From: Candidatus Xenobia bacterium
Lineage (GTDB): Bacteria > Vulcanimicrobiota > Xenobia > Xenobiales > QWHO01
Length of the DNA stretch: 64,000 nt
Direction: 5' to 3'
NCBI GenBank assembly: GCA_045863235.1
Contig: BTUM01000003.1
Span: forward strand, 152,861-216,860
The translations under genes were made by a program, and so were the position numbers. The stretch's first letter is position 1, and the number at the start of each line of letters is the position of its first letter. Below, in pieces: positions 1-64,000 of this stretch. Under the pieces are notes generated by a model, which had not been told where the DNA came from, searched no databases, and saw only the letters and a program-made list of their open reading frames with translations.

Positions 1-248
1 GCATGCTGGGCTCCTTCGTGGCCGCGCGCCGGCCGGGCTTTGACTGGAGTGAGCTCGAACGCCACCTCGATAGCCTGCAGTTGAAGAATCGGGAGCGCAT
101 CGTGCGCTTCGACATGCCCGCCCTGGAGATCTCGGCCTCCGACCTGCGCCTGCGCCGTCGAGAGGGGCGATCGATCCGATACCTGGTGCCCGAAGCGGTG
201 CGCCTGCGCATCCTGGAGGCCGGTCTTTACAGCGGCCTGGAGGAGTGA
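1..248 (+). CDS. nadD: Nicotinate-nucleotide adenylyltransferase, C-terminal part (5'-truncated by window)
   Basis: ISASDLR..GRSIRYLVPEAV..I...GLY C-terminal signature; directly upstream of rsfS. Confidence 0.85.
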   Translation, partial: MLGSFVAARRPGFDWSELERHLDSLQLKNRERIVRFDMPALEISASDLRLRRREGRSIRYLVPEAVRLRILEAGLYSGLEE

Positions 249-350
249 ACCCACTGAGCCACGTATCTGCAAGCGAAGCGCGCAGCGAGCCGCAGGCGAG
301 CGTAGTGCGTTTGAGCGATTCCCCACCGAGAACAGACGGAGCAGGCTGAA

Positions 351-749
351 TTGGAACCCATCGACATCGCCCGGTTGGCGGCCCAGGTGGCCGAAGACAA
401 GCTCGGTCGCGGAGTGCTCATCCTGGACCTGAGCCAGATCTCGATCATGTGCGACTACTTCGTGGTGGTCAGCGCTCCCACGCGCATCCAGACCCGCGAC
501 ATCGCCCGGGCCATCGAAGAGAAGCTCAGCCAGCAGCAAGTCGCTGGGAAGCCCCTGCAGGGGATGCGCGAAGGCTCCTGGATCCTGATGGACTTTGGCA
601 CCGTGGTGGTGCACATCTTCCTCGAGGCCGAGCGCCGCTTCTACGACCTGGAGGGTCTCTGGAGCCAGGCCCGGGTCATCTACGAATCCAGCGATCACGA
701 CTATCCCGAGACCACGACGGCCAGCGCCGGCCGCCGCAGCAACCAGTAA
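351..749 (+). CDS. rsfS: Ribosome silencing factor RsfS/Iojap
   Basis: CDYFVVVSA, WILMDFGTVVVHIF, RRFYDLEGLW motifs. Confidence 0.95.
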   Translation: MEPIDIARLAAQVAEDKLGRGVLILDLSQISIMCDYFVVVSAPTRIQTRDIARAIEEKLSQQQVAGKPLQGMREGSWILMDFGTVVVHIFLEAERRFYDLEGLWSQARVIYESSDHDYPETTTASAGRRSNQ

Positions 750-762
750 GGAGAACGAAACC

Positions 763-3024
763 ATGAACCCAGCCGACCTGAAACGGATCCAGGCCCTCTA
801 CGAATCCTTCCCTGCCCGCCAGGAGGCCATCCGCAAAGTGCTGGGCCGAGATTCGCTCACCGCTACCGAGAAGATTCTCTACAGCCACCTCATCCCCAGC
901 CAGGCCCCACCCAGGGTGCGCGGAGAGAGCATGCTGCTGCTCAACCCCGACCGGGTGGCTCTTCAGGATGCCACCGCCCAGATGGCCATGCTGCAATTCA
1001 TGCAGGCCCAGCGCGAGGAGGCAGCGGTGCCCAGCACCATCCACTGCGACCATCTCATCCGCGCCCAGGCCGGGGCCGGGCCGGACCTCGAGAAGGCTCT
1101 GGAGGAGAACAACGAGGTCTACGCCTTCCTCAAATCGGCCGCGGCCCGCTACGGGCTGGGCTTCTGGAAGCCGGGCAGCGGCATCATCCACCAGGTGGTG
1201 CTGGAAAAGTATGCCTTCCCAGGCGGGCTGATGATCGGCACTGACAGTCACACTCCCAACGCCGGCGGCCTGGGTATGCTGGCCATCGGGGTGGGTGGAG
1301 CCGACGCCGCCGAGGTCATGGCCGGGCTGCCCTGGGAGGTCCGCTCGCCCAAACTGGTGGGCGTGCACCTCAAGGGCAAGCTGAGCGGCTGGACTTCGCC
1401 CAAGGACGTTATCTTGTGGGTTTGCGGCAAGCTCACCACCGCCGGCGGCACCAACAAGATCGTGGAGTATTTCGGGGAGGGCGCGCGCAGCATCAGCGCC
1501 ACCGGACGAGGCACCATCACCAACATGGGCGCCGAGCTGGGCGCTACCACCTCGGTCTTCGCCTTCGACGAGCGCACCGCCGCCTATCTACGCGCCACTG
1601 AGCGGGCCGGGGTGGCTGAGCTGGCCGAGAAGTATCGCGAATTCCTGACCGCCGATCCGGATGTGGAGGCCCACCCCGAGAAATACTTCGACGAGCTGCT
1701 GGTGCTGGATCTGTCCACCCTCGAGCCCTACATCGTCGGCCCTCACTCGCCCGACCGGGCGCGTCCCCTCTCCGAGCTCAAAGCCGAGGTCGCGAAAGAA
1801 GGCTGGCCTCAAACCTACAAAGCCTGCCTCATCGGCAGCTGCACCAACTCGAGCTACGAGGACATGGAGCGGGCCGCCAACATCGCCCGTCAGGCCGCCG
1901 CCAAAGGACTCAAGGCCCGCTCCAACCTGATGGTTACGCCTGGTTCGCAGCAGATCTTCGAGACCATCCAGCGCGACGGACAGATGAAGGCTTTCCACGA
2001 GGTGGGCGCGGTGGTGCTGGCCAACGCCTGTGGCCCCTGCATCGGAATGTGGAACCGCCAGGACGTGGCTCCAGGCGAGACCAACGCCATCCTGACCAGC
2101 TACAACCGTAACTTCCCCAAGCGAAACGACGGCAACCCCGACACCCTGGCCTTCATCGCCAGCCCCGAGCTGGTGATGGCTGCGGCTCTGGCCGGCCGAC
2201 TCGACTTCAACCCGGTCCAGGACTCGCTGGACGGACTCAAGTTCGAGCCACCCACCGCCCCCGAGCTGCCTCCGAACGGATTCGTGATCAGCTGGGACGG
2301 CTTCGTGGCCCCGCCCGAGGACCGCAAATCGGTCACTGTCAAAGTCGACCCCGGCTCGAGCCGATTGGAGATTCTCGAGCCCTTCGACCCCTGGCACGGC
2401 AAGGACTATGTCGACCTGCCCGTGCTGGTGAAGACCCAGGGGCAGACCACCACCGACCACATCTCCCCGGCCGGTAAGGTGTGGCTGCCCCTGCGCGGTC
2501 ACCTCACCGGCATCAGCCACAACATGCTGCACGGGGCGGTGGACGCCGCCACCGGCAAGGTGGCCGACCCCGTCACCATGAAGGTGGCCGGAGTGGAGCG
2601 GCCCGCCTCCCCCTGGGCTCTCAAGGCCCTGGAGCTCAAGCAGAGCGTCATCGTGGGCGACCGCAACTACGGCGAGGGCTCCTCGCGCGAGCACGCGGCC
2701 ATGTCGCCGCGCCTGCTGGGCGTGAAGGCGGTCATCACGCGCAGTTTCGCCCGCATTCACGAGACCAACCTCAAGAAGCAGGGCATCCTGCCGCTGACCT
2801 TCTCCTCCCCCGAGGACTACGACAAGATCCACAAGGACGACAAGATCAGCCTGCTCGAGCTGGACAAGCTCGCCCCCGGCAAACCGGTCAAGGCGGTGGT
2901 CACCGACAAGGACGGCAACAAGCACGAGCTGAGCTTGAATCACACCATGACCGCCGAGCAGATCGACTGGTTCAAAGCCGGCTCAGCCATGAACTCCGTG
3001 CGCCAGCGCGAGAAGGTCGGCTAA
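763..3024 (+). CDS. acnA: Aconitate hydratase (mitochondrial-like type)
   Basis: PDRVALQDATAQMA, IGSCTNSSY, NACGPCIG, GEGSSREHAA; ATG763 after AAGGAG. Confidence 0.93.
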   Translation: MNPADLKRIQALYESFPARQEAIRKVLGRDSLTATEKILYSHLIPSQAPPRVRGESMLLLNPDRVALQDATAQMAMLQFMQAQREEAAVPSTIHCDHLIRAQAGAGPDLEKALEENNEVYAFLKSAAARYGLGFWKPGSGIIHQVVLEKYAFPGGLMIGTDSHTPNAGGLGMLAIGVGGADAAEVMAGLPWEVRSPKLVGVHLKGKLSGWTSPKDVILWVCGKLTTAGGTNKIVEYFGEGARSISATGRGTITNMGAELGATTSVFAFDERTAAYLRATERAGVAELAEKYREFLTADPDVEAHPEKYFDELLVLDLSTLEPYIVGPHSPDRARPLSELKAEVAKEGWPQTYKACLIGSCTNSSYEDMERAANIARQAAAKGLKARSNLMVTPGSQQIFETIQRDGQMKAFHEVGAVVLANACGPCIGMWNRQDVAPGETNAILTSYNRNFPKRNDGNPDTLAFIASPELVMAAALAGRLDFNPVQDSLDGLKFEPPTAPELPPNGFVISWDGFVAPPEDRKSVTVKVDPGSSRLEILEPFDPWHGKDYVDLPVLVKTQGQTTTDHISPAGKVWLPLRGHLTGISHNMLHGAVDAATGKVADPVTMKVAGVERPASPWALKALELKQSVIVGDRNYGEGSSREHAAMSPRLLGVKAVITRSFARIHETNLKKQGILPLTFSSPEDYDKIHKDDKISLLELDKLAPGKPVKAVVTDKDGNKHELSLNHTMTAEQIDWFKAGSAMNSVRQREKVG

Positions 3025-3045
3025 CCTCTCGCCTGGACCGGGGAC

Positions 3046-4242
3046 TCAGGGCGTGAGGTGGAGCATCGAGTTGCGATAGACCTCGAGGTTCGCCTCGGTG
3101 ATCTCCGGGGTCCCGCGGACCGAGTAATAGCGAGAGAAGGCGTCGGCGGCCGGGGAGCCCGGGACCAGCATCGCCTCCAACCTGGCGATGTCCAGGGTCG
3201 GTAGCCCGTAGGTCTCGTGGAAGTCGTACTCGAGCTTCCAGGTCGGGTTGTCCAGGTCCAGGTAGTAAGCCTGGTAGTTCGTCAGATCAACTCGGTAGAC
3301 CAGAAAGGCGGGGTTGTTGCCGTACACCGGGCTCACGGCCGGGACGATCTTGCAGGGGACGTCCGGCAAGATCAGGCGGAAGTCGTCGCGGTGGGTGTGG
3401 CCGGCGAAGGCCACCTCCACAAGGCCGGAATGGCGTTCCAGGACTTGGAGGAACCCGGCCAGGTACTCCGGCCGCCAGAGCTCGAGCGGGTCGGGACGTC
3501 CCGCTTCGAAGGCGCGGGCGGTGTAATAGTTGTCCAGGCCGGGCGGAATGTGCATCGCCAGCCAAACCCGCTTGCCGGAAGAGGCGGCCCGCGTTAGCTC
3601 CTCGTCGAGCCACTGAAGCTCGCGCGAGCCGTCGTCCACCCCGACCCGGTTGGCCGAGAAGAACACCGTGTTCAGCCCGATGAGCTGGCGATCCGGGCGA
3701 CCCGGCATCGGGAACGAGCTGTAGCCCCCTTCGGCCAGCGTCTCGCGCACGAGGAGAGGAGAGCCCGACAGCGGCGCCCAGATCTCGCTGAAGCGCTTCA
3801 GGAACTGCCCGCCCGGACGAACCTGGTAGTTCCCGTCGAACGAGTCGTCATTGCCGGGGACGGTCAGAACCGGCGTGTCCGGCCAGCGCTCCTGGATCTC
3901 CGAGGCGATGTCCGCGACCGTCTGCACCGTGAACTCGTCGAACCCGGGGTGGGGCTTGTGCTCGGCATAGAGTTCCTCCCAGCGGTGGGCCAGAAGGTCG
4001 CCCGTGACCAGGATGAACTGCGGTTGGGGACACTGGCGCCGCGCCTCGTCCAGCGCGCTCTCGACCAGCTGGGCGCTCGAGTCCTGGCCCCGCTTCGGAA
4101 GGCCTCCCTTCTCGAACGGGTTGAGGTGCAGATCGGACAGAATCAGAAAGACCGGTGCCGGCTGGCCCCGCAGGGGCAGTGCGAACCAGACCAGAAGCGC
4201 AAGCAGGACGAGTAGCCTGCGCGCGGCGGACCCCTCGATCAA
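3046..4242 (-). CDS. Secreted metallophosphoesterase, acid sphingomyelinase-like
   Basis: Signal peptide; SDLH, TGD, GNDD, MHIPPG, GHTH motifs. Confidence 0.8.
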   Translation of the reverse strand: MIEGSAARRLLVLLALLVWFALPLRGQPAPVFLILSDLHLNPFEKGGLPKRGQDSSAQLVESALDEARRQCPQPQFILVTGDLLAHRWEELYAEHKPHPGFDEFTVQTVADIASEIQERWPDTPVLTVPGNDDSFDGNYQVRPGGQFLKRFSEIWAPLSGSPLLVRETLAEGGYSSFPMPGRPDRQLIGLNTVFFSANRVGVDDGSRELQWLDEELTRAASSGKRVWLAMHIPPGLDNYYTARAFEAGRPDPLELWRPEYLAGFLQVLERHSGLVEVAFAGHTHRDDFRLILPDVPCKIVPAVSPVYGNNPAFLVYRVDLTNYQAYYLDLDNPTWKLEYDFHETYGLPTLDIARLEAMLVPGSPAADAFSRYYSVRGTPEITEANLEVYRNSMLHLTP

Positions 4243-6335
4243 AGACTGAGCCGCGCCGTCTCGTAGGCTCGCAACAGCTCGATGGGGGGCTCCAGGCCCA
4301 GGTCACGCTGCAAGAGCTTGCGGCAGCTTTCGAAGCGGCGCACCGCCTCGGCCGGGCGCTTCAAGGCTAGATAGGCATTGAGCAGCCGCAACCAGGCGTC
4401 CTGGTGGTAGGGGTCGAGCTCCAGCGTGCGCTCGGCCAGCTCGACCACCGAGGCCGGATCGGTCTCGTGGGCCAGCAATGCCTCGAGGGCTGTGAGCACC
4501 AGCCGCTCGACACGGGTCCGGCGCAGCAGCACCCAGTCGGCGTACTGGCCCTCCAGGTAGGGGCCGCGGTACAGATCCACCACCCTGCGGCAGGCCTCCG
4601 GCTCCCGGGCGCCGGCCGCGGCCCGCTCGAGCTCATCATAGTCGTGCCAGCGAGGCAGCTCGGGATTGAGCTGGATGCCCTGGGAGGCGCGCACCACGTA
4701 ATTCAGCTCGCCCGGCCAGCCGGGCGGGCGCAGGTTGTTGCGCAGGTGCGAGAGCGTGGCCGACAGGTTTCGCTTGCCGCGCGGCTCCTCGGGCCAGAAG
4801 ACCTCGGTGAGCAGGTCCTCGCTGACGGGGCGGCCCTGCTGGGCTGCCAGAAAGGCCAGCATCAGGCGCACTTTGGGGCTCTTCCACTGACGGTCCTCAA
4901 GCCGGGTATCCCCGTGGAACACCTCGAACGGGCCCAGCGAAAAGAGCCGCAGCATGGGCGGTCCAACCGCACCGCTGCGCGGTTTGGCCGCCTGGCGCAC
5001 CTCGGGATCGGGATCCTCGACCAGCAGACGCAGGCCTTCCTCGGCCCACATCCCCCACGACCCGGACAGGGCCCGGGCTGCCGCCCGGCGAGCTGGAACG
5101 GAGAGCTGACCGCGCAACAAGAGCGCGTTGAACTCGCGGGGTGCCTCGCGGGCCAGGCTGGCCAGTAACGACTCGCAGCCCGGCTCGAGCAAGAGCCAGT
5201 CCAATCCCCAGCGAGCCAGGTCGGCTCGAGCCTGCAGCTGCTCGGGCTCGAGCAGGGTGGCCAGGGCTCCCTCGGGAGGTGGGTGGGCTCTCCAGCGGGC
5301 CTCCACCAGGGCGGCCAGAGCTGCTTGAGGACGCAGACCGAGCCGACTCGAGAGACCCGCTGCCTCGCGAGCCAGCTCGCCGGCCTCGTTCCCACCCAGC
5401 AACAGAGCCGCTTCCAGGGATGCCCGGGCGGTCGCCAGAGGACCCACCTGGCGAGCCAGCTCCACAGCTCGGCGAGCCTGCTCGGCATCGCCCAGACGGG
5501 CCAGGCCCAGCAGGGCTTCGACCTGCTCGCGAGTCGACCCGGTGTCAGCCAGGCTTTCATAGGCAAGGCGTGCGCTCTCGGGGGACTGCGACCGCTCCAG
5601 GGCACGAGCCACCGAGAGCACACTCACGCCCTTGCCGCTCGGCTCGGGCAGGGCGGCCTGATCGAGGGCGGCCAGGATCTCCGGGTCGGCCTCCTCCTCC
5701 AGCCCGTCGGCCCGGGCCTGGCAGGTGGCCGCGATGCGCTGCTGCAGGTCGGTCGGTTGGCCGGGGCCGGCCTTGCCCAGGGCCCGGGCCAGGGTGAGCA
5801 ATCGGGTCTCCAGAGCGGGCCCGGCTGCCATCCCGAGAGCCAGGGCAACGGTCTCGGCAAGACGTCCGGCTTCCCGGGCCGAGCCGTGAGCTTCGAGAGC
5901 CTGCTCCAGGCCCCAGACCGCGGTCTGGAGCAGATCAAGCTCGCGCTGGCTGACGACCCGGGCCAGGCGGCAGCGCTCGGCCTGACGCTCGACGGCCTCC
6001 ATGAACTCCCCCACCCGGAAGGGCTTCTTGAGATAGTCCCCTACCCCGAGACGGATGGCGCGGATCGAGTCGGCCTCGGTGGAGTAGCCCGTGATCACGA
6101 TGCTGCGGATGTCGGGCTGCTGGCTCTTCACCTGACCTAACGCGGTCAGGCCGTCGGTGCCTTCCATCCGCACGTCGGCGATGATCAGGTCGAACTGCCC
6201 CTGGCGACCGCGCTCGATGGCTTCGTCACCGCGGCCCACCGCCACCACCCGATAGCCCCGACCAGCCAGCGTGCCCTCGAGCAGTTCGCGCAACGTCTCG
6301 TCGTCTTCCAGCAGCAGGATGCTCAGCGGATCCAT
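4239..6335 (-). CDS. Response regulator: REC + helical region + wHTH/BTAD (SARP-like) activator
   Basis: LLLEDD..DVRM..KPF receiver; C-terminal LFSLGPFEV, LYRGPYLEG..DW, LELDPYHQDAW; ATG6335. Confidence 0.85.
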   Translation of the reverse strand: MDPLSILLLEDDETLRELLEGTLAGRGYRVVAVGRGDEAIERGRQGQFDLIIADVRMEGTDGLTALGQVKSQQPDIRSIVITGYSTEADSIRAIRLGVGDYLKKPFRVGEFMEAVERQAERCRLARVVSQRELDLLQTAVWGLEQALEAHGSAREAGRLAETVALALGMAAGPALETRLLTLARALGKAGPGQPTDLQQRIAATCQARADGLEEEADPEILAALDQAALPEPSGKGVSVLSVARALERSQSPESARLAYESLADTGSTREQVEALLGLARLGDAEQARRAVELARQVGPLATARASLEAALLLGGNEAGELAREAAGLSSRLGLRPQAALAALVEARWRAHPPPEGALATLLEPEQLQARADLARWGLDWLLLEPGCESLLASLAREAPREFNALLLRGQLSVPARRAAARALSGSWGMWAEEGLRLLVEDPDPEVRQAAKPRSGAVGPPMLRLFSLGPFEVFHGDTRLEDRQWKSPKVRLMLAFLAAQQGRPVSEDLLTEVFWPEEPRGKRNLSATLSHLRNNLRPPGWPGELNYVVRASQGIQLNPELPRWHDYDELERAAAGAREPEACRRVVDLYRGPYLEGQYADWVLLRRTRVERLVLTALEALLAHETDPASVVELAERTLELDPYHQDAWLRLLNAYLALKRPAEAVRRFESCRKLLQRDLGLEPPIELLRAYETARLSL

Positions 6336-6390
6336 TGCCGACCCACTTCGAAACCATGCCAGAGCAACCCTATTTGCAGAACACTTGGAG

Positions 6391-6951
6391 CTAAGCCTCT
6401 TGCTGTAGCGGCGCTGACAGAGCCTGCACGACCTCCACTGCCCGGTTGATCGCGTCCAGCACCACCGCGCTTCCTCCCACGTGGGCTGACACGACTTTGA
6501 ACACGGCCCCATGCTGGCTGACCAGGGAGCAACCCTGGCCGGCGCGGATGAACTCGCGCACCCTCTCTCGCACCGCGGGAAAGGCCAGCAGGGCCAGAAG
6601 TTGCTCGGGAGTCGAGCTCTGCAACTCGCACACCCGGTTGAAAGCTTCGTCGTCCGGCAGGCGGCAATGGCGGATCGGCCAGGCTCCCGCTTGAGCGATC
6701 TGGAATTCGAACTCGGGCGGCGTGATGAAACGCGCTACCACGGCCAGATGGTTGAGGGGTGCGCCCTCCACCACGGTCACTCCGATTCCCAGCTCGACCG
6801 GGATTCCCCGCACAGGTCCCCGGTAGGTGTCGGGACCCACTGATTGCAGACCGAGCTTCTGAGCGGCTTCCTGGCACGCGGCTCGGCGTCGGGAGCTGAC
6901 GCGGGCCAGGAACCAGCCCCCCGCTCCCAGCAGGCCTCCCAAGCCCAGCAA
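6391..6951 (-). CDS. Hypothetical membrane-anchored protein
   Basis: N-terminal hydrophobic helix; start uncertain (may be ~6975). Confidence 0.55.
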   Translation of the reverse strand: MLGLGGLLGAGGWFLARVSSRRRAACQEAAQKLGLQSVGPDTYRGPVRGIPVELGIGVTVVEGAPLNHLAVVARFITPPEFEFQIAQAGAWPIRHCRLPDDEAFNRVCELQSSTPEQLLALLAFPAVRERVREFIRAGQGCSLVSQHGAVFKVVSAHVGGSAVVLDAINRAVEVVQALSAPLQQEA

Positions 6952-7154
6952 AAAGGCTATCCCTCCGAGGTCCAGGGCTCACCCCCAACTCAGGTCGACT
7001 GATTCTTTGCGCTCAAAACCACGAGACGTTAAGCAGATCCCGCAAAGGGGACTTCCGGCCGGCCCCGGGCTTGATCCTTCTCGCAATGCCTCCGGGTGCA
7101 CAAGACCGTGGGCAGGTCTTTCAAGCCGCCCCTTGCTGATGTAGAATAGGAAGG

Positions 7155-8714
7155 ATGTCGGACCCCATCCGCTCGCTGGGCAAGCTGACCCCTCCCCCCT
7201 GGACCGTCAGCCGCAGCATAGCCCACGAGCCGTACTCCCAACCCACCGAGACCTTCTCCTCGGGCGTGACGCTGCTCGAGTCCATCCACCAGACCCGCAG
7301 CGCCTCGACCACTCCCCATCCTGGCTACCAGGTCACCGTCGAGGTTCCCGCCTCGATGATCGGCGGTCTCTCGGGCTATGTCGTCAACCTGGTCAGCAGT
7401 CAGCAGATGCTGCGACCCGCCGTACGGGACGCCGAGGTCATTCCTGAGGGTGATCGGGGCATCTTGACCCTCTCCCTGGACGGCCCGGTACCCCCGGAGG
7501 CCCAGGTCTGGTTGACAACCAGCACCGGGCAGGCCTATGCGCCCACCATGCTGGCCGTGCTGCCGGAGGAAGAAGCTCCTCCCCCACCCCGGCCCGAGCT
7601 CTCTCACCTGGCGGCCATCAGCCCGGCTCACCTCAATCCTCCCGAGGATGTGCTGGCGGCGCTGCGTCAGGCTCGCAAGGTGCTGGTGGTGTGCCACAGC
7701 CCTCCCGATGGGGATACGGCCGGCAGCGGGTTGGGCTTGCGCCGCACCCTCCAGGCCCTGGGCAAAGAGGCCGACCTCCTGCTCGATGGCGATCTTCCCG
7801 GTTGGATGCGCCAGCAAGCCGAGCCGGGCGAGTTCAAGCCATTCGAGGCGGTGCAGCACCAGGACTACGACCTGGTGGTGGTCGTGGACGTGGCTCAGGC
7901 CCACCGGATCGGGCGGGCCAGCGAGCTGGTCAGCCGCGCCCCACAGGTGGTGGTGCTCGACCACCACGACGGCGACCCCAGCCCGGAATCGTTGGGGATG
8001 CAGGGCCAGCTGGCCAAATGGATCGCCCCCACAGACGCCACCGCCTTACTGGTAGCGGCGGTGGCGGAGAAGCTGGGCCCCTCGAGCTGGGAAGGGATCG
8101 CCCCCCCTCTGGTGACTGGCATTCTCACTGATACCCAGCTTTTCCAGAAACCGGTCCGAGGCGAAACCGGACCCATCCTCAAGTACCTGCTGGAGAAGCG
8201 GGGCGGAGGCGAGCTCGAGCAGGCCTGTCGCCGAGTCGAGAGCCACCTGGCCGAGGAAGCCAGGGGACTGTTGATGGAGCCGATGCGTTTCAAGGGAGCC
8301 CTGCTCTCGCCCGAGGGCGAAGCCCTGCGCCAGGCCGCCCTGACCCAGCAGCAGAGCTATCATGAGGAGCTCTCGCCGGGACTCGGGCTGATGGTCGTCT
8401 CGGCCGAGGCCCAGAAGCTGGCCACCAGTTCGGGCAAGCTCTCCGATCCCGAGACCAACCGGGCCGATCTGCAGGACGCGTTCTTCGCCCGCCTCGACCA
8501 GCTGGCTGGCGAGCTGCCGGTCGCGGTGATGCTATGGGAGCAGCCCGATCACATTCACATCGCCATACGCTCCCAGAACCCGGAGCTGGCCAGCCAGCTG
8601 GCTCACACGCTGGGCGGTGGCGGCAAGCCGGGCCTGGCCGCGGCCCATCCGCGAAAGCCCCTGGCAGAGGTCCTGGAAATCGTGCGAGGCTGGTCCACCG
8701 TCAGCCGGTCTTGA
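7155..8714 (+). CDS. DHH/DHHA1 phosphoesterase (NrnA-like) with long N-terminal extension
   Basis: HSPPDGD, VVDVA, LDHH, GILTDT, GGGGK motifs. Confidence 0.8.
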   Translation: MSDPIRSLGKLTPPPWTVSRSIAHEPYSQPTETFSSGVTLLESIHQTRSASTTPHPGYQVTVEVPASMIGGLSGYVVNLVSSQQMLRPAVRDAEVIPEGDRGILTLSLDGPVPPEAQVWLTTSTGQAYAPTMLAVLPEEEAPPPPRPELSHLAAISPAHLNPPEDVLAALRQARKVLVVCHSPPDGDTAGSGLGLRRTLQALGKEADLLLDGDLPGWMRQQAEPGEFKPFEAVQHQDYDLVVVVDVAQAHRIGRASELVSRAPQVVVLDHHDGDPSPESLGMQGQLAKWIAPTDATALLVAAVAEKLGPSSWEGIAPPLVTGILTDTQLFQKPVRGETGPILKYLLEKRGGGELEQACRRVESHLAEEARGLLMEPMRFKGALLSPEGEALRQAALTQQQSYHEELSPGLGLMVVSAEAQKLATSSGKLSDPETNRADLQDAFFARLDQLAGELPVAVMLWEQPDHIHIAIRSQNPELASQLAHTLGGGGKPGLAAAHPRKPLAEVLEIVRGWSTVSRS

Positions 8715-8748
8715 GCCTGTCGCCCAGCCCGGCCTCGGTCACCAGATG
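8668..8748. repeat. Left copy of duplicated DHH-end/kdpE-end junction
   Basis: 8700-8748 matches 13679-13727 at 47/49 nt; 8668-8698 matches 13619-13649 at 25/31 nt. Confidence 0.9.
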
Positions 8749-8808
8749 GTGGGGCGGCTGAGCATCGACGCCCGCTTGATCGGCCTGATCATGTCCGCCG
8801 CTGCGCGC

Positions 8809-8837
8809 TTGACCAGACCACCTGACTAGATTAAGAT
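8809..8837 (+). promoter_or_regulatory. Sigma70-type promoter, probably giving a leaderless TA mRNA
   Basis: TTGACC-N17-TAAGAT, 6 nt before GTG8844. Confidence 0.65.
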
Positions 8838-8843
8838 GAGTCC

Positions 8844-9068
8844 GTGAAGGTTGTGAATGTCTATGAAGCCAAGACCCACCTGTCGAAGCTCCTGGAGGAA
8901 GCTCTGAGCGGGGAAGAGATCGTCATCGCTCGTGCCGGGAAGCCCATCGTAAAACTGGTCGTACTTCCCCAGGCTCGACCGCAGCGCCAGCTCGGCTGGT
9001 TCCGAGGCGCCGTCCGGCTCAGCCCTGATTTCGATGAGCCGCTGGAAGACTTCGCGGACTACCAGTGA
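8844..9068 (+). CDS. Phd/YefM family antitoxin
   Basis: VNVYEAKTHLSKLLE..GEEIVIARAGKPIVKL. Confidence 0.92.
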   Translation: MKVVNVYEAKTHLSKLLEEALSGEEIVIARAGKPIVKLVVLPQARPQRQLGWFRGAVRLSPDFDEPLEDFADYQ

Positions 9069-9454
9069 TGAGCTGGCTCCTGGACACCCACACGTTCCTG
9101 TGGGCAGCCAGCGACGATCCGGCTCTCAGCACCCTGGCCCGGAGTGCCATCCTGGATCCAGCCAATGAGCTGCTGTTGAGTCTGGCCTCGATTTGGGAGA
9201 TCGCCATCAAGCAAAGCCTTGGAAAGCTGCAGTTGGGGGGCTCGGTCCAGCAACTCGTCGACCAGGGGGTGGCCAGACTCGGACTCGTGCTTCTGGCTGT
9301 CAAGTTGGAGCACTGCCAGGTGGTCTCGCAAATGCCCTTTGTTCACAAGGACCCGTTCGATCGATTGCTCGTTTCCCAGGCCCGGATTGAGCGATTGGGT
9401 ATCTTGAGCTGCGATCGCATCTTCGATGACTACGGCATCCCCCGAGTCTGGTGA
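9065..9454 (+). CDS. vapC: PIN-domain VapC toxin
   Basis: LLDTHTFLW, SIWEIAIK, HKDPFDRLLVSQA. Confidence 0.92.
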   Translation: MMSWLLDTHTFLWAASDDPALSTLARSAILDPANELLLSLASIWEIAIKQSLGKLQLGGSVQQLVDQGVARLGLVLLAVKLEHCQVVSQMPFVHKDPFDRLLVSQARIERLGILSCDRIFDDYGIPRVW

Positions 9455-9644
9455 CCTGTCCGAATGACCGAGCACCAGTCCGCGCGTCGACTCGACCTTG
9501 TGCGTCGCTGCTTTCGCGCCGGTAGTTCCCGCCCGAAAACTTGAACGATTTTCTCAAGCTTGTAGTTTTTCTTGAGAGAGCTGCCAGTTAAAATGTTGCG
9601 CTCGCTATTCAGGTGGCGCAGGGGGCGGCTCGGCCCGGGCGGCC

Positions 9645-9800
9645 ATGCTGGCCAGCGTTGAGCTCTATCGCCTGACCGAGAGCTATCCGCGCGACTTCTC
9701 CAGGCTTTACGGACGGATCGGGTCCAAAGACCTGTTGGCGACGGCCAAAGCTCGGCTTCACCCGGACAACCTGGTGGTGGTGGTGCGGCCAGCGCCCGGA
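9645..9800 (+). pseudogene. C-terminal remnant of an M16 peptidase-like gene
   Basis: ELYRLTESYP..LLATAKARLHPDNLVVVVRP resembles M16 C-termini; no upstream body. Confidence 0.45.
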
Positions 9801-9834
9801 GGCGCCGCGCGTGGCACGGTCAAAGCGACGAAGT

Positions 9835-10399
9835 CTAATTGCGGAAGAAGGTCACCCCCTCCAGCTCCAGCTTCTCGGGCGCCGGGCTGCCGTAGCGCTT
9901 GCGACTGGTTTCCAGCCGCGTCTGGAGCAGGCTGTCGGTCCACCTGGCTGGCCAGCACGCGTCCCCCGGCGCGGTAACTGGCCAGGCCGGGCAGCGGGGC
10001 GGCCGTGGTGGTAGGCGTGGGCAGAGCGACCTCCAGCCAGCGCACCTCTCGGGCCGGGGCATCGTAGTAGCAGACGAAGTACTTGTGCCAGCCCGGGGAG
10101 CCAACGGCGGGATCGTAATCGTAGCGCTGGGCTACTTCGTCCCAAGAAGACAAAAAGGCCAGCGCCGTGCCGGCGTTGGGTCCCGGATCGAGGGTGGCGC
10201 TCTCGTAGGCGCTCCGCTCCACCTCGCGGGCCAGCCTCTCGGTCACCACCCGGAGGTCCTGGATCAACGACACCTGAGCGTCGCCCTTCATCCAGGCATT
10301 GGCTCCCGTGCGGTAGACGGCGAACATCAGCACCATCAAGAGGCTCAGCAGCCCCAGGCTCACCAGCGTCTCGAGCAGGGTCTGACCCCGCTCTCTCAA
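9835..10399 (-). pseudogene. Prepilin-type (PilW/PulJ-like) protein, frameshifted near 9935
   Basis: MRERG|QTLLETLVSLGLL; C-terminus TDSLLQ..VTFFRN is in another frame. Confidence 0.7.
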
Positions 10400-10817
10400 G
10401 GATGCAGGCTGGTTTCCAGCAGCAAGTGGCTCTTGTCCGACCACCATACCTCCACCTGAATGGACTTGAGACGTCCCGCCATGACTTCCTGGCCGGTCAC
10501 CACCAGCGCGAATTTTCCGTTGTTCTGGGTAATCTCCGGATAGGGCGCGGGAGGGAACTGAAGCGGGGCGGCGCCGACGGCCGGCTGGCCCACCCGGCCG
10601 TCAAAGCTGTAACTCCCGGCCGGGATGTAAGCAAAGCCCCCGTTCGCGTTCAGTCGCACTCTTTCGAGCAACTGGCGGCCGACTCGGTGGCGGTTGTCAG
10701 GTCGTGCGACCGGGCCGCCAGCTGGATCCCCGAGATGAACACGCCCACCAGTGCCAGGATGACCACGGCCACCAGAGCGATCGCCAGGACCAGCTCGGTC
10801 AGGCTGAAACCACGCAC
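10396..10817 (-). pseudogene. Prepilin-type (PilV-like) protein, frameshifted near 10684
   Basis: RG|FSLTELVLAIALVAV..TTATE continues as VGRQLLE..IQVEVWW..LETSLHP in another frame. Confidence 0.72.
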
Positions 10818-10913
10818 TACACTCCCGTTCAGAATTGGAACGCGCGGGAGGGTAGACAATCTGTTGAACGGCGCCGCGCCAATTCCTCAAGCGTTCAAGG
10901 CGCGGCGCCTCAG
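10817..10913 (-). repeat. attC-like double-hairpin element, copy A
   Basis: GGCGCCGCGCC hairpin, GTTCAACAGATTGT, then CTACcCTCCCG/CGGGAGtGTAG hairpin; 10852-10913 is 58/62 identical (inverted) to 63540-63601. Confidence 0.85.
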
Positions 10914-11149
10914 CGCCCCAGCCAGGTGGCCACGCTCAACGTGGTGCCGGCGAAGTTGCTGGCCCCGTCGTCGAAGAAGTCCTCCACGAAGGTCACCCAG
11001 GTGCCATTGCCCAGGTACAGATCCCCTGGTTTCACGGTCACCCCGCTGACGGTGGTGCTGGGCAGGCTGGCATCGCCCTGGGCCAGCACCGCCCCCAGGA
11101 TGGTCACCTCGTTATCAGGGCAAGCTGAGCAGGGCGCCCTGAATCCCAC
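10910..11149 (-). pseudogene. Probable C-terminal remnant of a PilX-like gene
   Basis: VTILGAVLAQG..DLYL..LSVATW end resembles the end of 37640-39274; precedes the pilin pair. Confidence 0.4.
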
Positions 11150-11151
11150 GG

Positions 11152-11667
11152 TTACTCCAGAAAGAATTCCTCCACCCCGACCGACCAGCCGGGCAGAAGG
11201 TCAGGCAGTTCCAGGCACTGGTGCTCGCTCAGCAGCACCCGCGAGTCGGCCCTGGCCAGGGTGGCACAGCGATTGTCGGGGTCGAGCACCAGGACGACAG
11301 CCACCCCGGCCAGGAGATACTCCTGGACCTTTCTTTCGACCTCGCTGGCCCGGTCGTTCGGGGAGAGGACCTCCACCACCAGCGCCGGGGCCGTCACAAG
11401 GTAGCCCTCCGGGCTGGTGGCCGGCGGGCCCTGGTCAACGTGAACAAAGGCCACGTCGGCCCCCCGAACCGTTAGAGGCTCACGGGAAACGACCACGCCC
11501 ACCTCGCCAACATAGAGACGACCGAGCTGCTGTTTGCGAATGTGGTTGGCCAGCAAGAAGTAAGCGTTTCCCTCCACCTGGCCGTGGCGCCCCCCGGTCG
11601 GACTCAAAGCAACGATCTCCCCTTGCACGATCTCAAAGCGGTCAACCCCTGTGAGGCTCATCTGCAT
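11152..11667 (-). CDS. Uma2 family (PD-D/ExK) endonuclease
   Basis: EIVQGEIV..SP..RH, ADVAFV, APALVVEVLSPND, KVQEYL.AGV; start uncertain. Confidence 0.88.
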   Translation of the reverse strand: MQMSLTGVDRFEIVQGEIVALSPTGGRHGQVEGNAYFLLANHIRKQQLGRLYVGEVGVVVSREPLTVRGADVAFVHVDQGPPATSPEGYLVTAPALVVEVLSPNDRASEVERKVQEYLLAGVAVVLVLDPDNRCATLARADSRVLLSEHQCLELPDLLPGWSVGVEEFFLE

Positions 11668-11803
11668 GAATTCCCTGCCAGCAGGCCCCTCCCCTACGTT
11701 TGCATGCGAAGCACGTAAGTGCCCGGCGTGCGCCCGCTCAGCTCCTCGTTGTAGGTCGGGCCGGGGGGGAGTTGAAGGGGCAGCTTGAGGCAGAACGAAA
11801 AAC

Positions 11804-12397
11804 ATGCAGCCAATGCTCTGTTACGTACCTCTGTGGGAGGCCAAACTACCCGATCTGAGCGCACTGAGCGTATTCGAGCAGGTCACCGTAGAGGATGCCG
11901 TCCTGACGTTCTCTTTCCACGGGCTGGGATTCGCCGCCTCGCTGGTACAAGGGCATCTCGAGTTAGACGAACCCCTTTGTCACGAATCCTGGCCCGGCGC
12001 AGCTGACGCGCTCGTGTCGGCTCCCGCTTACCTGGTGGTGGCCGGGCTGGATCAAGCCGATCCGCTCAATCAGGCCACCGAGTTGACCCTGGTCACAAGC
12101 CTCCTTCTGAAAGCCACCAACGCCCCGGGCGTCTGTTGGAACGGAGGCCCGATGACCTCTTCGCGGTATTTCTTCGAGCAGGCCGCCAATGTCTTGAAAG
12201 AACCCCCTGTGAGCCTGTGGGTCGCCTTCCAGATCGCCCCTCGAGAGGGCGGCTCGGAGGGGTTCACCCGCGGGATGGTCTCGTTCGGACTTCCGGAGCT
12301 GGAGTCTCCCCTTTGTCCCGAGCCCCCGGGCGAGCTCTCGAGACGCCTGGCAGGTCTGGCCGAATACCTCCTGGTCAACGGTCCGGTCAGGCTGGCC
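11804..12397 (+). pseudogene. DUF4261-like protein, 3'-truncated and running in frame into the next gene's signal peptide
   Basis: PVSLWV, GFTRGMVSFGLPELE, LAEYLLVNGPV, then an abrupt switch to MRRFVWLL. Confidence 0.55.
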
Positions 12398-13541
12398 ATG
12401 AGAAGATTTGTATGGCTCCTGGTGCTGACCCTGATCGCCTGCTCTGGAGATGGCGGCACCGCCCCTACCGATCCTTCATCCCGCCCAGCGAGTCACGCTG
12501 AGCGGACCCGAGCAGGTCGACGGTCCGGCCACCTTCGAGGCGCGCGTGGTCCGGGACGGGCCCGTGAATTTCCAGGTGGACGGCCCGGGCCGGTTCGAGC
12601 CCGCCCAAAAGGTGTCCACGGCCGGAGTGGCCAGGGTGCGCTACATCCCGGACATTCCTGGGCACATCGTGACCGTCACGGCGGAGAGCGAAGAGGTGAT
12701 CTCCGAGCCCCTGACCGTGCGCGGCCTGACCCTTATCTTCGACGAGCCCGGGGGGCGGTTTCGCAACTTCCGCACCTGCCGCGACCCCTTTGACGGCGGC
12801 GACGCCCCGCGCACGGGGCTCGACGACCTGCGCATCTCGGGCAGCGCTCAGCCCAACGCGGACGCCTTCCAGACGATCCAGAACGCGTTGCCAGGCGAGT
12901 CGATCCTGGTGGTCGACCTGCGGCGCGAGTCGCACGGTTTCTCCGACCAGGCCGCCATCAGCTGGTTCACCGATCGCGACATGAGCAACGTGGACTTCAC
13001 CGACGAGGAGATCGAAGCGGATGAACAGGCCCGCGTGTTGGGCCTGCCTTCGCCCGTCACCATTTACACCATTGTAAAAAGGACCGAGGACGTCATCACT
13101 GAGTTCACCTCCGAGCAGGTGACGGTGACTTCACGCCGGCTCGAGCCCGAGGTGGTGGAGGCCCTGGGAATGAGCTCGGCCCGGCTCCACGTGCGCGACC
13201 ATTTCGAGCCGCGCGATGAAGAAGTGGACGAGTTCCTGGCCCTGGTGCGCTCGCTGCCCCCGGGCACCTGGCTCCACTTCCACTGCCACGGGGGAGACGG
13301 CCGCACGACCACTTTCATGAGCATGTACGACATGATGCGCAATGCACACCAGGTGAGTTTCGAGGACATCCTCACCCGGCAATTCTTGCTGGGCGGAATC
13401 GACCTGCAAACGCCGCCGCCCGAGGGCTCGTGGAAACGTCAGCCGGCCATCGAGCGGTTGGCCTTCCTGCGGGAGTTCTATCGCTACTGCCGGCAGCAGG
13501 GTCCCGATTTTAGCCGCACCTGGAGCGACTGGAAAGGCTAG
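12398..13541 (+). pseudogene. PTP-like phytase (inositol phosphate phosphatase) lipoprotein, frameshift near 12478
   Basis: Lipobox LIA|C in one frame; ISGSAQP, VDLRRESHGF, HFHCHGGDGRTT in frame 12450-13541. Confidence 0.78.
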
Positions 13542-13618
13542 TCCCCCAGAGCGTCTCGCTCAGCATCGACAACGTGCCGCTCGGGCGCTGTCGGGTGAGG
13601 GCGAGCCTGCTCGACCGA

Positions 13619-13727
13619 AGGTGCTTGAGATCGGACGAGGCTGGTCGACGACTCCTGCGGATCGAACCCGCCCAGGTTGTCAGCCGGTCTTGAGCCTGTA
13701 GCCCACCCCGGCCTCGGTCACCAGATG
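13619..13727. repeat. Right copy of duplicated DHH-end/kdpE-end junction
   Basis: Direct repeat of 8668-8748 with a ~28-bp insertion. Confidence 0.9.
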
Positions 13728-14369
13728 CCGCGGGCGCACCGGATCGGGCTCGATCTTGCGCCTGAGGTTGCTCACGTTGACCCGCAGGAGGTGGGTTTCA
13801 TCCCCATACTCCGGTCCCCAGACCTTGGCCAGCAGCTGGCGGTGAGTCAGCACCTTGCCGGCGTGCAACACCAGCTGGCGAAGGATCTCATACTCGGTCG
13901 GAGTCAACTGGATCTCACGCCCCTGGCTCAGCACCCGCCGGGCAGCCAGGTCCACCAACAGCTCCTCGTGGCGAAAGACGGGGTCCTCCACCGGCAGCTG
14001 CTGGGAGCGCCGCAGCGAAGCCCGCACGCGGGCCAGCAACTCGGGCAGCCCGAAGGGCTTGGTCAGGTAATCGTCGGCTCCAGCGTCCAGGGCGGCCACC
14101 TTCTGCTTCTCCCCCTCCAAAACCGAGAGGACCAGGATGGGGGCAGCGCTCCACTCGCGGAGCTGGCCGATCACGTCCATGCCGGTCATATCTGGAAGGC
14201 CCATATCCAGGATGACCAGGTCGGGCCGGTAGTCGGGAGCCATGGCCATGGCCTCGGCTCCCGTGGAAGCCTCCCTGACCTCGTAATCGTGGGCCGTCAG
14301 GGAGACGCGCAAGAACTTGCGGATGCCGGACTCGTCATCCACCACCAGGATACGGGGTTGTCCCTTCAC
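13680..14369 (-). CDS. kdpE: KdpE response regulator
   Basis: OmpR-type; GKVLTHRQLL, LRRKIEPDP.RPRHLVTE.GVGYR. Confidence 0.95.
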   Translation of the reverse strand: MKGQPRILVVDDESGIRKFLRVSLTAHDYEVREASTGAEAMAMAPDYRPDLVILDMGLPDMTGMDVIGQLREWSAAPILVLSVLEGEKQKVAALDAGADDYLTKPFGLPELLARVRASLRRSQQLPVEDPVFRHEELLVDLAARRVLSQGREIQLTPTEYEILRQLVLHAGKVLTHRQLLAKVWGPEYGDETHLLRVNVSNLRRKIEPDPVRPRHLVTEAGVGYRLKTG

Positions 14370-17014
14370 GCAGCCTCCTCGAGGGGAATCTGGATGACAA
14401 AGGTGCTCCCTCCGCCGGGCCTTTCCTCTACCCAGAGCGACCCGCCGTGCAACTCCACCAGCCCCCGGCTGATGGCCAGGCCCAACCCGGTACCACTGAC
14501 CTCGTCGGACAGGCGAAAGAACTTGTCGAAAACTCGCTCGCGGGCCTCGGCGCCAATGCCCGCGCCCCGATCTGAGATGCGGATCTGGGCCCGGCGGGCA
14601 ATCTTGTCCACGACCCGGGCCTCGATATGCACCCCGGACCCTTCGGGCGAATACTTGGCGGCGTTCTCGAGCAGGTTGTAGAGCACCTGACTGAAGGGCA
14701 CGAAATCCACCGGGATCATCGGGAAGTCGGTCGGAATCTCAACTTCAAGGGGACGCCCGGCGTACAGATGATCGAGGCGTCCCAGGGCACTCCCGATCAG
14801 GTCGCTGAGCTCGCAGGGCTCGCGGTTGAGACGAGTCTGACGAGACTCCACCCGGGACATGTCCAGCAAGTTGGCCACCAGACCGCGCAGGCGCTCGGTC
14901 TGCTCGCGCGCGCTGGCCAGCAGGCTGGCTCGAGCCGCTTCATCGCCATGCACCGCCGGGTCAACCAGGCTGTCCAGGCAGCCCATGATGGAGGTGATGG
15001 GTGTCTGCAGGTCGTGGGAGACGGAATTGAACAAGATGGTGTGCAGCCGCTCGGTCTCCTCGAGCAACTGGGCCCGGCGGGCTTCTTCGGTCAATCGCAC
15101 CCGGTGCAGGGCCATCGCCTCGAGATTGGTCAGCGTCTCCACCAGCTGGCGCTGAGAGGCGGTCAACTTCCGGCCGTCCAGCTTCAATCGCAGCACGGCC
15201 ACCGTCTGGTCTCCCTGCCGCAGGGGAAAGTAGAAGTCGTTGACTGCCGGCAGGGTATCGGTGCCGCACCCGGCCGGCTGGCCGTTGCGGTAAGCCCAGG
15301 TGGCCACGGCGGCGTCCTCGGGCGTGGAGAGCTGGTGCAGGGAAGCCGGATGCACCACCAGGCGCTCGCCCTGAGGCAGATAGAGGGTGGCCGGCACCCC
15401 CAGAGGACCTTGCAGGCTGGCCATCAGGGCCGCCACGATCTCATGCTCGTTGGCGGCCTGAGCCAGGTCGCGACTGAGCGCGTAGGCGGCCATCACCTGC
15501 AGCTGGCTGCGCCGGGAAGCCTGCACCTGGTCGCGCTCGCGGGCGGTCAGGTCGCCCACCAATAAGCCCACCACCAGCAGGGCAGCAAAGGTGACAAAAT
15601 ACTCGGTATCGCTGACCGCAAACGTGTAGCGCGGGGGCACGAAGAAGAAATCGAATGCCAGCACGCTCAAGCCGGCCGACAGCGCGGCCGGACCGCGACC
15701 GGCCACCAGCGCCGTGAGCACCACCCCCAGCAGGTAGAACATCACCAGGTTGGTGACGTCCAGGAACGGGTCCACCACCTCGCCCAGTCCGGTCACCAGG
15801 GCTACCAGGGCCAGCGCCAGAGCGTACGAGCGCCAGGCAGTCACGGCCGGCGACCGCGGTCGGACCAGAGCAGCCGCCCCGGACCCGCGCGAGATGACCA
15901 CCACGTCGATGTCGCCGCTCTCCTCGATCAGCCGATCGCTGATCGATCGACTCCACCAGGGGGTGCGCTCCGACCGGCCCATGACCACCTTGGTCACGTT
16001 CTGGCCACGCGCATACTCCAGCGTGGTGGCCACCAGGCTCGAGCCGCTCAGACGCACGGTGCGTGCCCCCAGCGACTCGGCCAGGCTCAGGTTGCTCTCG
16101 AGCTGCTCACGGTCGGCATCGGTCAAAGAGGACTCGGGGCTGTCGACGTAGAGCGCCTCCCAGCTGGCTTTCAGCTGGTTGGCCAGGCGGCGGGTGGCCC
16201 GGATCAATCGCTCGGAGAACGGGCTCGGACCCACGCACACCAGCAGCCGCTCGGAAGCAGGCCAGGGCCCGGCGATGGCCATGAGCTGCATGTGAGCCCG
16301 CATCTCTGAGTCGACCCGCTCAGCCGCGCGGCGCATCACCAGCTCGCGCAGGGCGGCCAGCTTGCCGGGACCGAAGAAGTTCTCGGCAGCATAGCGGGCC
16401 TGGGTGGGAATGTAGACCTTGCCTTCCTTGAGGCGCTGCAGCAGCTCCTCGGGGGGCAGGTCGATCAGCTTGATCTCGTCGGCCTCGTCGAGCACCCGGT
16501 CGGGCAGCGTCTCGCGCACCTTGACCCGGGTGATCTGGGCTACCACGTCGTTGAGGCTCTCCAGGTGCTGGATGTTCAGCGTGGTGTAGACGTCGATGCC
16601 CGCTTTGAGCAGCTCCTCCACGTCCTGCCAGCGTTTGCGGTGGCGAGAGCCGGGCACGTTGGTGTGAGCCAGCTCGTCCACCAGTACCAGCTGAGGTTTG
16701 CGCTGGAGGATCGCGTCGAGATCCAGCTCTTCCAGCACCACCTCACGATAGGCTCGCGACCGACGCGGGAGAACCTCAAGACCGACCAGCATGGCCTCGG
16801 TTTCCGCCCTGCCGTGCGTGTCCACCCAGCCCACCAGCACGTCGACGCCTTCCTCATGCTTCTGGCGGGCGGCCTCGAGCATGGCGAAGGTCTTGCCCAC
16901 CCCGGCGCAGTAACCCAGGAAAATCTTCAGCCGACCGCGGTGCGCTCGCTGCTCCTCGGCCTGAACGACAGCCAGAAGGTCCTCTGGATTGGGACGGTGG
17001 ACAGTATCCGGCAA
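14366..17014 (-). CDS. kdpD: KdpD sensor histidine kinase
   Basis: GRLKIFLGYCAGVGKT, VDELAHTN, USP domain, 4 TM helices, SHDLQTP. Confidence 0.97.
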   Translation of the reverse strand: MPDTVHRPNPEDLLAVVQAEEQRAHRGRLKIFLGYCAGVGKTFAMLEAARQKHEEGVDVLVGWVDTHGRAETEAMLVGLEVLPRRSRAYREVVLEELDLDAILQRKPQLVLVDELAHTNVPGSRHRKRWQDVEELLKAGIDVYTTLNIQHLESLNDVVAQITRVKVRETLPDRVLDEADEIKLIDLPPEELLQRLKEGKVYIPTQARYAAENFFGPGKLAALRELVMRRAAERVDSEMRAHMQLMAIAGPWPASERLLVCVGPSPFSERLIRATRRLANQLKASWEALYVDSPESSLTDADREQLESNLSLAESLGARTVRLSGSSLVATTLEYARGQNVTKVVMGRSERTPWWSRSISDRLIEESGDIDVVVISRGSGAAALVRPRSPAVTAWRSYALALALVALVTGLGEVVDPFLDVTNLVMFYLLGVVLTALVAGRGPAALSAGLSVLAFDFFFVPPRYTFAVSDTEYFVTFAALLVVGLLVGDLTARERDQVQASRRSQLQVMAAYALSRDLAQAANEHEIVAALMASLQGPLGVPATLYLPQGERLVVHPASLHQLSTPEDAAVATWAYRNGQPAGCGTDTLPAVNDFYFPLRQGDQTVAVLRLKLDGRKLTASQRQLVETLTNLEAMALHRVRLTEEARRAQLLEETERLHTILFNSVSHDLQTPITSIMGCLDSLVDPAVHGDEAARASLLASAREQTERLRGLVANLLDMSRVESRQTRLNREPCELSDLIGSALGRLDHLYAGRPLEVEIPTDFPMIPVDFVPFSQVLYNLLENAAKYSPEGSGVHIEARVVDKIARRAQIRISDRGAGIGAEARERVFDKFFRLSDEVSGTGLGLAISRGLVELHGGSLWVEERPGGGSTFVIQIPLEEAA

Positions 17015-17042
17015 GGCTGCTCGTTTCGCCGTCTCGACCGGC

Positions 17043-17567
17043 TCATCCCCGGTCCAGGGCCTGGTTGAGTTGCAGAACGTTTACCCTCGGCTGGCCGAAA
17101 ACGCCCAGCTGGGGGCCCTGGGTATGGGCCTCCACAAGCTTCAAAACGGCCCCCGGGTCCATCTGACGCGCGGAGGCCACCCGCGACACCTGATAGTGGG
17201 CGGCTTCAGGGGAGATATGAGGATCCAGACCGCTGCCCGAGGCGGTGACCAGATCCACCGGCACCGGCCTGGCTGGCCCCAGAGCCTCCAGACGAGCGGC
17301 GGCGGCATCAAAGAGCCTGGCGTTCAGCGGCCCCAGGTTCGAGCCCGAGGAGGCTCCCCCGTTGTACGGCGTCGGACCGGTGGCCGACAGCCGTCCCCAA
17401 AAATACCTGGCATCGCTGAACTCCTGGCCAATCAATTGGGCAGCATCTCCCCTGGCCTGAACAGGGAAGAGCAGGCTGCCCACCAGCGTCATGCCGACCG
17501 GGTAGACCACGCCAGTCAGGAGGGTGAAGAGCGCGTAGAGGATCAGGGCAGGCTTGAGGTGTTTCAT
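17043..17567 (-). CDS. kdpC: K+-transporting ATPase subunit C
   Basis: [34 protein letters not shown]. Confidence 0.96.
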
Positions 17568-19561
17568 TGTCCCACTCCCAGGGCGACGAGCGCCATGTCA
17601 ACGAGCTTGATTCCCACGAAGGGAGCGATGAGGCCGCCCACGCCGTAAATGAGCAGATGGTCACGCAGCAACTGGGCCGCTCCCACGGCGCGATAGGGGA
17701 CTCCGCGCAGAGCCAGCGGGATCAGAGCCACGATGATCAGGGCGTTGAAGATCACCGCTGACAGGATGGCGGTCTCCGGGTTGGCCAGGTGCATGAAGTT
17801 GAGCCTGTCGAGCACCGGATAGGTAGTCGAGAACGCAGCCGGGATGATGGCGAAGTACTTGGCCACGTCATTGGCGATGCTGAACGTGGTCAGGGCTCCA
17901 CGGGTCATCAGCAGCTGCTTGCCGATCTCCACGATCTCGATCAACTTGGTGGGGTTGGAGTCGAGGTCGACCATGTTGGCCGCCTCGCGAGCCGGCTGGG
18001 TGCCTGTATTCATGGCCACGGCTACGTCTGCCTGAGCTAAAGCGGGAGCGTCATTGGTGCCGTCGCCGGTCATGGCCACCAGCCGCCCCCCGGCCTGGTA
18101 TTCACGAATCAAGGACAACTTGTTCTCGGGTGTCGCCTGGGCCAGGAAATCGTCCACCCCGGATTCGGCCGCGATGGCGGCGGCCGTGAGGGGATTGTCG
18201 CCGGTGATCATCACCGTCTTGATGCCCATGCGCCGGAGCTGAGAGAAGCGCTCCTTGATACCGCCCTTGACGATGTCCTTGAGGTGGATGGCTCCCACGA
18301 CCCGCCCGTTCTCAGCCACCAGCAAGGGCGTGCCACCCTGTCTGGCGATGGTCTCGGTGGCCTCCACCAGCTCGGGAGGACACGATCCCACCCAGTTGGT
18401 GACGGTATCCGGTGCCCCCTTGCGGATCTGCGTGCCGTTGAGGTTCACCCCGCTCATGCGAGTCTGAGCCGTGAAGGTCACAAACTCGGCGTGCTCGGGC
18501 AGCTCCGGTGCCCGCAAGCCGAACTTTTCCTTGGCCAGCACCACGATGCTGCGCCCTTCGGGCGTCTCGTCGGCCAGCGAGGAGATCTGCGCCAGCCGGG
18601 CCAGCTCCTTTTCGGGCATTCCGTTGACCGGGTAGAAAGCCACCGCCTGGCGATTGCCCAGGGTAATGGTGCCGGTCTTGTCCAGTAAGAGAACGTCCAC
18701 GTCACCCGCCGCCTCCACCGCTCTCCCCGACATGGCCAGCACGTTGCGACGGATCAGGCGGTCCATCCCGGCGATGCCGATGGCCGAGAGCAAGCCCCCG
18801 ATGGTGGTCGGAATCAGGCAGACCAGCAGGGCCACCAGCACCGTCAGGGTGACGGGCTGTCCCTGGCCGGCTGCCTCGACGCTATAGAGTGAGAAGGGGT
18901 AGAGCGTCACCACCACCAGCAAGAAAATGATGGTGAAGCCGGCCAGCAGGATGTTCAGGGCGATCTCGTTGGGGGTCTTCTGGCGCCTGGCCCCCTCCAC
19001 CATGGCGATCATCCGGTCGAGGAAGCCCTGGCCCGGGTCCTGCTCGATGCGGATGACCAGCCAGTCGCTGAGCACCCGTGTTCCCCCGGTGACGGCGCTG
19101 CGATCGCCGCCCGACTCGCGAATGACGGGCGCGGACTCACCCGTGATGGCGCTCTCGTCCACCGAAGCGATGCCGTCCACCACCTCACCATCGGCGGGGA
19201 TCGGCTCGCCAGCGGAAACCAGCACCAGATCGCCCCGGCGAAGGTCGGTGGAAACGACCTCCTCAAGGTCCTGGCGGTTCTCGAGGCTCCGCAGGCGCTT
19301 TGCACTGGTCTGCTGGCGGCTGCGGCGCAGGGCGTCGGCCTGGGCTTTCCCACGGCCTTCGGCCAGCGACTCGGCAAAGTTGGCGAAGAGCACCGTGAAC
19401 CAGAGCCAGAGCGCGATCTGCACGGTAAACCAGTCCAGGTCCCGCAAGGCCATCACCGTAACCAGCACGCTGCCCACTTCGACCACGAACATGACCGGGT
19501 TCCGGGCCATGGTGCGGGGGTCGAGCTTTCGGAAGGCATCTTTGAGGGCTCGCAGGTACAT
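17564..19561 (-). CDS. kdpB: K+-transporting ATPase subunit B
   Basis: [28 protein letters not shown]. Confidence 0.97.
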
Positions 19562-19562
19562 C

Positions 19563-21260
19563 TCAGAATACCACTCCCGTGGGCAGCATGAAGTGTTCGA
19601 CGACAGGCCCGAGAGCCAGGGCCGGCAAGAAGGCCAGGGCTCCCACCACCAGCACCACCGTCACCAGCCAGAAAACGAACAGGGGGCCATGGGTGGGCAG
19701 GGTGCCAGGGCCCGGGGGAACCTTCTTCTTAGCAACCAGCGAGCCAGCCAGAGCCAGCACCGGGAGCGCGAGCCAGTAGCGGCTGACCAGCATCGCCAGG
19801 CCACCCCCAACCGAGTAGATCGGCCCGGTCGCGGTCAGTCCCCCGAAAGCGCTCCCATTGTTGTTGCCCATGGAGGTGAAGGCGTAAAGAATCTCGCTGA
19901 AACCGTGGGGACCGGTGTTGGCCACCGCCCCCTTGGCGGCCGGATTAACCATGGCCCAGGCGCTCAATCCCAGCACCACCGCCGGCATGATCAAGATGAC
20001 CAGGGAGCACATCTTGATGTCGTAAGCCTCGATCTTCTTGCCCAGGTACTCGGGGGTACGACCCACCATCAAGCCAGCCGTAAAGACGGCCACCAGGGCA
20101 AAGACCAGCATGCCGTACAGCCCGCTGCCCACGCCCCCGTAGACCACCTCGCCCAGTTGCATCATCACCAGAAGACACAAGCCCCCCAGCGGCGTGAACG
20201 AGTCGTGCATGCTGTTGACCGACCCGTTGGAAGCAGCCGTGGTGCAAACCGCGTAGAGGGCCGAGAGCACCGTGCCAAAGCGCACTTCCTTGCCTTCCAT
20301 GTTGCCGGCCGAGATGTCCACGCCCATGGCCGCCAGACGCGGGTTGCCCTGCATCTCAGCCCCCACGCAGAAGGCCACCACGGCCGCAAAGATCAAGGTC
20401 ATGGCAGCCAGCAGGGCCCAACCCTGGAGGCGGTCGCCGGCCAGCTGCCCGAACGTATAGCAGAGGGCAGCCGGGATCAGCAGAATGGAAAGCATCAGGG
20501 CGAAGTTGCTCAGCGGGGTTGGATTCTCGAACGGGTGGGCCGAGTTGGCATTGAAGAAGCCCCCTCCGTTGGTGCCCAGTTGCTTGATGGCCACCTGGGA
20601 GGCGGCCGGCCCGCGGGCCACGACCTGCTCCGTCTGACCCTGGAGGGTTTTCACCGACTCGTAGTCGCCAAAATTCTGGGGTACGCCCTGAGAGATCAAA
20701 AAGAGCGCCCAGATCACTGACAGGGGCAGCAAGATGTAGAGGGTCGAGCGGGTCAGGTCGACCCAGAAATTCCCCAGCCCGTTCTCGTTGCAGCGGGAGA
20801 ACCCGCGTGCCAGGGCGGCCAGGATGGCGATGCCGGTAGCGGCCGAGACGAAGTTCTGGACGGTCAGGCCGAGCATCTGGGTCAGGTAGCTCATGGTGGT
20901 CTCACCGCCGTAGGCCTGCCAGTTGGTATTGCTGACAAAGGAGGCAGCGGTATTGAAGGCCACCATCGAGGGCACGCCCGCCATCTGCTCGGGGTTGGCA
21001 GGCAAGTAGTGCTGCAGTCGCTGCAGGGCATAGAGAGCCAGGATGCCGACGGCCTGAAAAGCCAGCATGGCCAGGGCGTAGACCCGCCAGCTCATCTCTT
21101 GGCGGGGGTCGATGCCAGCCAGACGATACAATCCTCGCTCCAATGGCCCGAGCAGGCGCTCGAGAAGCACCGGTTTGCCATCCAGCACGCGGGCCATGAA
21201 GGCCCCCAGCGGCTTGACCAGGGCGAGCAACACGACAAAATACAAGAGGACTTCCATCAT
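19563..21260 (-). CDS. kdpA: K+-transporting ATPase subunit A
   Basis: NTNWQAY, LGTNGGG, SNGSVN, NNGSAF filter motifs. Confidence 0.97.
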
Positions 21261-21261
21261 C

Positions 21262-21345
21262 TCAGTCCAACCACTCCGGCTTGAGTAAAGCCACTCCCAG
21301 ATAGAGGAAGAGAGCCATGGCAATTGCTCCAGCGATCAGGATCAC
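21262..21345 (-). CDS. kdpF: KdpF peptide (27 aa, absent from ORF track)
   Basis: MILIAGAIAMALFLYLGVALLKPEWLD directly before kdpA. Confidence 0.88.
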   Translation of the reverse strand: MILIAGAIAMALFLYLGVALLKPEWLD

Positions 21346-21428
21346 TTCAACCTCGCGCACAAATTCAGCAACTCCAGGGTGAGGGCCCCGAAGCAAAGCA
21401 TCGCTATCAGCATGAAGACGTCACCCAC
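21342..21428 (-). CDS. Second small hydrophobic Kdp-associated peptide (28 aa, KdpZ-like)
   Basis: GGAGGTG RBS; MGDVFMLIAMLCFGALTLELLNLCARLK; stop overlaps the kdpF start (GTGA). Confidence 0.72.
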   Translation of the reverse strand: MGDVFMLIAMLCFGALTLELLNLCARLK

Positions 21429-21577
21429 AGGCTCACCTCCGCACCCGGCCCAGTCCGTGAAAAGACAAGGATTCCTTCGCGCCTGCACCAGATCCATTGC
21501 AGCAATTTCCGGCGCAGTTCACGCTTTGAAGTGTATGGGACCGATAGTCACAGGCAGGTCAAGCTGCCAGACCGGGG

Positions 21578-21618
21578 GCTCAAGAAATCATCAAACTTGA
21601 AATTGACATGGCTTTGAG
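21578..21618. promoter_or_regulatory. AT-rich repeat tract, candidate KdpE box
   Basis: TCAA at 21580 and 21591 (11-bp period) plus TTGA repeats between kdp and the divergent gene. Confidence 0.4.
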
Positions 21619-21712
21619 ACAGATTCCCAGGTCCGTGATCGGTTCTTTACGGCTCCTGACTAAACTGAGGTGCATGATTTTCTCAGCCAGGCTGAGAGAA
21701 AAGGGGAACACC

Positions 21713-22480
21713 ATGCTGTTCAGGGCCATACTCATCGGGGGATTGCTGACTGCGGGGGCGTGGGCACAGAACGAGGAATCGACGACCCCGGAACGCCCTC
21801 CCCTGACCGTCGACCGGCCCAGCTTCGGCAACAGTGCGAACGTGGTGGGCGACGGCATCGTGCAGCTCGAGTCGGGCTTTCTCACCCAGAGCTTCAAGGA
21901 CGCCGGCTCGGTTCCGCTGTACAACTTCCCCCAGCGCTTGCGGGTGGGTCTGAGCGAGGACTTCGAGCTGCGCCTGGACACCAACTTCCTGAGCTTCCAG
22001 GGAGGCAACAGCGGGCTGGACGACTGGGCTCCTGGATTCAAGTACAACTTCGCCAGATCCGATGACTACAAGCTGTCGATTCTGGGCACCCTGGAGATCC
22101 CGTCGGCCACCAATCCCGCCTTCCGGAGCTCCCAGGTCAACGGTGGGCTGAGCCTGATCGGCGATTTCCCTCTGGACGAGCTGACTTACATCAACGTGAA
22201 CGGGGGGTTTCTGACCCCGGTTGACGCGCTCGGCAACCGGGCCGTGCAGCCCTTCGGCACGTTCTATGTGGGGCGCACGTTGAGCGACACGTCCAGCGGC
22301 TACGTCGAGTTCGCCCTCTTTGGCGAGGGCCCGGCCGGCTACCCGGCGGTCACCGCTGTGGACGGCGGTGTGAGCTTCACCCTCAGTCCCGACTGCGCGC
22401 TCGACTTTGCCGTCTTCAAGGGACTGTCGGGCGTGGGGCTGGACTGGGGCGGCACCATCGGCCTGACCAACCGATGGTAG
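21713..22480 (+). CDS. Outer-membrane beta-barrel transporter (MetA-pathway/SphA-like)
   Basis: Signal peptide; DRPSF..SANVV..G.VQLESG, LRVGLS..FELRL; ends in W. Confidence 0.75.
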   Translation: MLFRAILIGGLLTAGAWAQNEESTTPERPPLTVDRPSFGNSANVVGDGIVQLESGFLTQSFKDAGSVPLYNFPQRLRVGLSEDFELRLDTNFLSFQGGNSGLDDWAPGFKYNFARSDDYKLSILGTLEIPSATNPAFRSSQVNGGLSLIGDFPLDELTYINVNGGFLTPVDALGNRAVQPFGTFYVGRTLSDTSSGYVEFALFGEGPAGYPAVTAVDGGVSFTLSPDCALDFAVFKGLSGVGLDWGGTIGLTNRW

Positions 22481-22492
22481 CGATGCCCCATC

Positions 22493-22870
22493 TCAGCCAA
22501 AGCTCAGGTCAGGTATCCCCTCGAAATCGCGGACGTTGCGGGTCAAGAGCGGGGCATGACACCAGGCCGCCGTGGTTCCAATCGCGATGTCCGCGGCCCG
22601 GCGACGTGGAGAGCCAAGACTCCGGAAGGTATTGGCGGCTCGGAGAGCGAGCTCCTCACTGAAAGGCAACACTCCCTGCGAACCAAAGAAGGTGCGGGCC
22701 AGGGCCAGTTGGTGGGGAGTGCGAGGGCCCCGACAGAACTCGTACCAGGCGACGGCCGAGAGTTGCAGGTCACTGCCCGCATCCAACAGGTCAAAAACCT
22801 GGTCGCGCTCAGGCCCCGCGACCTCCACCGCATAGATCAAGAAATCTGTGTCCAGGTGATAAGACCTCAA
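22493..22870 (-). CDS. vapC: PIN-domain VapC toxin
   Basis: LDTDFLI, WYEF, ADIAIG, LLTRNVRDF..IPDL. Confidence 0.9.
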   Translation of the reverse strand: MRSYHLDTDFLIYAVEVAGPERDQVFDLLDAGSDLQLSAVAWYEFCRGPRTPHQLALARTFFGSQGVLPFSEELALRAANTFRSLGSPRRRAADIAIGTTAAWCHAPLLTRNVRDFEGIPDLSFG

Positions 22871-23121
22871 AAGCCTTCATCCTCCTCCTTGAGGCGGCGA
22901 ACTTCCTCGGCCGGGTCGTGGCCTTTGAAGGCCTCGATCAATTCCTCAAACCTGCGGCGGCGCTCGCGGCGAAGATGCGTCGGAGTCTCTGTGAGCTGGT
23001 CGCGATAGCCGACAATGGCCCGTCGGATCGCCTCCGAGGTGGATACATTCAGGCGAGTGGAAAGCTCGCGAGCCGCTCGGAGAGACTCTTCATCGAGCAT
23101 GACAGTCGTACGCTGATACAT
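22867..23121 (-). CDS. Ribbon-helix-helix (CopG-like) antitoxin
   Basis: RTTVMLDEE..STSEAIRRAI; overlaps the toxin start. Confidence 0.82.
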   Translation of the reverse strand: MYQRTTVMLDEESLRAARELSTRLNVSTSEAIRRAIVGYRDQLTETPTHLRRERRRRFEELIEAFKGHDPAEEVRRLKEEDEGF

Positions 23122-23126
23122 ATCTT

Positions 23127-23156
23127 ATGTTACGCACAGTGTGCCATCGGAGTCAA
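23127..23156 (-). promoter_or_regulatory. Sigma70-type promoter, probably giving a leaderless TA mRNA
   Basis: TTGACT-N18-TAACAT, 5 nt before ATG23121. Confidence 0.55.
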
Positions 23157-23195
23157 GCCTGGCTTCTCAGGCCGCCATTCCTGGCGCACCAATAG

Positions 23196-23221
23196 AAAAG
23201 GGCCGCGGCTTCCCGCGGCCC
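23196..23221 (-). terminator. Intrinsic terminator after the Gly-rich gene
   Basis: GGGCCGCGG/CCGCGGCCC stem plus T4 on the minus strand. Confidence 0.75.
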
Positions 23222-23244
23222 ATTTCGAATGGCAAGCGAGTGTC

Positions 23245-24765
23245 TTACTGGAAGGCCAGGCCCGCCAGACCGCTCTGCTGCACGGACGGTGCCAGCACCG
23301 GGCAGCGCCCGATGTTCTGCACGTTGGTGATGTCGACTCCGGGCGGAACGCCCGGAGGGGGATTCTGGGCCAGACGCTGGAGCACGGTCTGCATCTGCTG
23401 CTGGTTCGTGATGCCCGACTGGCCCAGGATACTTTGCTGGGTGGGAGCCTGGGTGCCAAAGTTGACCTGGTCGAGCGTCTGGATGAACGCCCGGCCCAGA
23501 GCCGAACCGTCGCGGGTGCCGTTGTCGGCCCCATCGGCGGCCAGCAGAGCCTGCAGGTCGCCGCGGTTGAGACCGGCGTCCAGCGAGTTCTGGCTGTTCA
23601 GGGTCCACTGGACCACCGAGCCGTCGTTCAGGCCATTGTCGAGCGTGTCGTGGCCCCAGAGACGCAGGACCGAGTTACTCATGCTACCCAGGCCGTTGTT
23701 CCCGGTAATCCGGTTCTCCATGTTGACCGGGCCCTGAGCATAGGTGATCGGACGATTGCCGTAGCGCTGGTTGAGGTCGACGCCCGTCTCGGCCTTGTAG
23801 ACTTCGAAGAAGGCTGCGTCGAGACCCTTGCCAGTCAGGCCGCCGTAAGTCTGCATCTCGTACTGGTAGATCCGCTTGGCCAGCTCGACCTCAGCCGGCT
23901 TGAAGCCGCTGGGGTTCTGCAGCACGTTGAGGATCACGCCACCGTCGTTCTTGCCGGCCGAGGTAACCTGAATACCGTAAAGGTGCACGGCCGCACGCTG
24001 GGCATCGCTCAGGCCGCTGACCTGCTGGCGCTGCTGAGAGTTGAGGTCCTGATAGCGGAAGTTCGGTCCGGGGGCCTGGCCCACTCCGCCACCGCCACCA
24101 ACGCCACCGCCGCCGTAGCCGCCACCAGCGCCACCAGCGCCACCAGCGCCGCCAGCGCCACCAGCACCGCCGGCACCACCGACACCGCCGCCGCCGTAGG
24201 CGCCACCGCCGCCACCGACGCCGCCACCGCCGTAACCACCGCCACCGTTGCCGCCGACGGGTCCAGGCCGCATACTGCCGGCCGTCAAGCCGCCGCCGCC
24301 ACCGTAAGCTCCACCGGCCCGACCGGCGCCGCCAGCGTTGCCAGCGTTGCCCGCATTCCCGGCGTTGCCCGCATTCCCGGCGTTGCCGGCGTTCCCGGCG
24401 TTGCCCGCGTTCCCGGCGTTGCCCGCGTTCCCGGCGTTGCCCGCGTTCCCGGCGTTGCCCGCGTTCCCGGCATTGCCGGCGTTACCCGCGCCACCGATGC
24501 CACCCTGGCCGCCTTGACCGGCAAAGCCACGGTAGCCCGAGTTTAACTGCTGCAAAGCAGCCAGCAGCATTTGAATCATCTGCTGGAACTGCATCAACAT
24601 GGCTGGATTCTGCTGCATCGAAGCCAGCGGATTTTGAGAGAGAGGGTTGTTGAACAGGCCGGTTGGACCTGCAGACGGGAAAAATTGATTGCCGTAGGGC
24701 GAAATGCCGCCCGGTGAACCGTACTGGGGAAAACCTCCCCCGGGAATGAAACCACCGTAGGCCAT
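23245..24765 (-). CDS. Gly/Gln-rich repeat protein, harpin-like composition
   Basis: GGAGGAG RBS; (GNA)17, poly-G/A linker, C-terminal globular region; a single Cys. Confidence 0.75.
   Translation of the reverse strand: MAYGGFIPGGGFPQYGSPGGISPYGNQFFPSAGPTGLFNNPLSQNPLASMQQNPAMLMQFQQMIQMLLAALQQLNSGYRGFAGQGGQGGIGGAGNAGNAGNAGNAGNAGNAGNAGNAGNAGNAGNAGNAGNAGNAGNAGNAGNAGGAGRAGGAYGGGGGLTAGSMRPGPVGGNGGGGYGGGGVGGGGGAYGGGGVGGAGGAGGAGGAGGAGGAGGGYGGGGVGGGGGVGQAPGPNFRYQDLNSQQRQQVSGLSDAQRAAVHLYGIQVTSAGKNDGGVILNVLQNPSGFKPAEVELAKRIYQYEMQTYGGLTGKGLDAAFFEVYKAETGVDLNQRYGNRPITYAQGPVNMENRITGNNGLGSMSNSVLRLWGHDTLDNGLNDGSVVQWTLNSQNSLDAGLNRGDLQALLAADGADNGTRDGSALGRAFIQTLDQVNFGTQAPTQQSILGQSGITNQQQMQTVLQRLAQNPPPGVPPGVDITNVQNIGRCPVLAPSVQQSGLAGLAFQ
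24334..24486. repeat. 9-bp tandem repeat x17 (18-bp higher-order unit) encoding Gly-Asn-Ala
   Basis: cccggcgttgcccgcgtt reiterated. Confidence 0.95.
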
Positions 24766-25049
24766 CAGTGCTCCTCCTCTGATCCGGTTTTCACACGCGA
24801 GCGGGGCGTTTCTGCCCGAAAGACAAAACCCTTGCCGACACCCGGCATATCCATCTTATCACACGGTCTGGCGCAGAGTTTAGAAACGGAAAGTTAAACA
24901 ATTGTTAACACGGTAAATTTTTGCCGCCGGCACCAGCCCGGGATGTCGTAACAACAGGGTTTTAGCCACGCCAGGCCCAGATTCCTGCCGAACAGAGGGG
25001 CTTCGCGCCGCCCGGCAGGGGCCACCACCTCCGCCAGGAAGCCCCCCGC

Positions 25050-25398
25050 ATGCCTCCCATCACCTTTCGCAATGTCGCCCGCTACGTTCAGGACGTGGAG
25101 GCCAATCTCCCACTCTACCAGGCTCTGGGCTTCGAAGTCGGGGCGGGACATGGCCATCCTGAAGAATGAAGAGGGCCTCCAGCTGGTGCTGCACTCCTGG
25201 ACAGACCACCAGGCAGCCAGCCTGGACACCGCGCTGGGCTTCACCATCACCGGGTCGGTCGAGGAGGCGCGCGCCTATGTCGAGCAAGCCGGCTTCATCT
25301 GCCTGCGCGAGCCACAAGCAGACGATGCCGGTTTCTTCTACATCTACGGCGACAAAGACAAGAACCCGATCAACCTGGTCGGACGGCCCCGCAAGTAA
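25050..25398 (+). pseudogene. VOC/glyoxalase family protein, frameshift near 25145
   Basis: MPPITFRNVARYVQDVEANLPLYQALGFEV in one frame; DMAILK..GDKDKNPINLV in the next. Confidence 0.65.
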
Positions 25399-25448
25399 GA
25401 TAACATCGGGGTAACCCGGGCGAGGCGTCGAGGCGCTACCATCGCGCC

Positions 25449-26345
25449 ATGCAGATAGCCAGCCCGACGCCGCCCTGTCGGCCCTCCTCGCGTCTTGTGA
25501 CGGCCTCACCCGTCCTGGCTGGCGGCGCTCCTTTACTCGACTGGCGACCCCCCAGCCGGCTGGAGCTGAGCCCGACCAGGCCTCCGAGCATGCGCGAGAC
25601 CCTGGAGCGCATCCTGACCCGACCCGCCGACCCCGCCCAACTGGATCTGGTGGCCCGCAGCCTGCAACCTTTCGGGGCCGATGTCATCGAACGGCTGGCC
25701 AACCACGGGTTGCGCCTGGAGCTTGGCCAGGATGGTTATCCCCATTACGATACCAGCGCCAGAACCCTCGTGCTCGACCGCGACACCCTCTCCCGCGAGA
25801 CCGACCCGCCCCTGCGCAGCTACGCCATCTTGCACGAGTTTGCCCACGCCCTGGACTTTCTCTGGGAAGCCGAAGGCCCGCCCCTCAGTCAACGCCCCGA
25901 CCTGGGCATCGATGCCCACCGGCGCCGGATGGGCCAGGCTTACGACGGCCTGATGCAAGACTACAATCGGCGCAAGCAGCAACTCGAGCGCGAAGGAAAG
26001 TGGCGCCCCCGGACACCACCTTTCCCGGTGGCCCGGGTCTACTACGAGGACTACATCACCGGAGTCGAACGCGTGGCCGGGAGGCAACTGGCCGAGCGAC
26101 CGGCCCGGGGCCACCTGGACACGCTGAGCCCGGACAAGCATCCCACCGAGTACTTCGCCGATACCCTGTACTGCTATCTCCACCAGGACGCGCTCAAGAC
26201 CTACCGCTATACTCTTCCTGACGGCCAGACGATCGACCATCCCTTCCCGCCCAACCGTGAGCTGCTGCGACGCCGTGACCCCCGCATGCACGACTGCGTG
26301 GAACGCTTCTTCCAGGCCAAGCAGTGGAGACCCGTGCAGGCCTGA
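25449..26345 (+). CDS. Zincin metalloprotease (lethal-factor/ATLF-like)
   Basis: ILHEFAHALD and downstream EYFAD. Confidence 0.7.
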   Translation: MQIASPTPPCRPSSRLVTASPVLAGGAPLLDWRPPSRLELSPTRPPSMRETLERILTRPADPAQLDLVARSLQPFGADVIERLANHGLRLELGQDGYPHYDTSARTLVLDRDTLSRETDPPLRSYAILHEFAHALDFLWEAEGPPLSQRPDLGIDAHRRRMGQAYDGLMQDYNRRKQQLEREGKWRPRTPPFPVARVYYEDYITGVERVAGRQLAERPARGHLDTLSPDKHPTEYFADTLYCYLHQDALKTYRYTLPDGQTIDHPFPPNRELLRRRDPRMHDCVERFFQAKQWRPVQA

Positions 26346-26517
26346 TCGGAGGACTCCAGCCTCGGTCGGTCGATCCTCCCACACCTGGTTCTCATTGCCA
26401 CAGCAATCATCATCAAATCTTCATGATTCTCTCATCGAATCAAGGCTATGGGCCCTGGACAATCCGCCCTCCCTCGCTGAGAACCAGAGTAAACCCATTG
26501 AGAGAAGGAGCCCACCG

Positions 26518-26769
26518 ATGATCGGAGGCGCAGGCACCGGAGCCGCCAACGCGGCAGCCCAGCAACAGATGGTCCACGCTGACAAGGACCAGGCCCACAC
26601 CATTCAAGCCCAGATGCAGGCCGACGCTCAAAAGCAGCAGGCCGAGCGCTGGAAGATCTTGCGCGAGACCCAGACCAAGATCTTCGAGATCCAGCAAGAC
26701 GTTACCGTCAATCAGGCCAAGGCCCAGGACAAAGCTTTCAACAAGTGGAGCGACTACATCAAGGCCTGA
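26518..26769 (+). CDS. Small Gln/Ala-rich helical protein (83 aa)
   Basis: AAGGAG RBS; strong GC3 bias; coiled-coil-like. Confidence 0.7.
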   Translation: MIGGAGTGAANAAAQQQMVHADKDQAHTIQAQMQADAQKQQAERWKILRETQTKIFEIQQDVTVNQAKAQDKAFNKWSDYIKA

Positions 26770-27073
26770 GCTGCCAGAGGATCACTGTTTCGGCTCCCAG
26801 CCGGGCCGCGGTCACATACTCGCAAACCGCCCCTTCCTCAAACCCGAATCGTCGAGCCAGCTCGCTCACGAACGCACCCCAGCCGTTGACTTTGGACTCC
26901 ACCTCCAGCAGCGTGCCATGGGGACCGCTCAGCTCGAGCACAATCCAGGGCATCGTCCTGGCCTCCACCATTCTGATCTGGATCCGCACCAGTTGACCCA
27001 GTGGAACGCTGACTGGCGCCATCGGTGGGGCGGTCAACCGGGCCTGATCCTGGTGGATCTCGATTCGATCCAC
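26759..27073 (-). CDS. Hypothetical protein
   Basis: Directly follows gatA on the same strand. Confidence 0.55.
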   Translation of the reverse strand: MDRIEIHQDQARLTAPPMAPVSVPLGQLVRIQIRMVEARTMPWIVLELSGPHGTLLEVESKVNGWGAFVSELARRFGFEEGAVCEYVTAARLGAETVILWQLRP

Positions 27074-27074
27074 G

Positions 27075-28514
27075 CTAGGAGACCGAGGTCAGTTCCGGTC
27101 GCCTCAGATGGAAGTCGGTGGCTTGCTGGAAGGCATGTCCGGCCGCGAGCAGCCGGCCCTCATCGAAGGCCCGACCGATCAGCTGCAGCCCGGTGGGAAG
27201 CCCCTCCACGGGAGAGCTGGGCACCACCAGTCCGGGCAGGCCCACCAGGTTGAGGGCCACGGTATAGATGTCCGAGAGGTACATCTCCAACGGGTCGGAG
27301 GACTTTTCGCCGATCTTGAAGGCGGTGCTCGGGGTGGTGGGCATCACGATCAGGTCAACCTCCTGGAAGGCCTTCTCGAAATCGCGACTCAGCACGGTAC
27401 GAACCTTCTGAGCCTTGAGATAGTAGGCGTCGTAATAGCCGGCCGAGAGCACGTAGGTACCCACCATGATGCGCCGCTTCACTTCGGCCCCGAAGCCACG
27501 CGAGCGGCTGCGCTTGAACATGGTCAGCACGTCGCCGGCCTCGGGTGCCCGGAAGCCGTAGCGAGTGCCGTCATAGCGCGCCAGATTGCTGGAGGCCTCG
27601 GCGGGCGCCACAATGTAGTAGGCCGGCAGGGCCGCGCCCAGGTTGGGCAGGTCCACGGTCACCAGGCTGGCCCCCAATCCCACCAGCACCTGGCAGGCCT
27701 CCTCGAAGACCCTGGCCATGGGAGCAGCCAGGTCGGCCAGGAAGCCGCGCGGGACGCCGAGCTTGAGCCCCCTCACCCCCGACTCGAGCAGCGAGGTGTA
27801 AGCTGCCACCGGCTCCACCGAGGAGGTGGTATCCAGCGGGTCGGGGCCGGCCAGCACCTCCAGCGCCAGCGCACAATCGCGAGCGCTTCGAGCCATGGGG
27901 CCGATCTGATCGAGCGAAGAGGCGAAGGCCACCAGACCGTAGCGGGAGATCCGCCCGTAGGTCGGCTTCAGCCCGGTCACACCGCAGAAGGCGGCCGGCT
28001 GGCGGATGGAGCCCCCGGTGTCCGAGCCCAGTGCCAGAGGAGCCATTCCAGCCGCAACCGCAGCCGCTGATCCCCCGCTCGAGCCCCCCGGAACGCGCGA
28101 GACATCCCAGGGGTTGCGGGTGACCTGATAAGCCGAATTCTCAGTCGAGGAGCCCATGGCGAACTCGTCCAGGTTGGTCTTGCCCAGCACCACCGCCCCG
28201 GCCGACTGCAGGCGAGCCACTGCGGTGGCCTCATAGGGAGGCACGAAGTTCTCCAGAATGCGCGAGCCACAGGTGGTGGGCTGACCCCGGGTGCACATGT
28301 TGTCCTTGACGGCCACCGGTAGACCGGCCAGAGGCCCGCTCCGATGGCCTGCGTCGACAGCCCGCGCCTGCTCGCGGGCCGAGTCGGCAAAAACGTGCAA
28401 GAAGGCGCCCAGCTCACCATCCAGCGCAGCGATTCGTGCCAGGGCTGCTTCGGTCGCCTCCAGCGCGCTCAGCTCGCGCGCGGCGATGCGGGCCAACAGC
28501 TCGGAGGCGGTCAA
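27075..28514 (-). CDS. gatA: Asp/Glu-tRNA amidotransferase subunit A
   Basis: [50 protein letters not shown]. Confidence 0.97.
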
Positions 28515-28822
28515 CTCTCCTCCAGAATGCGAGGAATGCGAAACTGTCCCGCTTCCTGGTCGGGCGCGTTCCTCAGCACCAGGTCGGGTCCCAGGGCCGG
28601 GCGAGAGACATCCTCACGCAGCACGTCGTGGCGGGCGAAGACTGCCAGCAGTGGCTCCACGCCTTCGGTATCCACCGTCGAGAGCTGCTCGACGTAGGTT
28701 AGAATCTCCCCCAGCTGGCGTCCGAAAGACTCGCGCTCAGCAACCGTGATCTCCAGGCGAGCCAGGTGAGCGACGTGGTCGACCTCCGGGCCGGTCAGCT
28801 CTCTCACGAATACTCGCCCCAC
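28511..28822 (-). CDS. gatC: Asp/Glu-tRNA amidotransferase subunit C
   Basis: [28 protein letters not shown]. Confidence 0.93.
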
Positions 28823-29484
28823 TCCTCGGCCCAGGTCTCACGATCGAGCTTGAGCTGGTCGTGGGTGGCCAGATGCTCGAGCTTCTGACGGCTCTGCTGC
28901 AGCTCGAGCTCATAATCGTAGACGGCCGGGAACTTCTTCACCCCGTCTCGCCGACGGGTGAAGAAGGCCACCAGGGCGTCGTCAAAGCGAGCATTCACAG
29001 CGTGGCGGGCCAGTCGGGTAGCCAGACGGAAGAAGTTCTGGAACGACACGTAGGACATGTCGGCACCCAGGAAGGACTTGTAGTTCACCGTGGCCGAGTC
29101 CATCCGGAAAGGCTGGTCGTGGTTCTTGATGTAAACGTCCAGCAGGTAGATCTCTCGAACCTGGCGAGTCTTGCGCTCCTCATTCTCGGTTGCTTTGCCG
29201 GTTAGCTTGCCAAACATCTGACGCATGGCCCCTTTGGGCCCGCTGACATCGGTGGCCGCCTCCTCGATCAAGCCCAACGCCATCAGCTCGATCTGCTCCC
29301 AGGGAAACTCGATCAACTCCTGGTCGGCCAGAAAAAACTGCAGGGTCTGGTCGGTCACTTTGCCCACCTTGACCCGCTTGGGCAGCGGCGTGGAGCGCCC
29401 GTGCACGGGATGGCGTTGCTCGTGCACCTCGTGCTCGATGATGTCGGGCTCGAGCCCGCGCACTTCGTCAGCTTGTGGATCCAA
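28804..29484 (-). CDS. Conserved-looking hypothetical protein
   Basis: Operonic position and codon bias; no family recognised. Confidence 0.7.
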   Translation of the reverse strand: MDPQADEVRGLEPDIIEHEVHEQRHPVHGRSTPLPKRVKVGKVTDQTLQFFLADQELIEFPWEQIELMALGLIEEAATDVSGPKGAMRQMFGKLTGKATENEERKTRQVREIYLLDVYIKNHDQPFRMDSATVNYKSFLGADMSYVSFQNFFRLATRLARHAVNARFDDALVAFFTRRRDGVKKFPAVYDYELELQQSRQKLEHLATHDQLKLDRETWAEEWGEYS

Positions 29485-29496
29485 AGCGAGCCTCCC

Positions 29497-30630
29497 TTAA
29501 GACCCTTCGTAGCGAGAGTCTCCCGAGCCGGTAATGGTGGTGGGAAGCTGCTTGAGCTTCAAACGCATGTCGTTGGCATTATCGGAGTAGCGCATGGCAT
29601 CTTCGGCGCTGATCCGTCCCGCTTTAAAAAGCTCGAGCAAGGACAGGTCGAAGCTCTGCATCCCCTCGGGATGGAATGCGTCCAGCTCGCGCTTCATCTG
29701 ACGCAACTGACCGTCGCGCAAGAGCTCGGCCATACGGGCGTTACCGACCATGATCTCCACCGCCGGCACGCGGTGGCCGTCCAGGGCCGGCACCAGTCGC
29801 TGGGCGATGATGCCTCGGATGTTCAAAGAAAGCTGCTGCAAAATGGGAGCCTGCATCTCTTCGGGGAAGAACTGCAACACGCGCTCCACCGTCTGGCTGG
29901 CGTTGTTGGCGTGCAGGGTGGAGAGCACGAGGTGACCGGTCTCGGCGAAGTAAACGGCCGACTTCACCGATTCGGGGTCGCGCATCTCACCCACGAGCAA
30001 CACGTCGGGAGCCTGTCGCAGGGCGCTCTCCAGTGCGTGGGTGAAGGAAACCGTGTCGGTACCGACCTCGCGCTGGCTGACGATGCAGGCCTCTTCATCG
30101 TGGTGAACGTACTCGACCGGGTCCTCAATGGTGACGATGTGGCCGGGAGCATGCTCCTTGCGGTATTTGATCATCGAGGCCAGGGTGGTGGACTTTCCCG
30201 AGCCCGTGGGGCCGGTCACCAGCACCAGACCGCGCTTTTGCATGGCCAGGTTCTTGAGCACCTCGGGCAGCCCCAGGTCCTCGAAGCTCAGAATGTTCTC
30301 CTGCACGCGCCGCAGCACCATGGCTACCGTGCCCTGCTGGCGATAGGCGTTGACGCGGAAACGTCCCACCTTCTCGAGGAAGTAGACGAAGTTGGCGTCG
30401 TTACCCTCGATCTCGAACTTCTCTTTCTGGTGCTGGGGCATGATCGTCAGAGCCATATGCTCGGTCATCATCGGCGTCAGCGGCTCGGTTTCAATCGGCA
30501 CCACCACGCCCTCGATGCGCAGCATCGGTGTCTTGCCCGCTTTGATGTAGACGTCGGAGGCTTGCTCGCGCTCGGAAACCGTCAATACCTGGTCTAGAAG
30601 TCCGTGCAGACTCTCAATCTCGAGGTTCAT
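29497..30630 (-). CDS. PilT/PilU type IV pilus retraction ATPase
   Basis: GPTGSGKST, TIEDPVE, LRQAPDVLLVGEMRD, STLHAN. Confidence 0.93.
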   Translation of the reverse strand: MNLEIESLHGLLDQVLTVSEREQASDVYIKAGKTPMLRIEGVVVPIETEPLTPMMTEHMALTIMPQHQKEKFEIEGNDANFVYFLEKVGRFRVNAYRQQGTVAMVLRRVQENILSFEDLGLPEVLKNLAMQKRGLVLVTGPTGSGKSTTLASMIKYRKEHAPGHIVTIEDPVEYVHHDEEACIVSQREVGTDTVSFTHALESALRQAPDVLLVGEMRDPESVKSAVYFAETGHLVLSTLHANNASQTVERVLQFFPEEMQAPILQQLSLNIRGIIAQRLVPALDGHRVPAVEIMVGNARMAELLRDGQLRQMKRELDAFHPEGMQSFDLSLLELFKAGRISAEDAMRYSDNANDMRLKLKQLPTTITGSGDSRYEGS

Positions 30631-30759
30631 GTGTTCCCCTTCTAATCAGTTGAGCTGAAGGCTCTGCCTCCCCTTCGGGGTGGCGGCACAACCTCCATCA
30701 CTTCACTTTCTACGCTTGAGCATTCCAGCTGAGTCTCTGCGTCAGACGCCCCAGGCCGC

Positions 30760-31392
30760 TCAGCGTCCCCTGGATCCTTCCGCCGGGCCAGCCCCGGCAT
30801 GGAACGGAATTTCCCTACCATTTAGCAAGCGCTGGATATTCTCCTTGTGCCGGTAGAAGGCAAAAACGGCCGAGGCCACCCCGAAGGCGATATAGACCGG
30901 ATGGTCCTTGTAGATGAACATGAGCACGGGGGCGGTGGCCGAGGCTGCCAGCGAGCCGACCGAGCTGTAGTGAGTCAGGGCCACCAGGCCGATCCAGAGG
31001 AGCAGCACCAGGACGGCCACCTTGGGTGAGAGGGCCAGCAACACCCCGAACCCGGTGGCGATGCCCTTGCCTCCCTTGAACTTGAGGAAAGGCGAGTAAT
31101 TGTGGCCCACGATGGCGGCAAACCCGTAGATCACCTTGACAACCGGCAGGGTAAAGTCGGGAAGCAGCGCAAAATAAGCCAGGAAGACAGCCGCAAGCCC
31201 TTTGAGCGCATCCAGCCCCAGTACCGTCAGCCCTCCCTTCAGACCAAGGGCCCGGTAAGCATTCATCGCCCCGGTATTGCCCGAGCCAACCTTGCGCAGG
31301 TCAATCTTCTTCGCGCGGCGCGCGACGATGACCCCCGAGGGGATGGAGCCGATCAGGTAGCAGACCAGAATCAGAAACAGTGCCCAGAACAA
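30760..31392 (-). CDS. plsY: Glycerol-3-phosphate acyltransferase PlsY
   Basis: YLIGSIP, GSGNTGA, GH..FKGGKGIAT, HKENIQRL. Confidence 0.95.
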   Translation of the reverse strand: MFWALFLILVCYLIGSIPSGVIVARRAKKIDLRKVGSGNTGAMNAYRALGLKGGLTVLGLDALKGLAAVFLAYFALLPDFTLPVVKVIYGFAAIVGHNYSPFLKFKGGKGIATGFGVLLALSPKVAVLVLLLWIGLVALTHYSSVGSLAASATAPVLMFIYKDHPVYIAFGVASAVFAFYRHKENIQRLLNGREIPFHAGAGPAEGSRGR

Positions 31393-31395
31393 GCC

Positions 31396-32733
31396 TCACC
31401 TCGACAGAAAGCGCATCTCGATGGGCGTGCCCACCAGCCCGAAGGCGTCGCGCAACTGGTTTTCCAGATAGCGACGGTAGGAGAAGTGGACCAGCTTTCC
31501 CGAGTTGCACTTGAATGCGAAAACGGGAGGCCGAACTCCTCTCTGGGAGACGTAGAGAACTTTGAGGGAGCGTCCCTTGTAGCTGGGAGGCGGCCTGAGC
31601 GCCATGGCCTCGCGCACCACCCGGTTCAGAGTAGGCGTATCCAGCCGGCGGGCCCGCTCGTCGGCCACCTCCATGGCGGCCGGCAGGATGTCGTCGCAAT
31701 TGAAGCCGGTCAGAGCGGAGACGTAGAGCACAGGGGAGTAGCTGATGAACTCCAGCTCGCCCACCAGCTTCTCGGAGAAGCGACGCTGCTTCTCGGCGAT
31801 GGCCCCGGGTTTCATTCCGGCCGTGAGCCGATCCCACTTGTTGACCACGATCACCGAGCCCACGCCCTCCTTGCGGATGTAGCCGGCTACCCGCTTGTCC
31901 TGGGCCACCACCCCCTGCTCGGCATCCACCACCAGCAGGGCCACGTCCGAGCGCTTGAGGGCTTTGAGGGCGCGCACGGTGCTGAAATACTCCACCTCTT
32001 CCTCGACCAGAGCTTTGCGACGGATACCGGCCGTGTCCACCAGGCGCAGCTGGCGTCCCTCATACTCGAGCATGGTATCGATGGCGTCTCGGGTCGTGCC
32101 GGCCACATCGTGGACCAGGCTGCGATCTTCGCCGATCAGGCGGTTCAAGAGAGAGGACTTGCCGACATTGGGACGCCCCACCAGCACCAGGCGGGTCTCC
32201 TCGGGCTCCTCCTGGGGCTCGAACTCGCCGAGTTGCTCGAGGATGTGGTCGAGCAGGTCGCCCGAGTGGGTGCCGTGCGAGGCCGAGACCGGCCACGGAT
32301 CGCCCAGGCCCAGCTCATAGAACTGGTAGCTCTCGTCCACCACCCTCTGGTTCTCGGCCTTGTTGACCACCAGCACCACCGGCCTCTTGGACCGGCGCAG
32401 CAGCTCGGCCACCTCGGTGTCCAGCGGGTGCACCCCGGTCTGGCCGTCCACCACCAGCAGGATCAGAGCCGCCTCTTCCAACGCCTGGCGGGCCTGATCG
32501 AAGACGCGATTGCGCAGCTCGTCGGTGTCGAAGGGGTCGATGCCGCCTGTGTCCACAAGGGTGAAGGTCTTGCCGTTCCAGACACAGGGTACGTAGAGAC
32601 GATCGCGGGTGACCCCGGGCTCGTCGGCCACGATGGCGGCGCGTCGAGCGGCCAGGCGGTTGAACAGCGAGGACTTGCCGACGTTGGGGCGGCCCACGAT
32701 GGCCACCACCGGACCGACTACGGGGTTCGACAT
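31396..32733 (-). CDS. der: Ribosome biogenesis GTPase Der/EngA
   Basis: Two GRPNVGKSS GTPase domains plus KH-like domain (YRRYLENQLR). Confidence 0.97.
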   Translation of the reverse strand: MSNPVVGPVVAIVGRPNVGKSSLFNRLAARRAAIVADEPGVTRDRLYVPCVWNGKTFTLVDTGGIDPFDTDELRNRVFDQARQALEEAALILLVVDGQTGVHPLDTEVAELLRRSKRPVVLVVNKAENQRVVDESYQFYELGLGDPWPVSASHGTHSGDLLDHILEQLGEFEPQEEPEETRLVLVGRPNVGKSSLLNRLIGEDRSLVHDVAGTTRDAIDTMLEYEGRQLRLVDTAGIRRKALVEEEVEYFSTVRALKALKRSDVALLVVDAEQGVVAQDKRVAGYIRKEGVGSVIVVNKWDRLTAGMKPGAIAEKQRRFSEKLVGELEFISYSPVLYVSALTGFNCDDILPAAMEVADERARRLDTPTLNRVVREAMALRPPPSYKGRSLKVLYVSQRGVRPPVFAFKCNSGKLVHFSYRRYLENQLRDAFGLVGTPIEMRFLSR

Positions 32734-34175
32734 GAAGAACGGGCCGCGTGGACCGGAAAATCGATGATCTCGATGGGCATGGGAGGCTCCTGCGGGCGCA
32801 ACTCGTGCCACGAGACGCGCCCGAACAAGTTGTCGAGCCATTCGGGACAGTAGGATCCACCCACCACGAAGGGCACCCGAAAGTGATCCGCCAGGGCCTG
32901 CATGGGAACGTCGTCCAGAAAGAGCTCGCTGGCCTCCTTGCGACCCGGGTTGAAGACGGCCGCATCCTTGAGGGCGGCCCCCGGCACCATGACGCGGGTG
33001 CCGGGCCGGGACAAGAAGGCGCGCTCAGCTTCAAGCGTGGCCAGGATATCCCTGCCGGCCAGCAGGCCGGCGCACTTGACGCTGCGACCGAAGAACTCGT
33101 TGGGAACGCCCACCAGCTTGACAGTCAGGTTGTCCACCCGGCGGTGCAGCTCCTCGATCAGGGGAGGAAAGATCTTCAGGCCGTACTCACCGGTGATCAT
33201 TAGCCAGCTGAGGGGTTGCTCGAGGCGACGAAAGAAACGCTTGCGACGGTTGAAGTCGAGCAGAAAGCGACGCACCAGGCCAACCCCGTTCTCGATCTGG
33301 GGATAGTCGAGGTAGTGCGAGTGAGGCGGCTGGGGAAGATCGGCGATCAGGTACATTTCATCGGCCAGGAAGGCCACCGGATGACCGAAGCGCTCGCGGT
33401 TGCGCTGCTGGTGCCGGCCGACCTGCTCGATCAGGTGAGGGACCATCTCGGGGGTCACCAACCGCAGATGAGGCAGGTGGTCGCGGAAGCGGGTCAGCCC
33501 CACCGGCACGACCGAGACGGTTTCGACGCCCGGATACAGGTCGGCCAGATCCGCCAGGCTCTGGTCGAGCACGGCCCCGTCGTTCAGGCCCGGACAGAGC
33601 ACGATCTGGGTGTGCACGGTGATGCCCCGATCGATCAGGCGGCGCAGCGCCCCCAGGATGTCCATGTGGGAGCGCGTGGTACGACCGAGCATCATGTCGC
33701 GCACTTCCGGGTCGGTGGCGTGGACGCTGACGTAAAGAGGGCTCACGCGCTGGCGCTCGATGCGCTCCCACTCCTGATCGCTGAGATTGGTCAGAGTGAT
33801 GAAGTTGCCGTGCAGGGCCGAGAGGCGGAAGTCGTCGTCGCGGTAATAGAGCGACGGCCGCATGAACTTGGGCATCTGGTCCATGAAGCAGAAGACGCAC
33901 TTGTTGCGACAGGTCTTGACCCGGTCGAACAGGGTGTCGCTGAAGTCCAGCCCCAGCGGCTCTTCCTCGGACTTGTCCAGCACCGACTCGAAGATCTGCT
34001 CGCCCCGCTTGATCTTGAGAGAGATCTTGCCCCAGGCGGCCTGGTCGAGCACGTCCATCAGGTCGGCCGGCCTGCGTCCGTTGACGGTCAGGAGCTCATC
34101 GCCGGGCAAAAGGCCAGCCGCCGCGGCCGGGCCATCGGGATCGACGGCGGTGACGATGGCGCCTTTGGGGCCCAT
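32718..34175 (-). CDS. PDZ + radical SAM-like DUF512 protein
   Basis: N-terminal PDZ; CRNKCVFCF; YPQIENGVG. Confidence 0.88.
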   Translation of the reverse strand: MGPKGAIVTAVDPDGPAAAAGLLPGDELLTVNGRRPADLMDVLDQAAWGKISLKIKRGEQIFESVLDKSEEEPLGLDFSDTLFDRVKTCRNKCVFCFMDQMPKFMRPSLYYRDDDFRLSALHGNFITLTNLSDQEWERIERQRVSPLYVSVHATDPEVRDMMLGRTTRSHMDILGALRRLIDRGITVHTQIVLCPGLNDGAVLDQSLADLADLYPGVETVSVVPVGLTRFRDHLPHLRLVTPEMVPHLIEQVGRHQQRNRERFGHPVAFLADEMYLIADLPQPPHSHYLDYPQIENGVGLVRRFLLDFNRRKRFFRRLEQPLSWLMITGEYGLKIFPPLIEELHRRVDNLTVKLVGVPNEFFGRSVKCAGLLAGRDILATLEAERAFLSRPGTRVMVPGAALKDAAVFNPGRKEASELFLDDVPMQALADHFRVPFVVGGSYCPEWLDNLFGRVSWHELRPQEPPMPIEIIDFPVHAARSSCRTP

Positions 34176-34846
34176 CAGACGCGACTGCTGGCCAGGGCGA
34201 CGATGCGGTCGGTGACTTCCTGGGGGGTCATGGAGGTCGAGTCGATGGCCACCGCGTCGGGGGCCTGGCACAGAGGCGAATCCTCGCGCGACGTGTCGAT
34301 GCGGTCGCGCTCGACCAGGTCGGCCTCCAGCTCACCGAGCTCGGGGGCCGTCGAGCCCAGCTCCAGATGCCGACGACGCGCCCTCTCTGGCACGGAGGCG
34401 GTCAGGTAGATTTTAACCTGGGCCCCGGGCAGCACCACCGTGCCGATGTCGCGACCGGCCATCACCACCCCGCCCTCGGCGGCCATCTCCTTTTGCATGC
34501 GCACCAGCTCTCGACGCACAGCCGGAATCTGGGCCACCAGGGCCACCTTGCGGCTGACCTCGGGAGTGTGGAGATAGGCGCTCAAATCGTCGCCCCCGCC
34601 CAGAAAGAGACGATAGCCCACGGGCGCGGCAGGGTCGGGCACGAGCCGCATGCTGAGCCGGCTGGCCAGACCGGCCACGGCGCGCTCATCGAGAAGGTCC
34701 AGGCCTTCCTGCAGCGCCTGGTAAGTGACGGCCCGGTACATGGCGCCAGTCTCCAGATACACCAGCCCCAGTTCGGCGGCCACCAGACGAGCCACGGTGG
34801 TCTTACCGCTGGCAGCTACCCCGTCGATTGCGATGTTGATCTTCAC
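34175..34846 (-). CDS. cmk: Cytidylate kinase
   Basis: IAIDGVAASGKTT, TGAMYR, GRDIGTVVLP. Confidence 0.95.
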   Translation of the reverse strand: MKINIAIDGVAASGKTTVARLVAAELGLVYLETGAMYRAVTYQALQEGLDLLDERAVAGLASRLSMRLVPDPAAPVGYRLFLGGGDDLSAYLHTPEVSRKVALVAQIPAVRRELVRMQKEMAAEGGVVMAGRDIGTVVLPGAQVKIYLTASVPERARRRHLELGSTAPELGELEADLVERDRIDTSREDSPLCQAPDAVAIDSTSMTPQEVTDRIVALASSRV

Positions 34847-34852
34847 GAGCCC

Positions 34853-36184
34853 TCAAAAATCGAAGTAGAATCGCCCTCCCGGGCGGGCCACGACGAGAGT
34901 GTAGTTATCCAGATAGCGCTTGGCAACCTGCTGAATCTCGGTCGGGGTCACCGATTCCACGTTCTTGATAAAGTTGACGTCGAACTCGTAGCCCACCCCG
35001 ATCACTTCCGCGATGGCCAGGTGGTAAGCCCGACCGGTATTGGTCTCGCGCTCGAGCAGGTAGTTACCGATCAGCTTGCGACGGCTCGCATCCAGCTCGC
35101 TGGAGCCGACCCCGTGCTCTTTCAGGCGATCGATCTCGCGGAATATCTGGCTGCGGGCCGCTCCCACCTGGTTGGGGCGAGTGATGGTGTAGGTCAGCAT
35201 GTGTGAAGGGCCCAGCAAAGTGGGATAGACCGCACCCAATTCGTAAGCCAGACCGCGCTTCTCGCGGATCTCGGTGAACAGGCGCGAGGAGAGCCCGTCA
35301 CCCATCAGGGCGTGGATCAGCTTCATGGCCACGTAGTCGCGCGAGCTGACGTTGGGAGCCGGGTAGCCCAGGAAGACCCAGGCGATGGAGGAGTTGGCCG
35401 ACAAGAAGATCTCCTTCTCGGAGGCTTTCGGCTCCCAGGCGATGTCCAGGGTCTTGAGCTCGACCGGCTTGAGGGCTGCAAACTCCCTGCGGGCCATGTC
35501 GGTGATCAAGGACCGGTTGACCCGGCCAGCCACGCTGACCACGGTGCGATTGGAGGCAAAGTGCTCCTTGAAGAACTTGCTGACGGTCGCTGCGTCGGTT
35601 CGCGAGACCGAGCTCTCGGTACCGTGCTGGTTGTTCTTGTAAGGGTGGTAGCGATAGAAGTTCTGGCAAAAGATATCGTAGAGCTGCGTGAAGGCACCCT
35701 GATCCCCGCGCAGCTGGCCCAGAATCTCATCCTTGGCCTCGCTCACCTCAGCCTCGGTGAACGTGGTGTTGCGCAAGGCGGCTGCGATGCGACCCAGCAT
35801 GCGCGGGAACTGGGCACTGGTCGTCACCAGGCTGATGCGGGCGTAGTCGGGCTCGCTGGACGTGTTGAGGACGCTGCCGGTGACCTCGATGACATCCTCG
35901 CCCTTCTCGTTGCTGATGCGGTCGCGCAGGATACGCAGGATCAGGTGGGTGATGCCGCTGTTCTGATTGGTCTCATCGGTCAGGCCGACCCTCACAAGCA
36001 CCTCGAGGGCCACGATGTCCTCGCCAGGTGACTCGCTGACCAGCACCACCAGACCGTTCGGCAGGATGACCCTGCCGACCGGGCTGTGGCGGGCCGCCAT
36101 GACATTGTGGGTGGGCGGTGGCTGGGCCTCCGTCGGGAAGGTCACCACCAGGGCCAGCAGGCAGGCCAGCAGGATGGATTTCAC
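34853..36184 (-). CDS. M16 peptidase, non-catalytic subunit
   Basis: LPNGL, SSRLFTEIREKRGLAY; HxxEH replaced by HLILR. Confidence 0.88.
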   Translation of the reverse strand: MKSILLACLLALVVTFPTEAQPPPTHNVMAARHSPVGRVILPNGLVVLVSESPGEDIVALEVLVRVGLTDETNQNSGITHLILRILRDRISNEKGEDVIEVTGSVLNTSSEPDYARISLVTTSAQFPRMLGRIAAALRNTTFTEAEVSEAKDEILGQLRGDQGAFTQLYDIFCQNFYRYHPYKNNQHGTESSVSRTDAATVSKFFKEHFASNRTVVSVAGRVNRSLITDMARREFAALKPVELKTLDIAWEPKASEKEIFLSANSSIAWVFLGYPAPNVSSRDYVAMKLIHALMGDGLSSRLFTEIREKRGLAYELGAVYPTLLGPSHMLTYTITRPNQVGAARSQIFREIDRLKEHGVGSSELDASRRKLIGNYLLERETNTGRAYHLAIAEVIGVGYEFDVNFIKNVESVTPTEIQQVAKRYLDNYTLVVARPGGRFYFDF

Positions 36185-37512
36185 TGGTTGTCCCCCTCTT
36201 CGACCGGCCCGGCCCCACCCGGCTTGGCAACCAGGCTATAAAATCCGGGCGTAAAGTACTTGTTGGCGCAACGCATCACGCCCTGACGGTCGACTTTCTT
36301 GACCTCCTCGAGGTATTTCACCGCGAAGTCCATCTTGTCGATGCTCTCGTAGAAGCCCAGGCTGTCGGCCTTGCCCGAGTTGGTCTCGTTGCCGAAGGTG
36401 TAGGTGTTGGTCAGCAAGACCTTGGCCCGACGCAGCTCGGCGTCGGTGAAGTCTCCCTTCTTGATACGCTCGATGGTGGCCAGCATGCCTTCCTTGACTT
36501 TGGACTCGTCGCCGCCATCGCCCACCGCCACAGCGATGATCAGCCCGGGCTCGCGCTGGGTCAGGAAGTCGACGCTGGTCGAGTCGGCCAGTTTCTTGTC
36601 AACCAGGGCTCGGTTCAGCATCGAGCCCCGGCCCATCCCCAGCAAGAAGGTCATCACGTCGGCCTGATAGATGTCGGGACGGTCGCGAACCGAGGGTCCC
36701 CGAAAGGCCAGCAGCACGTAGGCTTTGTTCAGGGTGTTGCCCTCGACGACGGCCACTTCTTCGGCGGGCCAGGGGGGCAGCACGAACTGGGGGTCGCCTG
36801 CATCGGCGCCACCAAAGTCGCTGAACAGGCGCTTGATGTGGGGACGGAGCTCATCGGCCCGCACGTCCCCCACCACGATCAGGCTGGTGCGTGAGGGCAC
36901 ATAGAACTTCTGCTTGAAAGCCACGAAGTCGGGCCGATTGAAACGCTGCAGGTTCTCGATCGGACCCATGACCGAGCGCTGGTAAGGGTGACCCGAGAAC
37001 GCCATGTTGAAGATTTTCTCGTAGAACTGCCGGGTGGGACTGGCCATGCCGATGCGGTATTCCTCAAGCACAGCTTCGCGCTCGAGATCGGCGCCTTCGG
37101 GCTTGAGCTCGGCGTTCTTGAGGGCATCAGCCAGCAACTCCAAACCCTGCGGGGCATACTGAGCAGGCAGGTTGATGTAGTAGTGGGTGAAATCGCGCCC
37201 GGTGTTAGCGTTTGTGGTGCCGCCCAGAGCCTCGATGGCGCGCTTGAACTGCCAGCCGGTGCGGGTGGGGGTGCCCCGAAAGAACATGTGCTCGTAAAAG
37301 TGTGAGAGCCCATTGGTCTCGGGGGTCTCATACAGCCCCCCGGCTCGTACGAAAATGTTCAGCGAGACCGTGGGGGAGCCGTGCGACTCCTTGATGATGA
37401 CCGACATCCCGTTGGGCAGCACCTCGCGGCTGGTACCCTCGATGCCGAAAACCGGAATGGCCAGCAGCAACAGCAAGATCGCCGCCAGGGCACGTTTGTG
37501 ACGCAAGCTCAT
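36181..37512 (-). CDS. M16 peptidase, catalytic subunit
   Basis: Signal peptide; HFYEHMFFRG. Confidence 0.9.
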   Translation of the reverse strand: MSLRHKRALAAILLLLLAIPVFGIEGTSREVLPNGMSVIIKESHGSPTVSLNIFVRAGGLYETPETNGLSHFYEHMFFRGTPTRTGWQFKRAIEALGGTTNANTGRDFTHYYINLPAQYAPQGLELLADALKNAELKPEGADLEREAVLEEYRIGMASPTRQFYEKIFNMAFSGHPYQRSVMGPIENLQRFNRPDFVAFKQKFYVPSRTSLIVVGDVRADELRPHIKRLFSDFGGADAGDPQFVLPPWPAEEVAVVEGNTLNKAYVLLAFRGPSVRDRPDIYQADVMTFLLGMGRGSMLNRALVDKKLADSTSVDFLTQREPGLIIAVAVGDGGDESKVKEGMLATIERIKKGDFTDAELRRAKVLLTNTYTFGNETNSGKADSLGFYESIDKMDFAVKYLEEVKKVDRQGVMRCANKYFTPGFYSLVAKPGGAGPVEEGDNQ

Positions 37513-37639
37513 AGGATTTGAAAAACCTTCCTCGTGGAGAGAGACATCGACCGGGCCGAAAAGGTTCCCGGGCTAAGAGGAATTTCTCTTCTCAGGGCTC
37601 GGAGCCTGCCGAACGCGGAACTTATGCTATGATCGAGGA

Positions 37640-39274
37640 ATGAGACGGCGAGGAATCGGACTGGGAATCACCCTGGTCGTGGTGGCCCTGGTGTTCACGC
37701 TGGGGATGGTGGTGGCCAGCGCCAGCGTCAGCCACCTCAGCCTCATGACCCGAACGGCCAACGCTGCCCGGGCCGACGATCTGGCCCGCTCGGCCCTGGC
37801 CCTGGCGGTAGAAAAGCTGTTCAACGACCAGCGTTTTGGAACCCGGTCGGGGGAGGACGAGACCGTGACCGTGAGTCTGCCTTTCGCTCCCGAAGGCAGC
37901 CAGGGGATGGTCAGCTTCGAGCCCGGCAAGGGTGTGCCGGTCTCGCTGAACAACCTGCTCGGAAGCGAGTCGACGGTGGGCTCGGGGGGGCAGGTCGTGC
38001 CGCTGCAGTCAGCCCACCTGGTGGCCGTGGGCAATTGCCGGGGGGTGACCAGAACCGTGGAGGCAGTGCTGCATCTGCCTCCCTTTCCTTACGCGGTCGC
38101 CTCGGCCGGGCCGGTCCACAGCGGTGGAGGGCTCGAGGTGGGAGCGGTGGGAGCCGGGCTCAGCTCCGCCAGCGGGATCTCCGAGCTCAAGCCGGCTCAC
38201 CTGTTGACCAACGCCACCGGCTCCTCGGCCCTCACCCTCGGCCCCCGCACCACCATCAAGGGGGACTTGCTCTCGAGCGGAGGCATCCGGCTCGATCCCT
38301 CGGGCGGAACAAAAGTCGAGGGGCAGGTCCTCCCCGATCAGGAGCCGCGAACCATTCCCCGGCTTCGCCTGGAGGATTACGATCCCGAAGCCCTCGACAA
38401 GCCCTACGTGGAGCTCGCTTCCGGCTTTGATCAGGACACCGAGCTGACCGGCTCGATGAAGCGGGAAGGCGACTTTCGGGTAGACGGCGACCTCAAGCTT
38501 CGCGGAGCCCTGATCTATGTCGAGGGCGACGTGGAGGTGACCGGCGCGCTGACCGGCTCGGGCCTGCTGGTGACCACCGGCAAGCTGAAGGTGGGAGGCC
38601 AGACCCGAATGGTCAGCTCCGACCGCATGGCGATCCTCTCCCGAGGCGGAATCGAGCTCGAGGGCAAAGGCAAAGCCAGCTCGAACCTGCGCGGCGTGGT
38701 CTACACCGAGGGGGGCCTGAAGGCCCGCGAGATCCGCCTGGAGGGGACCCTGCTGGCCCAGACCCAGGGCCAGGTGCAGCTGGATGAAACGCGCTTGATT
38801 CAGGATCCGAACGCTTCCCACGTGGAGATCACCCTGACCCAGCCGGATAGCTTCAACCTCTTCCTCGACGAGTCGGGGATCCACAATTCCCCACCTCCCG
38901 GCTCGTTTGTCCAGCTCAACATCAGCATGACGAGCAAGGGCCCGCACGTTGCGACCAGCTTCAGCGGGGCAGGCATCGTACTATTAGGTCCCGGTGCCGG
39001 CAGCTACGCTGACCCCGCGACCGGGCTGCCGACATTTCCCCAGAGTTTTCCCTTTGACGCCAAAGCGGGTGACCTGGTGAGCCATTACATGGCCCTGTGC
39101 GGGTTCAAGATCAGCCCTGACTCTCGGCTGATTGCCAAAGCCATCCAGGACGGGCTGGACAAGCTCCAGCCGGCGCCGGGAACCACTTCCGAGCCCGAGG
39201 TGATCACCGTCGACCCCAGCGCCATCCTGCCCGTCTCCGAGCGGGCCCGGGTGATCCTGTGGAAGCCTCAGTAG
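37640..39274 (+). CDS. PilX/GspK-like minor pilin with beta-rich C-terminal region
   Basis: MRRRG|IGLGITLVVVALV; ARADDLARSALALA. Confidence 0.7.
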   Translation: MRRRGIGLGITLVVVALVFTLGMVVASASVSHLSLMTRTANAARADDLARSALALAVEKLFNDQRFGTRSGEDETVTVSLPFAPEGSQGMVSFEPGKGVPVSLNNLLGSESTVGSGGQVVPLQSAHLVAVGNCRGVTRTVEAVLHLPPFPYAVASAGPVHSGGGLEVGAVGAGLSSASGISELKPAHLLTNATGSSALTLGPRTTIKGDLLSSGGIRLDPSGGTKVEGQVLPDQEPRTIPRLRLEDYDPEALDKPYVELASGFDQDTELTGSMKREGDFRVDGDLKLRGALIYVEGDVEVTGALTGSGLLVTTGKLKVGGQTRMVSSDRMAILSRGGIELEGKGKASSNLRGVVYTEGGLKAREIRLEGTLLAQTQGQVQLDETRLIQDPNASHVEITLTQPDSFNLFLDESGIHNSPPPGSFVQLNISMTSKGPHVATSFSGAGIVLLGPGAGSYADPATGLPTFPQSFPFDAKAGDLVSHYMALCGFKISPDSRLIAKAIQDGLDKLQPAPGTTSEPEVITVDPSAILPVSERARVILWKPQ

Positions 39275-40002
39275 TCCTGGTTGCGCAGGTAGACAGTCCG
39301 ATCAAGACCAAAGCGCTCGGGCCGCTTGCCATCGGGTGAAGGGGCCTGCAGGGCAAGGTGGATGGCGATGGCCGTGGGTCGCAATGTCAACTCGAGCTCG
39401 CTGACCTGAGGCGCCACCACCCTCGCGCCTCCCCCTCCCAGCAGGGCAGCCGGATCGGCCGGCAGGCTCACCCGACTCCGGGAGACCGGCCCATGGGCCC
39501 GGTGGCGCAAGACCTGATCGCGCGGGCTCCACCAGTAGAGGTCCACCTGGTCGGAGTAAATCTGGCTTCCATCCCCGCCCACATCCACCAGCCGGTGCAG
39601 AGCCAGAATCACCGGGTCGCCAGGCAGGTAGGCGATGCCTCCCGGGGCGGCCATCTCCAGGTCGCGGGCCAGGCGCTGCACAGTCAGGCTTGCCAGTTGC
39701 TGCAGCTCGACCTGCTGGGCTCCTCGCACACTGCCTTTGCCCATGGGCACGAGGATCTGCACCACCAGCGCCAGGAGCAAGAGCAACAAGCTGGCGGCCA
39801 TCATGATCTCCAGCAGGCTAAAGCCTCGTCTCCCGCGCGGCGTCTTAGAAGTCCGGCCGCAAACCCCCATGTGGTGTCGGAGGGAACCTCCGCCATCACA
39901 AGATGTTGTAGGCGCCCGGACTTCTAGCACAATGTGTTGGGCGTCGCGCAGCCGGAAAACCGTGCAAAGGTGGTTTCCGGCTGCGCTCCTAGCGCTGGAC
40001 AT
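39268..40002 (-). CDS. Prepilin-type (PilW/PulJ-like) protein with a 60-aa leader containing an inserted element
   Basis: GRRG|FSLLEIMM; ends VYLRNQDY. Confidence 0.75.
   Translation of the reverse strand: MSSARSAAGNHLCTVFRLRDAQHIVLEVRAPTTSCDGGGSLRHHMGVCGRTSKTPRGRRGFSLLEIMMAASLLLLLLALVVQILVPMGKGSVRGAQQVELQQLASLTVQRLARDLEMAAPGGIAYLPGDPVILALHRLVDVGGDGSQIYSDQVDLYWWSPRDQVLRHRAHGPVSRSRVSLPADPAALLGGGGARVVAPQVSELELTLRPTAIAIHLALQAPSPDGKRPERFGLDRTVYLRNQDY
39845..39986 (-). repeat. attC-like double-hairpin element, copy B
   Basis: GCGCAGCCGGAAA/TTTCCGGCTGCGC hairpin, GCCCAACACATTGT, TAGAAGTCCGG/CCGGACTTCTA hairpin. Confidence 0.75.
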
Positions 40003-40381
40003 CCGTCCTCCACTGCTCGCGAACGACCTCGCGGGCCATTCCCCTGTCCCGCCAGCTCACCCGAACGCGCAGGGCCCGCATGCGGTCGGGATCGATGCCC
40101 GGCTCGGTAACGGCCAGCACCTGCAAGCTGGGCTCGAAGACCGTGCCGCGCCCCTGGACCGTCGGCAGGGGCGCCGCCGGGCCCACCGCCAGCTGGTGAA
40201 AGGGCTTCTCCATCGCCTGCGAGAGAATGCTCTCGGCCAGGGCCTCGGCCTGCATGCGCTGGCCCGACACCCGCACCGAGGCCACCGCGGAGGGGTAGAG
40301 CTGGAAGACCACCAGCACCACCAACAGCAGCACAAAGGTGCTCAAGACGATCTCCGACAGGCTCAGGCCGCGCATTCTCAT
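39989..40381 (-). CDS. Prepilin-type (PilV-like) protein
   Basis: MRMRG|LSLSEIVL; LRVRVSW. Confidence 0.8.
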   Translation of the reverse strand: MRMRGLSLSEIVLSTFVLLLVVLVVFQLYPSAVASVRVSGQRMQAEALAESILSQAMEKPFHQLAVGPAAPLPTVQGRGTVFEPSLQVLAVTEPGIDPDRMRALRVRVSWRDRGMAREVVREQWRTDVQR

Positions 40382-41901
40382 AGGGTCTGGATCAATCTTA
40401 CCAGAGGAAGCATGGTTGCCAGGCAGATCAGCCCGGCAGCCAGTCCCATCCCCATCATCATCAGCGGCTCGAGGGCCGCGCAGGCCATCTCCAACTCGGA
40501 TTCGAGCTCCAGCTCATAGAGGCGAGCCACCCACCCGAGCGTGGCGGGCAACTTGCCCGATTCTTCCCCGGCCGTCAGGAGCGACAGGAAGGGCTGCGGA
40601 AAAAAACCGCTCTGGCGCAGGCTTTCCGTCAGGCTCACCCCTTCCTCGAGAGATTGTCTCACTTCGGGCAAAGACCGCTCGAGAACCGGGTTGGAGGCGA
40701 TCACCCCGGCCGCCGGAACCGCATCCAGCACCGACAGGCCCACCTGCAGTTGCAGGGCCAGTGCCCGGGCGAAGCGAGCGGTGGCAAAGAGCCTCATGGC
40801 GGGGCCGATTCGAGGCATGGACAGGATCCTCCTGAAGAGCCAGAGACGTCCCGCCGGGCTGCGATAAATCTGTCGAAAGGACCACCAGGCCAGGGTCAGG
40901 CCGGCCGCCAGGGCCAGCAGGCCTGGCAGGCTGCCCAGAAAACCTGCCACCGTCACCAGCAGGAGAGTGATGGCGGGGGGCTCCTCTCCCGCGCCGCGCA
41001 AGAGCTCGAGCTGACCCTTGAGGAGAAAGGGTGGCACCAGGATGAGCATGGCGACGCACACCAGGAACAGGCAGACGGGATAGGTCAGGCTGGAGCGAAC
41101 GCGCATCACCACCTCGCGGGTGCGCTCTTCGTAGCCGGCCAGCTGGCGCAGCACCTCCACCAGCCCGCCGGTCTCCTCGGCCACCCGCACCAGCTGCACC
41201 TGCAGCTGGCTGAACGGTCCGGCTCGCCGCATGGCCTCGTAGAGCGGAAACCCGCGAGCCACGTCGGCCTCGAGGGCGCGACAGACCTCCTGCAGCTGCC
41301 GGGTCTCGCCCTGCCCGGCCAGCAGGTGGAGACCCCGGCTCAGGTTCACCCCGGCCGCCAGCAAAGTGGCCAGCGAACGCAAGATCAAGGTGCGCGAGCG
41401 CAGGTCCAATCGCAGCGCCGGTCGGGAGCGGGCCGCACGGGGGTCGACCCGCCCGGTCCTCGGAACCGAAACCGTTCCGCCCAGCCGGCGCTCAAGATCG
41501 CGGGCCAGGTTGGTCATGCGCACCAGGTCGGTGCCCGAGAACGGGCGCAGATCGATGCGCCGATCGGCATACAGCACACCACGTACCCGCCCCTGTCCAT
41601 ACACGGGCACGCAGAGCACCGAGCGGATTTCCGAGAGCATGAGGCTGGAAATGTCCTCCAGACCTGGCTCTTGCTGGGCGTTGGCGCTCAAGAGCGGCTC
41701 TCCGGACTCGTAGACCCTGCGAAACAAAGACAGGCTGACGGGGGCGCTGGTGAAAACCTGGGCCGGGTCCAGCCCGTGGGCCTCCCAGACGGCCAGCTCC
41801 TGCTCTCCCCTCTGGTACAGCAAGAGAGCGCGCTCGGGGCGAATCTGGTTGACCAGCTCTTGCATTCCGGCCTTGAAAACCGGGCCCGGGTCGCTGTTCA
41901 A
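40378..41901 (-). CDS. GAF domain-PilC/GspF fusion protein
   Basis: IRSVLCVPV..GVLYAD GAF, then LATLLAAGV..AEETGGL and AGEESGKL GspF repeats; start TTG41901 or ATG41865. Confidence 0.8.
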   Translation of the reverse strand: MNSDPGPVFKAGMQELVNQIRPERALLLYQRGEQELAVWEAHGLDPAQVFTSAPVSLSLFRRVYESGEPLLSANAQQEPGLEDISSLMLSEIRSVLCVPVYGQGRVRGVLYADRRIDLRPFSGTDLVRMTNLARDLERRLGGTVSVPRTGRVDPRAARSRPALRLDLRSRTLILRSLATLLAAGVNLSRGLHLLAGQGETRQLQEVCRALEADVARGFPLYEAMRRAGPFSQLQVQLVRVAEETGGLVEVLRQLAGYEERTREVVMRVRSSLTYPVCLFLVCVAMLILVPPFLLKGQLELLRGAGEEPPAITLLLVTVAGFLGSLPGLLALAAGLTLAWWSFRQIYRSPAGRLWLFRRILSMPRIGPAMRLFATARFARALALQLQVGLSVLDAVPAAGVIASNPVLERSLPEVRQSLEEGVSLTESLRQSGFFPQPFLSLLTAGEESGKLPATLGWVARLYELELESELEMACAALEPLMMMGMGLAAGLICLATMLPLVRLIQTL

Positions 41902-43184
41902 GCCTTCCAGGCCTCCAGCTCCCGGGTCAGGCAGCGGTTCGCCTCGGCGAGATCGGGATAGCGTTGCTCGGGCTCCTTGGCCAGCATCCTGAGCAGCACG
42001 GCGTCCAGTCCTGGAGGAATTCCCGGCCGAATCGAGGAGGGCGCGGGCGGCTCCTCGCTCACGTGCAGGAAGACGAGCTGCAGCGGCTCGTCGGCCTCGA
42101 ACGGCTTGCGGCCGCACAAGACCTCGAAGGCCACCACGCCCAGAGCATACTGGTCGGTAGCCGGCTCGTAGTGTACCCCCTTCACCTGCTCGGGTGCCAT
42201 GTAGGCCGGCGTTCCCAGGGCCGTGCCGGTGTGGGTCAGGCTCTCCGAATCCAGTGCCCGCCCAAGTCCAAAGTCGGTGACCTTCACCTTGCCCGTCGGG
42301 GTCACCAGAATGTTCTCGGGCTTGAGATCGCGGTGCACCACCCCGTGTTGGTGGGCGTAGTGGACCGCCTGAAGCAGGGGGGTGAGGTAGCCCCGGGCTT
42401 CCTCGGGGCCCAGTCCCTCGGGCCGCATGCGCTGGCGCAAGGACCCGCCTTCCACCAGTTCGAGCACCAGGTAAACCAGCCCCCCTTCCTCTCCCCAGTC
42501 GTACATGCGCACGATGTGGGGGTGGGAAAGCTGTCGATACAGCTCCACCTCGCGCAGGAAGCGGGAGCGAAAGTCAAGGCTGTTGCTGGCGTTCTCGTGC
42601 AACACTTTGAGAGCCACCGGGTCGGCCTCGGGCCGGTCGGGATCGATCCCACGGTAGACGGTGGCCATGCCGCCGCCGCCCAACCGCTCCCCCACCGCGT
42701 AGCGGCCCAGCTTGCCCTGCAGATGATCCGAGTCCACCGTGGCGGGCAGGGCCAATCTCTGGCGCAACTTCTCGGCCCAACGCTCGCGAGCGCGCATCCG
42801 CAAGAGCATGGCGATGACGACGCCAACCAGCACGGTCAGCCCGGCCAGCCAGGCACGATAGCGCTGCCAGACTGCCGTCGGAGAATCGGGACGGAGAAAC
42901 AGCGTGCCCTCGGGCGGGTAACGCTGATGGGTGAAGAAATAGGCCTGGCTCACGGTCAGGCGCTCTTCGCGATAGCCGGAAGCCTGAAAGCAGAGCTCCA
43001 CGTCACCCTGGCCGTAAGCCTGGCGGCTGCGCAGCCTTACCGCCTTTCCGGCCACCCCGAGCTCGCCAAACTGGTCTCGCACGACCGCCTGGGGGGGGTC
43101 CACGACGAAGGTGACCGTGGGCCCGGTGTCCTCGGCTCCCACCGTGGCCGACAAAATCAGAAGCGTCAGCAGGAGCCGTCTCAC
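41898..43184 (-). CDS. Membrane Ser/Thr protein kinase with N-terminal extracytoplasmic domain
   Basis: Signal peptide, TM helix, LGGGGMATVY, HRDLKPEN, DFG, APE. Confidence 0.92.
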   Translation of the reverse strand: MRRLLLTLLILSATVGAEDTGPTVTFVVDPPQAVVRDQFGELGVAGKAVRLRSRQAYGQGDVELCFQASGYREERLTVSQAYFFTHQRYPPEGTLFLRPDSPTAVWQRYRAWLAGLTVLVGVVIAMLLRMRARERWAEKLRQRLALPATVDSDHLQGKLGRYAVGERLGGGGMATVYRGIDPDRPEADPVALKVLHENASNSLDFRSRFLREVELYRQLSHPHIVRMYDWGEEGGLVYLVLELVEGGSLRQRMRPEGLGPEEARGYLTPLLQAVHYAHQHGVVHRDLKPENILVTPTGKVKVTDFGLGRALDSESLTHTGTALGTPAYMAPEQVKGVHYEPATDQYALGVVAFEVLCGRKPFEADEPLQLVFLHVSEEPPAPSSIRPGIPPGLDAVLLRMLAKEPEQRYPDLAEANRCLTRELEAWKA

Positions 43185-43227
43185 GGTGAGCCTTCTTCGC
43201 CCTGTGAGGGAGAAGATCCGTTCATGG

Positions 43228-43256
43228 TTGACGGGCACCCTCTGCTTCGCTATACT
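43228..43256 (+). promoter_or_regulatory. Sigma70 promoter of tRNA-Gln/tRNA-Glu
   Basis: TTGACG-N17-TATACT. Confidence 0.85.
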
Positions 43257-43268
43257 GCTAACACTTAT

Positions 43269-43342
43269 TGCCGGGTCGTCTAACGGTAGGACAGCGGACT
43301 CTGGATCCGTACGTGAGGGTTCAAATCCTTCCCCGGCAGCCA
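43269..43342 (+). tRNA. tRNA-Gln(CTG)
   Basis: Cloverleaf; anticodon arm GCGGA-ctCTGga-TCCGT; encoded CCA. Confidence 0.95.
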
Positions 43343-43348
43343 TAACAA

Positions 43349-43425
43349 GCCGCGTTGGTCTAGAGGCTTAGGACGCCGCCCTCTCACGGCGGAAACCACG
43401 GGTTCGAATCCCGTACGCGGTACCA
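43349..43425 (+). tRNA. tRNA-Glu(CTC)
   Basis: Cloverleaf; CCGCC-ctCTCac-GGCGG; GTTCGAATC; encoded CCA. Confidence 0.95.
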
Positions 43426-43501
43426 ATCCCCGAGCCAGCAGCCTACCATGCTGGCTCATTTTTTTCGAGGATCGGGCCGGGCGACCCCGAACCAGCCGCC
43501 C

Positions 43502-44692
43502 ATGCGACGCTTGCTGCTGCTTCTTCTGGTGATCCTGCTCACCACCCGGTGCGGAAATGACGGGGGGGACCGTCTCTTCCAGAGCACAATTCCGACCACG
43601 ACCACCCTCACCATCGGCGTGATCGCACCCCTGCAGGCAGGCCTGACCGCCTTCGGCCTGGGCATCCGCAACAGCGCCCAGCTCGCTGTGGACCAGGCCA
43701 ACCGCAACCAGACCCTGCCCGGAGTCAGACTGGTGCTGGAGTCTTACGACGACTCCTCCGACCCTCAGGTCGGAGCCCAGGCGGCCCGTGCGCTGGCCGC
43801 CAACAACACGGTGGTCGGCGTGATCGGAACCTACAACTCGGGGGTGGCCTTTCAGACTGCGCCCATCCTGGGAGCGGCCAGTATTGCTCAGATCTCCCCG
43901 GCCAACACCGACCCGGCTCTGACGCTGGGTCCCGACCCGGCCGTTCCGGTTCGTCCTTTCGCCAACTACTTTCGCATGGTCGTGCCCGACACCGTCCAGG
44001 GTCCCGTGCTGGCGCGCTTTGCCTTCAACAATCTGGGACTCCGCCGGGTGGCGGTGGTGACCGAGAGCAAGTCGGTCAGCCAGGGCCTGGCCAACAACTT
44101 CAGCCAGGAGTTCACTAACCTCGGTGGCACCATCCTGATCACCGAAGTGGTGCCGGTTGGGACCACCGACTATTCGGCCATCCTGGCCAGGGTGGCCGCC
44201 ACCAATCCCCAGCTGCTGTTCTATGGCGGTGAGTACCAGACGGCCGCGACCGTGCGGCTCCAGGCGCGTCAGGCAGGCATTGTCGCCCCCCTGATGGGCG
44301 GCGACGGCATCAAGGACAGTAACTACATCGCCAGCACGGGCGCCGCATCGGAAGGCGACTTTGCCAGCACCGTCGGGGCGCCGCTGGCCAGCCTGCCCGG
44401 CGGGGCCCAGTTCCTGCAGGACTACCAGGCAGCCGGATTCCTCGACCCACCGACCGATTACGGACCGTTCGCCTACGACGCGACCAACACGCTCATTGCA
44501 GCCCTGCAGGCCACCCTGGGGAACACCAACAGCTTCGACACCACCAGCCGGGCTCAAATCCTGGCCCAGCTTCAGGCCACCCGCTCCAGCGGCGTCACCG
44601 GCCCGATCGCCTTTGACGCATTTGGCGATCCGGTGAACGAGTTGCTCACCATCTACCAGGTTCAGAACGGACAGTGGGTGCCTGTTCCCTGA
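43502..44692 (+). CDS. Branched-chain amino acid ABC substrate-binding lipoprotein (LivJ/K-like), orphan
   Basis: Lipoprotein signal; IGVIAPL, GVIGTYNSG, ISPANT, GVTGPIAFDAFGD. Confidence 0.88.
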   Translation: MRRLLLLLLVILLTTRCGNDGGDRLFQSTIPTTTTLTIGVIAPLQAGLTAFGLGIRNSAQLAVDQANRNQTLPGVRLVLESYDDSSDPQVGAQAARALAANNTVVGVIGTYNSGVAFQTAPILGAASIAQISPANTDPALTLGPDPAVPVRPFANYFRMVVPDTVQGPVLARFAFNNLGLRRVAVVTESKSVSQGLANNFSQEFTNLGGTILITEVVPVGTTDYSAILARVAATNPQLLFYGGEYQTAATVRLQARQAGIVAPLMGGDGIKDSNYIASTGAASEGDFASTVGAPLASLPGGAQFLQDYQAAGFLDPPTDYGPFAYDATNTLIAALQATLGNTNSFDTTSRAQILAQLQATRSSGVTGPIAFDAFGDPVNELLTIYQVQNGQWVPVP

Positions 44693-44876
44693 ACATTGAC
44701 GACGATCAATGAACCACCAGGGTCCGATCGGGTATCCTTTTCCCAGGATCGTTGCCCGAACTTCGTAAGGCGCACCTGTTCTCAAGCGGGCAAGGATCTC
44801 ACGGAAACAGCCGACAGAAAGTGGTTGCGGAAGTCTCCGCCGACTCAGCCACCCGCCGTCGGCTGTTCGGTTTTTT
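44691..44876 (+). ncRNA. Orphan structured element / candidate sRNA, copy 1
   Basis: Colinear with 51341-51528; two covarying stem-loop domains, TATCCT upstream, T6 tail. Confidence 0.7.
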
Positions 44877-44921
44877 CGGCCATTCACGCACCAAGGAAGA
44901 CCCTGAGAGACCGCCGAAGCC

Positions 44922-45824
44922 GTGGGAATGAAGATCAAAGAAATCATCCGCTCTGCCCGGAAGCTCTGCGAGCCCTTCCGCGTCACCAATGACCACTTCA
45001 AGCTGAAGGACTACGATCCTGAGGAGACTCTCGGCTTCAAGTCGGAAGACAAGCCCCGCGCCAAGGAAGCCCTCGAGACCGGCATCCTGGCCCTGGCCGA
45101 GCTGCAGGACAAGCTCTACGCCCAGGACCGATGGGGAGTCCTCATCATCTGCCAGGCGATGGATGCTGCCGGCAAGGACGGAGCCATCAAGCACGTCATG
45201 TCGGGGGTCAATCCTCAAGGTTGCCAGGTCAGCTCCTTCAAGGGACCCTCCGAGGAAGACCTCGACCATGACTTCCTGTGGCGCTGTATGAAGGCGCTTC
45301 CCAACCGGGGCAACATCGGGATCTTCAACCGCTCCTACTATGAGGAGACCCTGGTGGTCCGGGTCCATCCGGAGTTCCTGGCCAAGCAGAAGATCCCCAA
45401 GCGCCTGGTGGGCAAGGACATCTGGAAGGAACGGTTCCAGGACATCCGCAGCTTCGAGCGCTACCTTACCCGGCAGGGTATCGTGATCAGGAAGATCTAC
45501 TTGAACGTGTCCGAGAAAGAGCAAAAGAAGCGCTTCCTCGAGCGCATCGACAATCCCGAGAAGAACTGGAAGTTCTCAGCCAACGACGTCAAAGAGCGCG
45601 TGCACTGGAACGCCTATATGAAGGCCTACGAGGATACCATCCGCCACACGGCCACCAGGGAAGCTCCCTGGTTCGTCATCCCGGCCGACAACAAGTGGTT
45701 CACCCGAGTGGTCGTGGCCGCCACCATCATCGACGCCCTGGCCGGGCTCGATCTGCGCTATCCCGATGTGGGCGAGGACAAGCTCAAAGAGCTGGCCGCG
45801 GCCCGGGAGGACCTGGTCGACTAG
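44922..45824 (+). CDS. ppk2: Polyphosphate kinase 2 (class III-like)
   Basis: QAMDAAGKDG, FNRSYYEE, KNWKFS, IPADNKW. Confidence 0.93.
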   Translation: MGMKIKEIIRSARKLCEPFRVTNDHFKLKDYDPEETLGFKSEDKPRAKEALETGILALAELQDKLYAQDRWGVLIICQAMDAAGKDGAIKHVMSGVNPQGCQVSSFKGPSEEDLDHDFLWRCMKALPNRGNIGIFNRSYYEETLVVRVHPEFLAKQKIPKRLVGKDIWKERFQDIRSFERYLTRQGIVIRKIYLNVSEKEQKKRFLERIDNPEKNWKFSANDVKERVHWNAYMKAYEDTIRHTATREAPWFVIPADNKWFTRVVVAATIIDALAGLDLRYPDVGEDKLKELAAAREDLVD

Positions 45825-45991
45825 TCTGATGAGCGTTACGTGCTGAAGGTTTTGCCTATCCGGTGGGGGCGCCTCCAGACAATTCTGCAGAACTTCGCTT
45901 TACGTGAAGCGCACAGTTTCGATCAGGAACTGATGTCGCCCAGCGCCAGGTCGAGCAGGCCCGCACCTGGCTCCCAGACGGCGCCCGAAGG

Positions 45992-46792
45992 TCAGCGCTC
46001 AATCAAGCCCTGGACTGAGTTGAATTGCGGGTAGTCCGCTGGCAGACCCGCGTCTTTGTGATTGTGCCCCTGGCAGTCAGTCGCGTAGCTGTGCCCGTAG
46101 TCCGGCGAGATCCTGGTCTGGTAGCTGGTAGAGTAGGTGTCCTTGCCGGCTGACGGGCACTCCGGGATGATGCGGAGGTAGTTGGGGGTGAGCAGGGTCA
46201 TGGTTGGAGGATAGTAGCCATCATAATCGCAGCTGTACATCTCCAGAGCGGTGCCGAGGTTCTTCAGGTTGGATTTGCAGGCGGTCAGGTTGCTCGTGGC
46301 CAGGGCCGCAGCCACGTCCTGGCGGAGCTGCGGATCGGTGACGGAGACCGTATCCCAGTCTTCCGTGACCAGGTAGCCATTCGCCGTTTTCTCAACGACC
46401 CGGACCCGGGTCGAGGTGACCGCTCAGCCAGAGGCGTCCTTCTCGGAGACGGACGAGCCGACCGAGAGGCGGTCGCCGAGTTTGGCGCTGTCGAGCCAGC
46501 TCCGCAGGTCGGACAGGCTGGCCGCCTTGCCCTCGTCCTGCGCCTGGATGGCCATGATGACGCGCTGCATCTCCCCCACGTCGGTATTGTGCCACGAGCC
46601 AGCCTTGTATCGCTGAAGCTTCCCTCCCTGTTTGCGGAGCTTCACGCTGTAGATGTTGACCTCGACCTCGCCGCCAGGGCCCTGAGCCCACTTGCCGAGG
46701 TCCGAGCCCCGGATCAACTCGCTTTGCGAGATGGTCGGAGCGGCCAGGAGGCCGGCCGCCACGGCCAGCAAGAACCAGCGGGATATGTGCAT
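45992..46792 (-). pseudogene. Secreted protein with C-terminal GspG/pilin-like domain, in-frame TGA at 46424-46426
   Basis: ORFs 46424-46792 and 45992-46315 share a frame separated by one stop; CKSNLKNLGTALEMY..YYP. Confidence 0.62.
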
Positions 46793-46993
46793 GGGATCCC
46801 CTCCTCCGATAAGAGAGGCATCATTCGCTGCGTCCGGCAGCCCAACCCTGCCTCAGGTGGCGAGCAGTGCTCCTCCAGCGTGCAGACAGGTAGATTGCCT
46901 GCTCCCCAGTGAAGCCGCGCTGGGCGGCGTAGTGACCCGGGTCGGGGCTGGTGTCAGGCCCGCGTACTGCAAAACCTCCAGACTTTAGCAGGG

Positions 46994-47036
46994 GCGCAGC
47001 CGGAACCCCTGGACACGGTCTCCGGCTGCGCGACGA
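46994..47036. repeat. Palindrome homologous to hairpin 1 of element B (copy D)
   Basis: GCGCAGCCGGA..TCCGGCTGCGCGACG, inverted relative to 39942-39986. Confidence 0.75.
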
Positions 47037-47044
47037 CCAGCCCG

Positions 47045-48022
47045 TTAGATGCGAGCGACCGGTCCGACCAGGCCCCAGATCTTCTCGGTGGCCTGGTGGC
47101 GGCAGACCTCCTGGGTCTCCTCGAGCAGCACGCTGGCTTCTTGGAGGTTGACCCCGCGCTCCAGAGCGGCCCGAATGTCCTGCAGGGGAGTGGCGACCAT
47201 CTCAGCGACCAGTTGCTGAATCTCTTTCTCACGCCTCTTCATGTCGCTCAGCACCAGGTCGAGCAGGCGCGACCGAATGGCCGCCCCCACTCCTCGCAAG
47301 ACGGTGCGCCTCCAGAGGCCGGAATCGCGATCTGGATAGGCTGCCCGCCAGACGGGGACCGATCCCCGCAACAGCTCGAGACGAGCTTTGCCAAAAATGA
47401 AGTCTTCCTTGATGTCGGCCTGGAGCTTCTCGCGAGCAGACTGACACTCGGCCTCGGACATGCCCGGAGTGAGGCCATCCGGATCAGGCCACTTCTGCCC
47501 GGCTTTCTCGAGCAACTCGCTCAGGCGTGCCCAGGCCATTGCGCCCGTCTCCTGCAGGATGCGGCCGATCACCGCCCGGAACATGTCCCCGCGAGCGCCC
47601 CTTTCTTGCAGCGCCGGCATCAGCTCGGCTTTGTAGGCCTCCATGGAGGTGGTCAACCGGTCGAGCTCGGCCTCATCGATCCCCGTCTTGAGCTCGGCGC
47701 AGGCCGCCAGGATGTCCTTGCGCATCTGGGTGTGCAGGTCTTCCATCTTGTGAGCCTCGGCCTCCGCGGCTTCCGCCTTGCGGATCTCCCGCAGACGCTT
47801 GACCGCCTCGGGATCGTCGAGATCGACCTTGCGAACGCTGAGCTGGAGGTTCTTGACCTCACCGGTCAGCGCCTCGAGCAGCTCGCGAGCGCTCGGGGGC
47901 GCTGGGGCGGCCGCTTCCCCGGACTTCTTCTTTCCAAAACCTTCGGTGAGCCAACTAAACACAGGGAGACTCCTTTCACCACAGGACATTGATAACGCCA
48001 GTAGACCAAATTCAGGCCGCAC
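47045..48022 (-). CDS. Hypothetical helical protein
   Basis: Long ORF with good codon bias; start may be ~47962. Confidence 0.7.
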   Translation of the reverse strand: MRPEFGLLALSMSCGERSLPVFSWLTEGFGKKKSGEAAAPAPPSARELLEALTGEVKNLQLSVRKVDLDDPEAVKRLREIRKAEAAEAEAHKMEDLHTQMRKDILAACAELKTGIDEAELDRLTTSMEAYKAELMPALQERGARGDMFRAVIGRILQETGAMAWARLSELLEKAGQKWPDPDGLTPGMSEAECQSAREKLQADIKEDFIFGKARLELLRGSVPVWRAAYPDRDSGLWRRTVLRGVGAAIRSRLLDLVLSDMKRREKEIQQLVAEMVATPLQDIRAALERGVNLQEASVLLEETQEVCRHQATEKIWGLVGPVARI

Positions 48023-48121
48023 GGGGTATGATCCCGATCAGGACCGGCTGGAATTCGCCATTCTATCCAGCAGGGTCCTGTTCCGGCAGTAACTTCGGCT
48101 CCCCCAAACGAACCACCCCGA

Positions 48122-50371
48122 ATGCAGGCACCTGGACCCCCCGCCGGCCTGGTCGGTCACCTGGGCGAGATGCGCCGGGATGTGCTGGGCCTTCTGCTGC
48201 GCTCAGCCCAGGAATACGGGGACGTGGTGCGCCTGCTGCTCGGCCCCTGGGAGTTCTACCTGATCAACGACTCCGAATTGCTCGAGCTGGTCTTTCAGGA
48301 CCATCATCCCCGCTACGATAAGAACACACGCACTGGAGCGCTGCTTCGGGAACTGACCGGCGACAGCGTGCTGACCCTCAGCGGCCAGCCCTGGCTGGTC
48401 CGCCGAAGAATGCTGGCCCCCTTCCTATCGCGCAAAGCGGTGGGCGGCTATGCCGGAATGATCCAGGAACTGACCGAGGCCTGGCTGGATTCACTCCCTG
48501 CCGGAAAGACCGTCGACCTGGCCTCGGAGATGACCCGCCTGACCTGCCGGGTGATCGCCCGGGCCCTCTTCTCGGCCGACTTTTCAGGCCAGGCCGCGCG
48601 ATTGGAGACGGCCATGCTGAACGCCCTGGACGTGGTCTATGAGCGCATCGAGCGGCTCGTCGACTTCAGCCTCTCGCGTCGCGGCAGGCTCCGGGCCTCC
48701 CTGACCGAGCTCGATCAGCTCGTTTACGCAATGATGGCAAGGCGCCGAAGCTCGAGCCCGGAGCTCGACCTTCTGTCGCGCCTGCTGGATGCCCAGGATG
48801 AGGAAACGGGTCTTTCGCTGGACGACCGGGCAGTGCGAAACGAGGTGGTCACCCTGCTGCTGGCTGGCCACGATACGACCGCCAACACGCTCTCCTTCGT
48901 CTGGCACCTGTTGGGTCAGCACCCGCCGGTGTGGCAGCGCCTGCACGAGGAGGTGCAGGGCCGTACCGTGGACCTCGCGAGCCTGTCCTCGCTGCCCTAC
49001 CTGACGGCCGTGATCCAGGAGACGCTCCGCCTCTACCCGCCTATCTGGGCGGTGGAGCGTCACTGCCCTCAGGGAGACGTGCTGGGCGGGTTCACCATTT
49101 CCCCCGGAGCGACCGTGGTCACCTGCCCCTACGTGACCCATCGCAAGCCCGACTACTGGAGCCAGCCTGAGCGCTTCGACCCGGAGCGCTTCCTGGGCCC
49201 GCACGAGCGTCCGCGCTACGCCTACTTCCCCTTCGGAGGTGGCCCGCGCCAATGCGTGGGCCAGAACATGGCCTTGCTGGAAGCCCATCTGATCGTGGGC
49301 CGGGTGGCTCAGTGCCGCCGATTCGTGCCGGTCGCGGGACACCACTTCAGCCTCAAGGCGGGCATCAGCCTGCGCCCACAGGGTGGACTTCCGATGCGTG
49401 TGCACGATCCCACCGACCCGATCGACGTTGTGCCGAGCCCGACCAACCGGCGGGCCCGGTGGCGAGGCTGGGGCCGCGACCTGGCCCGTGACCTGGCCCG
49501 CGACAGTCAGCGCATGCGGACTCCCATGGGCCCGGTGGAATTCGTGCACCTTGGCCAGGGACCGCCCGTGCTGGTGCTGCATGGCTCCCCGGGGGGCTAC
49601 GATCAGGGAGTTCTTGGAGGGGGACACCTTCTCAAGCACGGTTTCTCCCTGCTGGCCTTATCGCGCCCGGGGTCGCTGCGCACCCCGCTGCAGAGCGGCC
49701 CCACTCTAGGCGATCAGGCCGAGCTGGCGGCCTGGCTGGCTCAAAGGCTCAAGCTCGATCTGGCCGGCGTGCTCGGTATTGGCACCGGCGGCGCGGTGGC
49801 CCTCGAGCTTTGCCTGCGCCACCCGCAGCAGCGCCTCATCTTGATGCAGGCGGTCACCGGACGCTACCAGTTGGCCCCATCCAACCGTCTGCTCAAGGCA
49901 CTCCTGTTCAACCAGCCAGGAGCCTGGTTGACCAGCTGGCTCGGACCCGAGCGGCTGGCCCGGCAGCTGATCGATGCCAAGGGCTTTCTCGATCCGGCCG
50001 AGGCGGCGAGCCTGCTGGCCGCCACCCTGCAGGATCCGGAAAGGCTGGACTTTCTGATGAGCCTGCTGGAGAGCCTGGCGCCGGTGCGATTACGCCGTCC
50101 TGGAGTGGAGAACGACCTGGAGCAGTTGGCCAGCTGGGCACCTGATCTCTCCCGACTGGAGCTCCCGACCTTGATCCAGCACGGCACCCACGACGCGGAT
50201 GTGCCCTTCGAGCATGCGCAATCGGCAGCGACTCGGATGACGCGGGCCCGATTGACCTCGGTGCAGGGAGGCACCCACCTGCTCCGCCTGGCCCCCGAGT
50301 GGGAACAGCTGGTCGCGGAGCAGGTGGCCTTTCTCCGTTCAAATTCCTTTCAGAGCGACCGGCTAGATTAG
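48122..50371 (+). CDS. Cytochrome P450 fused to an alpha/beta-hydrolase domain
   Basis: AGHDT, ETLR, PERF, FGGGPRQCVG; then HGSPGG, GIGTGG, HGTHD, GGTH. Confidence 0.88.
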   Translation: MQAPGPPAGLVGHLGEMRRDVLGLLLRSAQEYGDVVRLLLGPWEFYLINDSELLELVFQDHHPRYDKNTRTGALLRELTGDSVLTLSGQPWLVRRRMLAPFLSRKAVGGYAGMIQELTEAWLDSLPAGKTVDLASEMTRLTCRVIARALFSADFSGQAARLETAMLNALDVVYERIERLVDFSLSRRGRLRASLTELDQLVYAMMARRRSSSPELDLLSRLLDAQDEETGLSLDDRAVRNEVVTLLLAGHDTTANTLSFVWHLLGQHPPVWQRLHEEVQGRTVDLASLSSLPYLTAVIQETLRLYPPIWAVERHCPQGDVLGGFTISPGATVVTCPYVTHRKPDYWSQPERFDPERFLGPHERPRYAYFPFGGGPRQCVGQNMALLEAHLIVGRVAQCRRFVPVAGHHFSLKAGISLRPQGGLPMRVHDPTDPIDVVPSPTNRRARWRGWGRDLARDLARDSQRMRTPMGPVEFVHLGQGPPVLVLHGSPGGYDQGVLGGGHLLKHGFSLLALSRPGSLRTPLQSGPTLGDQAELAAWLAQRLKLDLAGVLGIGTGGAVALELCLRHPQQRLILMQAVTGRYQLAPSNRLLKALLFNQPGAWLTSWLGPERLARQLIDAKGFLDPAEAASLLAATLQDPERLDFLMSLLESLAPVRLRRPGVENDLEQLASWAPDLSRLELPTLIQHGTHDADVPFEHAQSAATRMTRARLTSVQGGTHLLRLAPEWEQLVAEQVAFLRSNSFQSDRLD

Positions 50372-50404
50372 TCCCCAACAGGTAGCGCCGGAACGGAGCC
50401 CCCA

Positions 50405-51349
50405 ATGGTTATCCAAGCTCAGAACCGGCTTATGGCCACGCGTCCAAGCGTCGCCTCTTCATCTTCATCCGGACCGGAGAACCCGGGTGAGGTCTTTACC
50501 CCGACTCCTGAGACTTCGATCTCGGAAGACGTCGCTTCGGCACCCACCCCGCTGAAGAACAAACTGGCCTGTGGGGCCGTCATCGCCTCAGCAGGTTGGT
50601 TAGCCACCAACGTGGCCTTACAGGCCCTGGGAACGGGCAGCCTGGCCGGCGCCGTCGCGGTTGGCGGGGGAGCTCTGCTGGCGGCGGCCGGCGGATACGT
50701 GGCCGCCGACCTGGCCAGCGGTGTCTTCCATCACTGGATCGATAACTATCCCACCTATGAGACCCCGGTGGTGGGCGACATGGCCTATGAGTTCCAGGTC
50801 CATCACCACAAGATTCACGACCTGGAGACCCAGTCGATCTGGACCAACATGGCCGCGGCCGGCAAGCTACTGTGGATCCCGATGGTGGCCGCCGCCGCCA
50901 CCAACCAGCACTGGGCCGTGCAGGCCGCCACGCTCGGCTTTACCGGGGGAGCCTTCCTGGCCCAGGGCTCGCACCGCTGGACCCACGAGAAGAATCCCCC
51001 CAAGATCGCCGGCGTCTTGCAGAAGCTGGGTCTGATGCAGACCCGCGAGCAACACGGAGTGCACCACAAGATGCCCTGGTCGGACAACTACTGCATCGTC
51101 AACGGAATGTGGAACCCGCTGCTGACCAAGACGCACTTCTTCCGCAAGTGGGAGAAGATGATCCACACCGTGACGGGAGCCGAGCCTCACTGCTGGAAGG
51201 ATCCCGGCGTCAAGGCCTTCGCCCTGGGCCAGATCAGCGAGGATGAGTTCTTGAAGAACCAGGGGATCAATCGCAAGATCTTCCGCGAGATCGTCAAAGG
51301 TCAGTTCGACGCTGAATTCGAGCGTCGGCAAGCTCTCAAGGAACATTGA
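50405..51349 (+). CDS. CarF/PEDS1(TMEM189)/FAD4-family lipid desaturase
   Basis: DLASGVFHHWID, FQVHHH, SHRWTH, HGVHH, YCIVNGMWNPLL. Confidence 0.85.
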   Translation: MVIQAQNRLMATRPSVASSSSSGPENPGEVFTPTPETSISEDVASAPTPLKNKLACGAVIASAGWLATNVALQALGTGSLAGAVAVGGGALLAAAGGYVAADLASGVFHHWIDNYPTYETPVVGDMAYEFQVHHHKIHDLETQSIWTNMAAAGKLLWIPMVAAAATNQHWAVQAATLGFTGGAFLAQGSHRWTHEKNPPKIAGVLQKLGLMQTREQHGVHHKMPWSDNYCIVNGMWNPLLTKTHFFRKWEKMIHTVTGAEPHCWKDPGVKAFALGQISEDEFLKNQGINRKIFREIVKGQFDAEFERRQALKEH

Positions 51350-51528
51350 CCGCGATCAAAGACCGCTGGAGCCGGGTTCGAGTAGACTGTCACCAGGGTC
51401 GTTGCTCGAACTTCACATAAGGCGCACCTGTTCTCCAAGAGCAATCGACCTCAAGCAAAGCAGCCGACGGTATGTGTCAGTGGGAAGTCTCCCTTCCGTG
51501 CCACGCTACCGGTCGGCTGTTGGGTTTT
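51341..51528 (+). ncRNA. Orphan structured element / candidate sRNA, copy 2
   Basis: Paralog of 44691-44876; TAGACT at the same offset; T4 tail. Confidence 0.7.
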
Positions 51529-51541
51529 CAGAGGGTGCGGC

Positions 51542-52576
51542 TCACGGCTCCAGGATCGGTCTGGCCTGAGGCCTGGCGCGCACCTCCCCGAACTGCTCGG
51601 TCTCGATCCGCGTCGTCACCGAGCTGGCATTCATGTAGCCGGTGCCGAGCATCTCGCGACGAGGGCGTAGACCGGTCAGAACGTTGAAATAGTTGTACTC
51701 GCCTGGCTCGAGCAGGGGCATCTCTTTGGAGATCGAGTAAACCACCCGTCCCCCGGCGTTGACGCAGTCACAGGCGGCCAGGAAACGAGCCGCTTTACCA
51801 CCCTTGTTGCGCACCTTGAGCCGCACGCACACGTTTTGCTGGGTATCCAGAAAGAAGTAGGATTTCTCGACCACGAACGTGGCCGGCAGATTGGCGTCAA
51901 AGCTTCCTTTGCCGCCCTTCTCGAAGGCCGCGGCACCGGAGGGGGCGGTCTGATTGTAGTTGCTGGCCCTGGTGGCTCCGGGCAGGCCATCGGTGGTCTC
52001 TCGGGCCATGGGAGCCTGCTCGTTGTTGAAGTCATTCAGAGCTCCGGCCACGTCGTTCTGGGCATACTTCTGGCGAGCGTAGACTTCACTGGTGGAGATG
52101 GGTCCGTTGGTGACCACGGGCTCGTCGTAGCGGTCACGCAGGCTGGTATTCTTCAGGCGCGAGCGCTCCTGAGCCAGCGTCGATTCACTGGCAGCATCGG
52201 GTCCTCGCTCCTGAGAGGCGGATTTGCCGCTACGAGTGCCCCCCATGGTGCCGCTGCCCGTTCCGCCCGAGACGGTCAGAGCATCCTTGCTGCCGACTTC
52301 CGTGCCCTGGCTCAGAAAGACCCGGTGGTCGCGGGTTCGCACGGTGGCGCTATCGGCCTCCAGAGCGGTCACCTCGAGCTGGATCGGATCGGGGGTCAGC
52401 CCCTCCACCCACAAAACCGCCCCCACCCTGACCTGCACTCCCTGGACCAGCTTGATGACGTAGCATCCTTTCTGGCCGGGCACCGGAGTGAGCACCTTGC
52501 CCACCTGGTAGAGCTTGCTCTGAGCCAGCGCCAGGGCAACCATCAAGAGCGTCAAGAGCGTGGCACGAATCTTCAA
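51542..52576 (-). CDS. Secreted hypothetical protein
   Basis: Signal peptide ALA|Q; C-terminal Ig-like beta pattern (VRLKVRNKG..LEPGE). Confidence 0.7.
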   Translation of the reverse strand: MKIRATLLTLLMVALALAQSKLYQVGKVLTPVPGQKGCYVIKLVQGVQVRVGAVLWVEGLTPDPIQLEVTALEADSATVRTRDHRVFLSQGTEVGSKDALTVSGGTGSGTMGGTRSGKSASQERGPDAASESTLAQERSRLKNTSLRDRYDEPVVTNGPISTSEVYARQKYAQNDVAGALNDFNNEQAPMARETTDGLPGATRASNYNQTAPSGAAAFEKGGKGSFDANLPATFVVEKSYFFLDTQQNVCVRLKVRNKGGKAARFLAACDCVNAGGRVVYSISKEMPLLEPGEYNYFNVLTGLRPRREMLGTGYMNASSVTTRIETEQFGEVRARPQARPILEP

Positions 52577-52717
52577 AGGCTCATCCTCCTGCTCGAAAAC
52601 GGTCTCGGACCGCTCCTAAGTTCGCTGGCCGCTGGCTCCAACCTCTCTCCAGGACTGAACCTGAACTGTGCGCTTCCCTGGAACAGGCGCATCTGCGACT
52701 GCGTAGAAAGAGCTGCC

Positions 52718-54367
52718 ATGCTGATCACCTCCCAGGTAGTCGACCGCCTTCCCGAAGCTCCCAACCGATTTCGCGATGACCGCGGGCTGCAACGCCTGCT
52801 GGCCCGCCACCTCAGCCCCGAGGCCCAGCGCTGGGCCGAGCCCGTGCTCGACCGCATGGGCGCCGCCTCGGCGGGCGAGCTGGACGAGCTGGCCGCGCTG
52901 GCCGACCGCAATCCCCCGCGCCTGCACCCCCGCGACCGATTCGGCAACCGGGTGGACCAGCTCGAGTTCCACCCCGCCTACCTCCGATTGCAAGAGTTCG
53001 CCTACGGCCAGGGCATCGTGGGAGCCTACTACGACCGGCGCGTGCGCCAGGTGCTGCAAGAGTCCACCGAGGCGGTCAAGTTCGCCCAGGGCTACCTCTT
53101 CGCCCAGGCCGAGCAGGGGCTCTACTGCCCCATCTGCATGACCGATGGCACGGCCTACCTGATCGAGAAGTATGGCTCTGAGGACCAGAAGCTGCGCTTC
53201 CTCCCCCACCTTACCTCCGAGAGCCTGGACAGCCTGTGGGAAGGCGCCATGTGGCTCACCGAGAAAGCGGGCGGCTCGGACGTGGGGGCCACCGAGACGG
53301 TGGCCCGGCCCACCTCCAGCGAGCACGTCCACGCTTTGAGCGGCGAGAAGTGGTTCTGCTCCAACGCCGGCGCCGAGCTGGTCATGGTGCTGGCCCGGCC
53401 TGTCGGGGCTCCCGAGGGCACGACCGGGCTAGGCCTGTTTGCTCTGCGGCGCCATCTGGAGGATGGGCGGCTCAACCACCTCCACCTCGAGCGCCTCAAA
53501 GACAAGCTGGGCACCCGCTCGATGCCCACCGGCGAGGTCATCTTGAACGGCTCGCTGGCCGAGCCGGTAGGCAGCCTGTCGAGGGGCTTCCTGCAGATGA
53601 CCGACATGCTGAACCTGTCCCGACTCTACAACGCCACCGCCTCGGTCGCCCTGATGCGGCGCGTGCTCACCGAGTCGGTCCGCTACGCGGTCGTTCGCCA
53701 CACCTTCGGACACTCGCTGCTCTCTTATCCGCTGGTCCAGTCCCGACTGGTGGACATGCTGGTGGAGCAGGAGGCCGCCCTGCACCTGTTATTCTGGCTC
53801 TATGCCTGGCGGGGCAAGGCCGACTCGACGCAAGAGAAACTGGCCCGCATGCTGACCCCGCTGGCCAAGCTGACCACCGGTCGCTCGGCGGTCGACCACG
53901 CCAGCCAGGCCGTGGAGATGCACGGTGGCTGCGGCTACATCGAGGACTGGCCGCTGGCCCGCCTACTCCGCGACGCCCAGGTGCTGCCCATCTGGGAGGG
54001 CACCACCAACATCCTGGCCCTGGACGCCTTTCGAGCCATGCACAAGGAGAAGACCCACGAGGCCTTCTTCGAGTTCGTGGGCAAGCACAATGCCGATGAA
54101 GGCGTGCGCCTGGCCGCCGGCGAGCTGAAGAGCTCGCTGGAGACGCTGCTGAGCCGTCCCGGCCAGCCCGGAATTCTGCCCTGGTGCCAGCAGGCTACCC
54201 GCGTCTTCCAGGCCACCGTGCTGGGCCTGACGGCGCAGGACGAGCACTCCAAGCAGGTAGCCGAGCACTATCTCAAGCGCCACTTCGCCGCCGACCGCCA
54301 CAGCCTGAGCCCGAGCTACCTCGAGCACGCCGTGCGCCACCACCAGAGCCTGCTCGGGCTGCCCTGA
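52718..54367 (+). CDS. Acyl-CoA dehydrogenase (AidB-like)
   Basis: CPICMTDG, TEKAGGSDV, GEKWFCS, LKDKLGTRS, IWEGT. Confidence 0.9.
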   Translation: MLITSQVVDRLPEAPNRFRDDRGLQRLLARHLSPEAQRWAEPVLDRMGAASAGELDELAALADRNPPRLHPRDRFGNRVDQLEFHPAYLRLQEFAYGQGIVGAYYDRRVRQVLQESTEAVKFAQGYLFAQAEQGLYCPICMTDGTAYLIEKYGSEDQKLRFLPHLTSESLDSLWEGAMWLTEKAGGSDVGATETVARPTSSEHVHALSGEKWFCSNAGAELVMVLARPVGAPEGTTGLGLFALRRHLEDGRLNHLHLERLKDKLGTRSMPTGEVILNGSLAEPVGSLSRGFLQMTDMLNLSRLYNATASVALMRRVLTESVRYAVVRHTFGHSLLSYPLVQSRLVDMLVEQEAALHLLFWLYAWRGKADSTQEKLARMLTPLAKLTTGRSAVDHASQAVEMHGGCGYIEDWPLARLLRDAQVLPIWEGTTNILALDAFRAMHKEKTHEAFFEFVGKHNADEGVRLAAGELKSSLETLLSRPGQPGILPWCQQATRVFQATVLGLTAQDEHSKQVAEHYLKRHFAADRHSLSPSYLEHAVRHHQSLLGLP

Positions 54368-55494
54368 TCCTCGAGTTTCTGCACACCCAACAGGCCGAGC
54401 AGGCCCTGGCCGAATTGCGTCAGGGTCCCCTCGATCTGCCCCGGCTGGAGCTCTTGCGGCGCCAGTTCGGCGAGCGGGCCCGCTGGTTGATGACCCAGGC
54501 CGAGCTGCGCCGTCTGGCCCGGACAAAGTTCTCGAGAGCCGAGAGCTTGTTCTTCGAGCGCGAGGCGCTCGAGCAGGCCAGCTCGGAGGCGCTGGCCGAG
54601 CACCGAGCCGAGCGGCTGGACCGACTGGCCCCGCCCGGGCCGGTGCTGGACCTGGGTTGCGGCATCGGGGGCGACCTGTTGGCCCTGGCTGCCCGGCGCG
54701 AGGTGGTGGCCTACGAGCGCGACCCCCATCGGGCCGAGCTGGCTCGGGCCAACCTGCGGGCCCTGGGCCTGAATGCCACGGTGCACACGGGCGAGTTTCC
54801 GACTGACCTGAAGGCCGCCGCCGCCTTCTGCGACCCGGCCCGGCGGCGCAACGGCCGCCGTTTGCTCGATCCCGAGCAGGGCGATCCGCCCCTGAGCAGC
54901 CTGCGAGCCCTGCGGGTGGGGCTGCTGGCTGTCAAGGTTGCACCCGGCCTCGAGAGCGTGCCCGAAGGGCTGGGGATGGAGCTGGTCGGCCTTCCCGGCG
55001 AGTGCCGCGAGGCGGTGCTCTGGTCGGACTGCCCGGGACGTCGCTGGGGCAGCTTTCTGGACGACCGGGGCTGGCTCGAGCTGACCTCGGGCCCCGACCC
55101 TGAGGCCACCGGAAGGCTCGATCCGGGCGCCTACCTTTACGATCCCGAGCCCACCGCCGTGCGGGCCCGGGCCCTGGGCAGCCTGGCCGAGGAGCTCGAG
55201 GCCCGGCCTTTTGACCCGCAAGTGGCCTACCTGGTGGGCCCGCACGCCCGGCAGCACCGGCTGGCGGCCTGCTTTGAGCTGCTCGAAGTGCTGCCCTTCT
55301 CGCTCAAGCGGGTCCAGGCGGCTGTGCGGGCGGCAGGTTGGAGCCGCCTGGAGATCAAAAAGCGAGGTCACGCACTTACCCCGGAGGAGCTTCGGCGCAA
55401 GCTGCGCCTGGCCGACTCGGGGGGCGAGGGCACCCTCATTCTGACCCGCCAGGGGGACCGACCGTTGGCCCTGTTGGCCCGACGCATCCGATGA
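54364..55494 (+). CDS. Class I SAM methyltransferase with THUMP-like C-terminus
   Basis: ALEQASS, LDLGCGIGGD, DPARR, VKVAPG, LEIKKRG; start inferred. Confidence 0.82.
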   Translation: MILEFLHTQQAEQALAELRQGPLDLPRLELLRRQFGERARWLMTQAELRRLARTKFSRAESLFFEREALEQASSEALAEHRAERLDRLAPPGPVLDLGCGIGGDLLALAARREVVAYERDPHRAELARANLRALGLNATVHTGEFPTDLKAAAAFCDPARRRNGRRLLDPEQGDPPLSSLRALRVGLLAVKVAPGLESVPEGLGMELVGLPGECREAVLWSDCPGRRWGSFLDDRGWLELTSGPDPEATGRLDPGAYLYDPEPTAVRARALGSLAEELEARPFDPQVAYLVGPHARQHRLAACFELLEVLPFSLKRVQAAVRAAGWSRLEIKKRGHALTPEELRRKLRLADSGGEGTLILTRQGDRPLALLARRIR

Positions 55495-56537
55495 TCGAGT
55501 ACGCCCGCCTGACCTGGCCCGAGGTCGACGCCCTGGACCGCAACCTGCCGCTCTATCTCCCGCTGGGTCCGGCCGACTGTCCGGAGGACGGCGTGGTGCT
55601 GCCTTCGGTTCCCTACGGCTTCCCAGGCAGTGGCCTGGAGGTGCCCGGCTGGCGCGCCTATGTCGACAACCTGGTCGGTGGGCTGCGCGAGGATGGCTTT
55701 CGGAACGTGCACGTGTTGTCCGCGCCCTGTGAGGTTGAGATGGAGCCCGAGCCGGTCCTGCTCCTCCCGGTGGGCCACACCGAGCAACACGGCTACCACC
55801 TGTCGATGGCCGTGGACACCATCCTGATCGACGCGGTGGCCGAAGGAGTGGTTCGGCGGATGCCCGGACAGGCCGCCCGTCTGCCGGTCATGCCCTACGG
55901 GGTCAGCACCCACCGCCCTTGCTTTCGAGGCACGCTCAATGCCGGGGGCAGGGCCTTCGAAGACTTCTACCTGCAGGTGCTCGAAGAGCTCTACCGGCGG
56001 GGCGCCCGCCGCTTCTACCTGCTGAGCGGGCACGGGGGAAACTGCTCGTTCATGGTAACGGTGGTCAAGTACTTCGGCGAGCGCCACCCGGACGCGTTCT
56101 GCGCCACTTCCTTCCTGTATCTGTCCGGCCCGAGCGGAGTGGAGGCCCTGGAGCGCCACCGCACCTCTCCGCGCGGGGGGATGGGCCACGGAGGCGAGCT
56201 GGAGACCTCGCTGATGCTCCACCTGGCCCCTGAGCAGGTCTTCATGGACCGGGTGGTGGACGAGCTCGACTTCGTCTCCACCGAGAGCTACTTCATGGAG
56301 TGGATCGAAGGCGGAGCCCTGGTGGCCAATCCGTCCTGGTATGACGACACCGTCAGTGGGGCCTACGGAGCAGGCTCCCACGCCACGGCCGAGAAAGGTC
56401 GTCTCTGGCTGGAGGCGGCGGTCGAGGAGAAGGCCGGCCACGTGCTCGAGATCGCCGAGCAGCACCGTCGGCGCCTGGAGCGCCAGAGGGAGGGCTTCGG
56501 AAGGTGGAAGTTCAGGAGCGGTGACCATCGAGTATGA
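55491..56537 (+). CDS. Creatininase family amidohydrolase
   Basis: PVGHTEQHGYHL..D, GHGGN, HGGELETS. Confidence 0.9.
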   Translation: MIEYARLTWPEVDALDRNLPLYLPLGPADCPEDGVVLPSVPYGFPGSGLEVPGWRAYVDNLVGGLREDGFRNVHVLSAPCEVEMEPEPVLLLPVGHTEQHGYHLSMAVDTILIDAVAEGVVRRMPGQAARLPVMPYGVSTHRPCFRGTLNAGGRAFEDFYLQVLEELYRRGARRFYLLSGHGGNCSFMVTVVKYFGERHPDAFCATSFLYLSGPSGVEALERHRTSPRGGMGHGGELETSLMLHLAPEQVFMDRVVDELDFVSTESYFMEWIEGGALVANPSWYDDTVSGAYGAGSHATAEKGRLWLEAAVEEKAGHVLEIAEQHRRRLERQREGFGRWKFRSGDHRV

Positions 56538-57009
56538 GCTGTCCGAGGACGAGCTGCTGGAAGCGAGCTTGCACGGCTCAGGCTCGCGCATTCCCCGCTG
56601 GGTGCTCGGTTTGGGTTCGGGAGCGGTGCTGTTACAGGTCGCCCTGCTCGGTGATCTGACCGGCATCCCCGTCCTGGCGGGCATTTTCACGGCTCTGACG
56701 GCCGGTCCCTGGCTCCAGAAGAAAATGACCCGCAGCACCATTCGCTCCAACCGCAAGGAGCTGTGCGGTCCCACCTCGCTGAGCGTCACCGAACGGGGGC
56801 TGCGCCTGAGCGGGCCGACCTTCACCGGCGAGACGCGCTGGGCCGGCTTCGTGCGCTGGCAGGAGAGCCCCACCACGCTGCTGATCCATCCCCAGCGCAA
56901 CCTGTTCTACGTGGTGCCCAAGCGGGCGTTTCAGCCCGAGCAACTGGAGGAATTTCGGGCCCTGCTGCGCGAGCAGATCGGTCCCCCCGGCAAGGTGCGC
57001 GGGCGATGA
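56521..57009 (+). CDS. YcxB-like membrane protein
   Basis: Two TM helices, then RW..F..W.ES..LL..VVPKRAF. Confidence 0.72.
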   Translation: MTIEYELSEDELLEASLHGSGSRIPRWVLGLGSGAVLLQVALLGDLTGIPVLAGIFTALTAGPWLQKKMTRSTIRSNRKELCGPTSLSVTERGLRLSGPTFTGETRWAGFVRWQESPTTLLIHPQRNLFYVVPKRAFQPEQLEEFRALLREQIGPPGKVRGR

Positions 57010-58145
57010 GAGCGAAGCACTGGGCCCTATGCCTTCTCCTCTTGCTGGTTCCCGTGCAGGCTGAGCCGACCCGCCCCCGAGCCCGCGAGCTGGGCGTCGT
57101 GGTGGGCACGCTGCCCCCCGGCCCTCAGAACGCCATCACCGACGTCAAGGGCGTGCGCGTGGGCCACACCACGCTGCGGTATGGCGAAGGGCCGCTGGTG
57201 CCCGGAAAGGGCCCGGTGCGAACGGGCGTGACGGCCATCCTCCCCTGCCCCGACCCCTGGGACACCCGCCTCCCGGCGGCCGGCTTCTTGCTCAACGGCA
57301 ACGGCGAGATGACGGGTCTTGCCTACCTCAATGACATCGGCCGGCTGGAGAGCCCGATCCTCTTGACCAACACCCTGAACGTGGGCCGGGTGGCCGACGC
57401 GGCCGTCACCTGGTTGATCGGCAAGCACCCCGACATCGGCGTCACCGGCGACGTGCCGGTGCCGGTGGTGGCCGAGTGCGACGACAGCACCCTCAACGAC
57501 ATCCAGGGGCGCCACGTGGGCGAGAAGGAGGTGCTGGCCGCTCTGGACGGTGCCCTGGAAGGTCCGGTGGCCGAGGGTGCGGTGGGCGGGGGCACCGGAA
57601 TGGTGTGCTACCAGTTCAAGGGAGGCATCGGCACCGCTTCGCGGCGCGTCCCGGACGGCTACACGGTGGGCGTGCTGGTGCAGGCCAACCATGGCCTGCG
57701 CGAGGAGCTGACCGTGCTGGGCGTGCCGGTGGGGGCAGCGATGCCCGAAGCGGTGCTGCCCCGGCGCAGCTTCGGCTCCATCGTGATGGTGGTGGCCACC
57801 GACGCCCCCCTGAGCCAGAGCCAGCTCAGTCGGCTGGCCCGCCACGCCGCCATCGGGCTGGCCCGAACCGGGGCCATGGCCCATCACGGCTCGGGCGACC
57901 TGATGCTGGCCTTCAGCACCGCCAATGGCATCCAGCGCGGGCAGGAAGAGACCACCCAGAGCCTGACCCAGCTGGCCGATCAACGCCTGGACCCGCTCTA
58001 CCAGGCCACCGTGGAGGCCAGCGAAGAGTCCATCTACAACGCCCTGCTGGGAGCCACCACCACGGTGGGACGCGACGGAGCCCGGGCCGAGGCCATCGAC
58101 CCGGTGCGCCTGCAAGAGCTGCTGCGCTCGCATGGCAGACTCTGA
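57006..58145 (+). CDS. DmpA/P1 (S58) aminopeptidase with signal peptide
   Basis: NAITDVKGVRVGH, TGVTAI, FKGGIGTASR, G|SIVMVVATDAPL. Confidence 0.92.
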   Translation: MRAKHWALCLLLLLVPVQAEPTRPRARELGVVVGTLPPGPQNAITDVKGVRVGHTTLRYGEGPLVPGKGPVRTGVTAILPCPDPWDTRLPAAGFLLNGNGEMTGLAYLNDIGRLESPILLTNTLNVGRVADAAVTWLIGKHPDIGVTGDVPVPVVAECDDSTLNDIQGRHVGEKEVLAALDGALEGPVAEGAVGGGTGMVCYQFKGGIGTASRRVPDGYTVGVLVQANHGLREELTVLGVPVGAAMPEAVLPRRSFGSIVMVVATDAPLSQSQLSRLARHAAIGLARTGAMAHHGSGDLMLAFSTANGIQRGQEETTQSLTQLADQRLDPLYQATVEASEESIYNALLGATTTVGRDGARAEAIDPVRLQELLRSHGRL

Positions 58146-58177
58146 GCTGTTTATGGTGGACCGTTCTGGATAGAGCG
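58125..58177 (+). pseudogene. Decayed duplicate of the UPF0489 gene start
   Basis: MADSELFMVD..FWIER versus [15 protein letters not shown] at 59443. Confidence 0.75.
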
Positions 58178-58225
58178 ACTACAGGCTCATCAGGACCCAG
58201 TGTTCGCAGGATCGGAAGCATACGG

Positions 58226-58253
58226 TTGACATAGACAACTACTTAGTCATAAT
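58226..58253 (+). promoter_or_regulatory. Sigma70 promoter, probably giving a leaderless TA mRNA
   Basis: TTGACA-N16-CATAAT, 6 nt before ATG58260. Confidence 0.7.
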
Positions 58254-58259
58254 GAAACC

Positions 58260-58490
58260 ATGACCACCGTGAACGTGCACGAAGCCAAGGCCCGCCTTTC
58301 CGAACTCCTCAACCTCTTGGAGATGGGTGAGACCGTCGTGATCTGCCGACGAAACAAGCCAATCGCAGAGTTGCGTCTCTATCGCGACCGGGGCAAATCA
58401 CGCCCCATCGGGCTTTGCCCCGAACTTCCCCCATTGACCGAGGCTTTCTTCGAGCCCCTGCCTGACGAGTGGTTGGAAGCATTTCATTGA
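58260..58490 (+). CDS. Phd/YefM family antitoxin
   Basis: VNVHEAKARLSELL..GETVVICRRNKPIAEL. Confidence 0.92.
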   Translation: MTTVNVHEAKARLSELLNLLEMGETVVICRRNKPIAELRLYRDRGKSRPIGLCPELPPLTEAFFEPLPDEWLEAFH

Positions 58491-58873
58491 AGTACCTTCT
58501 GGATACCTGCACGTTTCTCTGGCTCATCCGGGGGGACCCCGCCTTGAGCGTCCCGGCCAGAGATGCGATCCTTGATACCACGAATGAGGTCTATCTCAGC
58601 GTGGTAAGCGCCTGGGAGATTGGAGTCAAGTTCGGTCTGGGGAAGCTTACTTTGCCGTCGCCTCCAGAGGCTCTGGTCGCGCGCGAGCGACTGCGCCATC
58701 AACTCGAGTCCTTACCACTGCTCGAGGGCGCTGCGCTCACCGCCAGCGGCTTGCCCCTTCACCACCGTGACCCATTTGATCGCCTTCTGATTGGCCAGGC
58801 TCTGCATGAAGGTTTGACGATTCTCTCCCCTGACGGCCTGCTGCAGCAGTACAGCGTTTCCATCCATTGGTAG
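58487..58873 (+). CDS. vapC: PIN-domain VapC toxin
   Basis: YLLDTCTFLW, SAWEIGVK, HRDPFDRLLIGQA. Confidence 0.92.
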   Translation: MKYLLDTCTFLWLIRGDPALSVPARDAILDTTNEVYLSVVSAWEIGVKFGLGKLTLPSPPEALVARERLRHQLESLPLLEGAALTASGLPLHHRDPFDRLLIGQALHEGLTILSPDGLLQQYSVSIHW

Positions 58874-59189
58874 CACCGTGGATCGGGTTTCTCCCAGTAA
58901 ACCGTGGGAGCGCGACCGCTGCAGCGCCCCATCCGGCTACCTGGCCAGGGCGCGACAGAAGACCTCGCGTTGAGCCGGAGTGGTCCCCGTCCCAGCAAGG
59001 CCTCGACAGCAGCCTCGGGCCGCTCGACGGGCTGGGCGGAGGAGCCGGGAATTCCTCGGGTGGATCTCCATTCCATGCTCGTTCGAGGATGCGAGCCAAA
59101 CCTCTCAGTATAGTCGGGTTCTGTCGTGGCGAGGCAGAGCCGCAACAGACGCGAACAGACAAAGTACGTGAGCTGGCGATCAGCTTGAC

Positions 59190-59456
59190 TCGGACCCCGC
59201 AAGGTGCGCGGGCGGTGAGCGCGAAAGACCTGGCTCTATGACTTCTCCTGTGGCCGTGCAGGCTGACCCGGCTCGTCCCCGGGCCCACGACCTGGGCATC
59301 GTGGTGGACACGTTGCCCCCCCGGTCTGCACAACGCGATCACGGTGCGCGTGGGCCACATTACGCTGCGTCACGGCGAAGGGACCCTGTGAGCGGCCAGG
59401 GGTGCTGCTGCGCCGCAGTTTCGGGTCCATCGTCACGCTCGCATGTCTGACTCTGA
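59190..59456 (+). pseudogene. Collapsed duplicate of the ycxB-end/dmpA segment
   Basis: Ordered fragments matching ~56978-57200, ~57750-57785 and 58125-58145. Confidence 0.85.
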
Positions 59457-60753
59457 GCTGTTGATGGAGGATCACTGCGAGGCCTACGTGTTCTGGAAAG
59501 AACGCGGGGTGCGGGGGCGTACCTGCCTGCATGTGGATGCCCACCTCGACGTGAGCGAGGCCGGCCTGGATTGCGGCACTCTGAGCGCACTGGCTCACGC
59601 CTGCAGCGCCGCCGAGCTCGAGCCTCACCGGGTCTCCAACTACCTGCCCTGGGGCGGCTTTCACTGCGGCAACTACCTCTACCCGGCCCTGCGCGAGGGG
59701 CTGGTCGACCGCTTGATCTGGGTGGTACCGCCCTTCATGCCGGGGAAAGACCCGGTGGAGTGGGCTCGGGGCGAGTTGCAGAACTGGGTGGACCTCAAGC
59801 AGGGCGAGTTTCGCGCCCTGCGACTCGAGCAAGGCCGGGTGGAAGGGGTGCTGGTGGAGCGCCCCCTCACCCTGTGTACGGCCGACAACCTGCCCGAGTT
59901 GTCCGAGCCGGTGCTGCTGGACGTGGACGTGGACTACTTGCTGGATCCGGACGACCGACTCTGGCAGTCGCCTTGGGAGCTGGCAGAGTCGCTGGCGGGG
60001 GTTCAGCGCGACCTGACCACGGTCGCCTACTCGGTGAATGGCGGCTATACGCCCCTCGAGCATCGCTGGCTGGGCCCGGCCACGCTGGAGGCTCTGACCG
60101 GGAGGGGCAGGCCGGAGTGGGTGGCGGCCCGGATGGGACGGGGACCGATCCCCGCGGGAGAGCCGCCGGCGTGGTACTCTGAGACGGTGGAGGAGCGGGC
60201 CATCAACCGCGGCTGCCTGCACTTTCGCCGGCAGGAGTATGCTGAGGCCCGGCGCTGGTTCGAGCAGGCCCTCCCCGAGGACGGGCCGCTGGCCGCCTAC
60301 CTTTTGGCCCTGACCGACAGCCGCTCGGGACGCCGTGAGGAGGCCGTGGATGCCTTTGAGGAGCTGGCCCAGGACCGCCGTTTGAGCCCCCGCGAGCGAG
60401 GCTACGTGCAGTTCTTGATGGCCCGCGACCTGCACCGGGAGGGTCGCCATCCGGAGGCGGCCGCTGCCTTCGAGAAAGCCGCCGCGGCCGAGCCCGACAA
60501 CCCCGTCTACCTGCACCACCAGGGCCTCTGTCTGATCGACGGGGGCTGGGTCGAGCAAGGCACGCGCACCCTGCGTCGAGCCATTCGGCTGGGGCCCGAC
60601 CGCCTGGCCGCCCTGGAGTTGCACTACGAGCTCTTTCGGCTCTATCGTCAACTGGGCCAGACCGCTTTTGCCCAGGCCGAGTTGCGGGCGCTCAGCCAGA
60701 AGGATGTGACCGGCCTTTATCACCTCAAGGCCATGGCTCAAAGCGGGCGATGA
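59443..60753 (+). CDS. UPF0489 (arginase-like) domain + TPR protein
   Basis: [30 protein letters not shown]-terminal TPRs. Confidence 0.78.
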
Positions 60754-61298
60754 TCAAGGTGCGCCCGGCCTCCTGCTCGGAGGACTACTCCTGGCTGATC
60801 GCGCTGGCGGTGGACTCGGTGCTCTTCGGGGTACCCTCCAGCCGGCCGGCCTCCCAGGTGCAGGAGAGGGCCCGGCACAGCCTGGCCAATCTGGAAGCGA
60901 CCTGCTCGGACGGCTCGGTGGTGGCCCTGATCGCCTGGGAGGGCGAGCGCCGGGTGGGCTACCTGATCTTGCAGCTCGAGGAACGGGATCGCTTCACGGG
61001 GACCGCTCAGAGCTTCATCTACGACCTGGCCGTGGAGCGCGACCGGTGGGGAGCCCACGTGGTGCATCGCCTGGTGGAGCAGGCCGCGCGCGAGACGGCC
61101 CGGCGCGGCCATCGATTCATGGTGGGCGAGGTCACCTTCGACAACGAGCGCACCCTGGTACAGGCCCGCCGTCTCGGCTTCGTGGTCGAGCGCGTTCGGC
61201 TGGGCATCGGTTGTGGACCGGAGGGAAGGATCCCCCTGCAGCGCCAATCCGACACCGCCTATACCGCCAGCCGCCAAAAGAAAACCCGGCCCATCTGA
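60750..61298 (+). CDS. GNAT family acetyltransferase
   Basis: FIYDLAV..W..V..LV..A, N.RT...RRLGF. Confidence 0.75.
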
Positions 61299-61307
61299 GA
61301 GCCGGGT
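61276..61307 (-). terminator. Intrinsic terminator of tRNA-Pro
   Basis: ACCCGGC/GCCGGGT stem plus TTTTCTTTT on the minus strand. Confidence 0.75.
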
Positions 61308-61312
61308 GGAGA

Positions 61313-61389
61313 TGGTCGGGGCGAGAGGATTTGAACCTCCGGCCTCATCGTCCCGAACGATGCGCGCTGCCAGGCTGCGCTACGCCCCG
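61313..61389 (-). tRNA. tRNA-Pro(CGG)
   Basis: CGGGGCG acceptor; CATCG-ttCGGga-CGATG; encoded CCA. Confidence 0.95.
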
Positions 61390-61401
61390 ATAACGAGGAT
61401 G

Positions 61402-61429
61402 ATTATAGCATAACCCTCGTTTGTGTCAA
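61402..61429 (-). promoter_or_regulatory. Consensus sigma70 promoter of tRNA-Pro
   Basis: TTGACA-N16-TATAAT with extended -10 TG. Confidence 0.88.
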
Positions 61430-61535
61430 AGGGAAAAATCCATGGTTCTGGCCAGCTGATTCCCCGCGATGGAGGATTCAGCGATTCCTCAGCCAGCCCC
61501 GAAAGGAGTGTAAAACCCGGCAAAGCGCGAGCACA

Positions 61536-63341
61536 TTAGATCCCATCGAAAACGACTTTTCCTCCCTCGATCATCCAGGTCTCGGTGATGGTCGCCCCGA
61601 GTCCCTTCTGACCTGCGGTCGTGGCAGGGATGGTGCTGGTGGACTTCCCGGTCGGCTCGATGGTAACGCGTTTGCCCTGGGTGGTCATGGGGAAGTTGGC
61701 CGTGCCCTCAAACTTAAGGCCCGTGAACACCTCCTGATTTCCAAGCAAGGCTGAGAAATCGGCGAGCGCGGTCACCTGGAGCTGGTTTTGGGCTAGCGTG
61801 GCCCGACCGCTGGGCGTGCCCTGCTTCCTCAGGGTTTCCGTGCCCGAGATCTTGCTGCTGAGGATCTCGGTGCGAGTGCCGGAGAAGTCCGTATTGACCG
61901 CCTTGAACTTCTTAACCTCGAATCCCCCCGCAGGCTTGCGTGCGAGGGTTAGCTCGCACTCGTAGGTCAACTCAAGGTGACCCTGAATGCGGTCCTCTCC
62001 AAACTGGTGCTTGCCAAACAAGATGTCTTCATCCCGCACGATCTTGAGCCGGAACTTCTTTCCGCAGGCGGGGTCGAAGGTCGGGTTCTTCCGGATGAAG
62101 TCCTTGAGCAGGTCCTTCAAGGCAAGATTTGGATTGGCCTGGGCTTCCTTGGCCAGGGCGTTGGCGACCATCGGGGTTCCGAAGGAGGTGCCGCTGGCGA
62201 TGTTGGGGCAATCTGCCGGGGTTCCCGCCGGCCTGGGAATAGGCACGTCGCGACCCGGAGCGCGTATGAAGTTCGGATCGTTGGGGCGCGAAAAGTTCTG
62301 TCCGTTGTCCTCCCGACACTCGCCGGGCCTACCGCTGCTCCCGACCACGACGATGTGCTCCATGGCCTCGGGATACTTCTTGCGCAGCTCGTCCAGGGCG
62401 CGGGTCAGGTCGACCCCGACCTCGCCCCTGTCGGCGACCCCGTTGCCGGCGGACACCACCAGCAGCACGTTGTCCAGCGCGCCCTTCTCGCTGAAGGACT
62501 GCAGGAGGCTGGCATAGGTGGTGAGAGTTGCGACCTGGTTGGCGAGTTGTCCCTGAGGCGTGTCCGTCGCGAGGCCTCCGATCGAGCTCGAGATCACGAT
62601 AGGACCCTGGCTCTCAAAGCGAGCCGCGTTGGCGACGGAGTTGGCCAACAGCGCGTTGCCCGCGGCGACACTGACGTCGCTGAAAGTAAGAAAGAGATTT
62701 CCGAGAACATCCCAGGCCGATGGCAAGCCGTTCGAGGTCACGCCGATTCTCTCGGTCTGGCCGGAAAACTTGTCAAAGGCGATCCGGGAGGTCATGTCTC
62801 CGTGGGTGCACGGCTGGCCGGCCTTGGAGAAAATGTCCACCGTGGCCATCCGAACCGGTCCTGTCCCGGCCGCCTGGACGTCCTCCGGGTTGACGGGTCC
62901 GCAGTATTCTTCGATTCTTGCCTGGATAGCCCCGACCGGAGGGGCGGAGACGGCGACGAGGGGAGTAACGCTCAGCACTTCGGGAGCGTTTGCAGTGGCT
63001 GCGATGAAGGCTCCCTCCTGTCGAGGCGGGACCTGAATGAGAAAGATCCCCGTATCCGGGACGAAGTCTGCCAGAGTGCCCCCGTTGGCCTCGGCCAGGG
63101 TCGCAATGGCAGCATCGCTCACCCCCGCGTGGGCCTGCAGATAGACGTAGCCGGCAAAGGCGGAGACAGTCACGTCCTCGCCCAGCAGGTTCCGGTAGGA
63201 GACCGGGCCCAACTCGAGGAGTTGAGCGGGCGGCGGCTGTATGGGATTGAGCGGTGTCGCCGGCGGGGTAAACGAGCCACCACCGCAAGCTGTAGCCAGG
63301 AGAGCGACTGTCAGGATGAGGAGGTAGGCGGAGTATCGCAT
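61536..63341 (-). CDS. S8 subtilase lipoprotein with unknown C-terminal domain
   Basis: Lipobox ATA|C; TVD, HG, SAGNG, SGTSFGTPMVA. Confidence 0.82.
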   Translation of the reverse strand: MRYSAYLLILTVALLATACGGGSFTPPATPLNPIQPPPAQLLELGPVSYRNLLGEDVTVSAFAGYVYLQAHAGVSDAAIATLAEANGGTLADFVPDTGIFLIQVPPRQEGAFIAATANAPEVLSVTPLVAVSAPPVGAIQARIEEYCGPVNPEDVQAAGTGPVRMATVDIFSKAGQPCTHGDMTSRIAFDKFSGQTERIGVTSNGLPSAWDVLGNLFLTFSDVSVAAGNALLANSVANAARFESQGPIVISSSIGGLATDTPQGQLANQVATLTTYASLLQSFSEKGALDNVLLVVSAGNGVADRGEVGVDLTRALDELRKKYPEAMEHIVVVGSSGRPGECREDNGQNFSRPNDPNFIRAPGRDVPIPRPAGTPADCPNIASGTSFGTPMVANALAKEAQANPNLALKDLLKDFIRKNPTFDPACGKKFRLKIVRDEDILFGKHQFGEDRIQGHLELTYECELTLARKPAGGFEVKKFKAVNTDFSGTRTEILSSKISGTETLRKQGTPSGRATLAQNQLQVTALADFSALLGNQEVFTGLKFEGTANFPMTTQGKRVTIEPTGKSTSTIPATTAGQKGLGATITETWMIEGGKVVFDGI

Positions 63342-63515
63342 ACGGGGCCTACGTTCTCGGATGATTCTTCAATGACCTCTTAGGACCCCTGAGCACATAT
63401 GCGTCCTGCTTCAGAGGCAACCTACAATACGTCCCTGTTGAGAGTCGCCTCGAATCTTGGCCTCGTTTGTGAGCAGGTTCCTCCAAACGGGTGGACTACG
63501 CCACCACTGAGATAT

Positions 63516-63615
63516 GTTGGGTGCAGTGCGAGTCGCCCACTAAGGCGCCGCGCGTTGAACACTTCAGGAATTGGCGCGGCGCCGTTCAACAGATTGTCTA
63601 CACAATCTGTTGGGC
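63516..63615 (+). repeat. attC-like element, copy C
   Basis: GTTGGGT..hairpin..GTTCAAC-AGATTGT-ctac-ACAATCT-GTTGGGC. Confidence 0.85.
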
Positions 63616-63920
63616 GCAGGATGATGGAACGAGCGCGCCGGGGCGGATATCAAACCTGTTATTTACGTACAGCAGGATTCTTCGGATGCCCACGCCGCGA
63701 AAGCGGTTTTTCAACAGGCCGGCGACACGAAGCGGGATGTGGATTCTGCCCTGCCCGCCTGAGAAGAAGTCTGATATTCTTCATTTTTTTGCACCAGACA
63801 TGTCCTCTGTCTGAAACGAGCAACGAAGCATTGGGCGAAGAGAATCAAATTCAACACAGGAAATGCCCCCCCCCGCATAGCGAATACCTCAATCCAAGGC
63901 CACCACTCGGGGAGGGGCCC

Positions 63921-64000
63921 ATTCTCACCTGCCGCCGCGGGGTCACACTGGCGACCGTTCTCGCTCTTGGAGCACTTCTTGCCGTCCTCACGATGGCCGT
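63921..64000 (+). CDS. Start of a PilX-like prepilin-type gene (runs off window)
   Basis: ILTCRRG|VTLATVLALGALLAVLTMA after GGAGG; start codon unclear. Confidence 0.5.
   Translation, partial: MLTCRRGVTLATVLALGALLAVLTMA

Follow-up and report, generated by a model that had tools for sequence, protein, structure and literature searches.

The window, a stretch of 64,000 nt from a Candidatus Xenobia bacterium, contains three short structured elements, termed A, B and C, near genes with a prepilin cleavage motif (Table 1). In a first-pass annotation, all three were described as lying upstream of, and co-oriented with, such a motif, which applies immediately to A and B and at a distance of 326 nt to C. 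At Rfam gathering score, the window yields only three tRNAs.

Table 1. Features at the three loci (positions within the window; a slash marks the prepilin cleavage point).
Feature	Position	Strand	Remarks
Element A, putative MITE of family A	10818..10912	-	95 nt; 12-nt internal deletion relative to the 107-nt TA-to-TA consensus
3' remnant of large gene	10910..11115	-	~68 codons; congener version at least 357 aa
Prepilin gene downstream of A	10396..10817	-	G/F at 10808; 1-nt deletion near 10680 causes a frameshift
Element B, putative MITE of family B	39846..39991	-	146 nt TA to TA, net 144 nt = 48 codons; IS1182-type left end
Prepilin gene with B	39268..40002	-	ATG at 40002; 60-aa leader containing B; G/F at 39822; Pfam N_methyl at residues 56-80
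Upstream prepilin-type gene	39989..40375	-	Stop codon carries the target TA of B
Element C, left part	63541..63600	+	Left half of family A up to the internal TA
Element C, right part	63601..63626	-	Inverted stub of the left half of family D
Start of multi-copy unit	63835..64000	+	PilX-like RRG/V; G/V at 63941/2, 326 nt after C

Element A lies where it had been annotated (10817-10913), with its boundaries now corrected to run from TA to TA. Its first TA has mutated to TG and forms the TGA stop codon of the large-gene remnant, whose homology ends near 11115, beside a Uma2 gene. The element finishes directly before a GTG-R-G/F motif, its last TA abutting the prepilin GTG, and the ATG of the orthologs has been lost from this prepilin gene. 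The site is empty in the orthologous loci of two other genomes (G002 and G001). Element A may have persisted here because its operon is decayed.

In the case of element B, the previously assigned span (39845-39986) was corrected at both ends; other copies have loose ends beginning at 39846 and at 39990-39994. Its first TA belongs to the TAG stop codon of the upstream prepilin gene, while the element itself reads in frame within the leader of the next prepilin and terminates 24 nt ahead of RRG/F. The G002 ortholog of this prepilin lacks B and has the same ATG, followed by a different in-frame leader of approximately 25 aa. Public sequencing runs covering 37600-42000 (4 of at least 20, all of them in the form of contigs) showed no joint that skips B or joins it to another pilin gene, although no contig spans the whole stretch and contigs drop rare variants.

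Element C possesses no second stem of its own and instead consists of the left half of family A joined to the inverted stub of a third family, D; it would represent a fusion of two MITE halves at the internal TA. The reported identity of A and C at 58 of 62 positions holds, as a 62-nt stretch at 94% (arms 10852-10913 and 63540-63601). The junction is identical in G001, where it lies within a region of 98% identity. In the copies of the unit that end contigs C100 and C93, the roughly 400 nt inspected show no A-type left half, and C is near the prepilin-like start only incidentally. A search for a promoter in C found none. A long ORF running through C into the PilX-like start (63399-63998) was ruled out, since a 1-nt insertion breaks it in G001.

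A search of the genome (97.6% complete, 166 contigs, 66% GC) revealed that A, B and C are members of a group of five related repeat families, which together account for 352 matches at 315 loci. The elements are 105-147 nt long, non-coding and dispersed, begin and finish with TA, and carry imperfect terminal inverted repeats of approximately 20 nt in all five families; called genes contain just 5 of the 352 matches. The median gap between neighbors is 10.4 kb and only 23 of 200 gaps are shorter than 2 kb, 13 of them between co-oriented copies, while 35 of the 315 loci are composite, forming modular clusters. Convergent gene pairs flank 110 of 299 loci, compared with 1148 of 6676 gene pairs overall, and called stop codons coincide with the left end in 39 of 181 cases and with the right end in 52 of 178.

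Structurally, the elements follow the order hairpin, CAACASATTGT, CTA and second stem, with folding z-scores between -2.3 and -8.2 (six strands). The layout attributed to all three elements is present as an order of hairpin, core and CTA, but C does not provide the second stem itself, and the hairpins of A and B differ, these being separate families with only the core in common. The hairpins of B retain their layout down to approximately 70% identity, with two-sided changes in 8 of 42 pairs and a covariation term of +0.37 drawn from three lineages only. An IHF-like TCAA-N4-TTR motif in the core fits in A, though not the full IHF consensus as generally given, and fits worse in B and F; two HU/IHF genes are encoded in the genome. 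Internal inverted copies of both ends and a core common to five families are features that the MITE model leaves unexplained.

In the initial proposal, A, B and C were attC-like recombination sites for shuffling minor-pilin cassettes. A role as single-strand sites of an integron-type integrase would be in line with the three copies upstream of prepilin motifs within the window, the 17 tyrosine-recombinase matches in the genome and the occurrence of both RYYYAAC and GTTRRRY in C. The two cores are indeed present (GTTCAAC at 63584-90 and GTTGGGC at 63609-15), but they arise from the inverted MITE junction, where two copies of the shared core pair as an 11-bp stem that mimics attC cores. The pair spans just 32 bp in all, with its first three bases unpaired in the fold; attC cores are spaced 57-141 bp apart. 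Only 3 of the 315 loci contain such a pair at a distance of 55-150 bp, and A and B contain none. Sites of the attC type are described as having extrahelical bases, an unpaired central spacer and a variable terminal structure (PMC5027507). Element C resembles these sites in being short palindromic DNA with both motifs by sequence, but is far too short and folds on both strands into 11 perfect pairs with a 4-nt loop, free of extrahelical bases and of an unpaired spacer (compare PMC5027507). Furthermore, cassette arrays are absent given the distances between neighbors, and the orthologous operons of loci A and B show the same gene order with the element missing. The suggested search for an IntI-like integrase returned nothing over the cut-off in the genome, the best match to the IntI profile TIGR02249 scoring 72.4 bits against 265. 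Cassette shuffling at these sites can thus practically be dismissed. The genome-wide scan, likewise suggested at the outset, found abundant copies, mostly unrelated to pilin genes, and no junction variants, which is largely the outcome that the first-pass annotation itself had named as speaking against its reading.

Paired hairpins, composite loci and a placement in intergenic regions and between convergent genes could also point to REP- or REPIN-like repeats kept by a RAYT (Y1 HUH) transposase, or to derivatives of IS200/IS605. However, matches to Y1_Tnp (PF01797) number zero in the 97.6% complete genome, TA is found on both sides of the elements, empty sites have one TA, and the ends of B are those of a DDE IS1182 element, which makes this origin very improbable as well.

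Insertion takes place at a TA within Y-TA-R, in most cases CTAG, and the inserted element has a TA on either side. Among full-length copies with TA at both ends, 54 of 56 show Y-TA-R and 37 of those CTAG; a reading as TA duplication is limited in that sequence does not distinguish whether one flanking TA belongs to the element. Elements are missing from orthologous sites in congeners; such empty sites were sought for 31 elements, with both flanks matched in 10 and only two to three clean empties; for L220, the orthologous site in the genome under study (G000) retains one TA between the flanks, and for L098 it retains 2 nt. In a genome of 66% GC, free TA sites are scarce, many of them being TAA or TAG stop codons. 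As the start of the element is TA followed by a purine, the stop codon is kept after insertion, and copies build up where genes end, including the gaps between convergent ones. Bacterial MITEs are short, non-coding, multi-copy and dispersed, with terminal inverted repeats, target-site duplication and empty sites, and these features were found here. Hence A, B and C are very probably copies of MITEs present in hundreds across the genome, rather than sites for the recombination of pilin genes.

Families A, B and the others would be non-autonomous derivatives of DDE transposons, mobilized in trans. Family B is, judged by its ends, an IS1182-type MITE. Its mobilizer is probably an IS1182-family transposase, because related genomes contain complete IS1182-type elements whose end is almost identical and which also sit in a C-TA-G context. 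The first 29 nt of B match the IS ends of L160, L147 and L152 at 27, 26 and 22 positions, respectively. The complete elements L152 (2082 bp) and L147 encode transposases scoring 275.9 and 274.9 bits against the NCBIfam IS1182 model (NF033551; cut-off 270); L160 encodes a protein 42-45% identical to that of L152. In another genome, G041, nine contig ends bear such an IS end. An IS1182 transposase was found neither in G000 nor, over the cut-off, in four congeners, so the partner may have been lost or left unassembled, the latter because the genome is 97.6% complete in 166 contigs. Family A is placed among the IS1182-type MITEs by analogy only, since no transposase-flanking end convincingly matching it was found in 301 genomes of the phylum, 55 sequences, viral contigs and 29 DDE_Tnp_1 loci; genome G005 holds a simple MITE with the right end of A (L202). 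For family D, similar ends (15-16 of 20 nt) lie beside DDE transposases in the genomes G035 and G007, which is no more than suggestive of a partner there. An IS630 partner, prompted by the TA flanks, was rejected, as neither the single IS630 of G000 nor any of eight loci from relatives showed a convincing match to a family end. DDE_Tnp_1 and ISNCY transposases were absent from G000, and the four loose pairs of left and right halves around a gene in G000 include none of the matches from the transposase search.

With regard to the prepilin genes, of which the genome has approximately 190 paralogous ones in addition to a prepilin peptidase gene, the association noted in the window is not a general pattern: 6 of the 315 loci are at prepilin leaders. 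The excess at leaders amounts to p=0.01 for all families and p=0.09 without the two discovery loci. All five B copies at leaders are co-oriented and lie in the stop codon of the upstream gene, and in none does B interrupt the prepilin reading frame. An element occupies the stop-codon site in 4 of 11 prepilin leaders, as against 5 of 173 tight junctions of other kinds. Within pilin operons, the stop codon of one gene often falls in the leader of the next, and B insertions may survive there because they add 144 nt net, are open in frame and are located in a leader that is removed by prepilin peptidase, while at ordinary tightly coupled genes they would be purged. The small excess is best read as tolerance, not targeting. 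The earlier suggestion of a non-autonomous element preferring pilin leaders thus stands in its first part, whereas the preference is weak, confined to family B and explained by in-frame tolerance. Tolerance alone should yield no more than the background rate, and against it stands the occupancy of leaders (4 of 11) relative to other tolerated stop sites (135 of 1131; p=0.035).

Alternatively, family B might be actively favored at prepilin leaders, through target choice or as a 144-nt structured spacer that tunes translation or mRNA stability of overlapping pilin genes. In line with this, 5 of 94 B loci lie at leaders, whereas among free tolerated YTAR sites the figure is 21 of 4160 (p=0.0002, or p=0.002 once the copy in the window is set aside). 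A related genome adds one further in-frame case (L103); the G000 ortholog also has an insert at this TA, but another one, of 41 nt. At locus B, too, the TA carries a different insert in the G002 ortholog, so that leaders look recurrently hit. However, the numbers are tiny, family B was chosen post hoc, and pooling all families without the discovery loci gives the p=0.09 mentioned above. The excess is inflated by promoters and miscalled genes within the null set of tolerated sites, and the many paralogous prepilin-type genes imply relaxed selection. In other genomes, B copies with a prepilin motif downstream number 2 of 25, 0 of 12 and 0 of 4, and the figure for A copies is 1 of 19; only L103 is in the open frame of B. 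An active preference is therefore unlikely. Also unlikely is the idea that B uses cleavable leaders as a recurrent niche, being frame-preserving by selection and favored at the stop/leader overlaps of the roughly 190 prepilin-type genes, with its conserved two-hairpin core altering translational coupling or mRNA processing. If this were true, gain and erosion of MITEs would adjust the set of minor pilins produced, and the core that recurs in five families with different ends would serve as a functional module and be no accident.

Under the preferred reading of tolerated MITE copies, what looked like a new pilin-shuffling system proves a false lead, and an abundant repeat of an uncultured lineage can provisionally be assigned to IS1182-type transposition. 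A cleaved-off signal peptide may act as a safe harbor for a frame-preserving MITE; this would account for prepilin leaders that are odd and highly variable, and it can mislead the annotation of start codons. Neither in-frame residence in a cleavable prepilin leader nor IS1182 insertion sequences with a CTAG target were found in the literature searched, which covered few subscription journals.

Dozens of structured copies per genome, some giving genes a stop codon or an in-frame extension, are also known from Correia, RUP and ERIC elements, which show TA duplication and are tied to IS630-type or other partners. MITEs of the IS1182 family are represented in Table 4 of PMC3852290 by those of ISMac2 (160 and 169 bp) in Methanosarcina acetivorans. 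The present elements are comparable in that such MITEs are approximately 150 bp long, non-coding and multi-copy, having only the terminal repeats in common with an IS1182 partner that may be lost (PMC3852290). In contrast to the ISMac2 MITEs, for which a DR of 4 or 0 is listed (PMC3852290), TA flanks both ends here in a CTAG context, an internal inverted copy of each end gives rise to two hairpins, and a single core recurs in five families whose ends differ. A further parallel is provided by QMITE1 and QMITE2 of Coxiella, as described in PMC5896051, which likewise occur in dozens of structured copies per genome, some of them giving stop codons or in-frame additions to genes.

Self-comparison of G000, the genome that holds the window (8.36 Mb, 66% GC, 166 contigs, 97.6% complete), revealed five related repeat families, termed A, B, D, F and G. 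Profile searches (E<=1e-3, overlapping matches removed) returned 352 matches in G000 (A 83, B 99, D 50, F 85, G 35), corresponding to 315 loci, 35 of them composite. All five families follow one plan: the terminal repeat, imperfect and about 20 nt long, recurs inverted within the element and is followed by a core resembling CAACAGATTGT, terminating in an internal CTA, and by another hairpin in which the right terminal repeat forms the closing arm. Template switching perfects quasi-palindromes and is a candidate neutral explanation for the internal end copies around one core in all five families. Relative to the genes predicted by a home-made gene caller, 5 of the 352 matches lie within genes, intervals between convergent genes hold 110 of 299 loci vs 1148 of 6676 of all gene pairs, and 91 of 359 element ends coincide with stop codons. 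A CRISPR-like 36-nt repeat is also present in G000 in 45 exact copies.

Family B was found in all four congeners and in 3 of 16 sister-family genomes; genomes with its end are mostly named Eremiobacterota or Vulcanimicrobiota, and the two-hairpin layout is kept in B relatives down to about 70% identity. Other genomes contain MITEs of their own whose ends are of the B, D or A type (L077 and similar loci, L131/L135, L219, L202). Among these, a 147-nt B relative has recently multiplied into near-identical copies, and a 167-nt version occurs in a genome labelled Actinomycetota.

The three hairpin elements described in the first-pass annotation (A, B and C) are all present in the window, and the genome-wide scan it proposed located their core at dozens of sites in G000. 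Folding of the element regions exceeds that of shuffled sequences (z -2.3 to -8.2, six strands), and an Rfam search of the window returned three tRNAs and no match for the elements. In public contigs, the depth of B is several-fold to about 20-fold over its flanks, and its borders are fixed by loose ends starting at 39846 and at 39990-39994. The likeness of A and C was borne out at 94% identity across the 62 nt common to both: C consists of the left half of A joined, at the internal TA of A, to an inverted D stub with the same core.

Coordinates of the elements (read TA to TA) and of other features in the window, in contigs of G000 (C10 to C166) and at loci L062 and L063
Feature	Position	Strand	Remark
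Element A	10818-10912	-	
Element B	39846-39991	-	
Element C	63541-63626		
Multi-copy unit	window 63835-64000; C93 end; C100 start; C78:36970-37049; C24:26220-26308; L062, L063 (individual loci)		
Decaying pilin operon	9758-11115		truncated large upstream gene beside Uma2 gene; first prepilin frameshifted and without ATG
S8 peptidase region	61316-64000		past tRNA gene
Small gene pairs	8844-9454; 22493-23121; 58260-58490		resemble Phd/PIN toxin-antitoxin modules by translation
Glycine-rich protein	23245-24618		contains a long tandem repeat of 9-nt units; other contigs break at similar repeats
IS630 element	C10, about 18770-20230		one element, with terminal repeats of its own; no relation to the five MITE families
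ORF	C166:898-1932		resembles IS110-type transposase by eye; single copy in assembly

The elements behave as TA insertions. Among 56 full-length copies bearing TA at both ends, the context is Y-TA-R in 54 and CTAG in 37. In two congeners no element occupies the A site, and the stop codon there directly adjoins the prepilin ATG. The congener G002 lacks B at the B site; it shares the ATG and has another leader, in frame and about 25 residues long. When 31 elements of related genomes were compared with G000, both flanks were matched for 10. Two of these are clean empty sites in G000 (L098, with 2 nt between the flanks, and L220, with one TA), while the remaining eight comprise one compatible site (L121), two shared insertions, one site at which G000 carries A and the relative B, and four different or uninformative sites.

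Scans with the left-end pattern of B identified 57 loci in genomes and 15 in metagenomes, mostly MITE copies. L152 (2082 bp) and L147 are complete: B-type ends bound each of them, and each has a 600-aa ORF that contains DUF772 and DDE_Tnp_1_6 and passes the NCBIfam IS1182 cut-off (275.9 and 274.9, respectively, vs 270 bits). The first 29 nt of B are matched at 27 positions by L160 (1934 bp, in genome G015), at 26 by L147 and at 22 by L152, and all three are flanked by C-TA...TA-G. Judged by these matching ends, the partner of B is IS1182. Nine contig ends in genome G041 bear the B-type left end, and a homolog search found relatives in 5 of 44 genomes of the class. A B-type IS1182 transposase was not found in G000, and the partner would therefore be lost or unassembled there. 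Searches of related genomes and viral contigs yielded no transposase-associated match to the ends of A, and A is assigned by analogy, from its shared plan and target.

The first-pass annotation had likened C to an integron attC site and proposed, as one of two readings, the shuffling of pilin cassettes. Among the attC requirements set out in PMC5027507 are paired R boxes, extrahelical bases, an unpaired central spacer and a terminal structure, whereas the core pair of C covers 32 bp and forms a stem of 11 perfect base pairs around a 4-nt loop. This pair arose because the left half of A meets an inverted D stub carrying the same core. Both cores occur 55-150 bp apart at 3 of 315 loci. The median distance between neighbouring loci is 10.4 kb; 23 of 200 gaps are below 2 kb, 13 of them co-oriented. 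The search for an IntI-like integrase gave 20 model matches in G000, the best at 72.4 against a 265-bit cut-off, and no Y1 transposase was found in this genome. Given the perfect stem, the rarity of paired cores and the lack of an integrase above cut-off, attC identity was rejected; the elements are MITEs and not a pilin-shuffling system.

About 190 prepilin-type genes occur in small operons across G000, mapped as 155 cleavage sites, mostly with E5, and 39 PilX-like sites. Of the 315 loci, only six have any of the 155 sites in the 400 nt downstream; these six (five B, one A) are all co-oriented and at most 24 nt from the site. Elements on the opposite strand precede two PilX-like genes, at distances of 189 and 260 nt. 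At each of the five B loci, the element's left end falls within the upstream gene's stop codon, and no stop interrupts the prepilin frame across the element. Eight of the commonest full-length B copies are 144 nt net and open in exactly the prepilin phase; a variant of 143 nt is almost as frequent. Relative to the free tolerated YTAR sites (4160, of which 21 are at leaders), leaders show a 3.8-fold excess for all families (p=0.01), 2.6-fold without the two discovery loci, the window's own A and B copies beside prepilin starts (p=0.09), and 8.9-fold for B alone without the window's copy, a family chosen afterwards (p=0.002). Stop-codon sites are occupied at 4 of 11 prepilin leaders, in a count that captured 4 of the 6 prepilin cases, at 5 of 173 other tight junctions, 50 of 420 loose junctions and 75 of 515 convergent ones. 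In other genomes, a prepilin motif follows 2 of 41 B copies and 1 of 19 A copies, one of them in frame (L103).

A needs no leader-survival argument, since about 68 codons are left of its upstream gene and a frameshift disrupts its prepilin. C lies 326 nt upstream of a PilX-like start, which is part of a distinct multi-copy unit; no A-type half was present in the examined flanks of the other copies. This unit opens with a small PilX-like ORF, after which comes a second prepilin-like ORF. Its upstream flanks differ, it terminates three contigs in G000 and one each in G001 (a congener) and G003, and it resembles the left end of a multi-copy mobile element, unassembled and with pilin-like genes. 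Over 2.5 kb, the S8 peptidase region shares 98% identity with G001, compared with 88% protein identity for a prepilin ortholog elsewhere, and is probably a recently exchanged island.

Prepilin peptidase removes everything ahead of the cleavage point G|F, and its gene is present in G000, with one match to the N-terminal family genome-wide. In the proposed model, the MITEs would be mobilised in trans, and B may survive in leaders because all residues before G|F would be cut off by the peptidase. Leader occupancy is slightly above that of other tolerated sites, an excess that lies outside this mechanism.

A literature search that excluded most subscription journals found no account of MITEs in prepilin leaders or of a CTAG-targeting IS1182. 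The repeats are new MITE families, of which B is tied to IS1182. IS1182-derived MITEs of 160-169 bp have already been tabulated in Methanosarcina by PMC3852290, which also describes that MITEs and partner share little beyond their ends and that the partner can be absent, and palindromes are given as the target of some IS1182 members (PMC5678879, citing Siguier et al.).
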